This document shows, one piece after another, positions 1-64,000 of a DNA stretch of 64,000 bases; within the stretch, counting starts at the first letter, position 1; every line of letters begins with the position of its first letter. The notes below the pieces were generated by a model. It was not told the DNA's origin. It made no database searches and saw nothing but the letters and a program-made list of their open reading frames with translations. Made by a program: the position numbers and the translations under genes. Location of the stretch: assembly GCA_965240465.1 (NCBI GenBank), contig OZ251219.1:1-64000 (forward strand), in the 5' to 3' direction. The stretch is from a bacterium (GTDB lineage Bacteria > SAR324 > JACQKK01).

Positions 1-367
1 GTCCATCATAATAATTAACACCTAGAAAATCTAAGCCCATCTTGGTGTCGCGGCTCATTGTGAAAGTAGTGTTGCGGAACAACAGATCTACCTCACCCGA
101 CTGTAAAGCAGTAAAGCGATTCTTCGCAGTCAAAGGTATAATCTGCACTTTCACTCCGATAGCTGCTGCCACAGCACGACAAAAATCTACATCAAAACCT
201 TGACGCATACCTTTCTTGTCGGCGGAAGAAAATCCGGGCAAAAAATCCGACACCCCGCACTTTAAGCCTCGCTTTTTGATGTTTTTAATCTTGCTACCAG
301 CATTAGCAACTCCAGAACCGTACCAAAGCAGTACCAAAGACACCGATAATAAAATAATCTTTCTCAT
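1..367 (-). CDS. Amino-acid ABC transporter substrate-binding protein (AapJ/BztA-like), runs off the window edge
   Basis: Not in ORF track; manual translation MRKIILLSVSLVLLW...LKCGVSDFLPGFS...GFDVDFCRAVAAAI...RFTALQSGEVDLLFRNTTFTMSRD...VNYYDG. Confidence 0.85.
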   Translation of the reverse strand, partial: MRKIILLSVSLVLLWYGSGVANAGSKIKNIKKRGLKCGVSDFLPGFSSADKKGMRQGFDVDFCRAVAAAIGVKVQIIPLTAKNRFTALQSGEVDLLFRNTTFTMSRDTKMGLDFLGVNYYDG

Positions 368-580
368 AATCACAAACCTTTCCACAAAGAAACCGAACCA
401 GGGCTGTTAGCCTCAGTCCTCTAAACACCCCTCCCTATTGCTCTACTAAATTAAAAAATTATTTGCAACTATTTTTTATCTAAATAAACAGGCAGATTTT
501 GTACCAGCAACCAAATGGCAACTTAAATAGAATTAAAGATAAAATGCATCACGCGGTAGCCCAGTTTTTAGATACTAAAG

Positions 581-2053
581 CTAAGGGAATTGGCGAAGGA
601 TGATAATCGGTTTTTTGGGGTTATCAGTGCTTGGTTTTTCTTGAGGATTATCTTTTTTACTAATTTTCCGATGCAGATATTCGAGATACATTGTATTTAT
701 CCAGTGGCTGTGATCGGTGGATAGTGGTTCTACCAACAAGTAGGAATGATTGTTTCGCAGTCTGGAATGTTGGTGTTTTAGGGGAGGTACCGTAATATCT
801 GTTGTTCCCTGCCGAATATTTTGGATAATATATTCTTCCTGTCCCTTCCATTCTTTTTTCAGCAGAGGGGCTTGTTCAATTTGATAGCGAAGTCGGCGAA
901 AATCCTGTGACGACAGCATAAGCACAGCCAACACCAAAATTGAGGCTGGTAACCAAGTTTCCATTCGTTTGCGAAGTCCTGCTAACAAGCCTTGGTTAGC
1001 AGACAATACTAGCAAGAACAAGCCTATAAGACTAACAGCCACCAGCACACTACTTACTCTTCCTACAATTGCCCCCACTCCCCAGCGAGCAGGAAGAGCT
1101 GCCAGCATAGGTAACAACAGCCAAACCTTCCAACCTAATCTAGTGGAAATCTTCGGTAACCGCGGGTTGTCTATCTTTAACCACAAGGCAATGTATCCCA
1201 ACAACAGTAGATTAACTGCCCTACCAAATATGGAAACATGGGCGTAAAAAGTAGATTTCAAACTGGCAGGAAATAGCGAAATCCAATCTCCTAACTCGCG
1301 CTCATGGATGCCCATCCGATGCAAATTGCCCGGAGAACCTACCACCAATAAAGCACCCAACATAGCAACTCCCAGTGCATAGCCCTCCAACCATAAAGAA
1401 CCACACCGTAAAGAATCATCTGCCAATCGCCTATTGTACCAAGCCGCTACCCATATCAACGCATAGCAAACTACTTGAATAAACATTATGGACTCATTAC
1501 AACCCGCCGCCAATAACACAAACATACCTTGCAGTACCACCCATACCCACCTATATCCCTTAGAACTTCCAGCTCTAAAAAAGGATGCTAACCCCAATAA
1601 TAAAAACTCTATCCCCAATAAATATGTATTAGCTGATGACCCCCAATATAATATATCCCCTAAGTCATACTCCGCAAAAGCACTCAGGCTAACATGCAAC
1701 ATCCCCAATCCAAATAAAAACAACCGCACTAATGAACTCCCTCGCTCACTCAAAGACCAAAATAATGCCGTCCACCCCAACCATAAAGCCAATAAATGAC
1801 CCCAAACTACCAAACTTAAATTCAACTGCCCTAAACTTCCATAGGAAATTAAATTAAACAGCGTCTGAGTGTATCGCCCTCCCCAATCACTGTACTCATA
1901 TAACATCCCCTCTAATAAGCCGTAATCATTGCTCATAACATAAAAACGAAAATCATCCGCAAAAGGCAAGGCATACCCCCCCAGCCAAATATATGGCAAC
2001 AACATCAACCCCAATAACCCCCACAAACCCCACTCAGATTTCTTAAGGGACAT
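581..2053 (-). CDS. Multi-pass membrane protein, DUF6056/GT-C-like glycosyltransferase
   Basis: N-terminal TM followed by PFADDF and WGGRY motifs, many TM helices, SPGN-x-x-R motif, C-terminal DHSHWIN. Confidence 0.6.
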   Translation of the reverse strand: MSLKKSEWGLWGLLGLMLLPYIWLGGYALPFADDFRFYVMSNDYGLLEGMLYEYSDWGGRYTQTLFNLISYGSLGQLNLSLVVWGHLLALWLGWTALFWSLSERGSSLVRLFLFGLGMLHVSLSAFAEYDLGDILYWGSSANTYLLGIEFLLLGLASFFRAGSSKGYRWVWVVLQGMFVLLAAGCNESIMFIQVVCYALIWVAAWYNRRLADDSLRCGSLWLEGYALGVAMLGALLVVGSPGNLHRMGIHERELGDWISLFPASLKSTFYAHVSIFGRAVNLLLLGYIALWLKIDNPRLPKISTRLGWKVWLLLPMLAALPARWGVGAIVGRVSSVLVAVSLIGLFLLVLSANQGLLAGLRKRMETWLPASILVLAVLMLSSQDFRRLRYQIEQAPLLKKEWKGQEEYIIQNIRQGTTDITVPPLKHQHSRLRNNHSYLLVEPLSTDHSHWINTMYLEYLHRKISKKDNPQEKPSTDNPKKPIIILRQFP

Positions 2054-2442
2054 CTCTATGAGTAAGCAAAAATTTACCGAATTACGCTAATCTATGACCC
2101 GATAACTCTTCTAGCTATCTTCCGCCTCAGCCTCAGCAAAGACCATATGCAAAAGGTAGTGTAAAAACCCAATAAAACGCAACAAAGAAAATATACCATT
2201 AGGACGTAATTTACCTGATCGGGTAGCTCTAGCATCAAGATCCTGTTTTATAAAGTACAAACAACCATGGCTCTCCATGCCATTCTACCTATGAGAATAA
2301 AAGCTTAGCCATCGTTTTATCAAATTCAACCTATAAACCCAATCACTACGGGCGAGCTTGCTTACTTTCCTGCTGTTATGATAATCAAACACCGATGGTG
2401 CTTATCATAGTTAGAGTATATAGGTTTCATAACTCTAGCCAC

Positions 2443-2517
<75 letters not shown>

Positions 2518-2521
2518 CTAC

Positions 2522-3340
2522 TCATTGTCTTACCAGCTTGTGGATTTCTTGCAGCCTTTTAAGCAATGGAGGCAAAGAGCTGAAGGGCAACATATTGGGA
2601 CCATCACAGAGGGCATTTTGGGGGGTTTCATGGGTTTCCATAAATATTCCATCAGCACCTGCTGCTACCGCGGCTCGGGCGATGGTTGCTACGAATTGCC
2701 TCTCGCCACCCGATTGCCCCTTGCTGCCAGAAGGTTGCTGTACCGCGTGAGTAGCATCTATCACCACTGGAAAGCCAAATTCCTGCATTATGCTGAACCC
2801 ACGCATATCCACTACCAAGTTGTTATACCCGAACATGTAGCCTCGCTCGGTGATAATGATCTTCTCATTGCCTGTGGAAGCCATTTTCTCTACCGCATAA
2901 GCAGCATCGCGAGGAGAAATAAATTGCCCCTTCTTCCAATTGATCACCTTCCCAGTACGAGCAACTTCCACCAAAAAATCCGTTTGACGTGCCAAAAAAG
3001 CGGGAATCTGCAAGATATCTAACAGTTCGGCTGCTGGTTCAATCTCTTCAAAACGATGAACGTCTGATAGCAATGGTAATCCCGTTTGCTGACGAATGTT
3101 TTGGAATATCTCGCGTGCTGATGCTAATCCTGGTCCCCGAAAGCTTTCTAAAGAAGTGCGGTTGGCTTTATCATAAGAGACCTTGAAGGCAAAGGGTAGT
3201 TGCAATTCGCCACATATTTGCTTTAGTCGCTGGGCAAATGCCAGCGTTTGTCCAGGATGCACGGAGTCCTCTATGACATCGGGGCCTAATATGCCAAAAA
3301 ACGGCAACGACTTATTCTTAAGGCTGGGTAGGTCAAACAT
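2522..3340 (-). CDS. kdsA: KDO8P synthase
   Basis: FKVSYDKANRTS, QIPAFLARQT, KKGQF, ERGYMFGYNNLVVD, DATHAVQ, CDGPN. Confidence 0.95.
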   Translation of the reverse strand: MFDLPSLKNKSLPFFGILGPDVIEDSVHPGQTLAFAQRLKQICGELQLPFAFKVSYDKANRTSLESFRGPGLASAREIFQNIRQQTGLPLLSDVHRFEEIEPAAELLDILQIPAFLARQTDFLVEVARTGKVINWKKGQFISPRDAAYAVEKMASTGNEKIIITERGYMFGYNNLVVDMRGFSIMQEFGFPVVIDATHAVQQPSGSKGQSGGERQFVATIARAAVAAGADGIFMETHETPQNALCDGPNMLPFSSLPPLLKRLQEIHKLVRQ

Positions 3341-3378
3341 GGGTCTCTTTTCAGCTTGCGTGCTATAGTATAGGGATT

Positions 3379-4371
3379 ATGAGTAGGATTTATCAACAGA
3401 ACAAGGAAAAGATAAAATCCCTAGTGTGTAAAGCCCTAGAAGTGGAATACGCTGGAATTGAAGCCCTGATAAATCGCTTGGATGATGCAGTAGTAGAAGC
3501 GGTCAAGCTGATACTTGATTGTCAAGGCAAGGTTGCCGTACTGGGAATGGGAAAATCTGGTCATATTGGACGCAAAATAGCTTCTACCCTAGCTAGTACT
3601 GGCACTCCTGCTTTTTTTTTGCACCCATCAGAAGCCCTGCATGGAGACCTCGGTTCGCTAACCCGTAGTGATGTTGCCCTAATTCTTTCGCACTCGGGAC
3701 AGACCGAAGAAATATTGCGACTACTGGGGCAAATTAAACGAATGGGTATTCCCTTCATCGCAATGACGGGCAATCCCGAGTCCGAACTAGCCAGAAAAGC
3801 CAACCTTCATTTGGATATCTCCGTACCTGAAGAAGCATGTCCGCTCAATTTAGCACCTACAGCCAGCACCACGGCTACTCTTGCCCTAGGCGATGCTCTG
3901 GCTGTTTGTCTGCTGGAAATAAAGGGCTTTCAGCCCCAAGACTTCGCTAGACTGCACCCTGGAGGCAATCTGGGAAAGCAGCTGGTCACCACCGTAGCAG
4001 ACATCATGGATACCGAGTACATCCCCCAAGTTTCCGAACAAACTTCCGTGCAGGATTCCGTATCAGAAATCCACCGCGGTCATTATGGCATCACTGCCAT
4101 AACCGATGCCAAGGGGCAGCTTTTAGGAGCGTTTTCATTGGGCGATTTACTAAGGCTTCATCACTCGCAACCTAAGCTACGGTTTTTAACCGAGCCCATC
4201 GCCCGACACCTGAACCGAAATCCTCAGAGAATCAACTCTAATGCTCTGGTAGCAGAAGCTCTATTTCTGATGGAAACCAAGCATATTCGCTGTGTATTTG
4301 TTTGCGACTCAGGGCAGAAACTACAGGGCATGCTGGGAATTTATGAATCACTCAAAGCAATTGACTATTAA
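3379..4371 (+). CDS. kdsD: Arabinose-5-phosphate isomerase (KpsF/GutQ, SIS+CBS)
   Basis: GMGKSGHIGRKIASTLASTGTP, EALHGDLG, EACPLNLAPTASTT, FARLHPGG. Confidence 0.93.
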   Translation: MSRIYQQNKEKIKSLVCKALEVEYAGIEALINRLDDAVVEAVKLILDCQGKVAVLGMGKSGHIGRKIASTLASTGTPAFFLHPSEALHGDLGSLTRSDVALILSHSGQTEEILRLLGQIKRMGIPFIAMTGNPESELARKANLHLDISVPEEACPLNLAPTASTTATLALGDALAVCLLEIKGFQPQDFARLHPGGNLGKQLVTTVADIMDTEYIPQVSEQTSVQDSVSEIHRGHYGITAITDAKGQLLGAFSLGDLLRLHHSQPKLRFLTEPIARHLNRNPQRINSNALVAEALFLMETKHIRCVFVCDSGQKLQGMLGIYESLKAIDY

Positions 4372-4401
4372 GCCAGCGATTGACTATTAAGCCAGCAATT
4401 G
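4357..4401. repeat. 19-bp tandem duplication containing the stop codons of both convergent genes
   Basis: gcaattgactattaagcca / gcgattgactattaagcca / gcaattg. Confidence 0.9.
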
Positions 4402-5025
4402 TTGAATAAGCTTATCCAGGTCCCTAATAAATTGCTCTATAGTGGTTCGGGCTTGGATTTTAATGCTTTTCTCCAAGACAATGGTGGGAGTACCCCTGAT
4501 CTTGGATTTGAGGGCCAATTGCTCAACATCAGCCAGCTTTTTATTTATCCAGTTGGAGTGGCGATCTTTGTTATAGGCGGATCTTAGTCCCAGTTCACCA
4601 GCGATTTGCTGTATCACTTGTGGACTGTTGATATTTAATTTCTGTACAAAGGTGGCTTTGAAGAGAGCATCAGCAGCTAAATTGCCTTTTCCTTTTTTCT
4701 CTGCAATAAAATAAAGGCGGATCGGGTCTTTGGACTGCCCCCCGAAAGCTAAAGGAATACTGACAAACTTCACTCGCTTGCCATACTTTCTCAGCAATGG
4801 CTTGATGGCACTACGAAAATTATGACAATGTGAACAGGTAAAATTAATGAACTCCACCACCTCCACCCGTTTCAAACTATTAGCCTTCGGAAGCTTGCCA
4901 ACACGCTCATAATCGCCCTTGATGCTAGCAGCCTCTACTGAAAAAGCTAGCACTAGCAACGGCAACAAACAACAAGACACCAGTAACTCACGCCTTAATA
5001 ATAGCTTCTGAAATATTGAATTCAT
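4387..5025 (-). CDS. dsbA: DsbA-family thiol:disulfide oxidoreductase
   Basis: Signal peptide, EFINFTCSHC (CxxC), IRGTPT cis-Pro loop. Confidence 0.8.
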   Translation of the reverse strand: MNSIFQKLLLRRELLVSCCLLPLLVLAFSVEAASIKGDYERVGKLPKANSLKRVEVVEFINFTCSHCHNFRSAIKPLLRKYGKRVKFVSIPLAFGGQSKDPIRLYFIAEKKGKGNLAADALFKATFVQKLNINSPQVIQQIAGELGLRSAYNKDRHSNWINKKLADVEQLALKSKIRGTPTIVLEKSIKIQARTTIEQFIRDLDKLIQQLLA

Positions 5026-5118
5026 GTTCGCCTTAAGAACAACAATGATGAATTATGGTGAAAACATTCACCAAAACAACACCAGTACTCCAACACATAT
5101 CAGCAAGCTAAGGCAAGA

Positions 5119-6150
5119 ATGAAACCTACCAAACTTAATCTAAAAAAAGTAAAAGCAGTAGCTTTGGATGCCTCGGGAATGGATGATTCCGCCGATATCC
5201 AAGCCCAATATGCCGAAGTGATTTGGCTCTTGTTATTGAGAAACTACCAAGTCTATCTTTTCTCTGCCAAAAAAGATGGCCTCAATAAAGAAGATTTTTA
5301 TCATCCCAGATTGCAGTTTTTGCCTCAGATGCCACCGCCGCTCCCTAAAGATCCTCTCCTCAACGACTCACATTGCCTCTGGGTGACTAATCATCCCTCG
5401 CTAGAACGCTGGCTTGATACACATAACCGCTTCCGAATACACCTCGGTAGCAAAACACAACCCGATATCGCACGCATTGCCTCTCTAGATGAACTCAGCC
5501 TCGCCCTTGATCCCTTGACGCACAAGCTAGATGAAATCATCAGCACTATTGGGGAACTCAAAAAAAAATTCCCCCAGCGTGCCATCACTGTGGGAATTGG
5601 TGCTCCCCCTCGCAGTAACATCCAAGACTTTATCTTCATCCTCAAATCTGCCCTGCAGGATGCTAATTTACCCATCGTAGACACCCTTGATATATCATCC
5701 ATTACCCCCACTACCGAGGCATGCCCAACGCTCCCCAAGAATGCCCCATGGCAATCACCAAAAGCAGGACGATGGTTAATCAAAAACATGCTGCAACCGC
5801 TTCGGCAAGGACATGCCGTCCTGATAAAAGAAATACCTTCCGACCTCCTCCTTACAGATATTAAACCCCCTATCTACTTACACACCGAAACCATCTTGTT
5901 GCTCCATGCAGAAATGCTCTTCGTTCAACCCCTCCAACCATGGCTAGATGCCCACCTCCTCTTGGAACTCCCCACAGAAGAACAAACCCGCCGCGCCTAT
6001 GAAATCCCACCCTATCAATCCTTTGACCCAAAATTTACCCAGCAATTCCTAAAGTCAGAAGGTGCTTATTACCAAAACTACCTCCAGCATCACCGAGTAC
6101 AAAAACTTCAGCCGATTTCCATCAATTTCTTACCCGACAACCAGCCCTAA
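5119..6150 (+). CDS. Hypothetical protein; HAD-like N-terminus plus degenerate uridine-kinase-like domain
   Basis: KVKAVALD start; ITVGIGAPPRS, LLLHAEMLF, LDAHLLLEL...RRA resemble a nucleoside kinase fold without the GKT. Confidence 0.4.
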   Translation: MKPTKLNLKKVKAVALDASGMDDSADIQAQYAEVIWLLLLRNYQVYLFSAKKDGLNKEDFYHPRLQFLPQMPPPLPKDPLLNDSHCLWVTNHPSLERWLDTHNRFRIHLGSKTQPDIARIASLDELSLALDPLTHKLDEIISTIGELKKKFPQRAITVGIGAPPRSNIQDFIFILKSALQDANLPIVDTLDISSITPTTEACPTLPKNAPWQSPKAGRWLIKNMLQPLRQGHAVLIKEIPSDLLLTDIKPPIYLHTETILLLHAEMLFVQPLQPWLDAHLLLELPTEEQTRRAYEIPPYQSFDPKFTQQFLKSEGAYYQNYLQHHRVQKLQPISINFLPDNQP

Positions 6151-6206
6151 TTCCAGCCCTATTCCAGCCCTATTCCAGCCCTATTCCAGCCCTATTCCAG
6201 CCCTAA
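6141..6206. repeat. About 6 copies of an 11-12 bp unit (ccagccctatt) between convergent genes
   Basis: Directly visible; first copy carries the TAA of 5119..6150. Confidence 0.9.
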
Positions 6207-7407
6207 TTATCGCAAAATAGGATATTCACTGTCGCTGCCGAAATCCCAATCGTTAGCGTCCCAGCCATCATAATTTCCATTATCGCAAACAGGATTGCTA
6301 GGGTCATTGGCGTTCCAAGTTCCACCCACGGAAGTACAATCTCCAGAACTGGAGGGAACTACCTCAGTTTGTGCTTTTAGATGAACCTCTGACTTGGCAG
6401 TACCCTTTATGTTTTTTGTCTCGCCTGCCAGAGTGGCACTGTCGTTGTAGTAACTAGCAGTTGTAACACCACTGATGTTGCTTCCTACCAAACCACCTAC
6501 CTTGTCCATCCCGCCATTGCCGTCAACAGCACCACTGGAATAGCTCTTCCCAATAGAGCCATGACGGTAGATCCCATACTGTAACCACCAATTACGCCCC
6601 ACCAATCCGCCTACCTCATCATCGCCTTCACCACCGCTGACCGCACCACTGGAATAGCCGTTTCTGATACTGCTGGCAGACCGCCCTATCAATCCACCCA
6701 CCAGATCATCACCAGCACCACCACCAACAGCAGCTCCACTGGCAGAACTCTTTTGCAACACACCACCATAAGATTCTCCTATCAATCCACCCACCGAGTC
6801 ATTACCAGCACCACCACCGACAACACCACTGGCAGAACTGTTGTGCAAATGACCTATATCTACATACCCCACCAGCCCGCCTATAAGATCATTTCCATTC
6901 CCACCATTAACAATGCCGCTGGCAGAACTGTTTCCAATGGTACCATGATAAGAGTATCCGATCAGTCCACCAACTAAGCTATAGCCATTCCCTGAGGTTA
7001 TTTCTAGGTTGGAAGATACATTATCAACATTGCTATTAGTCTCCATTTCACCAGCCAGGGCACCAATTGGGATGTAACTAACTGTACTAGTGAATGACTA
7101 TATAATCAACATCTTCTGTGGCTGCATTGGATGCTGTACCAGTAGCAGTTGAATATTCAAAGCTAACACTTTCACCTTTAGCAACTGTTCTGTTTAGCCG
7201 TACTACAAAATTGAAATCTATATTTCCAGAATCCCCTTCTGCAAGGGATATATCCGAGAATGCCACTATTGTCAGAGAACCATTTGCTTTCGCGCTGCTA
7301 CCGCCAGAACTTACTCCGCTGTTACTACCTCCTCTGCAAGTACTCAGCAACAGAGCCACCAGTAGCAGAGCTACGCTGCGAAGCGATAAAACAATTATGT
7401 TGTTCAT
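6207..7407 (-). pseudogene. Split surface lipoprotein: signal/lipobox plus truncated Calx-beta-like domain (7087..7407), out of frame with GLUG-repeat C-terminus (6207..~7095)
   Basis: LLLSTC lipobox; SLAEGDSG...FVVRL...FEYSTATGTAS...DY; repeated VGGL(I/V)G; C-terminal WDFG..EYPIL; frame break near 7095. Confidence 0.65.
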
Positions 7408-7525
7408 GCGAATGCCCTCCTTCAAGTCTTAGACAAAGCTTACTGAAGTATTGTCATGGTAGTACCATTATATAATAAATCCAGTGGTATGTTACAAAAT
7501 AAGTGCTGGTGATAACTGACATAGC

Positions 7526-8479
7526 TTGTTGAAAGGTGAAATGCGAGACTTATTTCTAGAAAAATTACCAGATGTTTTTCATCATTTTACCCGCAAAGAT
7601 TGGGCGTATTTTGGCAATCAGGGAACCTTGCAGCTCTCAAAACAAGAGCTAGTAAGCCTGAGTGGTCTAGGAGAACCAATTTCTTTGGATGCGGTATCCG
7701 AGGTATATGTTTCTCTATGTCGCCTTATAAATCTTCATATTCAGGCTAGAAAGAATATCCTGCACGCTTCACAGTTCTTTATGCCTAAGCACCACGCCAA
7801 AATCCCTTTTGTTATCGGGATCGCTGGCAGTGTAGCAGTAGGCAAGAGCACCATTGCTAGAGTACTGAAAACACTCCTTTCACGAGGAGAATCTAAGCCT
7901 AAAGTCAGTCTTATTCCCACTGATGGCTTTCTTCTTCCCAACGCTGAACTAAAAAAACTAAACCTCATGGAATGTAAGGGATTCCCCGAAAGCTATCGGC
8001 TTCGCTCACTGTTAAATTTTCTGGCAACCATCAAAGCTGGTAAGCCCTCGCAAGCTCCTGTCTACTCCCATCTCCTTTACGATATAATCCCCAAGCAATT
8101 TAACAAAATAGTGCAACCAGATATTCTTATCGTAGAAGGACTCAATCTTTTACAAATCCCCCCGCAAAAAAACCCTTCAGTCTCTGACTTCATTGACTTT
8201 TCCATATACGTCCACGCTCAACCCCGTCTGATAGAAACATGGTACTGCCAGCGTTTCTTGAAACTCCTAAGCACAACCTTCCAAGACCCCTCTTCCTACT
8301 TCCACGAATATGTCCAACTCTCTCAAAAAAAAGCCTTCCAAGAGGGAAAACGCATCTGGAAAAACATTAATCTCGTTAACCTTATTGAAAATATCCATCC
8401 CACCATGCAACGTGCCAACCTCATCTTAGAAAAAAGACAGCAACACGTCATCAGCCACATCCACCTCCGTAAGCTCTAA
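7526..8479 (+). CDS. coaA: Type I pantothenate kinase
   Basis: IGIAGSVAVGKST, TDGFL, KGFPESY, APVYSHLLYDI, ILIVEGLN. Confidence 0.95.
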   Translation: MLKGEMRDLFLEKLPDVFHHFTRKDWAYFGNQGTLQLSKQELVSLSGLGEPISLDAVSEVYVSLCRLINLHIQARKNILHASQFFMPKHHAKIPFVIGIAGSVAVGKSTIARVLKTLLSRGESKPKVSLIPTDGFLLPNAELKKLNLMECKGFPESYRLRSLLNFLATIKAGKPSQAPVYSHLLYDIIPKQFNKIVQPDILIVEGLNLLQIPPQKNPSVSDFIDFSIYVHAQPRLIETWYCQRFLKLLSTTFQDPSSYFHEYVQLSQKKAFQEGKRIWKNINLVNLIENIHPTMQRANLILEKRQQHVISHIHLRKL

Positions 8480-8516
8480 TGCATCGCCCAATAAGCACTG
8501 CCCAATAAGCACTGCC

Positions 8517-9986
8517 TTAACCTTCATAGGCGGGCAAGCCATATTTCTCAGGACATACAAGGTGATTATCGTTAAAGGCACGGGCATAATAAGAGTATCC
8601 TTCTGGTATCTTCATATCATCCAGAATTAAGCAGGCACTTTTAGCTAAAACTAATTCTTCAATATCTTCGTCAATGCTAGCAACGCGGGGTTTAACTGGA
8701 GACACATATCGGGTAGGTGAATTAATTTTTGCTAAAAAGATGCTCCCCGCAAAACCGTAGACCAGAGGTTGAACAGCAATCCCTTTTTCCCTTAGTGGCT
8801 TAAGAGCTCTTAAAAACCGATGCCTATCTGAGTCCGACAAGTTGTAGCCATCTTTAATCACTTTGGTATAATTATTTTCTACATGATGAAATGAAATTTG
8901 AAAGCAAATTATAGCAATAATAAACGCAATGGTGGGTCTATAAGACATCCACTGGTTAAGAGGCAATATCTTCTTCTTAGGCATACCAATAAACAATGCT
9001 AGGGTAGCTAGGCTCGCTAGTCCAACCAGAGAATAATGTCCATAACCGTTACCGCTGATAGTTGCAAAAAGAATGTCTGTCCCAAATATCAGTAAAAGTA
9101 TCTGTGTTAATGGTTGGCGAAATCCTTGGAAAGATCTTAATCCGCCTGTAACATGAAAAATAAGAGCTAATGATAAAGGACTTCTAAGAATAATTTTTAA
9201 GTTGTGAAACACCCCATCAATTCTTTTTTCTATTCCGATGTAAGACGTGTATTGCAGATTGTATTGTACGTATGTTTTCCAAAGTTCATGAAGATACCCA
9301 TTAACGTACGCATGAAGTAAAAAACTTCCCACCACAGCAAAGAAACAAGCTGTAGTGGCTAAAGCAGCCATTAGGACGGAGCGGTATCCAGAATGTTTGA
9401 ATGCCTGTACTAATAGAATTACAAATAGGATAAAACAACCTCCCCCATTGTTAATACGGGTGGTTACTGCCACACCACCAGCTACTCCTAGCAAAACAGC
9501 AGTGGTGATTAATAAAGAAAGTGAATCTTTATTTCCGTACCATAAACAATAGTAGCAATATCCCAGTAACTGAAGCGGGAATATCCAGCTCTCAGTCAAG
9601 TTTCCTCCTTGGAAAAGCAACAGGTAACTGGAGACTATAAGGAGCAATAGCAGGGAATGACCCCACTTATAAGCACTTTTTGGAGCTAGCTTTAATGCCC
9701 ATAATAAGGCAGTGATGGTTAACAATGATTCCAACATAATAACTCCCCATGCCTCATTTCCAGATATAAGCAATCCCCAAGCATTAAGATAGAAAAGCAA
9801 AGGTCCCTTGTGATCCCAGATATCTATGTACGGCAAGCCTCCTGTATTAATCACCCAGCCAGCATGCATAAAAATGCCTGAATCCCAGATGACCACCATG
9901 CTAGCTAATACTCCTAAAAAAGGAAGCGTGACTATCAGCAAATTCACCAAACTCGGGATCGCTACATATTTTTTGTACTTAAACAT
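8517..9986 (-). CDS. GT-C (ArnT/PMT-like) membrane glycosyltransferase, copy 1
   Basis: DSGIF...G...GGLPYIDIWDHKGP, GGNLTE, GYGHY; many TM helices; start placed at ATG aligning with copy 2. Confidence 0.75.
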   Translation of the reverse strand: MFKYKKYVAIPSLVNLLIVTLPFLGVLASMVVIWDSGIFMHAGWVINTGGLPYIDIWDHKGPLLFYLNAWGLLISGNEAWGVIMLESLLTITALLWALKLAPKSAYKWGHSLLLLLIVSSYLLLFQGGNLTESWIFPLQLLGYCYYCLWYGNKDSLSLLITTAVLLGVAGGVAVTTRINNGGGCFILFVILLVQAFKHSGYRSVLMAALATTACFFAVVGSFLLHAYVNGYLHELWKTYVQYNLQYTSYIGIEKRIDGVFHNLKIILRSPLSLALIFHVTGGLRSFQGFRQPLTQILLLIFGTDILFATISGNGYGHYSLVGLASLATLALFIGMPKKKILPLNQWMSYRPTIAFIIAIICFQISFHHVENNYTKVIKDGYNLSDSDRHRFLRALKPLREKGIAVQPLVYGFAGSIFLAKINSPTRYVSPVKPRVASIDEDIEELVLAKSACLILDDMKIPEGYSYYARAFNDNHLVCPEKYGLPAYEG

Positions 9987-10028
9987 GCTTATTTTCTTCT
10001 TCAATAACAATTATTTATGAACATTACC

Positions 10029-11501
10029 TCAACCCTTATAGGCGGGCAAGCCATATTTCTCAGGACATACAAGGTGATTATCGTTAAAGGCACGGGCATA
10101 ATAAGAGTATCCTTCTGGTATCTTCATATCATCCAGAATTAAGCAGGCACTTTTAGCCAAAATTAACTCTTCAATATCTTTGTCAATGCTAGCAATGCGG
10201 GGTCTATATGGGTAAAACACGTATCGGGTAGGTGAATTAATTTTTGCTAAAAAGATAGTCCCCGCAAAATCGTAGACCAGAGGTTGAACAGCAATCCCTT
10301 TTTCCTTTAGTGGCTTAAGAGCTTCTAAAAATCGGTGCCTATCTGAGTCTGGCAAGTTGTAGCCATCTTTAATCACTTTGGTATAATTATTTTCTACATA
10401 ATGAAATGAAATTTGAAAGCAAATTATAGCAATAATAAACGCAATGGTGGGTCTATAAGACATCCACTGATTAGGAGGCAATATCTTCTTCTTAGGCATA
10501 CCAATAAACAATGCTAGGGTAGCTAGGCTCGCTAGTCCAACCAGAGAATAATGTCCATAACCATACCCACTGATAGTTGCAAAAAGAATATCTGTCCCAA
10601 ATATCAGTAAAAGTATCTGTGTTAATGGTTGGCGAAATCCTTGGAAAGATCTTAATCCGCCTGTAACATGAAAAATAAGAGCTAATGATAAAGGACTTCT
10701 AAGAATTATTTTTAAGTTATAAAACACCTCATCAATTCTTTTTTCTATTCCACTGTAAGACGTGTATTGCAGATTGTATTGTACGTATGTTTTCCAAAGT
10801 TCATGAAGATACCCATTAACGTACGCATGAAGTAAAAAACTTCCCACCACAGCAAAGAAACAAGCTGTAGTGGCTAAAGCAGCCATTAGGACGGAGCGGT
10901 ATCCAGAATGTTTGAATGCCTGTACTAATAGAATTACAAATAGGATAAAACAACCTCCCCCATTGTTAATACGGGTGGTTACTGCCACACCACCAGCTAC
11001 TCCTAGCAAAACAGCAGTGGTGATTAATAAAGAAAGTGAATCTTTCTTTCCGTACCATAAACAGTAGTAGCAATATCCCAGTAACTGAAGCGGGAATATC
11101 CAGCTCTCAGTAAAATTTCCCCCTTGGAAAAGCAATAGATAACTGGAGATGATAAGGAGCAATAGCAGGGAATGACCCCACTTATAAGCACTTTTTGGAG
11201 CTAGCTTTAATGCCCATAATAAGGCAGTGATGGTTAACAACGCTTCCAGCACAATAACCCCCCAAGCTTCATTTTCAGATATAAGCAATCCCCAAGCATT
11301 AAGATAGAAAAGCAAAGGTCCCTTGTGATCCCAGATATCTACATACGGCAAGCCTCCTGTATTGATCACCCAGCCAGCATGCATAAAAACGCCTGAGTCT
11401 GTGCCAATTGGTAGGCTAAGTAATATTCCTAAGAAAGGGAGCGTGAGTATCAGCAAATTTACCAAATTTGTGATTGCTACACCTTTTCTGTACTCAAGCA
11501 T
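10029..11501 (-). CDS. GT-C (ArnT/PMT-like) membrane glycosyltransferase, copy 2
   Basis: Same motifs; near-identical tandem paralog of copy 1. Confidence 0.75.
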   Translation of the reverse strand: MLEYRKGVAITNLVNLLILTLPFLGILLSLPIGTDSGVFMHAGWVINTGGLPYVDIWDHKGPLLFYLNAWGLLISENEAWGVIVLEALLTITALLWALKLAPKSAYKWGHSLLLLLIISSYLLLFQGGNFTESWIFPLQLLGYCYYCLWYGKKDSLSLLITTAVLLGVAGGVAVTTRINNGGGCFILFVILLVQAFKHSGYRSVLMAALATTACFFAVVGSFLLHAYVNGYLHELWKTYVQYNLQYTSYSGIEKRIDEVFYNLKIILRSPLSLALIFHVTGGLRSFQGFRQPLTQILLLIFGTDILFATISGYGYGHYSLVGLASLATLALFIGMPKKKILPPNQWMSYRPTIAFIIAIICFQISFHYVENNYTKVIKDGYNLPDSDRHRFLEALKPLKEKGIAVQPLVYDFAGTIFLAKINSPTRYVFYPYRPRIASIDKDIEELILAKSACLILDDMKIPEGYSYYARAFNDNHLVCPEKYGLPAYKG

Positions 11502-11503
11502 GC

Positions 11504-13627
11504 TTAGAATTTGCTTTGTTTGTTGAGTAGTTTGAAAATACGTTTTTGGATGAATACTTCCAACATGTTTTTATCAATGTGATTTTGGAAGGCTTCTTCT
11601 TGGAGTATTTGGATGGCCTTTTCAGGAGGGAGTGCCTTTTTGTATGGTCGGTCTAGGGCAGTGAGGGCGTCAAATATATCCACGACTGTCATTATTTTGG
11701 CTTGAACGGGGATTTCTTTAGCTACCAGTTTTCTTGGGTATCCAGTGCCATCAAGTTTTTCGTGGTGGGCGTGGGCGATATCGGGAACGAATTTGAGTTC
11801 TGGGGTCCAGGGAATTTTGCTAAGGAAGCTATAAGTGTGGGAGACATGCGATTCTATTTCTTGGCGATCTTTTTCAGTAAGAGAGCCTCTGGGGATTTTG
11901 AAGCTAGATAGCTCTTTTTCAGAAATGAAAGGGATAGCCTCTCCCTTCAGATTAGTGAAGAATTTTTGGCGTAGTTCCATCAATAGCTTTAGATCTTCAT
12001 CGGAGAGTTCAGTGGGTTCATTGCAGCGTGCCAGCAGGACCGAAATGTTATCTATCTCTGCCATGGACTGCTTGAGTTCTTGCTGAGCCTTTTTGATGAT
12101 AGCTGGGGTTACTTGGTTACCATTTTTTGTCAATTGCAGTTGTTTTTGAGTATTTTGCAAGGTGATCAGGGTTCGGATATATTCCAAGCGGTCAAACATC
12201 CGTTGATATTGGTGAGGATAGAGCTTCTTAGCCTTGACGAGAACATGCTCGCGAACACCGATCTTGCCAAAGTCATGGAGCAAAGCCGCGTAACGGATTT
12301 CTTCTAGTTGTTCCTTAGAATAATTTATGTTGCGGAATTCCTTATGAGTATTCAGCTGGCTGATTTCCTCAGCTAACCCAACGGTAAGGATCGCGACCCG
12401 ATAAGAATGACCAGAAGTAGTTGGGTCCCGAGATTCAATTGCCTGAGCACTAGCGTTGATGAAGCCCTCAAATAATTTACGGATGCTGTTGATAAGCTTG
12501 GCATTTTGTAATGCAATGGAAGCCTGACTAGCTACTGATATCATCCAGCCTTCTTCTCTTTTAGAAAAAGGAGCAACAAATTTTTCAAATTCTTTGGGTT
12601 TGTCTAATAAGGCGTTCTGTTTGGTCTTGTGATTGATCAGCTGAATAACACCAATGGTTTGTCCATGCGTGTTCAACATGGGGACAGTCAGCATTGACTT
12701 AGTACGGTAGCCTATGGACTTATCAAAATCTCGTCCTCCCCAAGAATAGCCCGCCTTAGTACCGATCTTATAAACATCGTCTATCCTCAAGGGCTTTTGT
12801 GTGATCGCCACTCGTCCATAGATGGTCTTCATGCTAACATCCAGTGTGAACGCACTAAAAGGCACCTTATGAGAGTCGTTTTGGGCTACCTGAAAACGCA
12901 TGCGTTTATTGGCCAGCCAGTCATTAGGATCTTCCTTTTTGTCGGGATCTACCTCAATCAGGTAGAGCGAACCTGCATCGGCAAAGGTCAAGTCTCGGCA
13001 GCGTTTTACAATCAATTCCAGCAGACGGTCTAGGTCTCGCTCGGTGGAGAGTGCCTTGCCGATCTGGTTGAGCATGTTTAGGGTTTCATTATCTGAAAGA
13101 GTCTGACGCTTCAAGACATTGGTTTCAGATGCTTTTGAAAGTGCTTGTATCTCACGCCTTATTTTGAACAACAAAAACTTTATCGGAATACCTTCTCTGA
13201 CGGTATCCACCATCAAATTATCACATTTCTCTAGATGCTGTATGTTTTCTATCCCCAAAATCATGCGGCCGCGTTTAGGGAAATTCTTTGGAAACGTGCC
13301 TATCTCGCTAACAACATCTTTAGAATTGATAAAAGCCACCACTTGCTCTTCATGCACCCTTTTGATCAAAGCGGGAGATACCTCATCATAAAAAATGATG
13401 TTGTCGTGTTCTAAATCTTGCGGTTCCAGCCGCTGATAATCCTTCTTAAAGGAGCTAGGCAGCAACACCTCAAAGACTAGCTTTGAGGATGAATTAGCAA
13501 CTCGCTTTTTGCTTGACGCAGTGGCAGTCTTGGCTACCGCCTTTTGCTTCGCTTTTTTAGTAGTATCTTTCACAGTATCTTTCACAGTATCTTTCACAAC
13601 ATCCCTCACAGCGTCTCTCACAGCCAT
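11504..13627 (-). CDS. GAF + HD-GYP cyclic-dinucleotide phosphodiesterase
   Basis: GAF (ADAGSLY...GYRTKSMLTVPM...IGVIQLIN), RDPTTSGHS, LLHDFGKIG, HHEKLDGTGYP, DALTALDRPYK. Confidence 0.9.
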   Translation of the reverse strand: MAVRDAVRDVVKDTVKDTVKDTTKKAKQKAVAKTATASSKKRVANSSSKLVFEVLLPSSFKKDYQRLEPQDLEHDNIIFYDEVSPALIKRVHEEQVVAFINSKDVVSEIGTFPKNFPKRGRMILGIENIQHLEKCDNLMVDTVREGIPIKFLLFKIRREIQALSKASETNVLKRQTLSDNETLNMLNQIGKALSTERDLDRLLELIVKRCRDLTFADAGSLYLIEVDPDKKEDPNDWLANKRMRFQVAQNDSHKVPFSAFTLDVSMKTIYGRVAITQKPLRIDDVYKIGTKAGYSWGGRDFDKSIGYRTKSMLTVPMLNTHGQTIGVIQLINHKTKQNALLDKPKEFEKFVAPFSKREEGWMISVASQASIALQNAKLINSIRKLFEGFINASAQAIESRDPTTSGHSYRVAILTVGLAEEISQLNTHKEFRNINYSKEQLEEIRYAALLHDFGKIGVREHVLVKAKKLYPHQYQRMFDRLEYIRTLITLQNTQKQLQLTKNGNQVTPAIIKKAQQELKQSMAEIDNISVLLARCNEPTELSDEDLKLLMELRQKFFTNLKGEAIPFISEKELSSFKIPRGSLTEKDRQEIESHVSHTYSFLSKIPWTPELKFVPDIAHAHHEKLDGTGYPRKLVAKEIPVQAKIMTVVDIFDALTALDRPYKKALPPEKAIQILQEEAFQNHIDKNMLEVFIQKRIFKLLNKQSKF

Positions 13628-13670
13628 CTCTCACAACATCTCTCACAGCCATCTCTCACAACATCTCTCA
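13561..13670. repeat. Degenerate 12-13 bp tandem array across the HD-GYP start
   Basis: tcacagtatctt / tcacagccatctc / tcacaacatctc units; encodes VRDAVRDVVKDTVKDTVKDT. Confidence 0.85.
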
Positions 13671-13872
13671 TTTTTGCACCCAGTACTTAGCCCAATTAGC
13701 CTATCTATATTAAGGCCGCAAATATGACGCCACTTGTGATTATAACATGCTTAAATTGGGTTATATTATATCGGTCATCAATTCCAGGATCTCGCAAGAT
13801 GCTTGCAAGATGCCTGCAAAAACAAGCCTTTTACCAGATTTTTTTCGTTAAACTTGCATCACTAGATTCTCA

Positions 13873-14784
13873 ATGAACAAACTCTCCACCGCCGAACAAA
13901 CTAACACGCCACCAAAAACAGGGAGTATAGCCTCCAAATATCATTCCTCTGTTGATTCTACCACTAAATCCATCGGTTTTTCCTTCACTCCCGCAACTGC
14001 TTCTACCATCACCTTTGGAACTTGGAACGTTAATTCTCTGCGAGCTAGAATGGAACACGTCCGCAGATTCCTAATAGAACACGCCCCCGATGTACTTTGT
14101 CTCCAAGAAACAAAACTACCAGACGAATTGTTTCCTCAGTCAACATTTGAAGAATTGGGCTATCATGCGGTCTGGTGGGGAGAAAAAAGCTACAATGGAG
14201 TAGCTATTCTCTCAAAGCATCCCATCACCAACACCAATAGGGAGCTTGATAATAAACAATCACGCTTAATTTCCAGTACCATTAAGGGTATTCGGGTTAT
14301 CAATGGCTATTTTCCTCAAGGACGCAACATCGCTAGCGAGCATTTTGCTTACAAGCTCAGTTTCTATAAGCAGCTACGAGAAACACTAGAGAGAAACCAT
14401 CAACCCTCCCAAGCCATGCTGCTGGCAGGTGATTTTAACATCGCCCCAGAGCCTCGCGATGTTTATGACCCTCGGGCAATGGAAAATAAAATATCATTTC
14501 ACCCCCAAGAAAGAGAAGTTTTAGCACAACTTAGCAACTGGGGATGGCAAGATGCCTTCCGTTTGCTACATCAGGAAAAAGGACACCACACTTGGTGGGA
14601 TTTTCGCACCGCCGCCTGGGAAAAAGGACACGGACTCCGCTTAGACCACATCTGGCTTACTAAACCACTCGCTCAACAGCTGCTAAACTGCTGGATAGAA
14701 ACCCAAGAACGAACCCGCTTCAAACCCTCTGACCATGTTCCCGTGCTGGCTGAAATTAAATACCCTCCGACAGCTTCACAGTAG
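13873..14784 (+). CDS. xth: Exodeoxyribonuclease III
   Basis: TWNVNSLRAR, DVLCLQETK, YNGVAILS, GDFNIAP, TWWDFR, GLRLDHI, PSDHVPV. Confidence 0.95.
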   Translation: MNKLSTAEQTNTPPKTGSIASKYHSSVDSTTKSIGFSFTPATASTITFGTWNVNSLRARMEHVRRFLIEHAPDVLCLQETKLPDELFPQSTFEELGYHAVWWGEKSYNGVAILSKHPITNTNRELDNKQSRLISSTIKGIRVINGYFPQGRNIASEHFAYKLSFYKQLRETLERNHQPSQAMLLAGDFNIAPEPRDVYDPRAMENKISFHPQEREVLAQLSNWGWQDAFRLLHQEKGHHTWWDFRTAAWEKGHGLRLDHIWLTKPLAQQLLNCWIETQERTRFKPSDHVPVLAEIKYPPTASQ

Positions 14785-14820
14785 CATTTGTTCTATCATA
14801 GCTATGGATTCCTTATCTTT

Positions 14821-15762
14821 ATGGTATTTCCCTTGCCTTCTTCTCCTCCCCTATTAAGCGATCCCGAACTAGCTACTCTACTCGGAGACACCCCCGCTCC
14901 CATTCCCAGTAATGCTAACTGGCCAATGCTGGATGCCCTACATCATCGGACCGCATTGCTGCTGGGAAAACGCCTCAAGGTGCGTTTTAGTCCTAAGCTT
15001 TCGGCAAGGGCCTATTCTACCCAATCTTCTCATGACTTGAAAAATCTAGGACTTACCGTACTTCTACAATTGCACTCCCCCAAAAAAAAGCCCCTGCCAC
15101 TCGCCTTCACCCTAGATAAACACGCCGCCCACCTCGTAGCAGATCTCCTATTAGGAGGAATCGGACCAGCGAACCTCAAACCACACTTCTCCAACATTGA
15201 AAAACGAATGCTCGTCCGACTGTCAGATGCTCTCATCGCAGCTATCCAGCTAGCCCTGCAGCCTATCTTACCCACCCGAGCAATAATCACCCACTGGCTA
15301 CCACACCAAAACCCCCTCCCACAACTGACGCAACAACCTCTCCTCTCCGCTATGATCAAAATCGGCACTACTGAGGCTTGCACTCCGATTCACATCCATT
15401 GGCCAACCTCAAACATCTACTCACTCTGGCCGCAAGCAATACCCACTACTACTCCATTAACCTCAATCCCGACTTCTGACCAGTCATCTGCTGAATTATT
15501 TTCAGAAAAAACATCACCTAAGCACCTCTCTCAGCACCTCTCTCAGCACCTCTCTCACAACAGGGTGCGTGTCGCAACGGAGCTGGGAAATACCTCCATG
15601 CCCCTAGGAAAATTCCTGCAACTCAAGCTCGGGGATACCATTACCCTTGATCAATCTGTTGATCAGCCCTTAAAAGTACTTATAGAAGGAATCCCTTTCT
15701 TCCAAGCTTCCCGTAGTCAGCAACAGGGACAAGAAGCTTTCATCTTAAAGGGAAGCATATGA
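14821..15762 (+). CDS. Divergent FliM-like protein (FliM/FliN SpoA C-terminal domain)
   Basis: LLSDPELATLL (like FliM LSQxEIDALL), ADLLLGGIG...FSNIEKR, ELG...LQLKLGDTITLDQ. Confidence 0.65.
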   Translation: MVFPLPSSPPLLSDPELATLLGDTPAPIPSNANWPMLDALHHRTALLLGKRLKVRFSPKLSARAYSTQSSHDLKNLGLTVLLQLHSPKKKPLPLAFTLDKHAAHLVADLLLGGIGPANLKPHFSNIEKRMLVRLSDALIAAIQLALQPILPTRAIITHWLPHQNPLPQLTQQPLLSAMIKIGTTEACTPIHIHWPTSNIYSLWPQAIPTTTPLTSIPTSDQSSAELFSEKTSPKHLSQHLSQHLSHNRVRVATELGNTSMPLGKFLQLKLGDTITLDQSVDQPLKVLIEGIPFFQASRSQQQGQEAFILKGSI

Positions 15763-15888
15763 GGGTGTAATTGGTTGATATGATAAACCCCAAGCTTACT
15801 ACAAAATAGGAAACCATAAGCTTTACTACACATAATTCATGTGTATAATTACAACGGGTATCGCCTTGTTGTTTGTAATTTATTTTTT

Positions 15889-16152
15889 CTACCAATTAGG
15901 AATTTTGCTTTTCATTTTGGGTTTTTTACGTAACCTCCTTAAAAATTCTTCCTCAGAAATGCTCAAATTCTTGATGATATTTTTCACCTTTGATGGTGGA
16001 ACTCTTATAGAGTGATACCTTAGTAAAATAGGCCTCTCACCATGTTTGTCAAAACAATAACTGGATTTATCAATTCTCCCTCTAGCAGAAAAACCACAGC
16101 TAATAATAACCCTTTCTATTTCTTTGGCTTTTATCCCAGATAATCTTGCCAT
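15889..16152 (-). CDS. HicA-like toxin (atypical)
   Basis: MARLSGIKAKEIERVI..CGF...H...VKNIIKNLSISEEEF pattern; basic 87 aa; lacks GSH. Confidence 0.6.
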   Translation of the reverse strand: MARLSGIKAKEIERVIISCGFSARGRIDKSSYCFDKHGERPILLRYHSIRVPPSKVKNIIKNLSISEEEFLRRLRKKPKMKSKIPNW

Positions 16153-16541
16153 TAAATATGAGCCCTTCCGTCAGCACGAACCCTGTCAATAATAGGAGCC
16201 ATAGGGATTTTTTCTATTTCGGCTTGATTCTCTGTTTTTTCTGGAATGTAAGGTGGAGGGCTAATTTCTTTCCCTTTCCTTTCCCAGCCCAAAGATTCCA
16301 AAACAAAATCAAGTTTTTCCAGTTCAATGCATGTTACTAGAAAAAGATATAGATCTTCTGTGAAGTTTTTTATCGCCTCTTCTTTTGTTTCGCCATAAGA
16401 CACCAAGTCAAAAGCCTCGCTTTTAACTATAGTAGCATCTTCCTCTTTATAAATAGACACCTTCAACTCTTTGATGGCTATATTTGGTGGAATGTTTTTT
16501 GTTTTTTCGAAGACTACTTCTGTGCTGCTCATTTTTTTCAC
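16152..16541 (-). CDS. HicB-like antitoxin
   Basis: IYKEE...FDLVSYGETKEEAIKNF motif; stop/start overlap with HicA-like gene. Confidence 0.7.
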   Translation of the reverse strand: MKKMSSTEVVFEKTKNIPPNIAIKELKVSIYKEEDATIVKSEAFDLVSYGETKEEAIKNFTEDLYLFLVTCIELEKLDFVLESLGWERKGKEISPPPYIPEKTENQAEIEKIPMAPIIDRVRADGRAHI

Positions 16542-16829
16542 TTTAATGGGGTGTGGTTTGGTACAAAAATGTTGAAACTCCTTATCTCTGATTTTTTTGC
16601 AGAGTCCATTTTATCCTAACATAAACAGCTCGTAAAGTCCATCCTCGCACAAGTTGCCTATAGCTTTTTTTAATGACAAAGAACCCCCTTTGTCAAGGGC
16701 AATTTCAAGGTTTTTAGTTTCTTGTACCCTGTTGCATAGTCAAGCGTATGTTATCCCCAAAATATGCTTGACAGAAATATCAATGTATGACGATATTGAT
16801 GGAGCTTGTATTCATTTGGAGAATCATAA

Positions 16830-16964
16830 TTGAAGCGGACTTATCAACCTAATGTGTCAAAGCGGAAGCGGACACACGGATTTAGGGTACGGATGTCAAC
16901 CGTGGGAGGGCGTAATGTTTTGCGTCGTCGCCGTGCTAAAGGTCGGGTGCGATTAGCGGTTTAG
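16830..16964 (+). CDS. rpmH: 50S ribosomal protein L34
   Basis: Below ORF-track cutoff; TTG start after [48 protein letters not shown]. Confidence 0.97.
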
Positions 16965-17041
16965 CTGGTGCGAAAGGTTTGGTTGCTCTGATAGTATTAG
17001 CTGGTGTGAAAGTAATGGGTAGGCAGTATATATAGGCTTAC

Positions 17042-17113
17042 ATCAAGACCATCGGAACAATCAAGACCATCGGAACAATCAAGACCATCGGAACAATCAG
17101 GACCATCAGGACA
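17042..17113. repeat. 18-bp tandem repeat x4 between rpmH and rnpA
   Basis: atcaagaccatcggaaca x3 plus a degenerate fourth copy. Confidence 0.9.
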
Positions 17114-17129
17114 GCAAGGCAAAGAAGGT

Positions 17130-17531
17130 ATGCGATTGCGAGGTCGTGCGGATATTAAATTGGTATTTCGTCAAGGAGAGCATTATCATCTTGGTGCTAT
17201 GCAGGCACGGGTATTAAGGCGTTCGGATGATTTACGGCGTTATATGATTACGGTTTCCAAGCGTTTGGGAGGAGCAGTGGTTCGTAATCGGGTTCGGCGT
17301 TGGGTTCGGGAGGCACTGCGGGAGGCACTGCGGGAAACACCGCGAGAGGCACTGCATCGGGGGGGAGGGCAGGCGGCCAGTGGATTAGAGGGTTATAATG
17401 GGTGGGATGTGTGTTTATTTTTTCCCCCATCAAGCAGAAAGCAAGCTGCTCAGAGTTATAAAGGCTTATGTGCAGAGGTAGACATCTTAATGAAGCGATT
17501 ATGGGATGTGAAAGAAAGTGTAGGGCGATAG
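17130..17531 (+). CDS. rnpA: RNase P protein component
   Basis: ITVSKRLGGAVVRNRVRRWVRE (RNR motif); synteny with rpmH and yidD. Confidence 0.9.
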   Translation: MRLRGRADIKLVFRQGEHYHLGAMQARVLRRSDDLRRYMITVSKRLGGAVVRNRVRRWVREALREALRETPREALHRGGGQAASGLEGYNGWDVCLFFPPSSRKQAAQSYKGLCAEVDILMKRLWDVKESVGR

Positions 17532-17533
17532 AC

Positions 17534-17812
17534 ATGACAATCTTGCTGATTTGGGTAGTACAAGTTTATAGATTTTTTATATCACCATTGCTACGACCTT
17601 CGTGTCGGTTTTTTCCCAGTTGTTCTGATTATGCAGAGCAGGTGTTACAACAGCATGGCTGGTTGCGAGGTGGTTGGTTGTCATTGCGACGGTTGTTACG
17701 ATGCCATCCCTTTAACGCAGGAGGATGGGATCCTCCACCAGTTAATGCTAGCTCTGCATGCACTAATTCCAGCTGTGACAAAGCTCACCGCCCTAAATCT
17801 AATTGCGGTTGA
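17534..17812 (+). CDS. yidD: Membrane protein insertion efficiency factor
   Basis: YRFFISP...CRFFPSCSDYA...RCHPFNAGGWDP. Confidence 0.93.
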   Translation: MTILLIWVVQVYRFFISPLLRPSCRFFPSCSDYAEQVLQQHGWLRGGWLSLRRLLRCHPFNAGGWDPPPVNASSACTNSSCDKAHRPKSNCG

Positions 17813-17815
17813 TAC

Positions 17816-19516
17816 ATGAATAAAAATACATTTTTGGCAATCGGTCTTTCTATGCTAGTTCTGCTGGCTTATTATGCCTTCTTCACGCCTTCTCCTCCGA
17901 CGCCATCTCCTACTCCACAGCAGCAGCAGCAATCTCCGCCGCCTTTTGCATCTTCTACTCTGAGTCAAACCTCGGAAAGCTCTGCTGAGCCTTCCAATTC
18001 TCTGCCGTTTTTGACTGAGTCAAATCCCTCATTAACCAGAAGTATCGGCACTCCCCTAGTGGTGGAAACCCCTATCTATAGGGCTCAATTTGACCTCCAA
18101 GGCGGAGTACTCCATAGCCTAGTACTAAAAAAATATCACGCAGATAAAGGTGTCACTTCTTGGAGCAAGCTACTACCCTTTCTCAGCCAGTGGTTCTCGC
18201 CAAAAGAGGTGGATGAGGTCTCTCTGGTAGAGATGGTGGACAAACGTTTTCCGCAACAATATCCCTTTGGAGTACTAATAAATGATGATAAATCATCCTT
18301 GACCACAAAGTATAAAGCCAGCCAATCTCGGATGAACCTACAAGCTGGCGATTCTCCGCGTTCACTGGTTCTTAAAACCAAAACACCCAGCGGAACTAAC
18401 ATCGTTAAGACCTTCACCTTTGCACCCGATTCCTACATCATTGACTACCAATTACAAATTAGGAGTAATTCTACTCAAGGGCAGCAACTCCAAGCACTTA
18501 GCCTGATGGGTACTGCCCCTCCCAGTCCTAATATTACTAGAGGAATTGGTAATCACACGGGACCACTCTGGTGGGTGAACGATGATCTGGAAAAAGAAGA
18601 CCCTGATGATCTAAATGACGGTCTGGTTATCCAAAAAGCAGAGTGGGGTGGTAGTGCAGGTACTTATTTCATCAATGCTGCCCTAACCGAACAAGGTAGT
18701 CAGCGTCTTGTCTTCGGAGGGTTAAAAACTTCTCAGAAAAAACTGTGGCAATCTTTTTATGGATTTCAGCTCCCCAGCACCATTGTTACAGCTTCTCAAC
18801 CACTTCAACATAGGGTTCGCGTCTACATTGGTCCCAAAGACCCTAAAAGTATGAGGGATTTCCACCAAAAATTTGAGATGGCTAAAGATCTCACCCTAAC
18901 TTTTATTGCCGAACCCATGCTGGTCGGACTAAGAACTTTCTATAGCCTGACTGGTAATTACGGTTGGGCTATAATAATACTGACCATCTGTATTAGGCTC
19001 ATTCTCTTCCCTCTGACCTATATGGGCTCACGCTCCATGAAACGCATGAGAATCCTACAGCCCAAAATGAAAGCCATCAAGGAGAGATTCAAGGGCAATA
19101 AAGAACGTATTAACCAAGAAACATTTCAACTCTACCGCAAGCATAAAATTAACCCACTAGGAGGTTGTCTACCCATTTTAGTACAAATTCCTATCTTCTT
19201 TGCCTTCTATTCAGCCCTTCTCAGTGCTATAGAACTTAGACACCAACCCTTCATTTTCTGGATCCAAGACCTATCGGTTAAGGACGGCCTTTATATCCTC
19301 CCCATCCTTATGGCTGCCTCTATGGTGCTTCAGCAAAAAATCATGCCCGCACCTGCTGACCCCACTCAACAAAAAATACTCGCATGGATGCCTATCATAT
19401 TCCTCTTCTTCATGTTTAACTTTCCCTCTGGATTGGTACTATACTGGCTGGTCAGCAATCTACTTTCCATCGTACAGCAAATAGCCGTAGACCGCCTCAC
19501 CCCCACTCCTGCCTAA
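17816..19516 (+). CDS. yidC: Membrane protein insertase
   Basis: NYGWAIIILT, LQPKM, NPLGGCLPILVQIPIF, PSGLVLYW. Confidence 0.96.
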   Translation: MNKNTFLAIGLSMLVLLAYYAFFTPSPPTPSPTPQQQQQSPPPFASSTLSQTSESSAEPSNSLPFLTESNPSLTRSIGTPLVVETPIYRAQFDLQGGVLHSLVLKKYHADKGVTSWSKLLPFLSQWFSPKEVDEVSLVEMVDKRFPQQYPFGVLINDDKSSLTTKYKASQSRMNLQAGDSPRSLVLKTKTPSGTNIVKTFTFAPDSYIIDYQLQIRSNSTQGQQLQALSLMGTAPPSPNITRGIGNHTGPLWWVNDDLEKEDPDDLNDGLVIQKAEWGGSAGTYFINAALTEQGSQRLVFGGLKTSQKKLWQSFYGFQLPSTIVTASQPLQHRVRVYIGPKDPKSMRDFHQKFEMAKDLTLTFIAEPMLVGLRTFYSLTGNYGWAIIILTICIRLILFPLTYMGSRSMKRMRILQPKMKAIKERFKGNKERINQETFQLYRKHKINPLGGCLPILVQIPIFFAFYSALLSAIELRHQPFIFWIQDLSVKDGLYILPILMAASMVLQQKIMPAPADPTQQKILAWMPIIFLFFMFNFPSGLVLYWLVSNLLSIVQQIAVDRLTPTPA

Positions 19517-19562
19517 GCCTCGTTGATATGAATGATAGGGGAGGGGGGAGGGGGGTGTCGTG

Positions 19563-19625
19563 CATTGTCTTTCTTAAACATTGGTCTTTCTTAAACATTG
19601 GTCTTTCTTAAACATTGTCTTAAAT
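19563..19625. repeat. 16-17 bp tandem repeat x4 (cattggtctttcttaaa)
   Basis: Directly visible; abuts the stop of 19620..20273. Confidence 0.9.
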
Positions 19626-20273
19626 ATCCCCTAGGGAACGGAAACGTTCTATTTGCCATCGCCTTCTAAGGCGGTGGAAGAAGATTTTGGTCTGAGAGCG
19701 GGTCATATCCAGAGCTTTTTTGAGGATGTATTCGGGGTTATTTTTGGATAATTTTTTTACTAAATGAGAACGCATCATAACTTGACCATCCTCAACCCGA
19801 ATTACCTGTCCAATCAGCCAGAGTTCGTTTTGTTTGCTACATGCGGGACATGAAATTTGCTCAAAATGGATTGTGATAAGCAAGTCTACATCTAGGGCTT
19901 TGCCGATTATTTTGGCATTATCATCGTGGGGAAAGCCCGCTAGGGATATGTTTTCAGCTAGTTGTTGCTGAGCTGCTTTGAGTTGTAAATTTTCATTTAG
20001 CTTGGTGATAATTGATGTGCGAGTTAAAAACTGCTGCCAAGGGAGTCCCGCCAGCTGCTTTTCTGATTCTCCAATAACGGTCTCGTGTAATTCGGGTTCG
20101 GTGCCAGGGGGAACTGGAAGTTTGAGTAAGGCAACCCTTTTTGAAAGAAGTGGAAGACGCTCCTTAGGCCTGTAGACAACAGAATCAGAGCAGCTATTAA
20201 AAATCAATAAGACGCCAATCATTGTGCAGGCGATGCCACATGATAAAACTGAAAGCCTCATTGAAAGCCTCAT
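19620..20273 (-). CDS. Hypothetical lipoprotein
   Basis: Hydrophobic N-terminus ending IFNSC; overlaps the mutS stop. Confidence 0.55.
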   Translation of the reverse strand: MRLSMRLSVLSCGIACTMIGVLLIFNSCSDSVVYRPKERLPLLSKRVALLKLPVPPGTEPELHETVIGESEKQLAGLPWQQFLTRTSIITKLNENLQLKAAQQQLAENISLAGFPHDDNAKIIGKALDVDLLITIHFEQISCPACSKQNELWLIGQVIRVEDGQVMMRSHLVKKLSKNNPEYILKKALDMTRSQTKIFFHRLRRRWQIERFRSLGDI

Positions 20274-23059
20274 GGAAGTTTTTCTCTCAGTTTATGGAGC
20301 AAGTTAAGGGCTTCTACAGGAGTGATTTCTTCCACATTTAGCTCTTTGATGGAATCAACGATGGGTTTCAACGATTGCGGTACGGAATTTGTTGCAGCAT
20401 TTGTTTCAGGCATTGATGGAGTTTCTGGCGGTATGGTGTGGTTATCAGTGCGGTTATCGGTGGGAGAAGTTGAAAAGAGCTGAGGTTGCTGGATGGGCTG
20501 TAGCGAAGTAAGTTCTTTTATCACTTGAGAGGCGCGTTTTATGATTTCGGGGGGGAGTCCTGCTAGTTTAGCTACTTGGATTCCGTAGCTACGGTCGCTA
20601 GGTTCTGGAGTTAGTTTATGGGTGAACGCCAATTTTCCTTTTTGTTCATGAACCTTGACCGAGAAGTTAATCAATCTGGGGAGGTGGTTACTGAGAGCAG
20701 TAAGTTCGTGGTAGTGGGTGGCAAACATGGTCAAGGGGCCTGCTTGGTGGAGGTACTCTGCGATTGCCCATGCGATGCTGATGCCATCATAGGTGCTAGT
20801 GCCGCGTCCGATTTCGTCTAGGATAATCAAGCTATTGGGGGAGGCATTGTTGAGGATATTAGCAGTTTCGAGCATTTCCATCATGAAGGTACTTTGTCCG
20901 CGGGCGAGGTTATCGGCAGCACCCACGCGGGTAAAGATGCGATCCATCACGCTTAGACTGGCTGATTTAGCAGGGACGAAGCTACCAGATTGTGCCATCA
21001 GCTGGATGAGGGCTGTTTGTCGCATTACGGTGGATTTGCCTGCCATATTGGGACCAGTGATAAGCATGGTTTGCTGTTTATTTTTACTAAGGTAGATGTC
21101 ATTTGAGATGAAAGGGACTTTCATTTCCAGCACTGGATGCCGACCGCCTTTGATGTCAATAGTGGCAGGATTAAGAGCGAGGATCTGGGGTTTGCAATAT
21201 TGGTTTTGATAAGCTGTTTCTGCTAGGCTGGAGAATAGGTCCAGGGTAGCGATCTGGGAGGCAGTTTTCTGCATTCGTCTTAGGTAGCCCCGAATTACTT
21301 TACGAATGTCCTCAAAGAGTTCTTGTTCCAATTGGCAAGCCTGCTGTTTGGCAGTGAGGATTTTTATTTCCAGTTGTTCCAGTTCATCCAGAGTAAATCG
21401 CTCTGCATTGGCTAGGGTTTGCTTTCTTCTATATTCGCTCGGAGCATGGATAGCTCGGGCTTTGGGCAACTCTATGTAATATCCAAATACCCGATTATAA
21501 CGCACCTTCAAAGATGCAATCCCCGTTCGCTCCCGCTCCTTGCTCTCTAACTGAAGCAATACCTCGTTGCTGTTCTTAGATAATAACCTACGCTCATCCA
21601 GCTCCTTGCTTACTCCATCTGCAATGTAGCCCCCTTCGCTCAGCTTCAAGTGCGGTTGTGAGTGCAGCTTCTTATGTAAATGTTCCTTTACCTCATCCAG
21701 AGGGTCAAAACCTTGGGCTAATCTCACTAAAAGAGCTTCGCCATCCATGATTTCAGAGGGCTCCTTAGAGTCGCTGGTTTTAGTGTCTTTCACTGAAGGC
21801 TCCAACATGCATTCTAGCTCCTCACCCAAGCCTGTTAGCCCGTCCAGAGAATCTCGCAGAGCAACCATATCTGCTACTCCAGACTGCAAAGATCCCGTCC
21901 TAGCGATCGTCCGTTCTAAATCTTTCACCAGACTAAAACACTCCCGCAAGCGATGTCGTACATCGGCATTTTTCATCAAGTATTGAACCGCATCTAGCCT
22001 CTTCTCAATGCGAACCGCACTCAGCAAAGGATAGGTCAACCACCGACGCAACATCCTTGAACCCATAGGCGTACAACAGCAATTCAACACCGTAAATAGG
22101 CTATCCTTGCCGAATACCTCCAAATGACGCAAAGATAACTCATCCAAACGCATCTGCTCGCTATCACGCCTGATCCGTGGACGATGCAAATGCAACAAAT
22201 CGTGCTTGATATGCTCCAAATAATCCAGCAAACCACCCGTAGCTCGCAAAGCCAACTTCAAATCACTCAAACCAAATCCATCCAAACCCCGCACCTCATA
22301 CAACTCCTCCAAACGCTTTGACGCCCATACAGCATCAAATGCCTCCCATGGACGCTCATCCAAACGCATCGCCATCCCCTCTGCCGATAACTTATTCAAT
22401 ACCCCACGAATAACAGCATGAGTAACAGCGTGAGTAACAGCACCATCCTCGCTCACCTTAGGCAACAATACCTCCCTCGGACGCTCTACCTCGCATAACT
22501 CCGTCAAACGCTTAGCTATCTCTTCTGTAGCACCACCCCATTGAAAAAACTCCCACCGACCCGTAGTCACATCCGCTAGCGTACCCCCCAAATCGCCTCC
22601 TCTATCCAACCACAAAGATAATATGTAATGACCACGACCACCTTCGCCATCCCCAAATAACAACGTCCCCGGCGTAGCTACCCGAACTACCTTACGCTCC
22701 ACCAACTTGCCCGATACTGGCGGCTCCATCTGATCCACCACTGCCACCTTGTAACCCTGCTCCACCAACTTATTCACATACTGCTCATATGCATTACACG
22801 GAACCCCGCACATCGCCAAACGACCCCCATCACCCTTATTCTGACGCGAAGTCAAGGCTATCCCCAACGCCTCAGCTCCCAACTCTGCATCCTCCCCAAA
22901 CATCTCGTAAAAATCCCCCGCTTGAAAAAATAATAAACAATCCAACAAACCACGCTTCAAATCATTAAACTGACGCATCATCGGAGTTGACGCATTCACC
23001 ATCCCACCAGCCCGCTTCTTTAACGATGAACCCCGCTCTGCAGAAATCCCAGCAACCAT
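20270..23059 (-). CDS. mutS: DNA mismatch repair protein MutS
   Basis: TPMMRQ, GDFYEMF, ITGPNMAGKST, GQSTFM, DEIGRGTST, FATHYHEL, SYGIQVA. Confidence 0.97.
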   Translation of the reverse strand: MVAGISAERGSSLKKRAGGMVNASTPMMRQFNDLKRGLLDCLLFFQAGDFYEMFGEDAELGAEALGIALTSRQNKGDGGRLAMCGVPCNAYEQYVNKLVEQGYKVAVVDQMEPPVSGKLVERKVVRVATPGTLLFGDGEGGRGHYILSLWLDRGGDLGGTLADVTTGRWEFFQWGGATEEIAKRLTELCEVERPREVLLPKVSEDGAVTHAVTHAVIRGVLNKLSAEGMAMRLDERPWEAFDAVWASKRLEELYEVRGLDGFGLSDLKLALRATGGLLDYLEHIKHDLLHLHRPRIRRDSEQMRLDELSLRHLEVFGKDSLFTVLNCCCTPMGSRMLRRWLTYPLLSAVRIEKRLDAVQYLMKNADVRHRLRECFSLVKDLERTIARTGSLQSGVADMVALRDSLDGLTGLGEELECMLEPSVKDTKTSDSKEPSEIMDGEALLVRLAQGFDPLDEVKEHLHKKLHSQPHLKLSEGGYIADGVSKELDERRLLSKNSNEVLLQLESKERERTGIASLKVRYNRVFGYYIELPKARAIHAPSEYRRKQTLANAERFTLDELEQLEIKILTAKQQACQLEQELFEDIRKVIRGYLRRMQKTASQIATLDLFSSLAETAYQNQYCKPQILALNPATIDIKGGRHPVLEMKVPFISNDIYLSKNKQQTMLITGPNMAGKSTVMRQTALIQLMAQSGSFVPAKSASLSVMDRIFTRVGAADNLARGQSTFMMEMLETANILNNASPNSLIILDEIGRGTSTYDGISIAWAIAEYLHQAGPLTMFATHYHELTALSNHLPRLINFSVKVHEQKGKLAFTHKLTPEPSDRSYGIQVAKLAGLPPEIIKRASQVIKELTSLQPIQQPQLFSTSPTDNRTDNHTIPPETPSMPETNAATNSVPQSLKPIVDSIKELNVEEITPVEALNLLHKLREKLP

Positions 23060-23275
23060 GTCCTTTGATTATTTCTTATGAGGGTAAAATAGATTGAAAT
23101 CTCAAAATCTTTCACCCCAATCATACTGCAATTAACCATAAAAGAGGTACTCACTGCACCTCCTAAAATAACTAAATCTTTTTGCCTTGATACTTATTCA
23201 TGTTAAAGTGAGTTGCTTTGTTAAAGTAGATGCTACCGCGTAAATCTCGCTATACTCAGCTTGAGAACCATAACC

Positions 23276-23479
23276 ATGATCAAAGTAACAGGCACTAGCA
23301 CAGATGGACACACCTGGACCTTCTATACCGACTCCGCTGATGAATGGCGGTGGCGAAGAACTACTGCTGATGGAAAAACCATCTGGGCGGCCACTGAAGG
23401 TTATAAAAGCTTCTCCGACTGCTATGACAACGCACTCCTCCCCGCATATGATGGCCCATGTCCTAAAATGTCGTCCTAA
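23276..23479 (+). CDS. YegP/DUF1508-like small protein
   Basis: FYTDSADEWRWR...ADGKTI...EGY pattern. Confidence 0.6.
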   Translation: MIKVTGTSTDGHTWTFYTDSADEWRWRRTTADGKTIWAATEGYKSFSDCYDNALLPAYDGPCPKMSS

Positions 23480-23486
23480 AATGTCG

Positions 23487-23589
23487 TCCCAGAATGTCGC
23501 AGACTAACCCACCCCTTCCAAATCCACTTCTGCCACCTCTTGCAAGCACTGCTGAGTTTCAATCGCGGTCTGGCAAACTCGCTTGATTA
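23487..23589. repeat. 103-bp direct repeat, left copy
   Basis: Identical to 24683..24785 by manual comparison. Confidence 0.93.
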
Positions 23590-23629
23590 AAATGTTTATT
23601 CATGTTACAATCAGCCAGACCGCTTTTCT

Positions 23630-23791
23630 AAATCAATCTACCATTCCAGTAGCAAGCACAGATGACATGTAAATGAGTTCGCTTTTAGGTTGAATGATGG
23701 TAGTGTGAGGCGGTGTGTGCTTGAGCGTATTGACAGCTTACTTGAAAGGATTGTTGGCAAGCGACTAACACATAGGAGGATGGTACAATAA
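23630..23791 (+). pseudogene. IS1595-family transposase C-terminal remnant #1
   Basis: KSIYHSSSKHR*HVNEFAFRLNDGSVRRCVLERIDSLLERIVGKRLTHRRMVQ*; resembles YH..S.KHL.RY.NEF.FR.N...GKRLTY..L. Confidence 0.75.
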
Positions 23792-23807
23792 TAAAGAAAG
23801 GCAGTAA

Positions 23808-24305
23808 ATGGATACACAAAAATCAAAACAAAGAGAGTATAGCCCAGGCTGCATAGCCAACTATTTTATTGCAAATTGTAAAAAACCAACTAATTTAAAA
23901 CTAAATAAGTTGTCTTATATTTCTTATGGTCTTGCTCTTGCTCTTTATGACATAGAAATCTTTCAAGAAGCTATACAGGCTTGGAAATTAGGTCCTGTAA
24001 TTCCTTCCATATACCATGAATTTAAGTCATATGGCACTTCTACCATTACCATAGACAAACTATCTTACAGCTATAGCTATCTAGATGATGAAAAAGTTTA
24101 TTTCAAAATAGATAATGATGATAAAAAAGTAGAAGGTGTTTTAAAAAAAGTAATAGAAAACTATGATGATATGCCTATATCAGCACTGATAGCAAGAACG
24201 CATGAGGAAGGTACTCCCTGGTATGAATCTTATGTAGAAGGTGTCAGCAATAAAATAATACATAAGGAATGTATAAAAAAATATTATGCTAAACTCTTGA
24301 AATAG
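23808..24305 (+). CDS. Panacea-domain (DUF4065/SocA/GepA) antitoxin
   Basis: IANYFI, TNLKLNKLSY, IQAWKLGPVIPSIYHEFK, LIARTHEEGTPW. Confidence 0.88.
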   Translation: MDTQKSKQREYSPGCIANYFIANCKKPTNLKLNKLSYISYGLALALYDIEIFQEAIQAWKLGPVIPSIYHEFKSYGTSTITIDKLSYSYSYLDDEKVYFKIDNDDKKVEGVLKKVIENYDDMPISALIARTHEEGTPWYESYVEGVSNKIIHKECIKKYYAKLLK

Positions 24306-24311
24306 GTTTTT

Positions 24312-24638
24312 ATGGAATCGCAAGAAACAGAAGGAAAAATACAATTCGTAAGTAAAGAAAGTAGTAAAGGAAATGGAGTTGAAGGTATAGATTGGGAAAG
24401 ACAGAGACAAGAAGATACCAATAAACAAAGGAATGTGTTTTTTCTCTTTTCTGTTAAAATTGTGTGCTTTTGGATGCTTTTTTTAGCTTTACTTTCTGCG
24501 GTACAGATGATGGTTCCTATATTTATTTGTGAATTTGAAGGACTTTCTGATATTAAATTCGGATTTGTTTTTGGAACGGCTACAATCAGTATACTGGGGC
24601 TTTTGCATACAATTGGCAGGTCAATCTTTAGAAAATAA
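24312..24638 (+). CDS. Two-TM protein, putative toxin partner of Panacea
   Basis: 6 bp downstream of the antitoxin; charged N-terminus then two hydrophobic helices. Confidence 0.55.
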   Translation: MESQETEGKIQFVSKESSKGNGVEGIDWERQRQEDTNKQRNVFFLFSVKIVCFWMLFLALLSAVQMMVPIFICEFEGLSDIKFGFVFGTATISILGLLHTIGRSIFRK

Positions 24639-24682
24639 ACACTTAAAAACCCTTGTCAAAAAGGGTACATGACCCATTTTTA

Positions 24683-24785
24683 TCCCAGAATGTCGCAGAC
24701 TAACCCACCCCTTCCAAATCCACTTCTGCCACCTCTTGCAAGCACTGCTGAGTTTCAATCGCGGTCTGGCAAACTCGCTTGATTA
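24683..24785. repeat. 103-bp direct repeat, right copy (3' end of Type ISP fragment plus 17 nt)
   Basis: Identical to 23487..23589. Confidence 0.93.
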
Positions 24786-24978
24786 GGCGTACGTTTTCTT
24801 CGGGGTTTTGGTTGGGATCGTTCACTATCCCGCTGGGTTTATCGGTTTTTACTCGTAGGCTATCAACCACCCAATCCAAGGCACTGCGATTACCCAGCTT
24901 CCAATCGTGTACGCGGGCGGGGATGCCTGTCAGGGTTAGACACTTGTTCACTTGCATTTGGTATTTTTTGTGATACAC
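24700..24978 (-). pseudogene. C-terminal fragment of Type ISP-like R-M enzyme
   Basis: LTLTGIP...WKLGNRSALDWVVD...KTDKPSGIVNDPN...LIKRV...ET, typical Type ISP C-terminus. Confidence 0.8.
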
Positions 24979-25108
24979 TGGCCACGCGTTTCATAACCCT
25001 TGTCATATAGGATGTGAATAGCGTGAGCAATGCACCTTTTTTAGGTTCTAACGGGGATAAAGTGACACTCACTTTTTTGGATCGTCACAGATGGACCTTT
25101 TGTACTGA

Positions 25109-25204
25109 CTCTCTCGTGAAATAGACACTATTGGTAGGATTAGAAATGTAGTATTGAATATGAGTGGTAAAAGATTGAGTTACAGAGAATTGATAAATGG
25201 ATAG
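25109..25204 (+). pseudogene. IS1595-family transposase C-terminal remnant #2
   Basis: LSREIDTIGRIRNVVLNMSGKRLSYRELING*; its last codons overlap the ATG of the R-M gene. Confidence 0.65.
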
Positions 25205-27671
25205 TGTAGACAAAATTATTGAAAATGGTGTAAAAACCAAATTATTATCTATTGATCTTGATGAAGACAATATAGTCTACGAAATTCAAAATAAAATATA
25301 TAAGTTTTCTAACCCAGAAGAAAAAGTAAGGGCTATTACTTATATTAATTTAGTTGAAAAATATAATTATTCTCCCTATTTAATTGATTTTGAAGTTCCT
25401 GTACCTAGAAGAACACCCAATGATTTGGCAGATATTGTTGTATATAAGGATGATAAAAAGACACAAAACTATTTAGTGGTTGAAAATAAGAAAAGAAATA
25501 TTAGTGATACTGAATTTAATCAAGCAATAGAACAGGGTTTTGGTAATGCTAATAGTTTAAGAGCAGAATATTTATTAGTTTCTAATTTAGATAATTTTAA
25601 ATGTTATGATGTTCAAAATTTTGCTCCAAATGAAAGATTAGATAATCAAATACAAGATATACCAATTAATTATGGATCAGTACCTGAATACAAATATATA
25701 AAAAATCAAAGTGCTCTGGAGATAGTATCTTTTGAAAAATTATCTAAAGTATTCAAGAAATGTCACGATATTATTTGGTCTGGTGGCAAATTAGACCCTT
25801 CTTCTGCTTTTGATGAAATGAGCAAAATTTTATTTGCTAAAATTCAAGATGAAAGAAATACCAAAAACAATGAAGCATATAAACTTCAGGTTGGTACATA
25901 CGAGAATGAAGTAGTAGTATCTCATAGAGTGTTAGAACTTTATCAAGATGCCCAAAAACTTGACCCTGCTGTATTCTGTGAAGGTATTAATGTAACATAC
26001 CCAAAAATATTTCAAGTTGTAAAATTATTACAAAATATTTCTTTAAGTGAAACTGATATTGATGCCAAAGGACAAGCATTTGAAAAATTCTTGGGAGTGG
26101 TTTTTAGAGGTGGTTTAGGTCAATATTTTACAAGAAGACAAATAGTAGAATTTGTTGTAGATTTTTTAGAACCATCAGATGGCGACTATATATTAGACCC
26201 CAGTTGTGGCAGTGGTGGTTTCTTATTATATAGTTTAAAAAAAGTAATAGAACAAATTAAAAATGATCATAAGGGAGATAACGATTTAATAGCAAGAAAA
26301 ACACAAAACTTCTCTAATCAAAATATTTATGGTATAGAAATCAATGACAAGATTTCAAGAGTTTCTAAAATGGATATGGTTATAAATGGTGATGGTCATA
26401 CTAATATTGAAAACAATACAGGACTAAATAATATTTATCAAAATCCAAATATACACTACGGTAAATTCTCTCTTATATTAAGCAATCCACCTTTTGGGGT
26501 AAAAATAAAAAAGGGCAATAGAGATGATTTAGGTAATAATGATTTTAATAATTTTGAATTTGGAAAAGGTAAAAGTGTAGATTCTGATATTCTGTTTCTG
26601 GAACAATATCATAAATTCTTAACGAGTGAAGCAAGAAAAAAACCTAGACTTGGAGTAGTTGTTCAGACTGGAATAATTAATAATCCAAGTAATAAAAGAT
26701 TACTTGAGTGGATAAAGTGTAATTTTAAAATTATAGGAATAATTAATCTTCCTATATTTTCTTTTAGAAAAGCTGGTTCAGGTATGAAAACTGTTTTGTT
26801 ATTCCTGTCTAAATACCCAAAGCCTTATAAATCAATAAAATATGTTCCTAATTATGAATTATTTTTTTCTATAGCAGAGCATATTGGATATGATAGCACT
26901 TTAAGAGATGATACTAATGATTTACCATGCATATTAAAAGAATATAAACAACATATTAATTCAAAAAATAGTTTCTGGTATGAATTTAAAAATTTAGAAT
27001 ATAGGATAGACCCTATTTATTACAAAAATAAGCAATTAATATCAAAACAAATTAACGAATTTAAAAAACATAATATAAAAGTTGTAAGACTATCAAATAT
27101 TTTAGCGGATGGTGAGGTATCTGGCAAATCTCCAGAAGGTGGTGTTACTAGAAGCACAGGTGAAATTCCAAGTATAACAATTAGTAACATAACAAAAGAA
27201 GGAAATATTAGTTTTGATGACGATATAAATTTTGTACCAGAAGCATTTTATGAGAATTTTAACAAAATAAAAGGAAAAGCAAAAATAGGAGATATTTTAA
27301 TTGCCAAAGATGGTGCTACCACAGGAAAAACTGCTATGATAACTGAAGACTATTTAGAAACTATTTTTAGTGAACATGTATTTAGATTAAGGGTTTGTAG
27401 CAATATATCATCATCTTATATACACGCATTTTTGAATAGTAAATTGGGTCAATTACAAATAGAGACTGTTATTTCAGGTGGTGCTCAAGGTGGGATTACC
27501 AAAGGATTTTCAGAAAATATTTTTATACCTTTAATTAAAAACCAAGATAATATTGCAAAATATTGGGAAGAAAATATCACTATTATTGAAGAACTAAAGA
27601 AAGAATATACTGGAAAAACTGATGAATTAAAAAATGGCATTGTAGAAAAAATTATTATGGAGTCAAATTAA
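25197..27671 (+). CDS. Fused restriction-modification protein: HsdR-N-like nuclease + N6-adenine MTase + single TRD (Type IIG-like)
   Basis: PEEKVR...ADIVVY...VENKK; GQYFTRR, LDPSCGSGGFL, NPPFG; GDILIAKDGATTGK...GGAQ; very AT-rich. Confidence 0.85.
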   Translation: MDSVDKIIENGVKTKLLSIDLDEDNIVYEIQNKIYKFSNPEEKVRAITYINLVEKYNYSPYLIDFEVPVPRRTPNDLADIVVYKDDKKTQNYLVVENKKRNISDTEFNQAIEQGFGNANSLRAEYLLVSNLDNFKCYDVQNFAPNERLDNQIQDIPINYGSVPEYKYIKNQSALEIVSFEKLSKVFKKCHDIIWSGGKLDPSSAFDEMSKILFAKIQDERNTKNNEAYKLQVGTYENEVVVSHRVLELYQDAQKLDPAVFCEGINVTYPKIFQVVKLLQNISLSETDIDAKGQAFEKFLGVVFRGGLGQYFTRRQIVEFVVDFLEPSDGDYILDPSCGSGGFLLYSLKKVIEQIKNDHKGDNDLIARKTQNFSNQNIYGIEINDKISRVSKMDMVINGDGHTNIENNTGLNNIYQNPNIHYGKFSLILSNPPFGVKIKKGNRDDLGNNDFNNFEFGKGKSVDSDILFLEQYHKFLTSEARKKPRLGVVVQTGIINNPSNKRLLEWIKCNFKIIGIINLPIFSFRKAGSGMKTVLLFLSKYPKPYKSIKYVPNYELFFSIAEHIGYDSTLRDDTNDLPCILKEYKQHINSKNSFWYEFKNLEYRIDPIYYKNKQLISKQINEFKKHNIKVVRLSNILADGEVSGKSPEGGVTRSTGEIPSITISNITKEGNISFDDDINFVPEAFYENFNKIKGKAKIGDILIAKDGATTGKTAMITEDYLETIFSEHVFRLRVCSNISSSYIHAFLNSKLGQLQIETVISGGAQGGITKGFSENIFIPLIKNQDNIAKYWEENITIIEELKKEYTGKTDELKNGIVEKIIMESN

Positions 27672-27972
27672 AATGACAGGGATAGCCTAGTTTGAATTTT
27701 TTATCAATTTCGTCTTTGAGATTATCTTTATCGTCTTTGGCTTCCCAGTAGAAGTGCAATTCACCTGCTTGGATGGTGGCATCGGGTATTTTATTATTGG
27801 GTAGGGGTTTTTCCACCACAAATTTCCAGCCTCTTTGCTTGCAGCAGTAGGACAACAATTCTTTCATGGGTTCACGAGTGCTTAGTTCATTTGGATTATC
27901 TTCTAGCAGCGATTGTAGGTGTGGGTAGTAGTGATCTACAATACGCGTTTGGGTGGGTTTAAGTGTTGGCAT
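27655..27972 (-). pseudogene. N-terminal fragment of Type ISP-like/IIG R-M enzyme (PD-(D/E)xK)
   Basis: NELSTR...LL...W....E...IPDAT...YWEAKDDKDNL..EI.KKF..GYP, then sequence derails at the insert. Confidence 0.7.
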
Positions 27973-27974
27973 CG

Positions 27975-29444
27975 CTAGTCATTATGGAAGAGGGGAGGGA
28001 ATTTCACTGAGTCGCTGGGTTTGGGGATGAAGGATGGTGTATTGAGACCTAAGCCGAGTTGTTTGCTAGAGTTTTCTCCCCAGCAGAAGACATTATTTTG
28101 GCGAGACATAAGGCAAGTATGATGGCTAGCATCTGCGGCAGCTATTATTTCTGGCAATATAACGTGCTGGGCTGGTCTTCTGATATTGGTGGTGTTATTG
28201 ACTCCGAGTTGTCCTGAGTTATTTTCTCCCCAGCAGTCTAGTTCTAGTGTAGCGAGTATGCAAGTGTAGTTGTTGCCAGCGATTGCCTTAGTGACAAACG
28301 TTCGTGAAGCAACTGCGGCGGTGGGTCTGGCACAGATGGAGTTTGAGCAATTTGAGGGGGGTGGTTCATAAATGCCGAGTTGTCCATAGGAGTTATCACC
28401 CCAGCAATGGATTTCCTTGGCTTCGCTAATGAGGCAAGCATGTTGCCCTCCTGCGAGCAACGCGCCTGGGGGTTTATACCATTGGATAGGGGCAGGACTA
28501 CCTGTTTTACTGATGTAATTACGTCCTAGTTGTCCTTCGGCATTGCGTCCCCAGCAGTGGATGCTATGAAGAAGCATCGCGCAAGAGAATCCTTGCCCAG
28601 TGGCGATACTCAGAGCAGGTGCAGACAGCACAACTAAATGCGAGATACGCCTGCTAGGGTGTACGCCTAGTTGTCCGTAGCGATTATCTCCCCAGCATTG
28701 GATGGTACCGTTATCCAGCAGAGCACATGTATGGGCTCCTGCCGCGGAGATTTCGGTAGCCTTGTCTTCCAGCGAGATTGTTATCGGTTGGCTGCAATGG
28801 CTAGGGTCTTCACATTCGGTGCCTGATGCTAACCCTAGCTGTCCGAAGGAGTTATCGCCCCAACATTGAACAACACCATCATCCAGCAGAGCACATGTGT
28901 GTGAAATCCCTGCCGATACCGATTGTGCTAACTGGCTGAGCCTAACAGGTCTGGTAGGCACTGAAAAAAGGCAGGTTTCCTTATCGTCACTACTGGAGAT
29001 CTCGCAAGGCAGAGCAGTATCGGGCTTGATGCCTGATTCTCCTACGAGGTTGCCTCCCCAGCAATATACATCGCCCCGAGAATGTAGCGTACAAGTGTGT
29101 CCGACTCCCACTGCGATACCTGCAGAGCCTCTTCTCCGCCTGTTTTGACCTTGCAATACGAGAGCTTGAATTCTTGCATTTTCCCGCGCAACAGCAGTAG
29201 CAACAGCAGCAGCAGCAACAGCAGTAGCAACAGTAGTGGCTTCTTTTTGCTCTGCGGTTTTAGGTGGCTTGATTGAGGTTGATTTTTCAGGAGTACAGCT
29301 TGCTGTAGTTCCTATTAAGAGAACACACCAAACCGTTAACAAAATGTTCCTGTGAATAATCACCAATTTGTAACACTCAACAACTATTCTTCGGAATTTC
29401 TCATTGCTGGGAATTCTTTTGCCAGAATGTCCCACTAGTCGCAA
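27975..29444 (-). CDS. RCC1/BLIP-II repeat lipoprotein (start uncertain)
   Basis: Repeated HTCAL..G.V.CWGDN..GQLG; TTASC lipobox-like. Confidence 0.85.
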   Translation of the reverse strand: MRLVGHSGKRIPSNEKFRRIVVECYKLVIIHRNILLTVWCVLLIGTTASCTPEKSTSIKPPKTAEQKEATTVATAVAAAAVATAVARENARIQALVLQGQNRRRRGSAGIAVGVGHTCTLHSRGDVYCWGGNLVGESGIKPDTALPCEISSSDDKETCLFSVPTRPVRLSQLAQSVSAGISHTCALLDDGVVQCWGDNSFGQLGLASGTECEDPSHCSQPITISLEDKATEISAAGAHTCALLDNGTIQCWGDNRYGQLGVHPSRRISHLVVLSAPALSIATGQGFSCAMLLHSIHCWGRNAEGQLGRNYISKTGSPAPIQWYKPPGALLAGGQHACLISEAKEIHCWGDNSYGQLGIYEPPPSNCSNSICARPTAAVASRTFVTKAIAGNNYTCILATLELDCWGENNSGQLGVNNTTNIRRPAQHVILPEIIAAADASHHTCLMSRQNNVFCWGENSSKQLGLGLNTPSFIPKPSDSVKFPPLFHND

Positions 29445-29645
29445 TATTTAACGACTGCGACAACATAGCATATTAACTTTTATTTATTTTAGGAAATAAT
29501 CTGGTTATTACTTGTATTTAAGTAAATACTGCGTGATAATAGTAAGAGGTAATGTAATAAGCCTTGATTAACACTAATTCTTACATCCTTGATATATTAA
29601 AAAATTGATGATTAAGCTAAACAAATTCAGAAAAAAAGGTTAAAA

Positions 29646-31808
29646 ATGCAAAGATTCTTTCATACTGCGATTATATTTTCATTTGTTTTCCTTCTTTTAA
29701 GTGGTTGTGGGGGAGGCAATAATACTAGTAGTAGTAGTGTCTCTGCAACAACACCCGAGGGGCTTCCCGATAAAGACGGCGACGGAGTGGACGATGATAG
29801 TGATGCCTTCCCCGATGACGCCGCGGAGAGTGTAGATTCAGACGGCGATGGCATCGGCAACAATGAAGACCTTAACGATGACAATGACGAGTTTCTTGAC
29901 ACGGATGACGTCGATAGCAATGGCAATGGCCTAATTGAATTACTTGATAGCACTATGCTGGATGCCGTTCGCAATGATTTAACAGGTGCTAGCTACAAAG
30001 CAACCGCCACTGATATCGGCGATAGCATAGGGTGCCCGCTCAATGGTTGCACAGGCTACGAAATATTGACTGATATAGATTTATCATCATTAGATAATTG
30101 GACTCCGATTGGAGGAAAATTGAATCTTTCAACAGTACCAGAAGATTTCGGTAGCACCTTTAACGGTAATGGTAAAGCCATCCTCAATATGAATATTAGC
30201 AGCTCCTCCAATCGGTTGGGATTGTTTGCTAACATTTCGGGCACTGTCACCGATCTAAAAGTAGATTCTGCCAGAATTGTTGGTGATGGGACACCAGATG
30301 GTACGCAGATTGGTGCCTTAGCAGCAAGTAGTTCAGTAACTGCGGTTATCAGCAATAATTCTGTAGATAGAACTACTATAAATGCATCGTCCAGCAAGGA
30401 TATCATCGGTGGGATAGTGGGTTATAATTTGGGTACAATTGATAATGGTTCTTCCAATTTAACTATCGGTGGTGGTGGCAATGCCGACTTTATCGGTGGG
30501 ATAGTAGGGTCTAACCCAGGAACTATTAAAAATAGTTCCTCCAGTGTTTCCAGTAATGGCAATGCTGGCGACGATGCTATCGGCGGAATAGCAGGATATA
30601 ACACTAGCACTATAAGAAATAGCTACTCCAAAGGAGCCAATTTATCGGGCGATGATGACAGAGATTTATTGGGAGGTATAGTAGGCAGGAGTGAAAGCAC
30701 AAATGCCACTATCCTAGACAGCTACTCTGACAAACTTGTGATAGCGGGCAACGCTGATGATGATACCATCGGTGGAATAGCAGGATATAGCACTGGCACT
30801 ATAAGAAATAGCTACTCCAAAGGAGCCAATTTATCGGGCAATGATGACAGAGATTACGTGGGGGGCGTAGTAGGCAGGGGTGGAAGCACAAGTGTTACTA
30901 TCATAAACAGCTACTCTGAGAAATCCGTACTTAAAGGTAACAGTGGACATGATTATGTAGGTGGAGTAATCGGGAAGCTAGAAGGAGGAAATGCTCGGTC
31001 GGTGTACAACACCGGTAATGTGCAAGGCAATGAAGGTTCAGATTCTGTTGGTGGGTTAATCGGCCAAAATGATTCCGAACTTAGAGAAGGCTACAGTACT
31101 GGAAATATCTATGGAAATGCTGGTAATGACAATGTAGGAGGATTGGTAGGGTTAAACAATGGCAATGTTCTTTATTCTTACGCTAATGATGGAGTAGTGA
31201 AGGGAGATACTGGCAATGATAATGTGGGGGGATTAATTGGATTAAGCAAACCCACTAGCGAAATAGCCCTGACAAATAGCTATTCCAACATCAATGTTTA
31301 TGGTGGTGAAGGGATGGATTCGGTAGGCGGAACAGTTGGAAAAATTCAATCAACGAGTGCCAAGTCTGTATTTGAATACATCTACTCTAGGGGAAGAATC
31401 TTTGGTGATAGCGGCGTAGACACAATAGGAGGAATCATAGGAACCGCGATAAATTTTAGGATCAAAAATAGTTATACCACCGTTAATGTTGACGGCGGTG
31501 CTGAAGTGGATAAAGTAGGCGGAATGGTTGGGGCTTATGATTCCTCAGCCTATTCTGAAATCAGCAAATCTTATCGTTCTGGTAGTGGAAACCCCGACGG
31601 TACATCAGAACTTAATTACTCACAAGATAGCACTAATGGTGGTGGCAGCGGATTGCCACCAGGAGAAATAACTATCAAAGAATGGACGATTAATAACGTC
31701 CCGTGGCCTACAAATGTTTCCAATTTATACTGGGACTTTGGTACCAATAAACAGCTTCCAGCCTTAAAAGCGAACGGTTCTTCAAAGTTATTACCCGGAC
31801 AAAGATAA
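29646..31808 (+). CDS. Surface lipoprotein with Asp-rich TSP3-like Ca-binding repeats and GLUG repeats
   Basis: LLSGC lipobox; DKDGDGVDDDSDAFPDD...DSDGDGIG; many (I/V)GG(I/L/V)xG repeats; WDFGT..LPAL end. Confidence 0.8.
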   Translation: MQRFFHTAIIFSFVFLLLSGCGGGNNTSSSSVSATTPEGLPDKDGDGVDDDSDAFPDDAAESVDSDGDGIGNNEDLNDDNDEFLDTDDVDSNGNGLIELLDSTMLDAVRNDLTGASYKATATDIGDSIGCPLNGCTGYEILTDIDLSSLDNWTPIGGKLNLSTVPEDFGSTFNGNGKAILNMNISSSSNRLGLFANISGTVTDLKVDSARIVGDGTPDGTQIGALAASSSVTAVISNNSVDRTTINASSSKDIIGGIVGYNLGTIDNGSSNLTIGGGGNADFIGGIVGSNPGTIKNSSSSVSSNGNAGDDAIGGIAGYNTSTIRNSYSKGANLSGDDDRDLLGGIVGRSESTNATILDSYSDKLVIAGNADDDTIGGIAGYSTGTIRNSYSKGANLSGNDDRDYVGGVVGRGGSTSVTIINSYSEKSVLKGNSGHDYVGGVIGKLEGGNARSVYNTGNVQGNEGSDSVGGLIGQNDSELREGYSTGNIYGNAGNDNVGGLVGLNNGNVLYSYANDGVVKGDTGNDNVGGLIGLSKPTSEIALTNSYSNINVYGGEGMDSVGGTVGKIQSTSAKSVFEYIYSRGRIFGDSGVDTIGGIIGTAINFRIKNSYTTVNVDGGAEVDKVGGMVGAYDSSAYSEISKSYRSGSGNPDGTSELNYSQDSTNGGGSGLPPGEITIKEWTINNVPWPTNVSNLYWDFGTNKQLPALKANGSSKLLPGQR

Positions 31809-31900
31809 AAACTATGGAGCTAATCCGTGGGAATGGCGGATGGCGGGAAATTCCTCGGCAACCTTGCTGGTACTTTATCCACTGGATTCGGGTTTAGCTG

Positions 31901-32368
31901 CTATAGAGCTGGCTGGGTGGTAGATTTAGCGATGCGTTTGGTTTCCATCATCAGGCTGTGATTGACGACCAGCATGCTTTGCAAACGCCGTACTAATAGA
32001 CGCTCATGAGGATCTAGACGGTTATCAGCAAAGAGTACCTTCCAAATCATAATCAGTATTTCTTTTTTCTGGGATTGATCCAGGTGCTGGGAAAGAGTAT
32101 GAGTGAATGGCCAAAGGTCTGATTGTTTTTCCATTTCCTGCTTGGCTTGTTGAATAATATCTTGAGCGAGTTGGGTATCAATTTGAAAATGCTGTTTTAA
32201 GGATTTTAGGATAATCTGTTGTTCGGTATGAGTAATTTGCTCATCTATTTCTGCGGCTTCTAGCAAAATGGCACAAACTGCTAGGGGGAGGTTAATTTGT
32301 TTTTCAGTTTGGCGGGTTATTTTTTCGGTTTTAATAATAGAGTTAATCCAGTTTTTCATGATGAGCAA
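31901..32368 (-). CDS. TerB-family protein
   Basis: LLEAAEIDEQI...E...WKVLFADNRLDPHE. Confidence 0.75.
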   Translation of the reverse strand: MLIMKNWINSIIKTEKITRQTEKQINLPLAVCAILLEAAEIDEQITHTEQQIILKSLKQHFQIDTQLAQDIIQQAKQEMEKQSDLWPFTHTLSQHLDQSQKKEILIMIWKVLFADNRLDPHERLLVRRLQSMLVVNHSLMMETKRIAKSTTQPAL

Positions 32369-34275
32369 TTTTGTTGAAGGAAGTAAAAAAAGCGGGGGCT
32401 TATAACGGGAAGCTGGGGAGGAAGAAATAGTGGTCCTGGTGGTGGAGAGGGAATCAGGAGTAGCTGCGAGGGCATAGATTGTTGTAACAGGTTTTGTAGT
32501 GAATTTGGCTGTTTGAGTATCCTTAATCTTTCAATAAATATTAGTTGCCAAGGAGATACTTGTGCTAGTCCTTTTTCCAGAGCGATGCGTGCTCGTTGTT
32601 TTTGTCCTTGGGCAATTGCCGTTCGGCTAAGTCCTTCCAACAGCAGGGGACTATTGGGAAAGGTATTTAGGGCTCGGTTATAGATGCGTTGGGCTTCTTT
32701 GACTTGTCCATTAAGATGTAGCATATCTCCTGCGAGACGGGCAGCCCATCCATTGGTAGCAGGACTACTAAGCCAAGGACGCAGAGTATTTTGTGCCGCC
32801 CGAGTTTTCTTTAGAGCGTTCAGGGAAATAGCTTTTAATATCTGCACCCGCCAAGGAGAAATGCCAAACTCGGTATCCTGTGCTGATATTTGAGATACGA
32901 TAGAAAGAGCTTTAGAGTATCGCTGAGTAAGGTATGCCTGTCTGGCACGGGCAAAGGCGACATGCTGAGGTGCTGCCAGTGGGCCGATAGAGTTAATAAT
33001 ATCCAAGGCTTGCTGGAAATCCTGTGCCAGAGTGGCTATATCAACCTTAAGCAGTAATGCTTGGGTGTCATGTGGTGAGTGTTCCAAGTACTTATTAAGA
33101 AGTCGCTGGGCTTCTTCTTGTCTAGATTGTTGGATCAGAACCGCAATACGCAACAAATGGGTGTGACGATGATTAGATTGAATTCTTTCAGCTTGTTCAA
33201 TCTCTACTTGGGCCAGGTCTGATCGGCTGAGAGATAGATAGACCGAAGCACGCATGCGTCGTACCCAAGGAGTTACCGCATGAGCCGAAGATAAATTAAG
33301 TACCTGCTGTAATGTTTCCAGCACTTGCTGAGGCTGATAAGCTTGCAATTGCATCTGAGCAAGTACCAAGCGGGTTTTTACATCTTTGGGATATTTTTGT
33401 TGTCGTGCTTGGAGCAGTGCTTGGGCGGATTTGGGTTGTCCTTTGCTTTGCGTTAACAAGGCTCTATAGATGTGAGAGTTAGTAAGTGAGACATCGGAAG
33501 CAAAGGAACTCTGTAGGGCTTGGGACAATTCCTGCCAGCGTGCTAGCCGCCAGAGGAAATCAATACGTTCTTCAATGAGGCATTGGCTATGAGGATATTT
33601 CTTTAATCCATCATCCAATATTTTCAGTGCCTGCTGCGACCTCCCATAAAGATGTTCCAAACGTGCCATTAGCACCCTAACCACAGGGCTCTCAGACAGA
33701 CCATTCAGGCGTGCCGAAGCCAAATACAGCTGACCGCTATCCAGAAGTATTTCTGCTAAGGCTTCATCCAGAGCAGAACGGCGGCCAGAATTAATTTCAG
33801 TTTGCTGCAAAATATTTTCCGCCTGTTGCCACTTACCTTGCTCAGCCAAAACGCTTCCTAGTAACAACCCTGTCTGCCAATCACGGGGAGAAACCACTAC
33901 CGCCTGTTCCAATATCTGTAGTGCCTGAATACTATACCCATTCGCTAACAAGGCTTGACCTAAAATAATCAAATTCTTGCCCTGTAGAGGTTGCAAACGC
34001 CAGGCAACTTCAGCCTCAGATTGGGCTTCCTGAGTATCTCCCCTTGCCAATAAAAACTGTGCCAGCTCCCTATGTGCTCTTGCACTACCAGCACGACGCT
34101 CAACCCTAGCACGCAAATTACGCTCCTCTCCCCCTACCTCAGCACCAAACTTTCCCTCCAACCCTGCAGTACCTGAACTACAACCCAGTGAACCAGCTAT
34201 CAACATCCCGAACGCTAGAAAAACACACGCCTGCCTAACTACCCAACATTTGACAATCAAAAACACACTCATCAA
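32356..34275 (-). CDS. TPR-repeat lipoprotein
   Basis: SLGC lipobox; helical TPR-like repeats (A..L...L...P). Confidence 0.75.
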   Translation of the reverse strand: MMSVFLIVKCWVVRQACVFLAFGMLIAGSLGCSSGTAGLEGKFGAEVGGEERNLRARVERRAGSARAHRELAQFLLARGDTQEAQSEAEVAWRLQPLQGKNLIILGQALLANGYSIQALQILEQAVVVSPRDWQTGLLLGSVLAEQGKWQQAENILQQTEINSGRRSALDEALAEILLDSGQLYLASARLNGLSESPVVRVLMARLEHLYGRSQQALKILDDGLKKYPHSQCLIEERIDFLWRLARWQELSQALQSSFASDVSLTNSHIYRALLTQSKGQPKSAQALLQARQQKYPKDVKTRLVLAQMQLQAYQPQQVLETLQQVLNLSSAHAVTPWVRRMRASVYLSLSRSDLAQVEIEQAERIQSNHRHTHLLRIAVLIQQSRQEEAQRLLNKYLEHSPHDTQALLLKVDIATLAQDFQQALDIINSIGPLAAPQHVAFARARQAYLTQRYSKALSIVSQISAQDTEFGISPWRVQILKAISLNALKKTRAAQNTLRPWLSSPATNGWAARLAGDMLHLNGQVKEAQRIYNRALNTFPNSPLLLEGLSRTAIAQGQKQRARIALEKGLAQVSPWQLIFIERLRILKQPNSLQNLLQQSMPSQLLLIPSPPPGPLFLPPQLPVISPRFFYFLQQNCSS

Positions 34276-35045
34276 GAACCTCTCTTCTTCTTTCTGGAAC
34301 CCAAATCCAGCCGTAATACTTTAGCTGATGGCCCCTCATTCCCTTGGTTATCCACCAATCGCAAAGTGAACTCCCTAGCTACCCGAGCATCACCAGCTAC
34401 GGGAAACCATACCCACTGTGTAGATGTCAGCGGTTCCTTGTTTAGTGGGCGTAAGGACCAATCCTCCCCTTCAGTACGACCATATATGTTGACCCTTACT
34501 CCTCCAATCAAATCATCAACTGGCTGCCAAAACAAGCGTATAGCATCCGTACCCAAACGTTTCAAACTTAAGTGCCACCTAGGAATATCCACCATCCCAA
34601 TAAATAACTTACTCTCTGTCTCAGCTCCAAATCCGCCGTTTAGCAACTTCACACTAACCCCCGCTTGCAAAGAATACTCCCGTACATCCCTCAAAAGAAC
34701 ATATCGCCAAGCACCTTCTGAACGATATTGCATCCCAGCTCCCCCCTTTGCTATCTCTACCCCATCTAATTCTCTAAACAGTTCTTCGGCTACCTTCCAA
34801 ATCTTCCGCTCTTTTGGCTCACACAGAACACATCCGCGTACTAGGTACTCCACCCTCAAACGCCACTCAGCTACTTCTGTACCAACAACCCTGCTCATTC
34901 GCCAACCTAGCCACATGTTGCCATCAATATGGCGTAACTCTACTTCCATAGGCCGTGGACGCAACAAAAAACCCGGCTGTGGTGCCAAATTAGAACCACA
35001 ACCTACCAATACTAACCACAACAATCCAAAGCCTAAATTCCTCAT
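34272..35045 (-). CDS. Hypothetical lipoprotein (FN3-like)
   Basis: LVGCG..P.P, CVLC, LFW...NIY...PLN...VD.QGNEG. Confidence 0.55.
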   Translation of the reverse strand: MRNLGFGLLWLVLVGCGSNLAPQPGFLLRPRPMEVELRHIDGNMWLGWRMSRVVGTEVAEWRLRVEYLVRGCVLCEPKERKIWKVAEELFRELDGVEIAKGGAGMQYRSEGAWRYVLLRDVREYSLQAGVSVKLLNGGFGAETESKLFIGMVDIPRWHLSLKRLGTDAIRLFWQPVDDLIGGVRVNIYGRTEGEDWSLRPLNKEPLTSTQWVWFPVAGDARVAREFTLRLVDNQGNEGPSAKVLRLDLGSRKKKRGS

Positions 35046-35067
35046 AAAAAACTCCCCAAACTATTAC

Positions 35068-35529
35068 CTAACCTTCCAATTCCAATAACTCGCGCTTAAG
35101 CCACAAACCTCCTCCATACCCACCTAACCCCCCATCCCATGATATTACCCGATGACAAGGCACTACCACAGATAATAAATTACTCCCCAACGCACCACCA
35201 ACAGCCCTAGCTCCACCATCGCAACCCAAACGACTTGCCAAGCTACCATAACTCAAGGTCTCGCCATACTTGATTTCAGCTAACTCCTTCCACACCCCAC
35301 AACGAAAATCACTCCCTTCCATCCGCAAGGGTAAATCAAACTCTCTTAGTTCTCCACTAAAGTACAAACTAAACTGACGCTCAACCGCTCTAAAAGACCT
35401 GGCATCACGCTCCCAATCATTAACCCGAGGTACCGTCATATGCTCCTTAAAACAAATACCCTCCACCTGCTTACCATCACCCCACGCCAATATTTCTCCA
35501 TAGGGACTATCAAACTGATGAAACAACAT
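35068..35529 (-). CDS. ogt: Methylated-DNA-protein-cysteine methyltransferase
   Basis: YGETLSYG, ARAVGGA, VVPCHRVI, GGYGGG. Confidence 0.93.
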   Translation of the reverse strand: MLFHQFDSPYGEILAWGDGKQVEGICFKEHMTVPRVNDWERDARSFRAVERQFSLYFSGELREFDLPLRMEGSDFRCGVWKELAEIKYGETLSYGSLASRLGCDGGARAVGGALGSNLLSVVVPCHRVISWDGGLGGYGGGLWLKRELLELEG

Positions 35530-35718
35530 GGCATACTCCTTTAACTACATAATTGTTTGATTATAGAAGTCTGGTGAAATTTCAGGCATAAAACAATCAT
35601 GAACCACGAATTTATTGTTGTTTGTGAAAAATAAATCAGTTTCCTTGGCTGTGCTTAGCTGTGCTTAGCTATCTAGTATCAAGGAATATATGCTAGTAAC
35701 GATGCTCGGGGAGGGAGT

Positions 35719-37389
35719 GTGCATTTGCTGAGGCCAGAGATGGAAGCATCATTAGAGCAGAGATTATGCAAGCATTTTGCTCAAAGACGGCCCGTAGTGC
35801 TGATTATATTAGACGGCTGGGGCTTGGGAGATGGAGGATCGGGCGATGCCATACATCTTGCACGTACAACAGCCACTGATGGCTTAACTGAGCAATATCC
35901 GTACACTCAGTTATGGACGCATGGGCCTTATGTAGGCTTACCTACAGAGGGCGATTTGGGTGGATCTGAAGTTGGTCACATAACTTTGGGAGCAGGGAGA
36001 ATTATCCATCAGGGAGCTACACGCATCAAGCAAGCCTTAGCCGAGGGGGAATTTTTTGCTACCGATGCTGCAAAGCATATTTTTGTCAATTGCATAAAGC
36101 ATGATAGTGCTCTTCATTTATTGGGATTGCTATCGGACGGGAATGTTCATAGTCATATTGAGCATTTCATGGCTTTTGTGGATGAGGCTTCCAAGCGAGG
36201 AATCAGGCGATTATATGTACATGCCCTGCTTGATGGTCGTGATGTTCCATATCAATCGGCATTGAAATATATACAAATGATGGAGGATAAACTGCGGCGG
36301 GTCAGCGGCGAGAATAAAGATTACGCCATTGCCAGTGGTGGAGGGAGGGAACAAATCACGATGGATAGAGACAAGATTTGGTCACGAGTAGAGCTGGGCT
36401 GGCAGACACACGTGCATGGTCAGGCGAAATTACGCGTATCCTGTGCTGAGGAGGCAATTTTAGTTGCACGGAAGCAGCATCCAAAAATGATAGACCAAGA
36501 TTTACCTCCCTTTGTGGTGGTACGTAATGGCGAGCCCTTAGGAGCAATGCAAGATGGCGATTCAGTAGTGTTTATGAATTTTCGCAGCGATAGAGCAATC
36601 GAGTTCACCACCGCCATGTTGGCAGATGACTTTAACGGCTTTCAACGGGGAAAACGTCCCAAGGTGGTGTTCGGCGGCATGACCACCTATGATGAAGACC
36701 TTAACCTTCCTCCTCTTAACATGCAACCTCCTGTGAAGGTCAATAACCCGCTGGGAGACCGCCTCAGGAAGTTAGGACTAAGGCAGTTTCGGTTAGCAGA
36801 GACCCAAAAATTTCCTCATGTCACCTTCTTTTTTAATGGCGGTCGTCGGGAAGCATATCCTGATGAAACCTACACCCTCATCCCCTCTGACAAGCTAACT
36901 TCATTTATCCAAGCTCCCAAAATGCAAGCAGCCAAGATAGCCCAAGCTGCAACCTCGCTAATCGCCAGTGGGGAATATCAATTTGGGCTCGTCAATTTTG
37001 CCAATCCAGATATGGTCGGGCATACAGGCGATATATCTGCCGTCAAGCAAGCCGTCCAAGCTACCGATAATGCCCTCGGGCAAGTCCTGCAAGCCATTGA
37101 AAAAGCTGGTGGAACAGCCATCGTTACCGCAGACCACGGCAATGCTGATGAAATGCTGGTGATAAACCCTCGCACCCACCAACCAGAACCTAGCACCAAG
37201 CACTCGCTAAACCCTGTTCCTCTGTGGCTTTTTGATCCTATTACCAAAAATTCTCAGCGTCCTTATCAGCTACGACCCTGCCCGCCCGACAACCCCAATA
37301 CACTGGCTAATATCGCGGCAACTATTTTTATTATGCTAGCTGAAATGCCACCCAATGATCTGCATAACCACCTTTTCATCCTTAATTGA
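35719..37389 (+). CDS. gpmI: 2,3-BPG-independent phosphoglycerate mutase
   Basis: LIILDGWG, SEVGH, LSDGNVHSH, LDGRD, AETQKFPHVTFFFNG, NPDMVGHTG, TADHGN. Confidence 0.96.
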   Translation: MHLLRPEMEASLEQRLCKHFAQRRPVVLIILDGWGLGDGGSGDAIHLARTTATDGLTEQYPYTQLWTHGPYVGLPTEGDLGGSEVGHITLGAGRIIHQGATRIKQALAEGEFFATDAAKHIFVNCIKHDSALHLLGLLSDGNVHSHIEHFMAFVDEASKRGIRRLYVHALLDGRDVPYQSALKYIQMMEDKLRRVSGENKDYAIASGGGREQITMDRDKIWSRVELGWQTHVHGQAKLRVSCAEEAILVARKQHPKMIDQDLPPFVVVRNGEPLGAMQDGDSVVFMNFRSDRAIEFTTAMLADDFNGFQRGKRPKVVFGGMTTYDEDLNLPPLNMQPPVKVNNPLGDRLRKLGLRQFRLAETQKFPHVTFFFNGGRREAYPDETYTLIPSDKLTSFIQAPKMQAAKIAQAATSLIASGEYQFGLVNFANPDMVGHTGDISAVKQAVQATDNALGQVLQAIEKAGGTAIVTADHGNADEMLVINPRTHQPEPSTKHSLNPVPLWLFDPITKNSQRPYQLRPCPPDNPNTLANIAATIFIMLAEMPPNDLHNHLFILN

Positions 37390-37408
37390 TAAAATAGGAG
37401 GCGTATAC

Positions 37409-38188
37409 ATGAATATCCTTGCTGGATTCTCACCGTTGTTTCTTAAGAATTCTTCCCTTACTCATATCACCCCTAAAAAACCCATCCACCTTGATTTTAC
37501 CGAAACACTCTTCAACCAACAACAAAACCTCTCCAATCTGTCCCATGGCTACCTGGGCAGAGGCATCGTACAGGGGCTGGCTACCGATGGACAACATGCC
37601 CTCCAAGTTTATTGGCTGATGGGTCGCAGCCCCAGTAGTAAGGCACGTCGTCTGATAATTGAAAAAAATAAGCTGCTTATCCAAGCAACAGGCAAAGCCG
37701 AACTCAAAAACCCCGAACTATTGCTTTATACCGCCATGAATAGCTGTAAAAAACACTGGATTGTTTCCAACGGTCAGCACACGGAATTACTCGTCCAAGC
37801 GGCACAGAAAAATACTCACCCCCTCACCGCCATCTACACCCTACAGCCCGAACCCGATGAACATCTCACCCCACGCATCGCCGCAGGCATAACCCCAGAA
37901 AAATCATGCTGGCTTGCTATCGTCCAGCAAGGAAAACACCGCACCTTCACTTATCCTCTACAACCCCAATCTGCATTCGGAATCCACACCTATCAACCTC
38001 CAACTACTCAACCCCTGACCCCTTTCTCCAAACTGCCACTACCCTTGCCTCTCCTAAATCCCCAAGAGACCGCCAATTCATACTGGCAACACCTTAACCC
38101 GAAAACACGCATTGCTCTCGCAGTACGTAGCATTAACCTTGAAAAACAAACCTGCCAATTCTACCTCCCAACTGATACCCAACCTTGA
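37409..38188 (+). CDS. IMP cyclohydrolase-like (PurO-type) protein
   Basis: YLGRGIV, YWLMGRSPSS.AR, LLLY, IVSNG.HT, EPD..TPRI, GIHTY; ATG after AGGAGG. Confidence 0.7.
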   Translation: MNILAGFSPLFLKNSSLTHITPKKPIHLDFTETLFNQQQNLSNLSHGYLGRGIVQGLATDGQHALQVYWLMGRSPSSKARRLIIEKNKLLIQATGKAELKNPELLLYTAMNSCKKHWIVSNGQHTELLVQAAQKNTHPLTAIYTLQPEPDEHLTPRIAAGITPEKSCWLAIVQQGKHRTFTYPLQPQSAFGIHTYQPPTTQPLTPFSKLPLPLPLLNPQETANSYWQHLNPKTRIALAVRSINLEKQTCQFYLPTDTQP

Positions 38189-38239
38189 CAAAACCTTGAC
38201 AACAATGGTGAATATTGTTAGCATCCAGAAAAATCCTCA

Positions 38240-38719
38240 GTGGAGAGTATGGGACAAAAAGCATCAAAAAATCACTCTAAGCCTTCGCTCTGGAGGCTAT
38301 CGGGAAGAAGAGTCCGACTGTCTTATTTGGGATGGAGCTTCTTAATCGGACTGGTTGCGGTCTTGATTGCTTTTTCGCTTGATGCCCTTTTTTTCCTCTT
38401 AATTGGTGGTCGGGCATTAGACTTTGCTGTGCTAATAGGCGAAGACCCTAGTATTTTCTTTAAGCTACTACTTGTTCCATCTTATTGGCTACAAATTTGC
38501 GTTTCGGCTCAGCGTTGCCAAGACATTGGTTGGCACAAAAAGTGGGCGTTCTTGCATTTGCCTTACTATGTTACTTACACCTTCGGTATCAGCCAGATTG
38601 CCGCTACCATCTTCAGTATTGTTGGTTTAATCCTTTGGCTAATTCTGATTTTCAAAGCTGGTGATAAAAGCAACAATCGTTATGGACCTCCGCCAGCAAA
38701 GCTGAGGAAAGCAGAATAA
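38240..38719 (+). CDS. DUF805 inner-membrane protein
   Basis: LSGRR.RLSY, QRCQDIG, G....NRYGPPP. Confidence 0.8.
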   Translation: MESMGQKASKNHSKPSLWRLSGRRVRLSYLGWSFLIGLVAVLIAFSLDALFFLLIGGRALDFAVLIGEDPSIFFKLLLVPSYWLQICVSAQRCQDIGWHKKWAFLHLPYYVTYTFGISQIAATIFSIVGLILWLILIFKAGDKSNNRYGPPPAKLRKAE

Positions 38720-38749
38720 GCAAGGTTCACACCTAGCAGATTAGCGGTC

Positions 38750-38812
38750 ACTAATTAGGAGTACTATTAGGAATTACTAATTAGGAATTACTTATTAGGA
38801 ATTACTAATTAG
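38750..38812. repeat. 14-15 bp tandem repeat (ctaattaggaatta) at the lon stop
   Basis: About 5 degenerate copies; the last contains the lon TAG. Confidence 0.85.
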
Positions 38813-41237
38813 GATTGGCAGGCACAGCTGTGTAAGGCTTAGATTGCTTGATTTGCTCTAATTTTTGCAGATCTAGTGCTATCTCTGTAGAACTGAGGGA
38901 CTGTGGCTGGCGTGTAAGGGCTATTGGTATAAGTTCGTCAAAGCGTTGGATGGGGATGATATTGATGTCATCTGTAATTTCTGCGGGGATGTCTTGCAAG
39001 TCTTTTTTGTTGTCGGCAGGGATGATAACGGTTTTGATATGGCTACGCTTGGCTGCCAATAGTTTATTTTTAATGCCTCCTACTTGGAGAATATTTCCTC
39101 GCAGAGTCATTTCGCCTGTCATGGCGACATCGTGTTTAACCGGTATTTTAGTCAGTGCACTCAACAGAGATGTCACTAGGGTAATGCCAGCAGAAGGGCC
39201 GTCTTTGGGAATGGCACCTTCGGGCAAATGGATGTGGAGGTCTGATTCTTTGAGGTACGAGCTCCAGATTCCAAATCTGTCAGCATAAGCCCGGATGTAG
39301 CTGATGGCGATTTCGGCAGATTCTTTCATCACATCACCCAGTTGCCCGGTGATGCGTCTTTTTCCAGATCCTGGCATCAGCTTGACTTCAGTGAGTATTA
39401 TCTCTCCACCGTCTGGAGTAACACCTAGGCCATTGGTGATACCCACTTCGTTTTTGCGGTCGCGATTGGCAGCGCGATACTTGGGGACACCGAGGTGCTT
39501 ATGTAAGTTTTTAGAAGTGATAGGAGCGATTTTATTGCTGTCTGTTTTAACAATACGGGTCACTATTTTGCGGAATATTTTTGACATTTCTCGTTCTAGG
39601 TTTCTTACTCCTGCTTCACGAGTGTAGTCGCGGACAACACTAAGGATGGCATCTTTGCTGAGTTGGATGTGTTCATCTTTAAGGCCGTGCGAAATAAGTA
39701 GTTTATTTTCCAGATGATTTTTAGCGATTTGGACTTTTTCAAGTTCGGTATATCCAGAGAACTTAACTACTTCCATGCGGTCTAACAGGGGAGCAACAAC
39801 GGTTTGAGTAGTATTGGCGGTGCAGATGAACAAAATTTGGGAGAGGTCATATTCCAGTTCAATGTAATGGTCCACGAATGATTGATTTTGTTCAGGGTCT
39901 AGTACTTCCAGTAGGGCGGATGAGGGATCCCCCATGATGCTGGAATAGAGTTTATCTATCTCATCTAGCAGAATGACTGCATTTTTGCTACCTGCCTTTT
40001 TCACTGCTTGTATAATTTTTCCAGGCATAGCACCAATGTAAGTACGGCGGTGACCACGAATCTCAGCCTCATCACGAATACCGCCCAGACTCATCCTCAC
40101 AAATTTTCTTCCCAAGGCACGAGCAATGGAACATCCCATAGAGGTCTTCCCCACCCCCGGAGGACCCACAAAGCAAAGGATGGGACCCTTTATTTTGCCT
40201 CGCAATTTGTTCACAGCCATGTATTCCAGCACGCGTTCTTTCACTTTTTCCAGTCCGTAGTGATCAGCTTCCAGTATTTCTTGAGATGCTTGCAGATCAA
40301 ATTTCTGCTTGCTTCGTGGTAATTGCCAGGGCAAAGATACCAGCCAATCTAAGTAATTTCGCACCACGCTAGCCTCTGCAGACAAGGGGGGCATCAAGCG
40401 TAGTTTCCGTAATTCGCGTTCGGCTGTTTCGCGGATGCTTTTGGACATCTTAGCAGCTTTGATTTGTTCTCCTATTTCCTCAAAATCTTCTTGCACTTCA
40501 GATCCATGTCCTAATTCGTTCTGAATGTTGCGTAGCTGTTCATTCAAGAATTCATTCTTTTGCTTTTTACCAATGTTATCGCGTACCTGACTGCGTAGCT
40601 TCTTTTGCATTTCAAGCACTATAGATTCTTGCTTTACAGCTTTAAGCACCATCTGCAAACGATTATAAACATCGTTCTCCTTAAGAATTTGCTGCTTTAG
40701 ATCCTGATCACACACCAACAAAGGTGCTAGTCTATCCGCCAGCTGGGCAGGGGGATAATCCAACAATAAATCTATATCAATCTCTTTGTTACTGCGATTG
40801 GCATCTAAATAGCGTCGTGCTACCTCCTTAGTCTCCACTGCCAGCTTTTCCAGAGCCTTCTCATCCCTGATAACCTCCTTTAACAAACGTACTTCTGCGT
40901 GATAACTATCACCATCAGAATCCATCCTCACCAATCCTGCCCGCTGATGAGCTTCAAACAAGGCTTTTAAATTTTTATTAGGCAGACGCATCACCTGCAA
41001 TACCACCCCTACCACGCCCACAGAAAATAAATCCTCCCGACGAGGATTATCATTGGTAGCATCGTTTTGGGTCACTACAAATATTCGCTTGTCGCCAGAT
41101 AGTGCTTCTTCCACAGCTTCTATAGAAAGCTTACGCCCAATATAAAAAGGGGCATTCGTACCAGGATAAATCACATCCTTACGCACGGGTAGCATGGGCA
41201 TACGCAGAATTTCTTTGCTGATACTCTCTTTGCTCAT
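38805..41237 (-). CDS. lon: Lon protease
   Basis: GPPGVGKTS, RRTYIGAMPG, LLDEIDK, PKDGPSAG, catalytic Lys in GGIKNK. Confidence 0.97.
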   Translation of the reverse strand: MSKESISKEILRMPMLPVRKDVIYPGTNAPFYIGRKLSIEAVEEALSGDKRIFVVTQNDATNDNPRREDLFSVGVVGVVLQVMRLPNKNLKALFEAHQRAGLVRMDSDGDSYHAEVRLLKEVIRDEKALEKLAVETKEVARRYLDANRSNKEIDIDLLLDYPPAQLADRLAPLLVCDQDLKQQILKENDVYNRLQMVLKAVKQESIVLEMQKKLRSQVRDNIGKKQKNEFLNEQLRNIQNELGHGSEVQEDFEEIGEQIKAAKMSKSIRETAERELRKLRLMPPLSAEASVVRNYLDWLVSLPWQLPRSKQKFDLQASQEILEADHYGLEKVKERVLEYMAVNKLRGKIKGPILCFVGPPGVGKTSMGCSIARALGRKFVRMSLGGIRDEAEIRGHRRTYIGAMPGKIIQAVKKAGSKNAVILLDEIDKLYSSIMGDPSSALLEVLDPEQNQSFVDHYIELEYDLSQILFICTANTTQTVVAPLLDRMEVVKFSGYTELEKVQIAKNHLENKLLISHGLKDEHIQLSKDAILSVVRDYTREAGVRNLEREMSKIFRKIVTRIVKTDSNKIAPITSKNLHKHLGVPKYRAANRDRKNEVGITNGLGVTPDGGEIILTEVKLMPGSGKRRITGQLGDVMKESAEIAISYIRAYADRFGIWSSYLKESDLHIHLPEGAIPKDGPSAGITLVTSLLSALTKIPVKHDVAMTGEMTLRGNILQVGGIKNKLLAAKRSHIKTVIIPADNKKDLQDIPAEITDDINIIPIQRFDELIPIALTRQPQSLSSTEIALDLQKLEQIKQSKPYTAVPANPN

Positions 41238-41565
41238 TAGATCTCTAGATCGTAGCCCGATGTGCATAATCAGCTAGATGGATTACCATCTCGCTGGCTA
41301 TATTTATACAAAGCCTCCGCCTTTATTAGACCCTAAATTCTGCTATATGGCAAGGCATATCAACATTTGTCTTGCATATGGTTAGAAACACCCCCATTCT
41401 GAGAGATTTTTTCAATAAAGCCTTATTTAACTCAAACGGTATGGCAAAGGAGTAGATAGAGTGGCATACTAGCAGTAAAAATTAACCGAGGATTCTCATC
41501 CACCGAATACCATCGGTCCCATTAAAGTAACCCCACGTATTCTGATCACCAGACTGATAATTGCA

Positions 41566-42480
41566 ATGCCTACCAAAAATACCCGCCGAAAAAGTAAAAT
41601 ACAAAAAAACACGCTAAAAAAAACCGAGTCCAAAGGTAGAGTAACCTCTAAAAAAGTACCCTCTAAACCCACTACCCCAAAAAAATCACTCAAGAAAAAT
41701 ACTGCCCCTCCCGTGGGCATCATTGCCGATAAATCACTCAAGAAAAATACTGCCCCTCCCGTGGGCATAATTGCTGATGCTGCCAAGCAGTTACTACCCA
41801 AGGCCAAAGCAGGTGATACCCAGGCACAACATGATTTAGGTATTCTTTACTATTTGGGAGAAGGAGGACTATTTAAAGACCCGCGTCAGGCTGCAAAATG
41901 GCTACGACAAGCTGCCGAACAGGGACATGTTAGTGCTCAACAAAAGATGGGGCTGCTTCACGACAGCGGACAGGGAGTCCCCTTAGACCGCAAACAAGCC
42001 GTTTTCTGGTACGAAAAAGCCGCCGCTCAGGGAGAAACTTCAGCCCAAATTCGCTTGGGCATGTTGCGTCACAACGATCGCGATGTTCCTCCCGATCATA
42101 AAGCAGCTGTTGCCCTTTATCAAGCAGCCGCAGAGCAAAACGTACCTGAAGCACAATTCAACCTGGGACTACTACATGAGCAAGGAATCGGCGTTCCTCA
42201 AAGTTATTCCACAGCTGCAAAATGGTATCTTCACTCAGCCCTACAGGGATTTCCCCTTGCTCAACACAATCTGGGTGCCATGTTCTTTGAAGGCCGAGGA
42301 GTAATAAAAAATAACACCCAAGCCTTCGTTTGGTTGGAACTCGCCGCCGCTCAAAAAGATGACAAATCCATCTGGCTAAAAAACGTTCTACTTAAAGTAA
42401 TCACTGATGAAGAACTCGCTGAAGCACAAAACCTGATCAAAAAAATGCTGTCTAGCCCAAAACATACCGATAAACAATAA
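41566..42480 (+). CDS. Sel1-repeat protein with basic disordered N-terminus
   Basis: AQ..LG..Y..G.GV..D...A..W...AA.QG repeats; 48-bp internal duplication KSLKKNTAPPVGIIAD x2. Confidence 0.88.
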   Translation: MPTKNTRRKSKIQKNTLKKTESKGRVTSKKVPSKPTTPKKSLKKNTAPPVGIIADKSLKKNTAPPVGIIADAAKQLLPKAKAGDTQAQHDLGILYYLGEGGLFKDPRQAAKWLRQAAEQGHVSAQQKMGLLHDSGQGVPLDRKQAVFWYEKAAAQGETSAQIRLGMLRHNDRDVPPDHKAAVALYQAAAEQNVPEAQFNLGLLHEQGIGVPQSYSTAAKWYLHSALQGFPLAQHNLGAMFFEGRGVIKNNTQAFVWLELAAAQKDDKSIWLKNVLLKVITDEELAEAQNLIKKMLSSPKHTDKQ

Positions 42481-42583
42481 TAAGCCACTATTATTTTTTC
42501 CACATTTCGTGTATAGTTAACATGGGGGTAAGTACAGCGGATTTTTCCTTTCCGTGATTCTGATTTAGCTTTATGACTACAAA

Positions 42584-43834
42584 ATGAAAGTATCTTTCGG
42601 ACTGCAATTTGTGTTTTTGGCTGTTGGTTGTTTGGCTCTGGTATCCTGTGATTCAGCTCCTAAAGAAGATGAGAACATTATATCTATTGAGGTAGTTCCT
42701 CCTGACGTTACCAATAGTTACCTAAAGGATGTTTCCGATATTTCTGTTGGCAATAGCCATAGCTGTGCAATATCAGACGGAAAGTTATTTTGCTGGGGTC
42801 TGGGTAATGATGGTCAATTGGGTAAAAAAAACAACCTCAGTAGCAAAAAACCTACCCACGTAAAGTGGGACGTAAATAATATAGAAGTAAATTTTGTCAA
42901 TGCCAGTGCCATAGAAGCTGCAGGATCCAGTAGCTGTGCTTTGCGAAACGGTGTTGCCTTCTGCTGGGGTAGTAATAATGACAGCCAATTGGGAGATGGT
43001 TCCGTTGACAACCACAATACACCAACCATGGTTGGCGGACTGACCACAGGAATTACTAACATCACTATCGGAAGGCAACATGGATGTGCCATAGAAAATG
43101 GTGGTGTTAAATGCTGGGGCAGTAACACTTATTCTCAAATTGGAGACGGCACTTCTAGTAGACGTAGCACCCCAGTAAGTGTTACTGATACTAACCTCGG
43201 CAATGCTGTTATGATCTCCGCAGGATACTTGCACACCTGTGCCATCTCAAATGGAAGGATATATTGCTGGGGACGCGGTCAAGAAGGCCAGCTGGGTGAT
43301 GGCACTATTAATGACCGCTCCTTCCCAGTGAGTGTTAGTGGTAACGGATCTTTTAGCCTAGTTTCCGCAGGAGAAAAGCACACCTGTGCTATTAAAAATG
43401 GAGGTGCTTATTGCTGGGGAAACGGTACAAAAGGACGTCTGGGAGACAACAATAATGAAGCCTCTTCACCCTCACCTGTAGAAGTCAGCGACTCAGAAGA
43501 AGATATAAATATGCAGAGCGGAATCACTCATATTTCTGCCAGCAAAGAATATTCCTGTGCTGTCGCATCTGGTGCCCTCCTCTGCTGGGGACGAGGTACA
43601 GAAGGTCAGTTGGGAAATAATTCCACCGAAAATAGCCTGATTCCGGTAAAAGTATTGGGACTAAACACGGGTGTAACAGCCGTAGCAACAGGTGATAACA
43701 GTGCCTGTGCTGTCAAGATGGGATATGTCTGGTGCTGGGGTGCGGGTGCCCAAGGACAACTGGGTAATAACCTTAAAAGAAATTCTCTCATCCCAGTGGC
43801 AGTGATTACCCCTACCAACGATATTTTGCCGTAA
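42584..43834 (+). CDS. RCC1/BLIP-II repeat lipoprotein
   Basis: LVSC lipobox; seven H(T/S)CAI..G...CWG....GQLG repeats. Confidence 0.88.
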   Translation: MKVSFGLQFVFLAVGCLALVSCDSAPKEDENIISIEVVPPDVTNSYLKDVSDISVGNSHSCAISDGKLFCWGLGNDGQLGKKNNLSSKKPTHVKWDVNNIEVNFVNASAIEAAGSSSCALRNGVAFCWGSNNDSQLGDGSVDNHNTPTMVGGLTTGITNITIGRQHGCAIENGGVKCWGSNTYSQIGDGTSSRRSTPVSVTDTNLGNAVMISAGYLHTCAISNGRIYCWGRGQEGQLGDGTINDRSFPVSVSGNGSFSLVSAGEKHTCAIKNGGAYCWGNGTKGRLGDNNNEASSPSPVEVSDSEEDINMQSGITHISASKEYSCAVASGALLCWGRGTEGQLGNNSTENSLIPVKVLGLNTGVTAVATGDNSACAVKMGYVWCWGAGAQGQLGNNLKRNSLIPVAVITPTNDILP

Positions 43835-44063
43835 TACTTCGCTTTTTCTGGGTTTCAAAAAGATGTTAACCCTTGATGAAAGCCGTAGATAAAGCAAAAT
43901 TCCCTCTTCATCAATAATCATCATTTGCTAGGAACAGCCTCTTTCTGTAGGCACTACCATTTTTAGCAAACAATTCACTGAAATTGCTCTTGTAAAAAGG
44001 GTTCGGGATGAGGTAACTTTGGTCTGGTTGGGTAGTTGAGTTTATTTATTAAGGAGCTGTTAA

Positions 44064-44483
44064 ATGTTGCGTGTATTATTGGCATGCCTTTGTTGGGGAT
44101 TATTCTTAGAAGATGCCCACGCCTTATTAGGTTCTGGAACAGGTGGTGGCGGTGCATTGGCACAGTTTATCCCGCTTATACTAATTTTCGGGATATTTTG
44201 GTTTTTGATTATCCGTCCTCAGCAAAAACGCTTGCGTGAACATAGACGCTTAGTAGACGAACTGAAGATAGGCGACAGAATTTGGACTGATGGCGGCATT
44301 CAGGGTGTAATAAAACAAATATCTGCAGATGAGATGACCTTGGAGATTGCTCCTAAGGTATTGGTAAAAATGAAGCGGGGTCGTGCCTCGGAACGGTTGG
44401 GAGCATCTAAGACAGCAAGCAAGCAAGAAGTTACTAAAAGTACTGCTAAAACTACCAAAAAGAAGGTTTCTAAGAGGAAATGA
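44064..44483 (+). CDS. yajC: Preprotein translocase subunit YajC
   Basis: FWFLIIRPQQKR...LKIGD.I.T.GGI.G; upstream of secD. Confidence 0.92.
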   Translation: MLRVLLACLCWGLFLEDAHALLGSGTGGGGALAQFIPLILIFGIFWFLIIRPQQKRLREHRRLVDELKIGDRIWTDGGIQGVIKQISADEMTLEIAPKVLVKMKRGRASERLGASKTASKQEVTKSTAKTTKKKVSKRK

Positions 44484-44529
44484 TAAAGCCCGCGATAAAC
44501 ATCCATGAACGGCATACGAGGGCTTAGTA

Positions 44530-46095
44530 ATGAGCTTGAGATTGAGGGGGGGAATAATAATTGGTGTCCTGCTGGCGAGTGCTCTTGCGTTGTGGCCTAG
44601 TGTGCGTGCTTATCTGCTGGAAGAGGATGCTTCCAAGATAAAGAATCGGGTCGTTCTCGGCTTGGATTTGCAGGGGGGTATGTTCTTGGATTTAGAGGTA
44701 GATTCAGATAGTGCAGTAGAAAGAACCTTAGACAGGCTCGCGGTAGAGTTGGAAGATTTACTGCTGGATGGGTTGGTAGACTATGTCTCTTTGGACAGGG
44801 TGCCTTTTGGAGTTGAGGTAACCTTGGAAAAAGGAGAAGTAGTAGATTTAGAAGAAGAACAATTGTCACGCCTGTTATCAGAATATGAGGTGGATAAGGT
44901 TAATGAACGGATAATAGTAAAAATAAAACCTGAAGACGCAGAGAGAATAAAGAAGGTAGCTGCTGAGCAAGCCCTGGAGGTACTGCGTAATCGGATTGAC
45001 TCATTGGGAGTGACTGAGCCATCACTGCGAAGCCATGGCAAACAAGGACTAATCGTACAGCTGCCCGGCCTAAAAGATAGAGATGCTGCTCTGAATGCGA
45101 TCGGTGCCCAAGCTGTTTTGGAATTTCATTTGGTGGAAAGCCGAGTTTCCACAGAGTACGCAAATGAAAGCCTCCATTTGGTGAAGGAGCTGGTTATAAA
45201 AAATTCCCGCGGGGAGGAAGTAAGCAAAGAACAACTAGTACTACAAAAGCGTCCAATCTTATCAGGAGAAACAATCCGCGATGCACGCGTACAAATAAGC
45301 ACTCTGGATAATCAACCTTATGTGTCCATTTCCTTTGATGACGAAGGAAGACGCCGTTTTAGCAAGGTGACTGGTAGCAATATCGGTCGCCGTTTGGCTA
45401 TTGTCTTGGATGACAAAATACAATCCGCACCCTCCATCAGAGAAGCCATCACTGGTGGTGAAGCCCAAATCACCGGCAATTTCACCCTGCCAGAAGCTAC
45501 CAACCTCGCTATTGTACTACGCTCAGGAGCATTACCTGCCCCGCTTTCTATCAGTGAGGAACGCACCGTGGGAGCATCTCTGGGCGAAGACTCCGTCCGT
45601 CAGGGACTAACTGCCCTTGCTATCGGCATGCTACTGATGGTTGGATTTATGTGCTTCTACTATCGCCAAGCGGGAATATTTGCCTCGCTGGCGTTGGTAT
45701 TTAATCTGATATTGCTACTGGCAGCCTTAGCCTTATTTCAAGCTACCCTCACCCTACCAGGAATTGCCGGAATTGTGCTTACCATGGGCATGTCGGTGGA
45801 TGCCAATGTACTGATTTTTGAACGCATAAGGGAAGAACTTCCACAAGCTCGTAGCATCCACGCCGCAGTGAGAAAAGGCTTCGCAACCGCGTTCTGGACT
45901 ATCTTTGATGCCAACATTACTACTCTAATAGCCGCTTTGGCTTTACTCACTTTCGGCACCGGACCAATTAAAGGCTTCGCGGTAACTATCTCTGCTGGCA
46001 TTCTGGCTAGCATGTTCACAGCTGTCTTCTTTACCCGTTTTCTGTTTGAACTGGTTCAATTACGCTCTGCCAAAATAACAAAATTATCCATCTAA
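44530..46095 (+). CDS. secD: Protein translocase subunit SecD
   Basis: LGLDLQGG, RIDSLGVTEP, LRSGALP, VGASLG, TLTLPGIAG, DANVLIFERIREE. Confidence 0.96.
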   Translation: MSLRLRGGIIIGVLLASALALWPSVRAYLLEEDASKIKNRVVLGLDLQGGMFLDLEVDSDSAVERTLDRLAVELEDLLLDGLVDYVSLDRVPFGVEVTLEKGEVVDLEEEQLSRLLSEYEVDKVNERIIVKIKPEDAERIKKVAAEQALEVLRNRIDSLGVTEPSLRSHGKQGLIVQLPGLKDRDAALNAIGAQAVLEFHLVESRVSTEYANESLHLVKELVIKNSRGEEVSKEQLVLQKRPILSGETIRDARVQISTLDNQPYVSISFDDEGRRRFSKVTGSNIGRRLAIVLDDKIQSAPSIREAITGGEAQITGNFTLPEATNLAIVLRSGALPAPLSISEERTVGASLGEDSVRQGLTALAIGMLLMVGFMCFYYRQAGIFASLALVFNLILLLAALALFQATLTLPGIAGIVLTMGMSVDANVLIFERIREELPQARSIHAAVRKGFATAFWTIFDANITTLIAALALLTFGTGPIKGFAVTISAGILASMFTAVFFTRFLFELVQLRSAKITKLSI

Positions 46096-46155
46096 CTTGA
46101 ACCCAAACCTTCTTTTAAGTCCTCGCTCGGCAAATCCTAATCTCTACCTACTGCC

Positions 46156-47145
46156 ATGATACAAATTATCAAATCTGGGGTGCTTGTCAACTTAATGCGA
46201 TGGCGATACTACTGCTTCGCACTCTCTGCTCTCCTACTGATAGCAGGTACCACCGCCGCCATAACACAAGGCGGACTAAACTACGGCATTGATTTTAAGG
46301 GCGGCTCCCTCCTGCAAGTAAAATTGCCTGCTGCCAACATCGCTGATGTCCGTAAAGCACTGGAAAACTCTTCCATAGGCTCTTTCTCGCTCCAAAGTCT
46401 TGGCTCAAACCAAAGCGAATACCTAATCCTGCTGGCAAAAAGCGAGCAATCCAGTCTGAACCTGCAAACTAGTGCCACCAAAGACGCACAACAAATCTTG
46501 TTAACAGCATTCCCAAAAATGGAAGTGCGACGCATAGAAAGCGTCGGACCCAAGGTAGGCAATGAACTCAGGCTCGCAGCCACCCGTGCCGTCTTATTCT
46601 CACTGGTTGCCATCCTACTCTACATATGGTTGCGATTCCAATGGCGATTTAGCATCGCAGCCGTCCTCGCACTATTCCATGACGTATTCATCGTGTTGAC
46701 ATTCTTTGCCATCACCCAGCGTGAAATCAATCTCGCCGTAGTGGCTGCCATCCTCACTATTGCTGGCTACTCCATCAATGATACCATCGTTATCTTTGAT
46801 CGCATCCGCGAAAAATTCCGAGTCCAATCCAAATCAAACTCCATCACCCTATTTAATCAAGCCCTCAGTGAAACTCTCAACCGAACAATACTTACTTCCG
46901 TCACTACAACGCTGGTCGTACTTACCTTGCTCATAGCTGGGGGAAACATCGTCCGAAACTTTGCCATCGCCCTTCTGTTGGGCATAATTTCTGGCACCTA
47001 CTCTTCCATATTTATTGCCTCGCCCATCGTGCTGATACTCTCCAAATCCAAAAAAAACCAAGCATCAAAAAACCAAGCATCAGGAAACCAATTGCCAAGC
47101 ACAAACAAAAAAAATAAAGCCCAGCAACCCAAATCTAAAAAATAA
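46156..47145 (+). CDS. secF: Protein translocase subunit SecF
   Basis: GIDFKGG, VGPKVG, HDV, GYSINDTIVIFDRIRE, GTYSSIFIA. Confidence 0.96.
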   Translation: MIQIIKSGVLVNLMRWRYYCFALSALLLIAGTTAAITQGGLNYGIDFKGGSLLQVKLPAANIADVRKALENSSIGSFSLQSLGSNQSEYLILLAKSEQSSLNLQTSATKDAQQILLTAFPKMEVRRIESVGPKVGNELRLAATRAVLFSLVAILLYIWLRFQWRFSIAAVLALFHDVFIVLTFFAITQREINLAVVAAILTIAGYSINDTIVIFDRIREKFRVQSKSNSITLFNQALSETLNRTILTSVTTTLVVLTLLIAGGNIVRNFAIALLLGIISGTYSSIFIASPIVLILSKSKKNQASKNQASGNQLPSTNKKNKAQQPKSKK

Positions 47146-47372
47146 TGCTGCCTGAACTGGGTAAATGGCTCTTCCTGCTGGGATGTCTGTTGATAATTAT
47201 CGGCATCTTCTTTTGGCTTGGCGGAAAATTGCCCCCCTGGTTATCCTATATCGGACAGCTGCCCGGTGATATCCGCATCCAAAGACCAAATTTTTCCTTC
47301 TTCTTTCCCCTTACCACTAGCATCCTGCTTTCCATCATTTTATCTTTGCTCTTATGGCTACTAAGGAAATAG
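47145..47372 (+). CDS. DUF2905 membrane protein
   Basis: GQLPGDIRI....FFFPLTTSILLS. Confidence 0.85.
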   Translation: MLPELGKWLFLLGCLLIIIGIFFWLGGKLPPWLSYIGQLPGDIRIQRPNFSFFFPLTTSILLSIILSLLLWLLRK

Positions 47373-47418
47373 ACTTCGCCCTTAACTTACCTACCCCATA
47401 ACTGCTAAAACCAACTAA

Positions 47419-47505
47419 GGAGAGGTGGCCGAGTGGTCGAAGGCGGTGGACTCGAAATCCATTATGCGGGCAACTGCATCGGGGGTTCGAATCCCTCCCT
47501 CTCCG
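47419..47505 (+). tRNA. tRNA-Ser(CGA); CCA not encoded
   Basis: GGAGAGG/CCTCTCC acceptor, GTGGA-CTCGAAA-TCCAT anticodon arm, long variable arm, GGTTCGAATCC. Confidence 0.95.
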
Positions 47506-47750
47506 TTTGCCTAAACCTATTTACAACCGCAGATAAGTTAAAATCGCTAGGATTAAACGGGATCCCATTCAGCATTCCATGTCGGTGTCAATATAATATA
47601 GTTGACATAATCAAAAAGATTATGATTGAATCAAGGACTGGGGATTAGCCCTGTTGTACGTCTAGGCGTTCTGTTTGTATGGGTTGAATTTTCGCAGTAA
47701 TGACCGTATATAATGCGGGGTTAAAAATCACTAAATGAAAGGATTCTCAA

Positions 47751-48002
47751 ATGGCAGAAAAACGAGACACAGTTACTTATGATCTGAAAAAGGGCAATAA
47801 GGTTGTTTACACTGGAACCACTAACGATCCGAAACGACGTGAGCAAGGTCACAGAGATGACGGCAAAAAATTCGACCGCATGGATGTTACGTCAAGACGT
47901 ATGACTAAGGACGGAGCCACTAAGAAAGAAACTGATAGGCTTGCTACATACCGTAAGAATCAGGGCGAAAACCCAAAGTACAATAAGGATCTTAACGGCT
48001 AG
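47751..48002 (+). CDS. Minimal GIY-YIG-like nuclease
   Basis: TYDL...VVYTGTTNDPKRREQGH...E...PKYN matches Y..Y.G...R...H...E...N spacing; AAAGGA RBS. Confidence 0.7.
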   Translation: MAEKRDTVTYDLKKGNKVVYTGTTNDPKRREQGHRDDGKKFDRMDVTSRRMTKDGATKKETDRLATYRKNQGENPKYNKDLNG

Positions 48003-48012
48003 TATATTACTT

Positions 48013-48213
48013 CTATTGGCTACCGTTGTTGACGAGTGATTGGGTGGATTCGGCCAGATGCTGTTCTTCATAGGCCAAGACATCTTTCTCACGGTAAACC
48101 GCCCGACCACCCATTTTTAGAAGTAGCGGTCCCCAGCCAATGGCATGCCAGCGTTCAAATGTGCGTTGTGAGATGCACCAGTGCTCAGCCAGTTGCTTCT
48201 GATTGATATGGTT
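48013..48213 (-). pseudogene. 5'-truncated excisionase/AlpA-like HTH protein
   Basis: Not in ORF track: NHINQKQLAEHWCISQRTFERWHAIGWGPLLLKMGGRAVYREKDVLAYEEQH...*; no start codon, cut at the repeat. Confidence 0.8.
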
Positions 48214-48294
48214 GCGGGCAACTGCATCGGGGGTTCGAATCCCTCCCTCTCCGTTTGCCTAAACCTATTTACAACCGCAGATAAGTTAAAATTG

Positions 48295-49254
48295 CTAGAC
48301 CTTGTAACCCCATGCACCTTCTATGTTTAGGTCGCCTCCTTTGAAGAAAGATGTTATCAATTTAATATATTCTCTAAAATCAGGGTTTATTTTTGCTAGC
48401 TGATCGGCAGCATTCCAATCAACTTGCGGGCGTTCTCTAGCGGGAATCACAATTTGGCTCTTACGGGGTTCTTCCTCGTTTAAGAGAATAAAACCAATAC
48501 CATGCAGACTGGATAATACCCGTAACACTGGTTTAGCTGAGATGGCTAATTCGCCAGCAGCCAGATAACCAAGATTTGCCCAAGACGAATTACTGACAGC
48601 TTGAAAGAATGATTCTCTAACATTACCTATATCAATTTTCTCTTTCACCTCAGAAGACCACAGTCTTGCCTTTGCACCGCTATCTTTTACACATTCTTTG
48701 ATTTTATCATCCCAACCTTTACTCAAATCTTCTATCCCCACCAGATCCGGGTGGAGCCACTCACTTGCTCCTTTTTTCTTGCTTGTAGAGCGTCTTTCAT
48801 TAATTCTCTTGCTACGAACGTTTTCTGTCTCTAAAAATTTACTTAATACGGGATAAAACCTCTCTTCTCCCTTTAATGTGCTGTTAACCTTCGGTTTTGT
48901 AGTAAAATAGTGCCTTTGGGGATTCTTACCAGCTACCTTATTTGATGACTGTTGTTCTTTTGTTTCATCTTCATCCGATATTCCAGCAAAATAGAACTTC
49001 CTTGGACGATCAGTAGTTACTACAATCCTCGGTTCCTTCTTTACCATTGAATCACTATTAGCTGATATACTAGATCGTACCTGCTCCTTGAGATCTTTAT
49101 CCTCATTAAGCCGCCCACCACGAGCTTTTCTTCGCATCTCAAGACATTTTTCAGGGTAGGTTTTATAGTACCATTCTGCAATTTCTCTAGGGGTATATCT
49201 TTTTCCCTCGTTTTTCTTGAGGTATTCTATAACAATATCAATCTTACTAGCCAT
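48295..49254 (-). CDS. COG2958/HrgA-like protein (HTH + PD-(D/E)xK nuclease)
   Basis: WLHPDLVG, LWSSEVK, RESFFQAVSNSSWANLGYL, LHGIGFI. Confidence 0.85.
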   Translation of the reverse strand: MASKIDIVIEYLKKNEGKRYTPREIAEWYYKTYPEKCLEMRRKARGGRLNEDKDLKEQVRSSISANSDSMVKKEPRIVVTTDRPRKFYFAGISDEDETKEQQSSNKVAGKNPQRHYFTTKPKVNSTLKGEERFYPVLSKFLETENVRSKRINERRSTSKKKGASEWLHPDLVGIEDLSKGWDDKIKECVKDSGAKARLWSSEVKEKIDIGNVRESFFQAVSNSSWANLGYLAAGELAISAKPVLRVLSSLHGIGFILLNEEEPRKSQIVIPARERPQVDWNAADQLAKINPDFREYIKLITSFFKGGDLNIEGAWGYKV

Positions 49255-49382
49255 CTGTAGTCTCCTTTATTCGTTAATTTTCATACCAATCTAAGCGATA
49301 TTTGTCCTCGCTTAACTAAAGATACAATACTCTATTCACTTGTTCAAGCCATCCTTGCTACATTAGCTCTTAAAGGAGAGAC

Positions 49383-50822
49383 ATGATGCTAATACCAGTA
49401 ATATTAAGTGGAGGGGTTGGTTCTCGGCTGTGGCCGCTGTCTCGTGAACAGGAACCAAAGTTGTTCATGCGTCTAGCTGACAATGAAAGCCTAGTACAGA
49501 AAGCATTCTTGCGGGGTAGTCTATTGCCTGAGGTACGGGATGTGCTAACGGTTTGCTCGCAACATTTTTGGCGACAGATTGACCGCGAATATCAGGAGGT
49601 TGCCGAGCCTCGCAAGTTGGCTGTTAAAAACCATTTTATGTTGGAGCCTTGTAGTCGTAACACCGCAGCAGCTATCGCGATGGCTACCCTGTGGGTAAGT
49701 CGTACCTTTGGCGAGGACACCCAGCTACTGGTTTTGCCCAGCGACCACTTAATCACTCCGCAATCCTTGTTTAATGAAGCTGTTGAGCGGGCAATCGCTC
49801 TGGCGGAAACGGGAAAGATAACTCTGTTTGGTATTAAACCTACCCGCCCAGATACGGGCTATGGCTACTTAGAGAATCGTGCGGATGAGATAATTCGCTT
49901 CGTGGAAAAGCCCGATGCTAAACGAGCAGAGGAATTCTATAAAAGCGGTGATTTTCTTTGGAATGCTGGAATGTTTTGTTTTCAGGCACGAGTGATGCTC
50001 AAAGAAATGCAGCAGCATTGTGCCGAAATCTTAGTGGCGGCTGAAAAAACAGCTGAGAAAACAATGACAGAGCAACAAGGAGGACGCACCTTGATTAAGA
50101 TTAGTCCTGAGAATTTTCAAGCCATTCCTCAAGAATCCATTGATTACGCGGTTATTGAGAAAACCACCTCTGCTGCGGTGGTGTCCAGTAAATTTGACTG
50201 GAATGATATTGGTAATTGGGATACTTGGGGAGAACTGAAGCCTGCCGATGAGAAGGGCAACCATATCCAAGGGCCGGTCGCCATCATTGATTCGCACGAT
50301 AACATTATTTTCAGCCACCGCGTTCTGGGAGTACTGGGAATCGACAATGCCGTAATTGTTGACACTGAAGACGCCCTGCTGGTCGCCAATCGAAAAAATA
50401 TTCAACAGGTGCGAGAAATATATGCTCAGCTGAAAAAGAACTATCCTCAGGTGGTGGAATATCATAAAACCATTCAATGCCCTTGGGGATCCTACACTGT
50501 GCTGGATGAAGGAGTAAATTTTAAGGTGAAACGCATTGAAGTACATCCCAATGGTCAATTAAGCCTGCAATCACACAAACACCGCTCAGAACATTGGACC
50601 GTAGTCAGTGGAGAGGCAACCACTACCATTGATGGTAAAATAATGGTCTTGAAACCAAATCAGTCTTGCTATATCAATTGCGGAGAAATTCATCGGCTGG
50701 AAAACAAAGGGACCAAGAAGATGATCCTGATAGAAGTCCAAAGCGGTGCTTATCTGGAAGAAGATGACATCATTCGCTATGAAGACGCTTATGGACGGTC
50801 TACAGAAGATGAAACAAAATAG
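49383..50822 (+). CDS. manC: Mannose-1-phosphate guanylyltransferase/mannose-6-phosphate isomerase
   Basis: ILSGGVGSRLWPLSR, RNTAAA, FVEKP, SIDYAV, cupin PWG...SLQSHKHRSEHW. Confidence 0.94.
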   Translation: MMLIPVILSGGVGSRLWPLSREQEPKLFMRLADNESLVQKAFLRGSLLPEVRDVLTVCSQHFWRQIDREYQEVAEPRKLAVKNHFMLEPCSRNTAAAIAMATLWVSRTFGEDTQLLVLPSDHLITPQSLFNEAVERAIALAETGKITLFGIKPTRPDTGYGYLENRADEIIRFVEKPDAKRAEEFYKSGDFLWNAGMFCFQARVMLKEMQQHCAEILVAAEKTAEKTMTEQQGGRTLIKISPENFQAIPQESIDYAVIEKTTSAAVVSSKFDWNDIGNWDTWGELKPADEKGNHIQGPVAIIDSHDNIIFSHRVLGVLGIDNAVIVDTEDALLVANRKNIQQVREIYAQLKKNYPQVVEYHKTIQCPWGSYTVLDEGVNFKVKRIEVHPNGQLSLQSHKHRSEHWTVVSGEATTTIDGKIMVLKPNQSCYINCGEIHRLENKGTKKMILIEVQSGAYLEEDDIIRYEDAYGRSTEDETK

Positions 50823-50841
50823 CCCGAGAGAATGGTGGTAC

Positions 50842-52065
50842 TTAAGCTCTCCGATAAAGACTGTTTTCGTCGCAATATATCCTGCCTGAAAGTTCCAACT
50901 CCAGCAGTATCCCCAGCAAGCGTTCCATGGGGATCTCAGCCGAGCGACAAATATCATCGGGATGCATTGATTGACGGGCCAAGAAGTTCATCACACAAGT
51001 TTGCTCTTTGCTGAGAGATTTGTCATTAGCAGCAGTTGATGAATCAGATGAGGTAGTAGGCTCGGGAGTATTTTGGTGAACAAAGGCAGGGAAATCCGTG
51101 ATGATTTGGGGGATTTCGTTGGTAGAAGAATCAGCAGTAGAAGAAGTAGCTGGGATCTCAGCGAGATTGTACGAATCGGGAGCATAACTTAAAACAGCCG
51201 CGGTAATTTCTTCTGTATCTAGGAGCATGCGTGCTTGTCCACTTTTCAGCAGATAATTGGTCCCCTGGCTACAAGGACGGTTAACATCGCCGGGCAAGCA
51301 GAAGACTTGGCGGTTGTAGTTTTGGGAAAATCCTGCCGTAATCAAGGCTCCGCTTTTTAAGCCTGCCTCCGTCACTGCCAGTGCACCACCCAGCCCGCTG
51401 ATAATCCTATTGCGATGAGGAAAATTATAAGCATGAGCAGGAGTACCCATCGGTTGTTCGCTTATCACTATCCCCTGGCTGTAAATACGATTTGTTAATG
51501 ATCTATGCTGAGGAGGATAAATTACATCCACACCACATCCCAGTACAGCCACAGTACGCAAGCCAAGCTTTAGAGCACACTCATGAGCTATACTATCCAC
51601 TCCCAGTGCTAGACCACTAACTACGATCAGCTGAGGAATTCGCTTAGTCATCTCACCCAACAGCAGTTCAATCTGCTGTGTAGAGTAAGTGGTACATTGG
51701 CGGCTACCTACGATGCTCAACATTGGTCCTTCAGGGAAGGGCTGTTGGCCGCGGCAATAAAGTACCGCAGGCGGATTAGGCAAGCATTCCAGTAAAGTAG
51801 GATAATCGTCATCACCCAGACAAAGCAAACGTGCTCCAGCACGGCGTATACTCTCACACTGAGCTACGATATCCACCGTATCCGAGGCGTGCAAAATGCT
51901 TTCTATCTGGTGTGTAGAGAAATTACAAAATTCCGATAATTCTTCAGGAGAAGCCTCCAGTGCCTGCTGAGGATGCTGGTATTGACTAATTATTGTTCCA
52001 AGTGCACCAGGCCCAATCCCCTTTAACAAGCTGAGTAATAATAAACTGCGTTGACGATCATCCAT
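50842..52065 (-). CDS. dprA: DNA-processing protein DprA
   Basis: IVGSR, VSGLALGVD, AVLGCG, FPHRNRIISGL, SGALITA, C-terminal winged helix. Confidence 0.94.
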   Translation of the reverse strand: MDDRQRSLLLLSLLKGIGPGALGTIISQYQHPQQALEASPEELSEFCNFSTHQIESILHASDTVDIVAQCESIRRAGARLLCLGDDDYPTLLECLPNPPAVLYCRGQQPFPEGPMLSIVGSRQCTTYSTQQIELLLGEMTKRIPQLIVVSGLALGVDSIAHECALKLGLRTVAVLGCGVDVIYPPQHRSLTNRIYSQGIVISEQPMGTPAHAYNFPHRNRIISGLGGALAVTEAGLKSGALITAGFSQNYNRQVFCLPGDVNRPCSQGTNYLLKSGQARMLLDTEEITAAVLSYAPDSYNLAEIPATSSTADSSTNEIPQIITDFPAFVHQNTPEPTTSSDSSTAANDKSLSKEQTCVMNFLARQSMHPDDICRSAEIPMERLLGILLELELSGRIYCDENSLYRRA

Positions 52066-52134
52066 AGAACGTATTTCTTTATATTTATTCTAATAAATTA
52101 TTTTTGTTTAGCATAAATTTCCATAAGAAATTGG

Positions 52135-52941
52135 CTATGATTTAGCATTAGCTGCCGAAATTTTTAACCTCTTTAGTACGGGTTCCCATTCTTTGGCTCT
52201 ATGTTCCTGTTGCCCAAGTTGATATGAGTTTATCAATTTGGCCAGCACTTTGCGTTTTTGGGGATATTCAGGATAGTTTTTCAGCAAAAACAAGTAGCGA
52301 TTTGCGGCAGCCGCGTATTGATGACGCTTAAAATAAAAATCTGCTACCAGTTGTTCATGTCCTGCCAAGATGTGCCGAGCTCTATTATAGTAGTCCGTGA
52401 CACTTCCTTGGTAGCTGCTGTTGGGGTAGATAAGAAAGAATCTTTCTGCATCTTGGACAATATTTTTATATGGTTTTATGTTGCGGCTTACATTTGTTTT
52501 TCGTCTGAAAAACCCCGCCAAGGTTTGCTCGTATTGTACCCGTATCAGGTTGTAATAGATCAAGTGGCTTCGTTCACCATAGGGTTGCAAAATGGTGACC
52601 CGCCGATAGTTGATCTCTGCTTCATCCCATTTTTCTAGCTTTTCGTTAGCTTGGGCTAGTCGTAGATGAGCATACACTGCTTGCAAGGTGCTGGGTTCTT
52701 TATCCACCACAATGGTGTATTTGCGAATGGCATCAAGGTAAAATCCGTCGTCAAACAAGCGATTAGCTTCTAGATAAAGATGGCGTGTGTTTTTGTTTTT
52801 ATCTGCAGTTACTTCTCCTTCTGGTTCCAGCTGCGATTTGGTAGCTCCTTCCGTGGGTTGTGCCCACAATGGCTGTGTCCACAATAGTTGTGTCACTAGC
52901 AAGCAGGAAAGCAATAATAGACCACCGACAATTCTACTCAT
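52135..52941 (-). CDS. bamD: Outer-membrane assembly factor BamD-like
   Basis: YPNSSY...LAGHEQLVADFYFKR..Y.AAANRY..LL..YP. Confidence 0.8.
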   Translation of the reverse strand: MSRIVGGLLLLSCLLVTQLLWTQPLWAQPTEGATKSQLEPEGEVTADKNKNTRHLYLEANRLFDDGFYLDAIRKYTIVVDKEPSTLQAVYAHLRLAQANEKLEKWDEAEINYRRVTILQPYGERSHLIYYNLIRVQYEQTLAGFFRRKTNVSRNIKPYKNIVQDAERFFLIYPNSSYQGSVTDYYNRARHILAGHEQLVADFYFKRHQYAAAANRYLFLLKNYPEYPQKRKVLAKLINSYQLGQQEHRAKEWEPVLKRLKISAANAKS

Positions 52942-53041
52942 TAAAAGATCTCGTTGTTATTCTTATTGACGAATTTTGGTTCACCATTTTAGCTTGACTA
53001 GCCTTGGGTTAAAATTGTCATTGCTGGTAGAAAGCACTATG

Positions 53042-54199
53042 CTAGCCCCTCCTACGGGTGAAAGTACTAGCGGTGGGAGGTGAAAAATCACGCACTTTCT
53101 TGAGCTTCAAAAATCCATCTTGTTCCGAGGAACAGCGGACACGAAACACGTTTCCTCGCATATCAAGGGTACTTCCTCCCCGAATAGAACCAGACAGAGT
53201 GTGTACATCAGCATGGATAATGGCCTCAGTGTTATTATCTAGGTCAACTTGCAGGCGTCCAATTTGGCCATTGAGCACTAGTTTGCACTGTCCGCGTGCG
53301 TGTACTTCGGCATTACCGCTCAATTCTATCACACGAGCATAAGCCTGCTGCATGCGAAGCGTTAGTCCACAGAGTTCAGCGGCTACCAGCTGACCGCCAG
53401 GGAGTAAATTGGCACTTAATTGACTATTCAGATCACCAATGGTTAGTGGTCTACTGAGGTCACACACTTCTACTGCAATTCCTGAAGGTACAGTGATTAG
53501 AAGGTTAACGGGCAATTGATTGCATTCTAGCAAGAATTTTTCGGCACTGGGAAGGTTGTTTTGCGACCCCATTCTTTCTAAAGTCCGTCCCAATAGGCCT
53601 GCCCCAGTAAACTCTCTGCCACTAGAAAAAGAATTCTTTGGGACAGGGGATAAACGCTTCAAATAATGTTGCGGACCTTCCATTTCCAGCTGCACAATGT
53701 GTCTGGCGATCTGCTGAGAATGAACACCTTGTAGCTTAGCCAAGGTACTGTTCCACAACCGTAGTGCCTCCGTGGGATTGATGACAGTCTCGCCTCCTGG
53801 GGCACTCAGTACAAATACCCCATTGCGCGGCAATGCCAAGGCACTGATATGCACCATATCTTTACCACTACTCGCGGTAGATTTTGTTGCTGTCCTTGTG
53901 CCTTCTTTTCCACTGGTATTCCGCGACCATTCTGATTTGTGAACAAAACCAGTACTAGAGCCAAAGCCTGCTGTCCCCCTTACTCCTCCTTCGTTATGAA
54001 AATTGAGCACTGTTTCATCATAAGCACGGCGTTTATCGGCATCCTGCAAAGTTTCATAGGCCTGCTGTACTAGACCAAACAACACCGCGTCTCCACCCGC
54101 ATCAGGGTGCAACTTCTTGGCTAAATTACGCCAAGCGGACTGAATCTCATCTGCCGAAGCCGAAGTAGATACCTGTAACAATTGATAATAATTATTCAC
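53042..54199 (-). CDS. J-domain protein with uncharacterised C-terminal beta-rich region
   Basis: NYYQLL...EI..AWR.LAKKLHPD...AYETL.D..KRRAYD. Confidence 0.8.
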   Translation of the reverse strand: MNNYYQLLQVSTSASADEIQSAWRNLAKKLHPDAGGDAVLFGLVQQAYETLQDADKRRAYDETVLNFHNEGGVRGTAGFGSSTGFVHKSEWSRNTSGKEGTRTATKSTASSGKDMVHISALALPRNGVFVLSAPGGETVINPTEALRLWNSTLAKLQGVHSQQIARHIVQLEMEGPQHYLKRLSPVPKNSFSSGREFTGAGLLGRTLERMGSQNNLPSAEKFLLECNQLPVNLLITVPSGIAVEVCDLSRPLTIGDLNSQLSANLLPGGQLVAAELCGLTLRMQQAYARVIELSGNAEVHARGQCKLVLNGQIGRLQVDLDNNTEAIIHADVHTLSGSIRGGSTLDMRGNVFRVRCSSEQDGFLKLKKVRDFSPPTASTFTRRRG

Positions 54200-54266
54200 C
54201 GTATTTTCTCATCAATATTTTCCGCCAGAAATACCTATGATCAGTTATAGGATACACACTATTCTA

Positions 54267-55379
54267 CTAATCATCCAAATCATGTTGTTGCCGTAATCTA
54301 CTAAAAGCCCACTGCGGTTCCTGACGCAACCAGTGGTCAATTAAAACCAAATTCACCATCGCTTCCACTACCGGTACCGCACGAGGTAGCACGCAGGGAT
54401 CATGGCGTCCTTGCCCTCGCAATAACACCTTTTCTCCTTTGCGATTAACTGTCTGCTGTTCTTTAGCGATGGTAGAAGTAGGCTTGAAAGCTACCCGCAA
54501 CAGGATCGGTTCTCCATTGCTAATTCCCCCCTGTATTCCCCCAGAACGATTGCTTGCAGTGCCAATTCCCGCAGGCTTTTTCACATACACATCGTTGTGT
54601 TCTGAGCCTAGTTGAGTAGTTGCCGCAAATCCCAGACCAAATTCCACTCCACGGGTGGCAGGTAGAGACATTAAACCCTTAGCTAAATCCGCCGTTAGCT
54701 TGTCAAAAACGGGTTCTCCCAGCCCCGCAGGACAGCCGCGTACAACCACTTCTATAACACCACCAACGCTATCACCCTGCTTTTTTACCTCCATAATATA
54801 AGCCTCCATCTCCCGTGCAGCCTTGGCATCGGGACACCTCACCACGTTGCTTTCAATTTGCTCACCCGAAACTCGTTCCACATCTACCCGGCTTCGCAAC
54901 TTATGAACCTCTGAAACCCAAGCTAAGGTCTCCACTCCGTGCAAACTTAATAGTTTCTTAGCCACCGCACCAGCAGCTACCCGAGCAACAGTCTCACGTG
55001 CACTAGCTCTACCTCCACCCTGCCAATTGTGTATTCCATATTTTTGCTCATAACTAAAATCGGCATGGCTAGGACGATACCGTTCCCTAAAAATCTTATA
55101 ATCCTGTTGCCGAGCATCGCCATTGCGTACCAACATAGCCAAAGACGTCCCGAGCGTGTGCCCTTCAAACACTCCGCTGACAATCTCCACCTGATCCTGC
55201 TCGGAACGCTGAGTGGTTATCTGACTCTGGGACGGACGCCGCCGCTTCAACTGCTGCTGAATATCATTTTCAGTTAAGGGCAAGCCCGCTGGGCAACCTT
55301 CTACCACCACCCCGACCGCAACCCCATGGGACTCCCCCCAGCTGGTAATCTTGAAAAATTTGCCAAAAGTATCACCCAC
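54267..55379 (-). CDS. aroC: Chorismate synthase
   Basis: [43 protein letters not shown]. Confidence 0.97.
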
Positions 55380-55568
55380 TTTTACCCCCTATTAATGCTA
55401 TACTGCGGTTTATATTTTGCATGATAAGGCACAAAATCATTTCTCAATCCAACCATGTTCCCAACAGATAATCTCCAATCTCATTCTAACCCGATGCACG
55501 ACTACTAACCAATCCTTACAACCAAACACCTGCCTTGCAACTTGCCCAAAGTTATACAGGAGTTCGTT

Positions 55569-56339
55569 ATGTTTATGCCACTGATGCCAACCACAAAATT
55601 TATTCTGCGTATCCCCCGATGGACAGCCATTTTGCTCCTGCTTGCCCTAGCCCTACTGATAAGTGCGACACTCTGGTGGCTGCTGGAAAATGAAGCCTTA
55701 AACACGCTTGCTTATTTTAATACTTGGCTCGCCGATAGTGTAATTAAGCGTTTCGGTTACTGGGGAGTATTTTTGCTAATGACCGTGGAGTCATCCTTTG
55801 TGCCATTCCCTTCTGAATTGGTAATACTTCCAGCTGGCGACTTAGCTCGTCGGCTACCCGATTGGACTCTCACTGGTGTTATAATCTCGGGTACACTTGG
55901 CTCGTTAGCTGGGGCAATCATAAATTATGGTCTAGCACGCTGGTTGGGGCGTCTATTGACACTCAGGTTGCTGGAGATAAGTGGCCGCTGGTTACGTATT
56001 TCTGTGGCTTCTTACCAGCGTACTGAGCAAATATTTTTGAAATATGGCTATATCTCTACCTTTTGCGGTCGTTTGTTACCCGTCATTCGTCAGTTAATTT
56101 CCCTACCTGCCGGTCTAGCACGCATGCCTATTCTGCCATTTGCTGTGCTGACTACCATAGGTGCAGGAATTTGGGTATCTTTACTAGCTTGGCTAGGATT
56201 TCGCTTTGGCCAAGACCATCAAGTGCTTACCCAGCAACTAAAACAAAACAGTCTCTGGGTGATTATAGCCGTACTAACTCTGCTTATAGCTTGGATAGCT
56301 TGGAGGCTACGCCAAGAAAGGCGTTCATCCCGTTCTTAA
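55569..56339 (+). CDS. DedA-family membrane protein
   Basis: ESSFVPFPSELVI, GSLAGA..NY, GRLLPVIRQLISLPAG. Confidence 0.9.
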   Translation: MFMPLMPTTKFILRIPRWTAILLLLALALLISATLWWLLENEALNTLAYFNTWLADSVIKRFGYWGVFLLMTVESSFVPFPSELVILPAGDLARRLPDWTLTGVIISGTLGSLAGAIINYGLARWLGRLLTLRLLEISGRWLRISVASYQRTEQIFLKYGYISTFCGRLLPVIRQLISLPAGLARMPILPFAVLTTIGAGIWVSLLAWLGFRFGQDHQVLTQQLKQNSLWVIIAVLTLLIAWIAWRLRQERRSSRS

Positions 56340-56362
56340 ACACCTTACTCGGAAAATACCCC

Positions 56363-56683
56363 ATGACGACTATATATTCTTCTTCTGAATCTGATGTTTC
56401 TTCTAACAAGAAATGTGTGTACATAGTTGTTTATGGCAGGGTGCAGGGTGTAGGTTATCGGGAATTTGTGTGTAAGGTTGCCAAACATTTTCAATTGACA
56501 GGATGGGTACACAACATGCCTGATGGACGCGTAGAGGCAGTGGTACGCATAAGTCATCAAATACTTCCTAAATTAGTTACCTTCCTAAAACAAGGAACTC
56601 CCTCTTCTAAAGTTATTCGGGTATCAACCAAAGAAATTTCATCCCTCAGTTGCCCGATCCGCGGCTTTGATATTATTACCTAA
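56363..56683 (+). CDS. acyP: Acylphosphatase
   Basis: GRVQGVGYR, GWVHNMPDGRVE; start re-placed inside ORF 56063..56683. Confidence 0.88.
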   Translation: MTTIYSSSESDVSSNKKCVYIVVYGRVQGVGYREFVCKVAKHFQLTGWVHNMPDGRVEAVVRISHQILPKLVTFLKQGTPSSKVIRVSTKEISSLSCPIRGFDIIT

Positions 56684-57804
56684 CCCGTCTTGGCCCGAAA
56701 TCTGGTTGCAGAAAAAGGTTTGATTACCGAGGGACATTCATTATCCAACATCAGGCTTACCAAGCTGTGGGCGGTGATGGGTGCATTCAGGATACCATTC
56801 CGATAATGACCCGTTGCCACAAAAAAACCAGGGGCAATCCGACCCACAATAGGAGCATTATCCCGACTACCAGGTCTTAACCCTGCCCAAACTTCTTCCA
56901 GTGGCCACTCATCTACCCTGGGGAAAATTCTCCGTGCCTCCCGAAGCAAATCAAACAACACTCCCGCACTGGACTGTTTATCAAAGCCTCGTTCTTCCAC
57001 TGAAGCCCCTATCAATACCCTGCCATCCTCCCGCGGCACCAAGCAGTACCCATACCTAACCCCATGCAGTACACGCTTAGGAATCTCGTGCTGGGGTGCT
57101 CGCAAACACAACATCTGCCCCTTGATAGGCCGCACTGGCAAATCCACCAAAGAATCTACCCCCTTAATCATTCTACTCCAACAACCTGCTGCCAATAGCA
57201 CCTGTTTTCCTAGTAATACCTCGCCTTCCACCTGAACTGCAGGGGCTTCATCTCCCTGAGGTAATAGCTCCTGAACCTCACAATGCTCCCGTAATTCTCC
57301 TCCAGCCGATAAGAATGCTCGCCTTAAAGTAGCCATCAAACGCCTATTGTCCACCTGATAATCATCCACCTTTATCCCCGCTACCACCCGAGGGGACAAC
57401 CCATCCTCGCACATCTGTGCCTCCTCTCCTGATAACCATCGCACCTGATCTCGCTGCCCCTGCTGACGCTTAAATATCCGCTCCAGTTGCTGACGCTCAT
57501 CGGCATCCAATGCCACTTGCAACGTTCCCTCATTGCGAAACCCTACCCGTTCTCCGCTGGCAGCCTCTAACTCGCGCACGAAATCTGGGTACAACCTCAA
57601 ACTAGCCAGACCCAATTGATAAACCTCTTCTCCGTCCACCTCCAGCTCACATAGCGGCGACAACATTCCCGCCGCCGCCCACGAGGACTCCTGCCCCGTC
57701 CCACCCCGCTCTAATATCAATACCCGCTCCTTACGCCGTGCCAACAACCATCCCACCGACAGCCCAATTATTCCCCCTCCTATTATCAAGACGCCCCGAT
57801 TCAT
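56680..57804 (-). CDS. thiO: Glycine oxidase ThiO
   Basis: IIGGGIIG, SWAAAGML, RPIKGQM, WAGLRP, ATGHYRNGIL. Confidence 0.85.
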   Translation of the reverse strand: MNRGVLIIGGGIIGLSVGWLLARRKERVLILERGGTGQESSWAAAGMLSPLCELEVDGEEVYQLGLASLRLYPDFVRELEAASGERVGFRNEGTLQVALDADERQQLERIFKRQQGQRDQVRWLSGEEAQMCEDGLSPRVVAGIKVDDYQVDNRRLMATLRRAFLSAGGELREHCEVQELLPQGDEAPAVQVEGEVLLGKQVLLAAGCWSRMIKGVDSLVDLPVRPIKGQMLCLRAPQHEIPKRVLHGVRYGYCLVPREDGRVLIGASVEERGFDKQSSAGVLFDLLREARRIFPRVDEWPLEEVWAGLRPGSRDNAPIVGRIAPGFFVATGHYRNGILNAPITAHSLVSLMLDNECPSVIKPFSATRFRAKTG

Positions 57805-57865
57805 GCTCTGTTACTCAGCTAGATAAAGCCTCTGCCCGTTACCAGATATATCCTACACCAGAAAG

Positions 57866-59089
57866 CTATTCAAATAGCCAATACCAACCGTAAGCCAACA
57901 AAACAGCTGGAACAGCACTATAAACAGTCGCCACCAGAGAGGCTTTAGGAGCCACTGCCAAGGCAGGGAAGAGGGCATCACCATCATTGCAGATGGCGTT
58001 TCCCAGTTGAGCTGAGAACGGTATCAAACCATTGACATACAGGGTAGTCACTACCACTTGCGGTCCGCAACCCGGTATAAAGCCTAAGACAATTCCCATC
58101 AAAGGCACCAGCGGCGCCCACAAACTAAAGAACTGTTCCAATTGAACTCCGCTGAAAAACAAAGCTAGTTCATAGAGTAAAAACGCCAAAACTATCCACT
58201 TGGTAACAAAATTGGTATCATTTGCAATTCTACTAATAGTAGATCCATATTTCCATTTAACTACTAATTCTCTATGAGCATGGCAACAATGTGGCTCACT
58301 AGGAGTTTTTTGCAGGGGCAAGATATCCCACATCATAAGACTCAAACTAGCCCCAAAAACACCCACCACTAAACGAGGAGAAAAGCCCTCAATTCCCAGC
58401 AGGGCATCAGCATCTAGCTGAAAGGCATCGGCTAAGCCCAGCACTACGCCTGGTATCAATATTAACATCCAAGCCCAGCCAAACAGAGACATCGGGGCTA
58501 CTAAATTTCTATGTTTATGGCAAAGCAACTTTCCCGTTTTCTTGCTACGTAGAAAATCAGGCCCATGGATGGCATCCACCAGCATGCCACTGATACTCCC
58601 CACCACAATGCTACCTGCAAATAATCCTAATGCCACCAACGGTTTGCGTGCCAACAGCAAAAATGCAGCATCTCCCATAGTAGATATTAACACTGCCACC
58701 AAAGCCCCAAAACTAATGCCACCCTTCACATATTGAGTCACCACCACAATCGCCCCGCCACAGCCAGGCAAAGCCCCCGCCACCGCCGCAATCACAGGCT
58801 GAACCCGACTGTACCGCTGCAGTAAACCAGCAACGTCCAAGCCTAGCCAATCCTCCAAAATGTAAAACAACGCCAAAGTGGCTGCCACAAACACCACCAC
58901 CGACAAATAGGCATCCCTAAGCACCCACATCAACAAGATACGAGTCTGAGGGTTAACCAATAAACCCACCATAATCACGTACAACAGCCACTTTCCCCAA
59001 TTTACTGACTTTACGGCAACCAGAACCCCCTCGAACAAGCATAGCAACCTCGTCCAAGGTATTTTTAATTTCAGAATCAATTCGGTCAC
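57866..59089 (-). CDS. Putative manganese/metal transporter (DUF2899-like)
   Basis: Twin PGCG motifs (ALPGCGGA, FIPGCGPQ), STMGDAAF, NDGDALFP; His/Cys-rich loops. Confidence 0.8.
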   Translation of the reverse strand: MTELILKLKIPWTRLLCLFEGVLVAVKSVNWGKWLLYVIMVGLLVNPQTRILLMWVLRDAYLSVVVFVAATLALFYILEDWLGLDVAGLLQRYSRVQPVIAAVAGALPGCGGAIVVVTQYVKGGISFGALVAVLISTMGDAAFLLLARKPLVALGLFAGSIVVGSISGMLVDAIHGPDFLRSKKTGKLLCHKHRNLVAPMSLFGWAWMLILIPGVVLGLADAFQLDADALLGIEGFSPRLVVGVFGASLSLMMWDILPLQKTPSEPHCCHAHRELVVKWKYGSTISRIANDTNFVTKWIVLAFLLYELALFFSGVQLEQFFSLWAPLVPLMGIVLGFIPGCGPQVVVTTLYVNGLIPFSAQLGNAICNDGDALFPALAVAPKASLVATVYSAVPAVLLAYGWYWLFE

Positions 59090-59226
59090 GACTATCTGCT
59101 TATCTGTCTTTTAATCCATCTACAATATCACTAGTACTTAGACTTAATCTTTCAGGTTTGTAGAACTAACAGCATCTCAAGGCTATACCAAACTACAAAT
59201 CAATCTAATAGAACATCAGTCTAAAT

Positions 59227-59245
59227 AATAATGAATATCATTCTC
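59227..59245. promoter_or_regulatory. Fur-like box upstream of the metal transporter
   Basis: AATAATGAATATCATTCTC, 15/19 to GATAATGATAATCATTATC, with extra overlapping hexamers. Confidence 0.65.
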
Positions 59246-59364
59246 ATTACCGTCCCATTGTCTACCACGCCTTACCTACTTGTCAATAAGGATCACAAAA
59301 TTATTTTTGAAAACAACTTTTAACAGTCGCTAGAAAAAGCAGACTCTTATCCAAAGGCCAACGC

Positions 59365-60465
59365 CTAACCACCATACATTAGTCTCTGACGCTTAAAATG
59401 ACGTAGTGTACCGCGTTCTCGTACATCACCAGCTTTAAGAATCACAGCATCAGTAGCACTCTTGCCATCTGGGCTGACCAGCGTACCTCCCACCGCTAAA
59501 CGCCAAGCAGGAATCACGGGTATCTGATATTCAACCCCATTAACTTCCAAAAGTAGCGGCGGCAAAACTTGCCCGCTAGCTTCGTCGTATATTTTCTTTC
59601 CCAAAGCCATAACCACGCCACTAGCAAGCACTGCACCTTCCTGTACAATCCCTGCCACTTCACACATGGCTCCAATCCGTACTTTGTTTTCAACTATGGT
59701 TGGCATGCGTCCTGAAGGCTCTAACACCCCTTCTAATCCTGTACCCGCACCCAATTTCACCCCCAGACCTACCTGAGTTGCAGAAGCCACCCGTACTCCC
59801 GTATCTACCATTACTCCGTCGCCGCCAATCCAAGCCCCTATGTTTATAAATGCCTGACTCATGACCACTGTCCCTGCCCCCAACCAAGCCCCCCGCCGTA
59901 CCACCGAACCAGGCAAATAACGAACCCCACCTTCACGAAAACGAGTAGCATCCCAGCATGCAGTCTTCAAAGGAATCTTGTCCCAATAGCCACCCTCCAT
60001 ACGGGTATTCTCATGAGTAGAAAAATAATTCAGTACCCCTTGCATCACCCATACTTGAGGTTGCCACTCCCCATCTACCTTCTCTGCACAACGAACCCGA
60101 CCATCATCCATTAAATCAATTAAATCTTCTGTATCCCCCGCCGAACCCTCAAGCTTATTCAACCTCTCCACCACTCCCTCACTCCCCTCTACCATCTCTA
60201 CTTGCACACCCTTAAAAATCTCTTCTGAAATCAACAAACTCGCTATCGCGTCCTCCTTTTCTAAACACCTCCGCTCAGCCGACCCCAAGTCACCCAATAG
60301 TGACCAATTCAAGCTACACTCTCCATCATCACCCTCCACTGATAGCAACGACAATATTCTTAACACCTCGCCATTATCACCCAAATTAGGCAACACCGCG
60401 TGCGTTTCATCACCGATTCTCAGACGCATTAACACAATCTGTTTCCAATTTTTAAACTTTGCCAT
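59365..60465 (-). CDS. dapD: Tetrahydrodipicolinate N-succinyltransferase with N-terminal extension
   Basis: G.VR.AEK..GEW...WV..G.L.YF, YWDKIPLK, VRRGA, INIGA, MVDT, GVLEP. Confidence 0.8.
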   Translation of the reverse strand: MAKFKNWKQIVLMRLRIGDETHAVLPNLGDNGEVLRILSLLSVEGDDGECSLNWSLLGDLGSAERRCLEKEDAIASLLISEEIFKGVQVEMVEGSEGVVERLNKLEGSAGDTEDLIDLMDDGRVRCAEKVDGEWQPQVWVMQGVLNYFSTHENTRMEGGYWDKIPLKTACWDATRFREGGVRYLPGSVVRRGAWLGAGTVVMSQAFINIGAWIGGDGVMVDTGVRVASATQVGLGVKLGAGTGLEGVLEPSGRMPTIVENKVRIGAMCEVAGIVQEGAVLASGVVMALGKKIYDEASGQVLPPLLLEVNGVEYQIPVIPAWRLAVGGTLVSPDGKSATDAVILKAGDVRERGTLRHFKRQRLMYGG

Positions 60466-60546
60466 TTAACTTTATGTACCTATTTTACTATCCAAAAGAA
60501 AGATTGAAATATTTCTTACAGAAACACTTTCCCTGCATGAAACTGT

Positions 60547-61434
60547 TTAGGCAATACCCATAAAAATAGTTTTTGAGCTGGGGGTAATTTGGAATTGGTG
60601 CTGAGGTGGGATTGCTTCGCCATCCAATTGGGCTGCCAAGGGAGTTTCTGAGTTGATAGTACAGTAATTTCCCAGTTGATATTGGGAAAATTTGGTAGTG
60701 TTTTGTTTGAGGGGTACAAAGATTTTCAGTAGCATAGCAGTAAGATGTCCTAAAGGGGCAGCTACAAATACCAATTGGGGTTTAAGCAATCCTGCTTGGG
60801 AATGGATAATAAAAGGACCGGCGTATCGTTTAGCACGGCAAGCTATCAACCAGACAGATTGTCGTTGTGGAGAAGGGGGGCTGGAAGGCTGGGCTGATTT
60901 TGTGTGAACCTGCCAAGAAAATGATATCTTGGGAGACAAAAATTCTCGTAAACCCTGCAAGACATAGCTACCCACTCCCAGCCATTGTTTTTGCCATCTC
61001 CTTGTAGCATGCACTACGCGGGCATCGTATCCGAAGCTAGCCATCAGTAAAAAGGCACGCCCGTTCAGGCTACCAGGACGCACCTTAATAACCCTCATAC
61101 GAGCAACGGCGGGAGCTATTTTTCGGGTCTGTAAGGGAATGTTTAGTTCTCGTGCCAGAACATTTGCTGTTCCTCCGGGCAAACATATCAGCGGAAGTTG
61201 ACGCCCCAGCAGTCCATTGGCAGCTTCATTGAATGAGCCATCTCCCCCCATCACCGCCACCCTGGTTACACCCCTGACCTGTTGTACCAACTCCCTCAAG
61301 TGCCCTGGATATTTGCTTTCCTGCACCCGAGTCTGAATCCCTTCCGCATGTAGTCCTCTCAAGATGGCTTCTAGACGTGCAGAAGAATACCTCCCCGCTT
61401 TTGGATTATACAGTACCGCCCAGTTCTCCATCAT
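60547..61434 (-). CDS. Diacylglycerol/lipid kinase family (YegS-like)
   Basis: NPKAG, GGDGSFNE, LPGGTANVLA, G.DA, QLDGE. Confidence 0.9.
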   Translation of the reverse strand: MMENWAVLYNPKAGRYSSARLEAILRGLHAEGIQTRVQESKYPGHLRELVQQVRGVTRVAVMGGDGSFNEAANGLLGRQLPLICLPGGTANVLARELNIPLQTRKIAPAVARMRVIKVRPGSLNGRAFLLMASFGYDARVVHATRRWQKQWLGVGSYVLQGLREFLSPKISFSWQVHTKSAQPSSPPSPQRQSVWLIACRAKRYAGPFIIHSQAGLLKPQLVFVAAPLGHLTAMLLKIFVPLKQNTTKFSQYQLGNYCTINSETPLAAQLDGEAIPPQHQFQITPSSKTIFMGIA

Positions 61435-61648
61435 TTCCCTAAAACTTAGTGATAGCCCTTACAAAACATACCCGTGCTCTTCGTAATTTATGGATATGTC
61501 TACTCAGACTTCTCAACCCTATTTAGCCTAGCATGTATCATTTAGTGCTGAATAATGGTAGAGTTCGCTTTACTTTCGGTTGCTTGTTCTAATTTTTTTG
61601 CTGTTTTTTGGTTTCTTTTTTTGGCAATTTCCGTTTTGCTATTTAATC

Positions 61649-62608
61649 ATGCCCGATGCTCTAGCATCTCAATTTGTTCAACCTAAGTATGCGTCTACTG
61701 TTGCCAAGGAACAGGCACGGGTTTTATTTTTGTGTCAGCAACAGATTGTGTTGGCCCTGGAAGGTATTGACGGAAGTCGTTTTAAGCAAGATTTTTGGCA
61801 ACGGAGTGGTAGCACAAGCGGGAGTGGTCTCAGTTGTGTGTTGGAGGAGGGGGAAATTTTTGAAAAGGGAGCCGTGTTGTTTTCATCTGTACAGGGTGAG
61901 AAGCTACCTAAGACAGCTTTAACAGGCTCAAGTGGACAGAGTACATTGGAAGAGAGTCCTTTTTTTGCGACTGGATTATCGTTGATTCTTCACCCTCACA
62001 ACCCTTATGTACCCGCGGTTCATCTGAATGTTCGTTACTTTGAGACAAGCAATTATTGGTGGTTTGGCGGAGGCATGGATCTAACTCCTTTTTATCCTTT
62101 CACCGAAGATTGCATTGAATTTCATCAGGCAGCCAAATGTGCCTGCGATAAATTTGATCCTAACTGGTATGCTCGTTTTAAGGCTTGGTGCGATGAATAT
62201 TTTTATCTTCCTCATCGCAAAGAATGCCGAGGAATAGGCGGTATTTTTTTTAATCATCTTCGTCCCCGTAGTCAGGAGCTGGGCTTAGAATTTTTACAGT
62301 CTGTCATCAAAGCATTTTTGCGTGCTTATCCTGCCATTGTGAAGAGGAGATCTCCCCTTTCTTATGGCCAGTGTGAACGCGATTTTCTGACATACCGTCG
62401 CGGGCGTTACGTGGAATTCAACCTTCTATATGACCAAGGTACTTTGTTTGGGCTACAATCTGATGGGCGAGTAGAATCAATCTTCATGTCCATGCCCCCG
62501 CAAGTCAGCTGGCGTTACAACTGGCAACCACCACCAAACAGCCCTGAGGCTAAACTCACCAAGCATTTTCTGCAGCCTCAGGACTGGGCTAATCAAAAAC
62601 TGCCCTAA
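61649..62608 (+). CDS. hemF: Oxygen-dependent coproporphyrinogen III oxidase
   Basis: HPHNPYVPAVHLNVR, WFGGGMDLTP, RGIGGIFF, RRGRYVEFNL.YD.GT.FGL. Confidence 0.95.
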   Translation: MPDALASQFVQPKYASTVAKEQARVLFLCQQQIVLALEGIDGSRFKQDFWQRSGSTSGSGLSCVLEEGEIFEKGAVLFSSVQGEKLPKTALTGSSGQSTLEESPFFATGLSLILHPHNPYVPAVHLNVRYFETSNYWWFGGGMDLTPFYPFTEDCIEFHQAAKCACDKFDPNWYARFKAWCDEYFYLPHRKECRGIGGIFFNHLRPRSQELGLEFLQSVIKAFLRAYPAIVKRRSPLSYGQCERDFLTYRRGRYVEFNLLYDQGTLFGLQSDGRVESIFMSMPPQVSWRYNWQPPPNSPEAKLTKHFLQPQDWANQKLP

Positions 62609-62863
62609 TATTCTGAACCTTTTTTGTGCAAACATTGCTCTTAGAACACCTTAAAACGAATTATAAATGTCTTTTTATAACAATGTATTATGAAATAAAA
62701 TTTTGGAAAGCAGTGAATTTATATGGACGGCTTGCAAATTTCTTGTATCATGCTGGTGATGGCGGAGAGGTGCGACTTTGTTTCACCCTTTGTTTGCCAT
62801 GTGATACGAATCCATGGGCTAAAAGCTGAGTAATTGTAAGTTATCATTTAGAATTGAAGATTG

Positions 62864-62928
62864 AAAAGTATCGGATCCTGGGCTCCCCCCTTCCCCCCCA
62901 ATCCCGCCCAGGGTCCGGTATTACTTTT
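62864..62928 (+). other. Strong stem-loop with 22-nt C-rich loop followed by a U-tract (terminator or sRNA 3' end)
   Basis: tatcggatcctgggc (62869-83) pairs with gcccagggtccggta (62906-20), two G:U pairs on the + strand. Confidence 0.6.
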
Positions 62929-63207
62929 GGGTTCAGTTGTTGCGGGTGAGGATGCCTTTCCCGTGTATTTGTCGGGCGGTACTTTGTAGCCTCAGCAGTT
63001 CTTCTCGGTCTATTGTCGAAGGGGTGGAATCTGTGCTAGGGTGAGTGCTCTAGAAGTTTGCTTTAAAAATTGCCGTATTATTTGCCCTGTCCCTGTCCCA
63101 TGTGTTAGTCACTCCAAGGAGTTCAGCAGTTTTGGTAAGCTTAATATGCTTTAAGTCCTAACGTTTGTTACCGCCGCTTGGATTCCTCAGTAAGAAAAAT
63201 TAGTCGC

Positions 63208-64000
63208 ATGAAACAACACATGTCCTATCGCCAGTCTGTCTTGATTAGAACAGGATTGTTTACGGTGCTGTTAGCAGCTTTCGCTATTTGGGCGTACAAA
63301 GACGCACACTTTCTAAATACAACCCCATTAACGTCTCTGCCTCTCGCAGGTAGCAAATCTCTTAAGCTGGATGGCAACCCTTTCTCTTTGGAATCTCTCC
63401 ATAATCGTCTGCCTAAGAGCGGTTTGGACAGAGTATCTGCCAACATTCAGTATTTTTCAGGCAGGCAGCAGGGACGCATGACCCGAGGCTTAGCACGTTC
63501 CAATCGCTACATGACGCAGTATCGTAGCATTTTCCAGCAACAAGGCATCCCCGTAGAACTAACTTACCTGCCCTTGATAGAAAGCGGTTTTATGGAAACT
63601 GCCGTATCGCCAGCACAGGCAGTAGGAATGTGGCAATTTATTGCTTCTACCGGCAAAATCTTTAACTTGCACGCCAATCAATGGAGCGATAGCCGCCGTG
63701 ACCCCATCAAGAGTGCACACGCAGCAGCACGCTATCTGAAGCAATTGCATAAGCGCTTTGACAACTGGGAACTGGCACTTGCTGCCTACAATGCAGGTGC
63801 AAGAACAGTTCAAACGTCTATACGCCGCAATAAAAGAGAGGGAAAACCTACTGATTTTTGGCACCTAGATCTACCACAAGAAACCCAAAACTATGTACCC
63901 GCTTTTCTGGCTGCGGTAATCATCTCAAAAAATCCACCTGCCTATGGGCTTAACATCCGCTTTGAACCACAACTACAATTTGACATAATCCAAACCGGCC
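63208..64000 (+). CDS. MltD-like lytic transglycosylase, runs off the window edge
   Basis: Not in ORF track; GIPVELTYLPLIESGF...AVGMWQFI...WELALAAYNAG...LPQETQNYVP. Confidence 0.88.
   Translation, partial: MKQHMSYRQSVLIRTGLFTVLLAAFAIWAYKDAHFLNTTPLTSLPLAGSKSLKLDGNPFSLESLHNRLPKSGLDRVSANIQYFSGRQQGRMTRGLARSNRYMTQYRSIFQQQGIPVELTYLPLIESGFMETAVSPAQAVGMWQFIASTGKIFNLHANQWSDSRRDPIKSAHAAARYLKQLHKRFDNWELALAAYNAGARTVQTSIRRNKREGKPTDFWHLDLPQETQNYVPAFLAAVIISKNPPAYGLNIRFEPQLQFDIIQTG

Follow-up and report, generated by a model that had tools for sequence, protein, structure and literature searches.

The GC skew of the window, by which we mean the 64-kb stretch to which the DNA analysed was confined, follows a sawtooth that resembles the signature of many replication origins, yet is tied to the gene map. 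On balance, the most likely explanation is a lineage-specific, transcription-linked, strand-asymmetric substitution bias added to ordinary replichore skew.

The strong swings noted in a preliminary description of this DNA were reproduced with unbiased 1-kb and 400-nt counts, and its nine hand counts on 60-nt lines were all exact. Extremes reached -0.544 (34501-35500) and +0.329 (44001-45000) at 1 kb, and -0.59 (60001) and +0.36 (20401) at 400 nt; the standard deviation of the 400-nt skew was 0.222, against a binomial sampling value of 0.076 and a mean of 0.087 (maximum 0.172) in 73 control loci, each 8 kb or longer. Seven upward jumps (491, 19521, 35501, 38201, 55661, 60501 and 61541) had a 400/400-nt contrast of at least 0.45, the 95% maximum |D| of the permutation null being 0.47, and a gene boundary lay within 120 nt of every one of them. 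Of the jumps previously placed, those at 16.8 and 44.0 kb were visible but fell below this threshold. A free piecewise-linear fit gave 11 negative slopes out of 17 and 11 upward jumps out of 16; jumps and falls are thus present as described, although the sawtooth is only partial, since five sharp downward steps of at least 0.45 also occur (17701, 21481, 24621, 56791 and 60941).

The units and spacers concerned are the following (thirds are coding-strand skews):

581..2053, - strand: DUF6056 protein, a single-gene unit; thirds from +0.51 to -0.07, all-site logit slope -1.47 per kb.
11504..13627, - strand: HD-GYP/GAF gene; thirds +0.10, 0.00 and -0.25, third-position slope -2.07 ± 0.42 per gene length.
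13873..15762, + strand: xth and FliN-like gene, an exception to the rule, C-rich from the outset; thirds from -0.28 to -0.29, no significant slope in either gene (+0.90 ± 0.64 and +0.19 ± 0.62).
16830..19516, + strand: rpmH-rnpA-yidD-yidC unit (rpmH as an ORF, Pfam), beginning at the 16.8 kb rise; G-rich for the first ~0.9 kb and then C-rich, best step at 17732 (+0.30 to -0.20); promoter-like site before it at 16768-16797 (+).
19517..19619: convergent spacer between the stops of yidC and the 217-aa ORF, with a G-tract and a 17-nt repeat that occurs three times; jump of +0.54 at 19521.
19620..23059, - strand: mutS and the overlapping 217-aa ORF, the clearest tooth; mutS sixths, all positions, +0.51, +0.46, +0.26, +0.06, -0.20 and -0.36; mutS third positions from +0.83 down to -0.38; fourfold halves +0.67 and -0.41.
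23060..27974: low-GC accessory island (GC 0.25-0.30) without the gradient, whose genes include a SocA/Panacea-domain gene and an HSDR_N+N6_Mtase gene (Pfam).
31901..35529, - strand: ogt, 257-aa ORF, TPR gene and terB, tightly packed or overlapping, one continuous fall; gene thirds from +0.47 to +0.66 down to -0.26 to -0.08, three tight junctions without reset (-0.10, +0.07 and +0.09), step at 33594 (+0.44 to -0.22).
35530..35718: divergent spacer between ogt and iPGM; jump of +0.77 at 35501.
35719..38188, + strand: iPGM and the overlapping IMP-cyclohydrolase-like gene, one continuous fall; thirds +0.18, +0.11 and -0.24, then -0.27, -0.31 and -0.56, junction reset +0.04, unit slope -0.75 per kb.
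38189..38239: 51-nt tandem spacer between the IMP-cyclohydrolase-like gene and a DUF805 gene; jump of +0.61 at 38201, reset +0.61; promoter-like site at 38196-38224 (+), TTGACA-17-TAGCAT with TG.
38805..41267, - strand: lon; thirds +0.24, +0.01 and -0.14, third-position slope -2.45 ± 0.40.
44064..47145, + strand: yajC-secD-secF unit, one continuous fall; gene thirds from +0.25 to -0.41, slope -0.54 per kb, secD-secF junction reset -0.06.
50842..55379, - strand: aroC, DnaJ-domain gene, bamD and dprA; shallow fall from +0.27 to -0.15, slope -0.18 per kb.
56680..60465, - strand: THDPS-like gene, ArsP2 gene and DAO gene, each falling yet staying G-rich; partial spacer resets (+0.10 and +0.31), promoter-like site at 59286-59257 (-).
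60466..60546: 81-nt tandem spacer between the diacylglycerol-kinase-family gene and the THDPS-like gene; largest jump of the window (+0.92 at 60501), reset +0.98 (all positions) or +1.25 (third positions).
60547..61434, - strand: diacylglycerol-kinase-family gene; thirds +0.27, -0.01 and -0.33, the full swing in 0.9 kb, slope -2.09 per kb.
61580..62608, + strand: hemF; thirds +0.26, +0.02 and -0.08.

Within genes, the third-position slope was negative in 36 of 44 core genes (G falling and C rising 5' to 3' on the coding strand), 20 of them with z < -2 and none of the 44 with z > +2, and the fall was also seen at fourfold sites. When ORFs were called blind, 31 of 37 had a lower skew in the 3' than in the 5' third (mean +0.22, Wilcoxon p = 1.9e-7), alike in all three thirds of the window. 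At fourfold sites (n = 3246) the position term was -1.25 logit per unit length, and the gene bootstrap gave slopes of -1.25 [-1.86, -0.70] for + strand genes and -1.51 [-2.56, -0.50] for - strand genes. Along the genes fourfold G went from 0.23 to 0.14 and C from 0.20 to 0.30, with A and T nearly flat, T exceeding A everywhere, GC content constant and no flip of the AT skew; in NNY codons C/(C+T) rose from 0.29 to 0.48, and in NNR codons G/(A+G) fell from 0.54 to 0.28. The skew changed by -0.30 to -0.43 in all eight fourfold codon families and in every neighbour context, a uniformity that speaks against tRNAs, motifs or methylation as the cause. Codon positions 1 and 2 moved in the same direction, more weakly (-0.53 vs -1.2 to -1.4), and the gradient is strong enough to alter protein composition: first thirds are enriched in Gly, Val, Asp, Glu and Cys, and last thirds in Pro, Ile, Gln, Asn and Thr. 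The protein contrast pointed out earlier was likewise borne out, G+V+E+R making up 0.38 of Ogt vs 0.14 of the 37355-38188 product, and P+Q+T+H 0.08 vs 0.29. Longer genes had lower 3'-end skew (rho = -0.42, p = 0.004).

The gradient is anchored to genes and to units. A gene-map model gained a dLL of 202.8 on the real map, compared with 21.4 on average and 75.4 at most over 200 circular shifts, unit limits being defined by gaps and, in this test, partly by the resets themselves. A fall along the coding strand is symmetric under reverse complementation, so that the + strand skew declines along genes of both orientations, and upward jumps arise at convergent, divergent and tandem boundaries alike. 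The pattern had been called independent of gene orientation, which is true only in + strand coordinates, given the shift test; and the equal sign of the jumps at convergent and divergent junctions, which had been held against a 5'-3' gene gradient, is what such a gradient predicts. Where genes of core operons overlap or lie close together, the skew was reset upward slightly or not at all (-0.39 to +0.22 over all positions), whereas some spacers showed large resets (+0.98, +0.61 and +0.62), indicating that anchoring is at the level of the unit rather than of translation; promoter-like sites were located in three spacers that showed a rise or reset. Spacers between co-directional genes agreed in sign with their coding flanks (Spearman 0.62, p = 0.024, n = 13), and the skew of 5' flanks correlated with that of the gene's 5' end (r = 0.46, p = 0.017); the effect is thus seen at synonymous and non-synonymous sites as well as in non-coding DNA inside operons. 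In 3' flanks the skew was +0.10, C-richness ending at the stop codon, which would suit a coding-linked cause. The total swing was similar across units of 0.9-3.6 kb, so that relative distance fits as well as absolute distance.

Such a cause could be translation-linked codon choice, in the form of a very long 'ramp' with U- and G-ending codons early and C- and A-ending codons late. The NNY and NNR shifts run in the matching direction and C-richness does stop at the stop codon, but we regard this as very improbable: where genes overlap or are tightly coupled, their start codons bring no reset, codon positions 1 and 2 and amino-acid composition move the same way, untranslated spacers within units match the state of their flanks, and the scale is kilobases, whereas the gene-end codon effects described in PMC6892556 are local and involve AT-rich codons.

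The preliminary description had favoured many dispersed replication initiation sites with variable termination; with one site per jump, this would be a kilobase-scale analogue of the human N-domains. Upward jumps with nearly straight falls in between, the slopes of the falls being inversely related to their lengths, would be expected from such sites, and the flipping component has the G-with-T sign of classical leading-strand skew. Nevertheless, the jumps track the gene map, the fall passes through overlapping genes and is reset only at some spacers, and sharp downward steps are also present. No dnaA gene was found among the 54 ORFs scanned, the window contained no perfect DnaA box (one-mismatch matches numbered 26 vs 17.9 ± 4.1, scattered and without a cluster), and the 12 jump spacers shared no common motif. 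Together with the one-signed strand offset described next, which includes intergenic DNA and indicates a single fork direction across 64 kb, these observations make dispersed initiation hardly credible.

This offset is a constant C excess on the + strand, seen as a fourfold strand term of -0.36 logit (gene bootstrap -0.41 [-0.75, -0.05]), in all three thirds of the window, and in core intergenic DNA (+ strand G 796, C 995; skew -0.111, p = 2.8e-6); in mobile stretches the + strand skew was -0.005. An offset of one sign over 64 kb points to a single passing replication fork rather than to dozens of local origins, and replication would be its source, with the + strand serving as lagging strand in a single ordinary replichore. 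The C-rich starts of the + strand genes xth and Sel1, pointed out earlier, and of the 343-aa ORF are largely due to this excess. Against the preferred explanation, however, some 5' ends were still C-rich or close to zero after offset correction: xth clearly so (-0.31), GLUG720 (-0.32), Sel1 (-0.16), FliN-like (-0.02) and the 343-aa ORF (+0.05), with kpsF at +0.19. Altogether, eight of the 44 core genes had no fall, and a three-parameter model explained R2 = 0.31 of the 400-nt skew with a residual autocorrelation of 0.58, leaving unit-specific amplitudes and levels over.

In five low-GC genes (three in 23060..27974 and two tandem paralogues at 8517-11501) no position effect was detected, at the low power of 189 fourfold G/C sites, which is consistent with the earlier remark that AT-rich islands lack the skew; absence from recently acquired low-GC genes is as expected of a slowly accumulating bias. 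The slope in the window was -0.73 ± 0.05 per kb, compared with 0.012 ± 0.107 in 79 control loci, none of which showed such a gradient, and mutS skew was flat at 0.02-0.07 (sd about 0.08) in 77 homologues; among the bacteria compared, the gradient is therefore lineage-specific. N-to-C amino-acid polarity shows that it is also present in one relative (59-72% identity range) and is heritable: the MutS index was +0.250 in the window, +0.188 in the 59% relative and -0.001 ± 0.036 in 117 others, and the Lon proteins of window and relative ranked 2 and 1 of 117. For iPGM the window protein ranked 1 of 115.

In the explanation that we prefer, the coding (non-template) strand would become G-rich at the start of a unit and C-rich farther along, as the balance of damage or repair shifts with distance from the transcription start, and the + strand skew would jump up wherever a unit begins or two units meet. 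The bias would build over evolutionary time, with purifying selection filtering non-synonymous sites. Transcription would be the anchor, and the force would be mutational rather than selective. The fallback offered in the preliminary description, another positional strand-asymmetric mutational process, fits the evidence. Against the preferred explanation, the base spectrum (G/C exchange with A and T flat) is odd for simple cytosine deamination; we are not aware of any transcription-linked bacterial process whose sign changes between the two ends of a unit, and no bacterial precedent for such a gradient was found in the literature.

Selection on how much G and C the transcripts contain could just as well produce a pure exchange of G for C without a change in GC. 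Selection on the transcript or the RNA:DNA hybrid would make early RNA G-rich and C-poor and late RNA C-rich and G-poor, either because Rho, which prefers C-rich, G-poor RNA, is kept off the early transcript and loaded late, or because hybrid/R-loop stability or polymerase speed is graded along the unit. The fourfold change, with A, T and GC constant, is what selection on C minus G would give, and terminator-like hairpins were no commoner than in shuffles in four scans (22 vs 18.8 ± 4.2, 25 vs 18.0 ± 4.2, 24 vs 19.7 ± 4.7 and 2 vs 4.0 ± 2.0), so that factor-dependent termination may matter; an adaptive nucleotide-supply argument was made for a fungal pattern by McLean and Tirosh (PMC3315797). 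Yet a G:C ratio of up to ~9:1 at mutS third positions and altered residues in conserved proteins are hard to explain if weak selection must act at thousands of sites in a lineage whose genomes measure 1.6-1.7 Mb, C-richness halts at the stop codon, just where a signal to terminate would help most, and the gradient covers whole units, not just their ends. We therefore consider this a possible but unlikely source.

Less probable still is that unit boundaries fire both ways, through bidirectional or spurious promoters in AT-rich spacers, with 3' ends dominated by start-proximal antisense transcription that exerts the same G-rich non-template effect on the opposite strand. Bidirectional bacterial promoters have been reported (PMC10268837), the jump spacers are AT-rich (GC 0.38), and weak + strand promoter-like sites at 60429-60486 face the 3' end of the diacylglycerol-kinase gene; reverse-complement symmetry and the similar swing of 0.9-3.6 kb units are also accommodated, and the flipping component and strand offset are alike in spectrum (AT change about 15-20% of GC change). 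However, 3'-end skew did not depend on how long the downstream spacer is (rho = 0.007, p = 0.97), C-richness was strongest where the next gene is 2 nt away (offset-corrected third positions of HD-GYP, -0.86; RCC1a, -0.89), and 3'-end skew tracked distance from the unit start (rho = -0.45, p = 0.0017). Only two of the four scans yielded more promoter-like sites than shuffled sequence (20-40 kb, with the low-GC island inside, and 60-64 kb), and the fourfold AT skew, as noted, does not flip.

Among known systems, bacterial transcription-associated asymmetry is reportedly an enrichment of G and T on the non-transcribed strand (Francino and Ochman; Beletskii and Bhagwat). Like the gradient described here, it goes with the transcribed strand, can be seen at synonymous sites and agrees with a G-rich coding strand near the unit start, but it is small and of one sign per gene, whereas in the window the sign reverses within the unit and the third-position skew of a single gene, mutS, ranges from +0.83 to -0.50. 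The constant + strand C excess behaves as ordinary replichore skew, from which the sawtooth differs in flipping sign every 1-5 kb and following genes. Human skew N-domains are described as megabase-scale, linked to fork polarity and bounded by jumps at initiation zones (PMC3320577, PMC2764438); they share the upward jumps between roughly linear falls, while the jumps of the window are tied to unit boundaries at kilobase scale. In the gene-end codon effect reported by Zahdeh and Carmel in 2019 for 91 species (PMC6892556), synonymous codon choice likewise depends on intragenic position, but that effect is local and favours AT-rich codons, whereas here G is swapped for C over the whole unit at constant GC. 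The closest analogue is the gene-end skew described in fungi (PMC3315797), likewise an intragenic, sign-changing GC-skew gradient found at both fourfold-degenerate and non-degenerate positions, biasing amino-acid usage between gene ends and leaving AT skew largely uniform, a uniformity that its authors took to argue against simple C-to-T deamination. The two differ in sign: in fungal genes C prevails at the 5' end and G at the 3' end, and in those of the window the reverse holds; fungal skew reaches into 3' UTRs, whereas 3' flanks in the window are not C-rich; and the fungal pattern concerns eukaryotic Pol II genes, whereas in these bacterial operons the fall runs on across the genes of a unit.

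All nine of the G and C counts made by hand on 60-nt lines for the preliminary description were exact on recount, and the swings it reported persisted in unbiased windows, with skew ranging from -0.544 to +0.329 in 1-kb windows and from -0.59 to +0.36 in 400-nt windows. The standard deviation (SD) of the 400-nt skew was 0.222, as compared with 0.076 from binomial sampling alone. The same pipeline was applied to 80 control loci around mutS of other species, taken among the matches listed; the 73 that measured 8 kb or more, drawn from bacteria and archaea other than the one studied here, had a mean SD of 0.087 and a maximum of 0.172, and the excess SD was 0.209 in the window versus a mean of 0.044 in the control loci. 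A contrast of at least 0.45 between 400 nt on either side of a point was taken as a sharp jump (95% maximum under the permutation null = 0.47), and seven sharp upward jumps were detected on the + strand, at 491, 19521, 35501, 38201, 55661, 60501 and 61541. The rises claimed at 16.8 and 44.0 kb were visible in 400-nt windows, although less abrupt. The sawtooth is not perfect: five downward steps of equal size were also present. A free piecewise-linear segmentation did not return a clean sawtooth: slopes were negative in 11 of 17 segments and positive in six, and 11 of 16 jumps went upward and five downward.

The genes of the window form an ordinary Gram-negative set on both strands, those identified with Pfam including kdsA, kpsF, dsbA, xth, rnpA-yidD-yidC, mutS, ogt, iPGM, lon, yajC-secDF, manC, dprA, bamD, aroC and hemF. 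Two tRNAs were the only Rfam matches in the window.

Further features of the window
6207-7046: GLUG-motif protein
8517-10010 and 10029-11501, - strand: tandem membrane-protein genes (497 and 490 aa, 92% identical), without Pfam match
15889-16541, - strand: two abutting small ORFs (87 and 129 aa), low-GC, in the stretch from the FliN-like gene to rpmH
16830-16964: rpmH (L34, 44 aa)
23060-27974: low-GC island (GC 0.25-0.30)
23808-24305: SocA/Panacea-domain antitoxin-like gene
25197-27671: 824-aa protein, HSDR_N fused to an N6 DNA methylase domain
27975-29444: RCC1-repeat protein
29646-31808: GLUG-motif protein
37355-38188: IMP-cyclohydrolase-like gene (PF07826), overlapping the end of iPGM by 35 nt
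41566-42480: Sel1-repeat protein
42584-43834: RCC1-repeat protein

Several of these loci have features of their own. The tandem paralogues lie downstream of an HD-GYP gene and have a GC content below that of their neighbours; their DNA, considered as a natural experiment, shows 87 differences (net G +8, C -3, with no directional G/C difference), none of them in the central third of the alignment, so that gene conversion is possible. The arrangement of the 87- and 129-aa ORFs gives the impression of a toxin-antitoxin pair; the 129-aa ORF had no Pfam match at 1e-5. The yidD ORF overlaps rnpA by 64 nt. Archaeal PurO is the best-known representative of the PF07826 family, which makes a bacterial member unusual. 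The Sel1-repeat gene contains two identical copies of a 17-nt hairpin-forming sequence (41703-41719 and 41751-41767, 48 nt apart), which probably reflect the repeat structure of the gene. An 86-nt direct repeat (47465-47550 and 48213-48298, 99% identical, 748 nt apart) covers with its first copy the 3' part of a tRNA-Ser (47419-47505), while the second lies just before a 319-aa ORF (48295-49254); the pair looks like the ends of a small element integrated in the tRNA gene. The RCC1, Sel1 and GLUG genes have C-rich third positions with little gradient, and the presence of such proteins on a contig of only 1.6 Mb suggests a host-associated life.

When skew was read on the coding strand, it fell from G-rich to C-rich in the 5'-3' direction in nearly every gene. 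With blind ORF calling, 31 of the 37 ORFs of at least 250 aa showed the fall (mean first-minus-last third +0.22, Wilcoxon p = 1.9e-7), which was alike across the thirds of the window (+0.23, +0.21 and +0.22); the means of the 80 control loci lay between -0.12 and +0.08. The third-position slope was negative in 36 of 44 core genes, with z < -2 in 20 and z > +2 in none. The asymmetry tracked the coding strand in both orientations, the gene-bootstrap interval of the slope excluding zero for + genes (-1.25 [-1.86, -0.70]) as well as for - genes (-1.51 [-2.56, -0.50]). An interaction of orientation with gradient was nominally significant per site but not robust (gene bootstrap P = 0.66).

A shift test was then used, in which + strand G versus C at all genic G/C sites was modelled on orientation and on orientation by relative position in the unit, a unit being a presumed transcription unit of co-directional genes, set by gene spacing and partly by the skew resets themselves. 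The real gene map improved the log-likelihood by 202.8, as compared with a mean of 21.4 (sd 17.5, maximum 75.4) over 200 circular shifts. All seven sharp upward jumps fell within 120 nt of a gene boundary. The preliminary description had called the skew independent of gene orientation; this is correct in that both orientations give a falling + strand skew, but the pattern is anchored to the gene map, as the shift test shows. Its observation that the jump has the same sign at a convergent (19.5 kb) and a divergent (35.6 kb) junction was confirmed, and follows because a 5'-3' fall on the coding strand is unchanged by reverse complementation: whether C-rich 3' ends meet or G-rich 5' ends part, the + strand passes from C to G. 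At 19538-19618, in the convergent spacer with the 19.5-kb jump, a G-tract (G4-A-G6-A-G6) comes immediately behind the yidC stop codon, and a 17-nt tandem repeat, present in three copies, comes next. The three-parameter model explained only part of the 400-nt skew (R2 = 0.31, residual autocorrelation 0.58), and amplitude and level varied among units.

A second, constant component was separated from the gradient at the fourfold sites of the core genes (n = 3246), with a position term of -1.25 logit over the unit and a strand term of -0.36 (+ genes more C-rich). Both terms were needed (log-likelihood gain 99.0 together, versus 51.0 and 50.8 singly). The strand term was -0.41 [-0.75, -0.05] in the gene bootstrap and constant over the thirds of the window (-0.32, -0.34 and -0.38). 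Core intergenic DNA was also C-rich on the + strand (G 796, C 995, skew -0.111, p = 2.8e-6), and the offset was absent from the mobile stretches (skew -0.005). The genes that start C-rich were all on the + strand (xth, the FliN-like gene, a 343-aa ORF, Sel1, kpsF and SLT), and those that never turn C-rich were all on the - strand (ogt, the 257-aa ORF, the THDPS-like gene, ArsP2, DAO and aroC). Such C-rich starts on the + strand do exist, as had been noted, but they fail as an argument against a gene gradient, since offset and gradient together account for most of them.

The reading preferred in the preliminary description, many dispersed initiation sites of replication, was not sustained and is now scarcely credible. 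The upward jumps follow the gene map. The offset keeps one sign across 64 kb, as expected of a single replichore, which speaks against local origins. No Bac_DnaA match was found among the 54 ORFs of the window, and dnaA is absent beside the rpmH-rnpA-yidD-yidC cluster (16830-19516), a cluster that often adjoins it. The DnaA box TTATCCACA had no perfect match in the window; its 26 one-mismatch matches (17.9 ± 4.1 expected) were scattered and formed no cluster. The proposed search of jump flanks for a motif yielded no 6-8-mer common to the 12 jump spacers beyond shuffles. Domains of the N type, whose jumps are placed by initiation sites and not by gene limits or orientation, are at odds with the fit to the gene map.

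The extent of the gradient was examined at junctions of co-directional genes, with putative transcription units delimited from gene spacing. At tight or overlapping junctions of core operons there was little or no upward reset (-0.39 to +0.22): within the ogt operon the change was -0.10 from ogt to the 257-aa ORF, +0.07 from there to the TPR gene and +0.09 from the TPR gene to terB, and it was +0.04 from iPGM to the IMP-cyclohydrolase-like gene, +0.22 from mutS to the 217-aa ORF, -0.20 from xth to the FliN-like gene, -0.24 from rnpA to yidD and -0.39 from yidD to yidC. Some spacers of 60-67 nt were also crossed without reset (secD to secF -0.06; aroC to the DnaJ-domain gene +0.02). Strong resets were found over the 81-nt spacer from the diacylglycerol-kinase gene to the THDPS-like gene (+0.98), over the 51-nt spacer from the IMP-cyclohydrolase-like gene to the DUF805 gene (+0.61), and from the FliN-like gene to rpmH (+0.62). 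Three genes, rpmH, the DUF805 gene and the ArsP2 gene, are closely preceded by promoter-like consensus matches (at 16768-16797, 38196-38224 and 59286-59257, respectively), which serve as weak pointers. Promoter-like sites exceeded shuffles at 20-40 kb (64 versus 42.7 ± 5.9, in a stretch that includes an AT-rich island) and at 60-64 kb (11 versus 5.9 ± 2.8), with no excess in the other two of the four scans; terminator-like sites showed no excess in any of the four.

The asymmetry was seen at fourfold sites and also in spacers inside units. Non-coding spacers of co-directional genes agreed in sign with the coding DNA on either side (Spearman 0.62, p = 0.024, in a small sample of n = 13), with G 183 versus C 123 beside G-rich flanks and G 11 versus C 21 beside C-rich flanks. 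The skew of the 5' flank correlated with the 5' skew of its gene (r = 0.46, p = 0.017), and C-richness was absent beyond the stop codon (3' flank skew +0.10). The continuity over tight junctions and the spacers that match their flanks imply a unit larger than the reading frame. The skew unit behaves like a transcription unit; transcription itself is our inference. A translational codon ramp is accordingly very improbable: there is no reset at each start codon, the tight junctions of core operons shifting by so little; the effect is not confined to synonymous choice, as codon positions 1 and 2 and the amino acids shift too; and untranslated spacers inside units follow their flanks.

The change was a nearly pure exchange of G for C. 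At fourfold sites, G fell from 0.228 in the first fifth of genes to 0.141 in the last, and C rose from 0.199 to 0.298, with A at 0.252 to 0.264, T at 0.321 to 0.298, GC content at 0.43-0.44 and T > A throughout; GC skew went from +0.07 to -0.36 whereas AT skew barely moved (-0.12 to -0.06). Among two-fold codons, the ratio C/(C+T) rose from 0.29 to 0.48 and G/(A+G) fell from 0.54 to 0.28. The skew changed by -0.30 to -0.43 in all eight fourfold families and in every neighbouring-base context, a uniformity that argues against a particular tRNA, motif or methylation site. Codon positions 1 and 2 shifted in the same direction at under half the strength, and Gly, Val, Asp, Glu and Cys were enriched in first thirds of proteins and Pro, Ile, Gln, Asn and Thr in last thirds.

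With regard to distance, the third-position slope was about -1 logit per kb in every length class (-1.54, -0.82, -1.09 and -1.02), and within mutS the third-position skew reversed sign, from +0.83 to -0.50. The offset-corrected 3'-end skew was lower in longer genes (rho -0.42, p = 0.004) and in genes that end farther from the unit start (rho -0.45, p = 0.0017). Units of 0.9-3.6 kb had a similar total swing, and at the unit level relative position fitted better than absolute distance. A step was clearly better than a linear shape only for mutS-217-aa ORF (+12.9) and rpmH-yidC (+8.5), and similar or slightly better for the remaining units (-1.9 to +5.1). A two-ended model, with divergent sense and antisense initiation at every boundary, would place a source of asymmetry at both ends of a unit; the 3' C-richness does not depend on how long the downstream spacer is (rho 0.007), and we consider this model improbable.

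The control loci showed nothing of comparable size. The third-position slope per kb was -0.73 ± 0.05 in the window and 0.012 ± 0.107 in 79 control loci, with a minimum of -0.40. This steepest control slope (-0.40 ± 0.09) belongs to L009, a locus from a Candidatus Peribacteria MAG with only a weak effect in its skew profile, and could be either noise or a weaker version of this polarity that exists in a lineage unrelated to that of the window. By sixths, the skew of the window mutS was +0.51, +0.46, +0.26, +0.06, -0.20 and -0.36, versus 0.02-0.07 (sd about 0.08) in 77 homologues.

The suggestion that the skew is strong enough to bias proteins was well founded, the composition of MutS, Lon and iPGM being pushed away from that of their homologues. 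Over aligned MutS columns from the N to the C terminus, the z value of amino acids with G-first codons dropped from +1.7 to -3.1, and that of Pro+Gln+His climbed from -1.1 to +2.9. A polarity index was calculated as Gly+Ala+Val+Asp+Glu minus Pro+Gln+His, first third minus last third.

Polarity index of three proteins in the window, in a relative and in other homologues
MutS: window +0.250 (z 6.9); relative +0.188; others -0.001 ± 0.036, maximum 0.092, n = 117
Lon: window rank 2 of 117, z 3.5; relative rank 1 of 117, z 4.0; others -0.049 ± 0.032, n = 115
iPGM (+ strand gene): window rank 1 of 115, z 4.0; others -0.063 ± 0.042, n = 114

In the protein collection, the window MutS is encoded on a 1,599,138-nt contig and that of the relative, 59% identical, on a 1,724,560-nt contig, which also encodes the relative's Lon (72% identical); the remaining MutS matches were at most 50% identical, and the full-length ones 48% or less. 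The relative's iPGM was not among the 120 matches listed. In species-representative genomes the closest mutS was 47-49% identical, among the matches listed. The closest named neighbours by Lon, MutS and iPGM were SAR324 and 'Lambdaproteobacteria' MAGs (for MutS, among the matches listed). The same polarity in the relative's MutS and Lon points to a trait inherited within a small-genome clade.

On balance, the cause is somewhat more probably than otherwise a strand-asymmetric substitution bias that is linked to transcription and shifts in balance the farther a site lies from the transcription start. The constant + strand component would be ordinary replichore skew on top of it. In favour of this bias, the gradient is anchored to units; synonymous, non-synonymous and untranslated sites are affected in the order expected of mutation filtered by selection; the effect is independent of context; and the gradient is strong even in mutS, taken as weakly expressed. 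The AT-rich islands had appeared to lack the pattern, and indeed no gradient was found in five low-GC genes, a comparison of low power (189 fourfold sites); its absence from this recently acquired DNA fits a slowly accumulating bias. Against it, the G-for-C exchange with flat A and T is unlike cytosine deamination alone, the C-rich state stops at the stop codon, and no process in bacteria is known to us whose sign flips within a transcription unit. Selection on the G/C content of transcripts, for example for Rho loading or hybrid stability, is a rather unlikely alternative; in a small-genome lineage, weak selection spread over thousands of sites would be expected to work poorly, which favours the substitution bias.

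A more specific form of the substitution bias, advanced tentatively, is that this small-genome clade (1.6-1.7 Mb) has an undescribed transcription-polar mutational regime, in which the damaged or unrepaired strand switches from non-template to template along each unit, possibly because a repair, R-loop-handling or topoisomerase function has been lost or altered. In that case transcription starts and operon limits would be written into base composition alone, an N-to-C compositional polarity would be imposed on the proteome, and the clade would be a natural system for measuring directly the polarity of transcription-associated mutagenesis in bacteria. With any mutational cause, the lineage would reveal, and make measurable, a polarity in transcription-associated mutation or repair which cannot be seen in model bacteria. 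GC skew is routinely taken as a replication signal, and the gene-anchored component, here several times the replichore component, would mislead origin prediction. The composition shift of conserved enzymes has a bearing on homology searches and annotation, and on phylogeny through composition-driven artefacts; the skew resets may allow operon limits to be read from the sequence of an uncultured organism.

A search of open-access papers and preprints found no description, for any bacterium, of GC skew that reverses inside a gene; the 'intragenic GC skew' of PMC2216083 is a value per gene and not a gradient. The closest known case is that of unicellular fungi with opposite skews at gene ends (PMC3315797). 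As in the window, their skew changes sign within genes, affects fourfold and non-degenerate sites alike and alters amino-acid usage, and AT skew stays flat; the fungal genes are eukaryotic and C-biased at the 5' and G-biased at the 3' end, whereas the window is bacterial and of opposite sign. Human N-domains (PMC3320577 and PMC2764438) are similar in shape but differ in scale and anchoring. The constant component of the window matches classical replichore skew. Transcription-associated strand asymmetry has in common with the window that it tracks the coding strand, but it keeps one sign, whereas the units of the window reverse theirs. The phenomenon is probably a form of transcription-associated strand asymmetry, one that stands out by its size, by reversing its sign, by altering proteins and by being inherited in a clade.

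Follow-up and report, generated by a model that had tools for sequence, protein, structure and literature searches.

Transporter insertion sequences (tIS), in which passenger genes lie between the transposase gene and the right inverted repeat, are recognised within the IS1595 family in the TnCentral preprint (10.1101/2021.05.26.445724). For restriction-modification (RM) genes, the sections of Furuta, Abe and Kobayashi (2010; PMC2853133) that concern us here describe units inserted with long target duplications (defined as more than 30 bp, with tabulated repeats from 46 to ~420 bp) and genes that undergo allelic substitution at the same locus. The same work reports RM units bounded by inverted repeats, with 8-bp duplications, to which it assigned no transposase family or insertion agent; the one in N. 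gonorrhoeae combines a Type IIG gene with genes for an S subunit and for a transposase-like protein (its section 17). As to PanAT toxin–antitoxin pairs, many of them have transposase genes nearby according to the Discussion of Kurata et al. (2022; PMC8832971).

Here we analyse a locus within a window of 64,000 nucleotides (the whole stretch of DNA studied), so that our view of resident IS1595 copies covers 64 kb of a 1.6-Mb contig. Like the IS1595-family tIS outlined in the preprint, the window has transposase remnants directly upstream of, and co-directional with, genes that are not involved in transposition. Unlike them, it keeps only the ~66 and ~28 last transposase codons: these are remnants, not elements. 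On balance, we favour the view that the two segments concerned are fossil pieces of IS1595 tIS, most likely brought in by transposase-independent recombination.

Two low-GC islands inside a destroyed restriction gene

The two islands have a GC content of 0.25–0.33, against a window mean of 0.44, and both lie inside a destroyed host gene on the minus strand, a Type ISP-like restriction-modification gene of ~1000 aa of which only the two ends are left. The 5' end (ISP-N, 27655–27972, minus strand) holds the ~99 first codons. It has 146 matches at E ≤ 1e-3, mostly to N-termini, and the 12 long matches that we scanned all contain ISP_coupler and N6_Mtase (12/12), with Type_ISP_C in 11. This homology stops near position 27676, and the final codons of the open reading frame run into the junction. 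The 3' end (ISP-C, 24700–24990, minus strand, GC 0.51) holds the ~96 last codons and matches positions 277–340 of the 342 of the Pfam profile Type_ISP_C (E 1.5e-11). One protein of 1,024 aa, P0133, is common to both fragments: it aligns with ISP-N at residues 2–102 and with ISP-C at residues 937–1022 (BLASTP, E 7e-21). The second segment, with a fused restriction-modification-specificity (R-M-S) gene, takes the place of ~2.5 kb from the middle of the Type ISP-like gene.

The native left flank is marked by a small host gene (23261–23479, plus strand, GC 0.49), which converges on the 3' end of the Type ISP-like gene. It resembles DUF1508 in Pfam (E 4.3e-4, 20.6 bits, cut-off of 22 not reached) and HVO_2922 in NCBIfam (E 3.9e-7, 30 bits, cut-off of 90 not reached). 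Between this gene and the second island, segment 1 is flanked by a perfect direct repeat of 103 nt, present in two copies only in the window: R1 at 23487–23589 and R2 at 24683–24785 (100% identity). On the minus strand, R1 consists of the final 86 coding nucleotides of the Type ISP-like gene, stop included, and a 17-nt trailer. Its reading frame is continuous with the ISP-C fragment in R2, which runs on into the rest of ISP-C. A tandem array of a 13-bp unit (23460–23499, 3.1 copies, Tandem Repeats Finder score 66) spans the left edge of R1.

The first-pass annotation had overlooked the 103-nt repeat, the low-GC islands, and the remains of the Type ISP-like gene, and had presented the two defence-gene units as non-autonomous IS1595-derived cassettes. 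We found no IS1595 terminal inverted repeat or 8-bp target duplication around either segment, no IS end of the GGGRATTAT type (at most one mismatch) within 22919–28468, and no zinc-ribbon or DDE domain in the transposase remnants of the window. The proposed borders of the R-M-S cassette, TGTCAT and ATGACA, are attributable to chance, with 31 occurrences in the window for 33.8 expected. The related motif proposed for the end of the first cassette, GTACATGACC, is indeed present at 24665–24674, and no meaning can be assigned to it. A further sequence, AACCCTTGTCA (24648 and 24995), was not significant.

Between ISP-C and the second transposase tail, which it abuts, lies a fragment of host-like GC (25014–25108, plus strand) that resembles the N-terminus of the DUF1508-like gene: it reads DRHRWTFCTDS where the gene has DGHTWTFYTDS. 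In a local DNA alignment, 25080–25111 and 23303–23334 are 78% identical over 32 nt, with a score of 29, against 17 ± 2.3 (maximum 25) for shuffled sequences. Pfam and NCBIfam give no family for this fragment, and the scenario that we favour does not account for it.

A putative toxin–antitoxin pair behind a decayed transposase C-terminus

Segment 1 (23590–24682, 1,093 bp) contains a transposase tail, a PanA antitoxin gene, and a gene for a small putative membrane toxin. The tail (tail 1, 23591–23791, plus strand, GC 0.41) starts at the exact end of R1. It had been read as one frame at 23630–23791; the frame is there, although it is interrupted by an in-frame TGA at 23663–23665, and the uninterrupted part, 23666–23791, reads HVNEFAFRLN...GKRLTHRRMVQ before its stop. 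A search of 5.8 billion proteins (with the "longer" lengths setting) gave 20 candidates, 8 of which match with E-values from 9.7e-9 to 4.1e-5 and 48–57% identity. All eight contain PF12762, six of them also PF12760, and six have a length of 305–367 aa. Aligned with the ~66 last residues of these relatives, tail 1 shows one stop and two one-codon gaps. We thus identify it firmly, by homology, as the decayed C-terminus of an IS1595-family transposase, as first proposed; scans of Pfam and NCBIfam made no family call for it or for the second tail. As also proposed, tail 1 is co-directional with the Panacea gene, and its stop lies just 16 nt before the ATG of that gene (23808).

The antitoxin gene (23808–24305, plus strand, 165 aa) has a SocA_Panacea domain (PF13274, E 2.5e-16, 61 bits for a cut-off of 25.7); the 69 bits obtained with the NCBIfam SocA profile fall short of its cut-off of 190. 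Distant relatives annotated as SocA occur in 43 plasmid records, all below 60% identity. The next gene (24312–24638, plus strand) encodes a protein of 108 aa whose N-terminal half is charged and whose C-terminal half is hydrophobic; hydropathy peaks at 2.0–2.45 (residues 43–73) and reaches ~1.25 at residues 79–103. This profile suggests a membrane-acting PanT toxin. The protein has no family in Pfam, NCBIfam, or PADLOC, and its 30 nearest clusters in the Atlas are all unnamed; the three listed are 108–120 aa long, with a top score of 0.96. A short G+C hairpin that a consensus scan called terminator-like (24649–24666) lies 3' of the pair, within the final 44 nt of the segment.

The pair resembles the PanAT systems as Kurata et al. 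(2022; PMC8832971) present them, with a Panacea-domain gene and, 6 nt further on, a gene for a small protein. The putative toxin is also like the verified membrane-depolarising PanT of clusters T3 and T12 in that study, in which the N-terminal half is charged and the C-terminal segments span the membrane. It differs from the PanAT described there in belonging to no named family, and the roles of the two genes as toxin and antitoxin are putative. None of the IS1595 elements that we came across has a relative of the PanA pair beside it, so it is the position of the pair behind tail 1 that suggests a former passenger; the GC content is 0.32 in the cargo versus a host-like 0.41 in the tail.

A fused R-M-S gene behind a second tail

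Segment 2 comprises a 28-codon transposase tail and a seemingly intact R-M-S gene. The frame of the tail (tail 2, 25109–25204, plus strand) is present as first described and reads LSREIDTIGRIRNVVLNMSGKRLSYRELING up to its stop, which overlaps the ATG of the co-directional R-M-S gene (25197) by 8 nt. We built a C-terminal profile from seven of the eight relatives of tail 1, without tail 2. Against this profile, tail 2 ranks second among 2,977 six-frame fragments of the window (E 0.0043, next 2.2); against the full-length profile it is again the second-best fragment (E 0.038, next 0.12). Both alignments reach the last positions of the profiles. Pairwise BLASTP gave 12 identities out of 29 with the C-terminus of the transposase of locus L007, a match with E 2e-4 in this single comparison that is not significant when all 80 loci are searched (E 0.29, rank 3). 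The identification of tail 2 has thus moderate support from the profiles, whereas Pfam and NCBIfam gave no match and a database query found no relative. It is probably the C-terminus (~28 last codons) of an IS1595-family transposase. The two tails are distinct (27% identity in alignment A2), in line with the earlier idea of two different transposase genes, certain for tail 1 and probable for tail 2.

The R-M-S gene (25197–27671, plus strand, 824 aa) encodes an N-terminal HSDR_N_2 nuclease, a gamma-class N6-adenine methyltransferase, and one target-recognition domain. Pfam finds N6_Mtase (7.5e-25) and HSDR_N_2 (1.3e-14), and PADLOC finds MTase_I (4.8e-100) and Specificity_I (3e-23). Residues D79 and E96, the DP..GSGGF motif, and NPPF are invariant in 30 homologues, K98 is conserved in at least 90% of them, and the C-terminus coincides with the ends of the homologues. 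By its sequence, the gene looks intact. Tail 2 has a cargo-like GC content, 0.32 versus 0.27 in the R-M-S gene.

Complete IS1595 elements with cargo behind the transposase gene

That IS1595 elements bear such cargo right behind the transposase stop is borne out by complete copies elsewhere. L007 is a complete element, with perfect inverted repeats (25/25 nt) and an 8-bp target site duplication, TAACGTTT. Its transposase stop overlaps the ATG of an R-M-S gene (ATGA) whose product is 43% identical to that of the window. In L001, an R-M-S homologue and an IS1595 transposase gene lie within 41-nt inverted repeats. Three plasmid tIS (L081, L084, and L089), with 8-bp duplications, have PIN/VapC modules or a TnpB-like gene as passengers, which begin between 4 nt upstream and 17 nt downstream of the transposase stop. 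Homologues of the cargo thus occur beside IS1595 elements for the R-M-S gene (L007 and L001), and none beside the elements that we came across for the PanA pair. In L007, L001, and L034, the GC content of the R-M-S gene is 7–11 points under that of its own transposase gene; a drop in GC from tail to cargo, as seen in the window, is therefore normal for such units.

Other parts of the first interpretation fared less well. Loss of the transposase with retention of its tail does not recur in our sample: no vestigial tail was found upstream of the R-M-S homologue in any of the 77 other loci that lack an IS1595 gene. Nor do the elements found establish that IS1595 passengers are enriched in defence genes. 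As for arrival as IS1595 cassettes, the junctions suggest other routes, namely a 103-nt duplication and a mid-gene substitution.

Origin of the two segments

The tail-then-cargo layout of L007, L081, L084, and L089 is what one would see if two complete IS1595 tIS had inserted by transposition in the Type ISP-like gene and deletions had since taken away their inverted repeats and target duplications, along with the greater part of each transposase gene and ~2.5 kb of the host gene. The stop and the two gaps in tail 1 point to a unit of some age; the contig is only ~1.6 Mb long, and small genomes tend towards DNA loss by deletion. We nevertheless find such decay in place unlikely. It calls for four or more independent deletions, all with an end point no more than a few bases from a cargo boundary (23590, 24682, ~25109, and 27672–27676), a perfect 103-nt duplication is not something that deletion can create, and no trace of an IS end remains. 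That the tails are old resident IS debris beside which low-GC cargo landed independently, without ever having been an IS1595 passenger, strikes us as distinctly improbable. It would require two such coincidences inside 1.5 kb, with different tails that are co-directional with the cargo and end either 16 nt short of its start or 8 nt past it. The GC step from tail 1 to its cargo would fit this reading, as would the accumulation of both IS fragments and defence genes in variable loci, the transposase genes close to many PanAT pairs, and the fact that no IS1595-PanAT unit was found elsewhere. Yet a comparable step is normal in the three comparators, tail 2 is cargo-like in GC, the transposase stop and the R-M-S start overlap in the same way in the complete L007, and the start of tail 1 coincides with the edge of the duplication, which argues that this tail came with segment 1.

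It would be very surprising if the mosaic, above all the 103-nt repeat, resulted from the joining of strain variants of a mixed sample during assembly. A perfect repeat of ~100 nt is within the size range of assembler k-mers, but the window belongs to a contig of 1,599,138 bases, the copies have sensible and different flanks, the second one running in frame into ISP-C, and the tails and gene fragments would stay unaccounted for.

Under the recombination scenario that we favour, the ancestral locus, flanked by mutS and an RCC1-repeat gene, would have held the DUF1508-like gene and, in convergent orientation, a Type ISP-like gene of ~1000 aa. The latter is now a wreck with two foreign low-GC segments. 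Each would come from an IS1595-family tIS whose former passengers would be the present cargo genes, and both pieces would have entered the site without a transposase. If the 103-nt repeat is a target duplication, segment 1 may have entered by an "insertion with long target duplication": the repeat begins precisely where the transposase gene is cut off, and its two copies have not diverged. A substitution of ~2.5 kb of the resident restriction gene would have brought in segment 2. The tails may persist because the last transposase codons carry the ribosome-binding and start region of the passenger, and perhaps its promoter, so that any piece keeping the cargo expressed would keep a stub of the transposase gene; a promoter scan gave consensus-level sites only. 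Both types of cargo can be addictive, and deletions that end at the cargo edges would then be favoured. Since the catalytic part of the transposase, the inverted repeats, and the 8-bp duplication are all missing, neither piece can transpose, even with a helper. The segments, which probably once rode on such elements, are now immobile leftovers, instructive as a variation on known themes.

Several of these themes appear in the relevant sections of Furuta et al. (2010; PMC2853133). Like the inserts with long target duplications, segment 1 is a low-GC foreign insert without a working mobility gene, and its 103-nt direct repeats far exceed, as in those cases, what any transposase makes. It differs in being a toxin–antitoxin pair with a dead transposase stub, for which the target duplication is assumed, rather than an RM unit. 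The replacement in place of the Type ISP-like gene by a fused R-M-S gene recalls allelic RM substitution as presented there, except that it is internal and keeps both ends of the old gene, instead of exchanging a whole gene between shared flanks. The window itself has no borders of the kind that delimit the RM units bounded by inverted repeats. It is L007 and L001 that resemble these units, with R-M(-S) and transposase genes within inverted repeats and, in L007, an 8-bp duplication; unlike in the published units, the transposase is here identified as belonging to the IS1595 family (NF033547).

One firm and one probable remnant of IS1595 transposase genes precede the defence genes

Two unannotated reading frames on the forward strand, tail 1 (23591–23791) and tail 2 (25109–25204), precede a Panacea toxin–antitoxin (TA) pair and a fused restriction-modification-specificity (R-M-S) gene, respectively. 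The first-pass annotation had pointed to these two frames as the last vestiges of IS1595 transposases, and both are present where it placed them. Translated with the in-frame TGA at 23663 read as X, tail 1 matched 8 proteins in a database of 5.8 billion (E 9.7e-9 to 4.1e-5). All eight contain the DDE_Tnp_IS1595 domain (PF12762), and six also contain the IS1595 zinc ribbon. Because these matches carry PF12762 and tail 1 aligns with their final ~66 residues (with two single-codon gaps), we identify it, by homology, as the 3′ end, now decayed, of an IS1595-family transposase gene.

Tail 2 is 31 codons long. A C-terminal profile built from 7 of the tail-1 matches ranked it second among 2977 six-frame fragments of the window (E 0.0043; next fragment 2.2), and a full-length profile built from 6 of them gave E 0.038 (next fragment 0.12); with both profiles it aligned to the last positions. 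Compared with the transposase end of L007, a complete element described below, it has 12 of 29 residues identical without gaps (E 2e-4 as a single comparison), a match that weakens to E 0.29 and rank 3 once all 80 comparison loci are searched. A database search with a 47-aa version of this frame, extended past the upstream TGA (as X), returned one candidate and no match. Neither tail was recognised by Pfam or NCBIfam, whose models fall short of, or cannot score, C-terminal pieces this short. Tail 2 is probably also the end of an IS1595-family transposase.

The tails share only 27% identity, which implies two different elements. They cover positions 264–302 (tail 1) and 277–302 (tail 2) of the full-length profile, by which the catalytic DDE domain and the N-terminal zinc ribbon are absent for both. 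This profile found no further transposase remnants in the window, and there was no Pfam transposase among the 43 window ORFs. Searched against plasmids by tblastn, tail 1 gave only E values of 5–7, in 3 records, the best of them annotated as an IS1595 transposase and subsequently shown to be a complete transporter IS (tIS; an IS whose passenger genes are placed between its transposase gene and right inverted repeat); tail 2 gave no matches.

A Panacea pair lies between perfect 103-nt repeats

The window has a mean G+C of 44%, with two islands at 25–33% (~23800–24650 and ~25100–27700). Behind tail 1 lies a gene for a 165-aa protein whose SocA_Panacea domain spans the full Pfam profile (1–113; E 2.5e-16) and, at 61.1 bits, exceeds the cut-off of 25.7. 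Its score against the SocA equivalog NF047745 (NCBIfam), 69.3 bits, stays below the cut-off of 190, and we class it as a Panacea-domain protein, not SocA proper. Located 6 nt 3′ of it, a gene for a putative toxin of 108 aa combines a charged N-terminal half with a hydrophobic C-terminal half. No named family was found for this protein; the 6-nt spacing and the hydropathy profile suggest a toxin that PanA would neutralise. Membrane-depolarising PanT toxins were verified by Kurata et al. (2022), who also describe transposase genes near many PanAT pairs (PMC8832971).

Tail 1 and the pair make up segment 1 (23590–24682, 1093 bp), which lies between perfect 103-nt direct repeats (23487–23589 and 24683–24785), with no third copy in the window. 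The repeated sequence is the 3′ terminus of a host Type ISP-like gene: copy 1 keeps its native left flank, and copy 2 runs in frame into what remains of the C-terminal part of this gene. Tail 1 starts at the first base past copy 1. This arrangement resembles the class "insertion with long target duplication", which Furuta, Abe and Kobayashi (2010) report for all types of restriction-modification (RM) systems, in passages that give no mechanism (PMC2853133). The repeat and the insert fall within the sizes set for this class (>30 bp and <20 kb, respectively), yet the class is defined for RM systems alone, by homologues of R and M, and the genes of segment 1 are for PanA and a small membrane protein.

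Two smaller repeats occur at the left junction. A 13-bp tandem repeat, GTCCTAAAATGTC, present in 3.1 copies (23460–23499), spans the stop codon of a DUF1508-like gene and the left edge of copy 1, and the breakpoint of the 103-nt duplication falls in its last unit. A 22-nt inverted repeat (23553–23574 and 23614–23635; 77% complementary, with a perfect 10-nt core, GCGGTCTGGC and GCCAGACCGC) lies across the boundary of copy 1 and segment 1; it could be due to chance or be left over from the joining of the two. Scans for Rfam families and tRNAs were negative across the region.

An R-M-S gene replaces most of a resident restriction gene

The R-M-S gene (25197–27671), which with tail 2 forms segment 2, encodes 824 aa comprising an HSDR_N_2 nuclease, an N6-adenine methyltransferase (N6_Mtase), and one recognition domain resembling an S subunit (MAD5, NCBIfam, 2.2e-13; Specificity_I, 3e-23). 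The nuclease residues D79 and E96, the SAM motif DP..GSGGF, and the NPPF motif do not vary across 30 homologues, with conservation of K98 at 90% or more. The C-terminus coincides with the end of the homologues, and the gene looks intact. The predicted enzyme has the nuclease motif, the SAM-binding and NPPF motifs, and the target-recognition domain of a Type IIG-like protein on a single chain. With 230 bits against the MAD2 equivalog of the methylation-associated defence system (MADS; NCBIfam cut-off 720), it is placed as a relative of MAD2, not a member.

On both sides lie minus-strand remnants of the Type ISP-like gene. ISP-C (24700–24990) corresponds to its final ~96 codons (Pfam Type_ISP_C, E 1.5e-11, profile positions 277–340 of 342), and ISP-N (27655–27972) to the initial ~99 codons of the same kind of gene. 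ISP-N has 146 relatives at E≤1e-3, mostly matched at their N-termini; all 12 long ones scanned contain ISP_coupler and N6_Mtase, and 11 contain Type_ISP_C. One 1024-aa database protein (P0133) matches both fragments, with residues 2–102 for ISP-N and 937–1022 for ISP-C (E 7e-21), so ~834 codons (2.5 kb) of the resident RM gene are missing. What remains lacks the four-part architecture of Type ISP-like enzymes (N-terminal domain, ISP_coupler, N6_Mtase, and Type_ISP_C; ~1000 aa), and we consider the host gene destroyed. The 2685 bp between the fragments contain, in order, a stretch of host-like G+C, tail 2, and the R-M-S gene, and the right junction of segment 2 lies within ~5 bases of the R-M-S stop codon. 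The stretch of host-like G+C between ISP-C and tail 2 (25014–25108) shows similarity to the N-terminal region of the DUF1508-like gene at 23261 (DRHRWTFCTDS versus DGHTWTFYTDS; 78% over 32 nt, above all 200 shuffles).

Complete IS1595 elements carry R-M-S and other passengers

The R-M-S family has many members (2028 of 7999 scored candidates at E≤1e-10). Scanning one genome per species gave 80 loci with homologues at 33–56% identity, with neither the source genome nor its relatives among them. The IS1595 profile, run over six frames, had matches in only three (L001, L007, and L034), and in each the transposase gene adjoins the R-M-S homologue; NCBIfam NF033547 confirms an IS1595 transposase in two. 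L007, from a Dehalococcoidia MAG, is a complete element of 3848 bp with perfect 25-nt inverted repeats and a target duplication (TSD), TAACGTTT. Its transposase gene, whose TGA overlaps the ATG of the R-M-S gene (ATGA), is followed by that gene and a small ORF, which is the layout of the window with the missing parts present. In L001, an Actinomycetes MAG (54% identity), the R-M-S gene comes first and the transposase gene second, both within 41-nt inverted repeats of 85% complementarity; a TSD was looked for there and none was identified. L034 has a divergent transposase gene and is without inverted repeats. Outside L007, the Dehalococcoidia loci share with it the R-M-S coding region and no inverted repeat, transposase gene, or small ORF. 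In the other 77 loci, no vestigial tail precedes the R-M-S homologue; the thresholds of this search should admit a remnant with the score of tail 2 (14.7 bits). Among 150 of 372 flank ORFs scanned (loci L001–L032), transposases were found as IS1595 in two loci and IS4 in one.

The FastTree phylogeny of 54 sequences places L001 and L007 in well-supported clades, apart from each other and from the clade of the window; L034 is elsewhere on a long branch, and its placement is unsure. Taken with the different gene orders, the separate clades suggest repeated capture of R-M-S genes by IS1595 elements.

A same-strand RadC-family gene precedes the R-M-S homologue in 6 of 31 loci scanned (L002, L003, and L014–L017; Patescibacteria, archaea, and one Anaerolineales MAG), which may be a conserved pairing. 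At 9782–9868 of L001, past the transposase gene and still inside the inverted repeats, ARAGORN reports a "tRNA-Asp" with the odd anticodon atc, probably a pseudo-tRNA.

Further elements were found on plasmids, where a relative of tail 1 (P0001, a 306-aa query) matched 198 records. We hand-picked, from 60 of these, 11 copies in different organisms with a match reaching residue 294 or beyond, a non-exhaustive sample that includes one of 30 Pseudosulfitobacter records and leaves out a few qualifying ones. Three of the 11 are tIS bounded by inverted repeats and an 8-bp TSD, with the passenger starting from −4 to +17 nt of the transposase stop. The first, on a Roseomonas marmotae plasmid (L081, 2228–4831; TSD TATCTTTA), carries a 266-aa gene of unnamed function and a PIN-domain gene. 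The second, on pMOC1 of Methylobacterium oryzae (L084, 693–4105; TSD AATCGGAA), carries a 288-aa gene of unnamed function, a VapC/PIN gene, and two more ORFs. The third, on plasmid pTPRO6 of Salipiger profundus (L089, 2384–5115; 37-nt inverted repeats, TSD ACGGCAGG), has a TnpB-like passenger of 555 aa. The ends of these plasmid elements resemble those of L007 (GG(G/C)RATTAT). Of the remaining eight copies, some are plain ISs and others stand beside convergent or unrelated genes, and none carries a Panacea pair or an RM gene; an enrichment of defence genes among IS1595 passengers does not emerge from this sample.

The L081 and L084 elements are related and have the same passenger set, a 266–288-aa protein, a PIN/VapC protein, and a ~60-aa ORF. 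The L081 copy is nested in another element with perfect 27-nt inverted repeats (1923–1949 and 5740–5766). The passenger of L089, the only one in that element, starts at the base after the transposase stop and has a Cas12f1-like TNB domain. The usual partners of TnpB are IS200/IS605 or IS607 transposases.

The segments lack the ends of an insertion sequence

The first-pass annotation had also taken TGTCAT and ATGACA as the borders of the R-M-S cassette. These hexamers occur 31 times in the window, against 33.8 expected, and their position is attributable to chance. Our repeat search found no inverted repeats bounding segment 1 or segment 2. The end motif common to the complete elements L007 and L081, GGGRATTAT (with near-matches in L084 and L089), is absent from 22919–28468 with up to one mismatch. 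Neither segment has an 8-bp TSD: segment 1 has its 103 nt, and segment 2 has no flanking direct repeat. With neither IS ends nor 8-bp TSDs, the segments are beyond mobilisation by any transposase, including one acting in trans. The proposal of non-autonomous IS1595-derived cassettes therefore stands as regards the origin of the tails, with tail 2 a probable case, and fails as regards their present mobility. An 11-mer, AACCCTTGTCA, common to the end of segment 1 (24648) and the left edge of segment 2 (24995) was considered and rejected as a chance match without significance.

Origin of the locus

The position of the cargo behind the tails is exactly that seen in complete elements, and the right inverted repeat is absent in the window. 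The most likely reading of the tails is that of provenance tags, with each cargo set a former passenger of an IS1595 tIS. The step in G+C between tail and cargo is no argument against such an origin, because the R-M-S gene is 7–11 points below the transposase gene in L007, L001, and L034 as well.

Two complete IS1595 elements may have inserted and decayed in place, which we judge unlikely: at least four deletions would be needed, each stopping at the boundaries of the cargo, and such decay could not create the 103-nt duplication. We lean towards the arrival of already truncated pieces by recombination. Segment 1 would have come by insertion with long target duplication; the truncated start of its transposase gene and the still-perfect 103-nt duplication argue against transposition followed by erosion. 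Segment 2 would have come by substitution inside the resident RM gene, akin to the "allelic substitution" of Furuta et al. (2010). The stubs may have survived because the start region of the passenger lies inside the end of the transposase gene (the overlap is 8 nt in segment 2 and 4 nt in L007), so that pieces keeping the cargo translatable, and perhaps transcribed, would keep the stub. RM and TA modules, which can punish their own loss, may also have contributed to this survival.

A broader conjecture, which we regard as distinctly improbable in this full form, is that the end of the transposase gene and the abutting passenger act as a self-sufficient expressed module. It would spread after the death of the IS through insertion with long target duplication and allelic replacement inside resident restriction genes, and IS1595 tIS would act as feeders, capturing R-M-S, toxin, and nuclease genes time after time and passing them to defence loci.

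Defence genes changing hands

The locus is a compact worked example of defence genes changing hands. A resident restriction gene has been overwritten by a different one, and a TA pair appears to have been inserted with a 103-nt target duplication, a mode whose mechanism is not known and which is described for RM systems (PMC2853133). Possibly more useful than the window itself are the four complete tIS (L007, L081, L084, and L089), with 8-bp TSDs and related ends, whose cargo comprises an R-M-S enzyme, PIN/VapC modules, and a TnpB/Cas12f-like gene. The clades in which the R-M-S family adjoins IS1595 genes are mutually distinct, and none of them is that of the window. If the stubs carry expression signals of the cargo, this would explain the survival of the vestiges and make stubs usable as search handles for former passenger genes.

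We found no report, in the main texts of the open literature, of IS1595 elements carrying Panacea pairs or fused R-M-S genes. Furuta et al. cite Siguier et al. (2009), on the IS1595 family, among reports of IS-flanked RM or solitary M genes, and describe a unit in N. gonorrhoeae in which 26-bp inverted repeats and an 8-bp duplication enclose a Type IIG gene, an S gene, and a transposase-like gene (PMC2853133).

Relatives in algal chloroplasts and other genes of the window

Searched against plasmids by tblastn, the R-M-S protein had a best match of 37.6% identity over 67% of the query and no full-length close relative. Its closest relatives elsewhere include P0012 and P0013, at 63–65% identity. 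Its lineage extends to the chloroplast genomes of Caulerpa: the closest named relatives are ORFs of C. manorensis (P0010; 823 aa, 74% identity) and C. cliftonii (P0011; 829 aa, 73%), whose lengths agree with those of orf823 and orf829, described by Cremen et al. (2018) as freestanding chloroplast ORFs, "Type I RM methylase" genes of bacterial origin (PMC5888179). The FastTree phylogeny places the R-M-S gene of the window as sister to the Caulerpa ORFs (support 99), which hints at an exchange between a bacterium and the chloroplasts of siphonous algae.

The window also encodes two RCC1-repeat proteins and one Sel1-repeat protein (27975–29444, 41566–42480, and 42584–43834), in a contig of ~1.6 Mb. 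Because such eukaryote-like repeat proteins occur here in a small genome, they suggest a host-associated or intracellular lifestyle.
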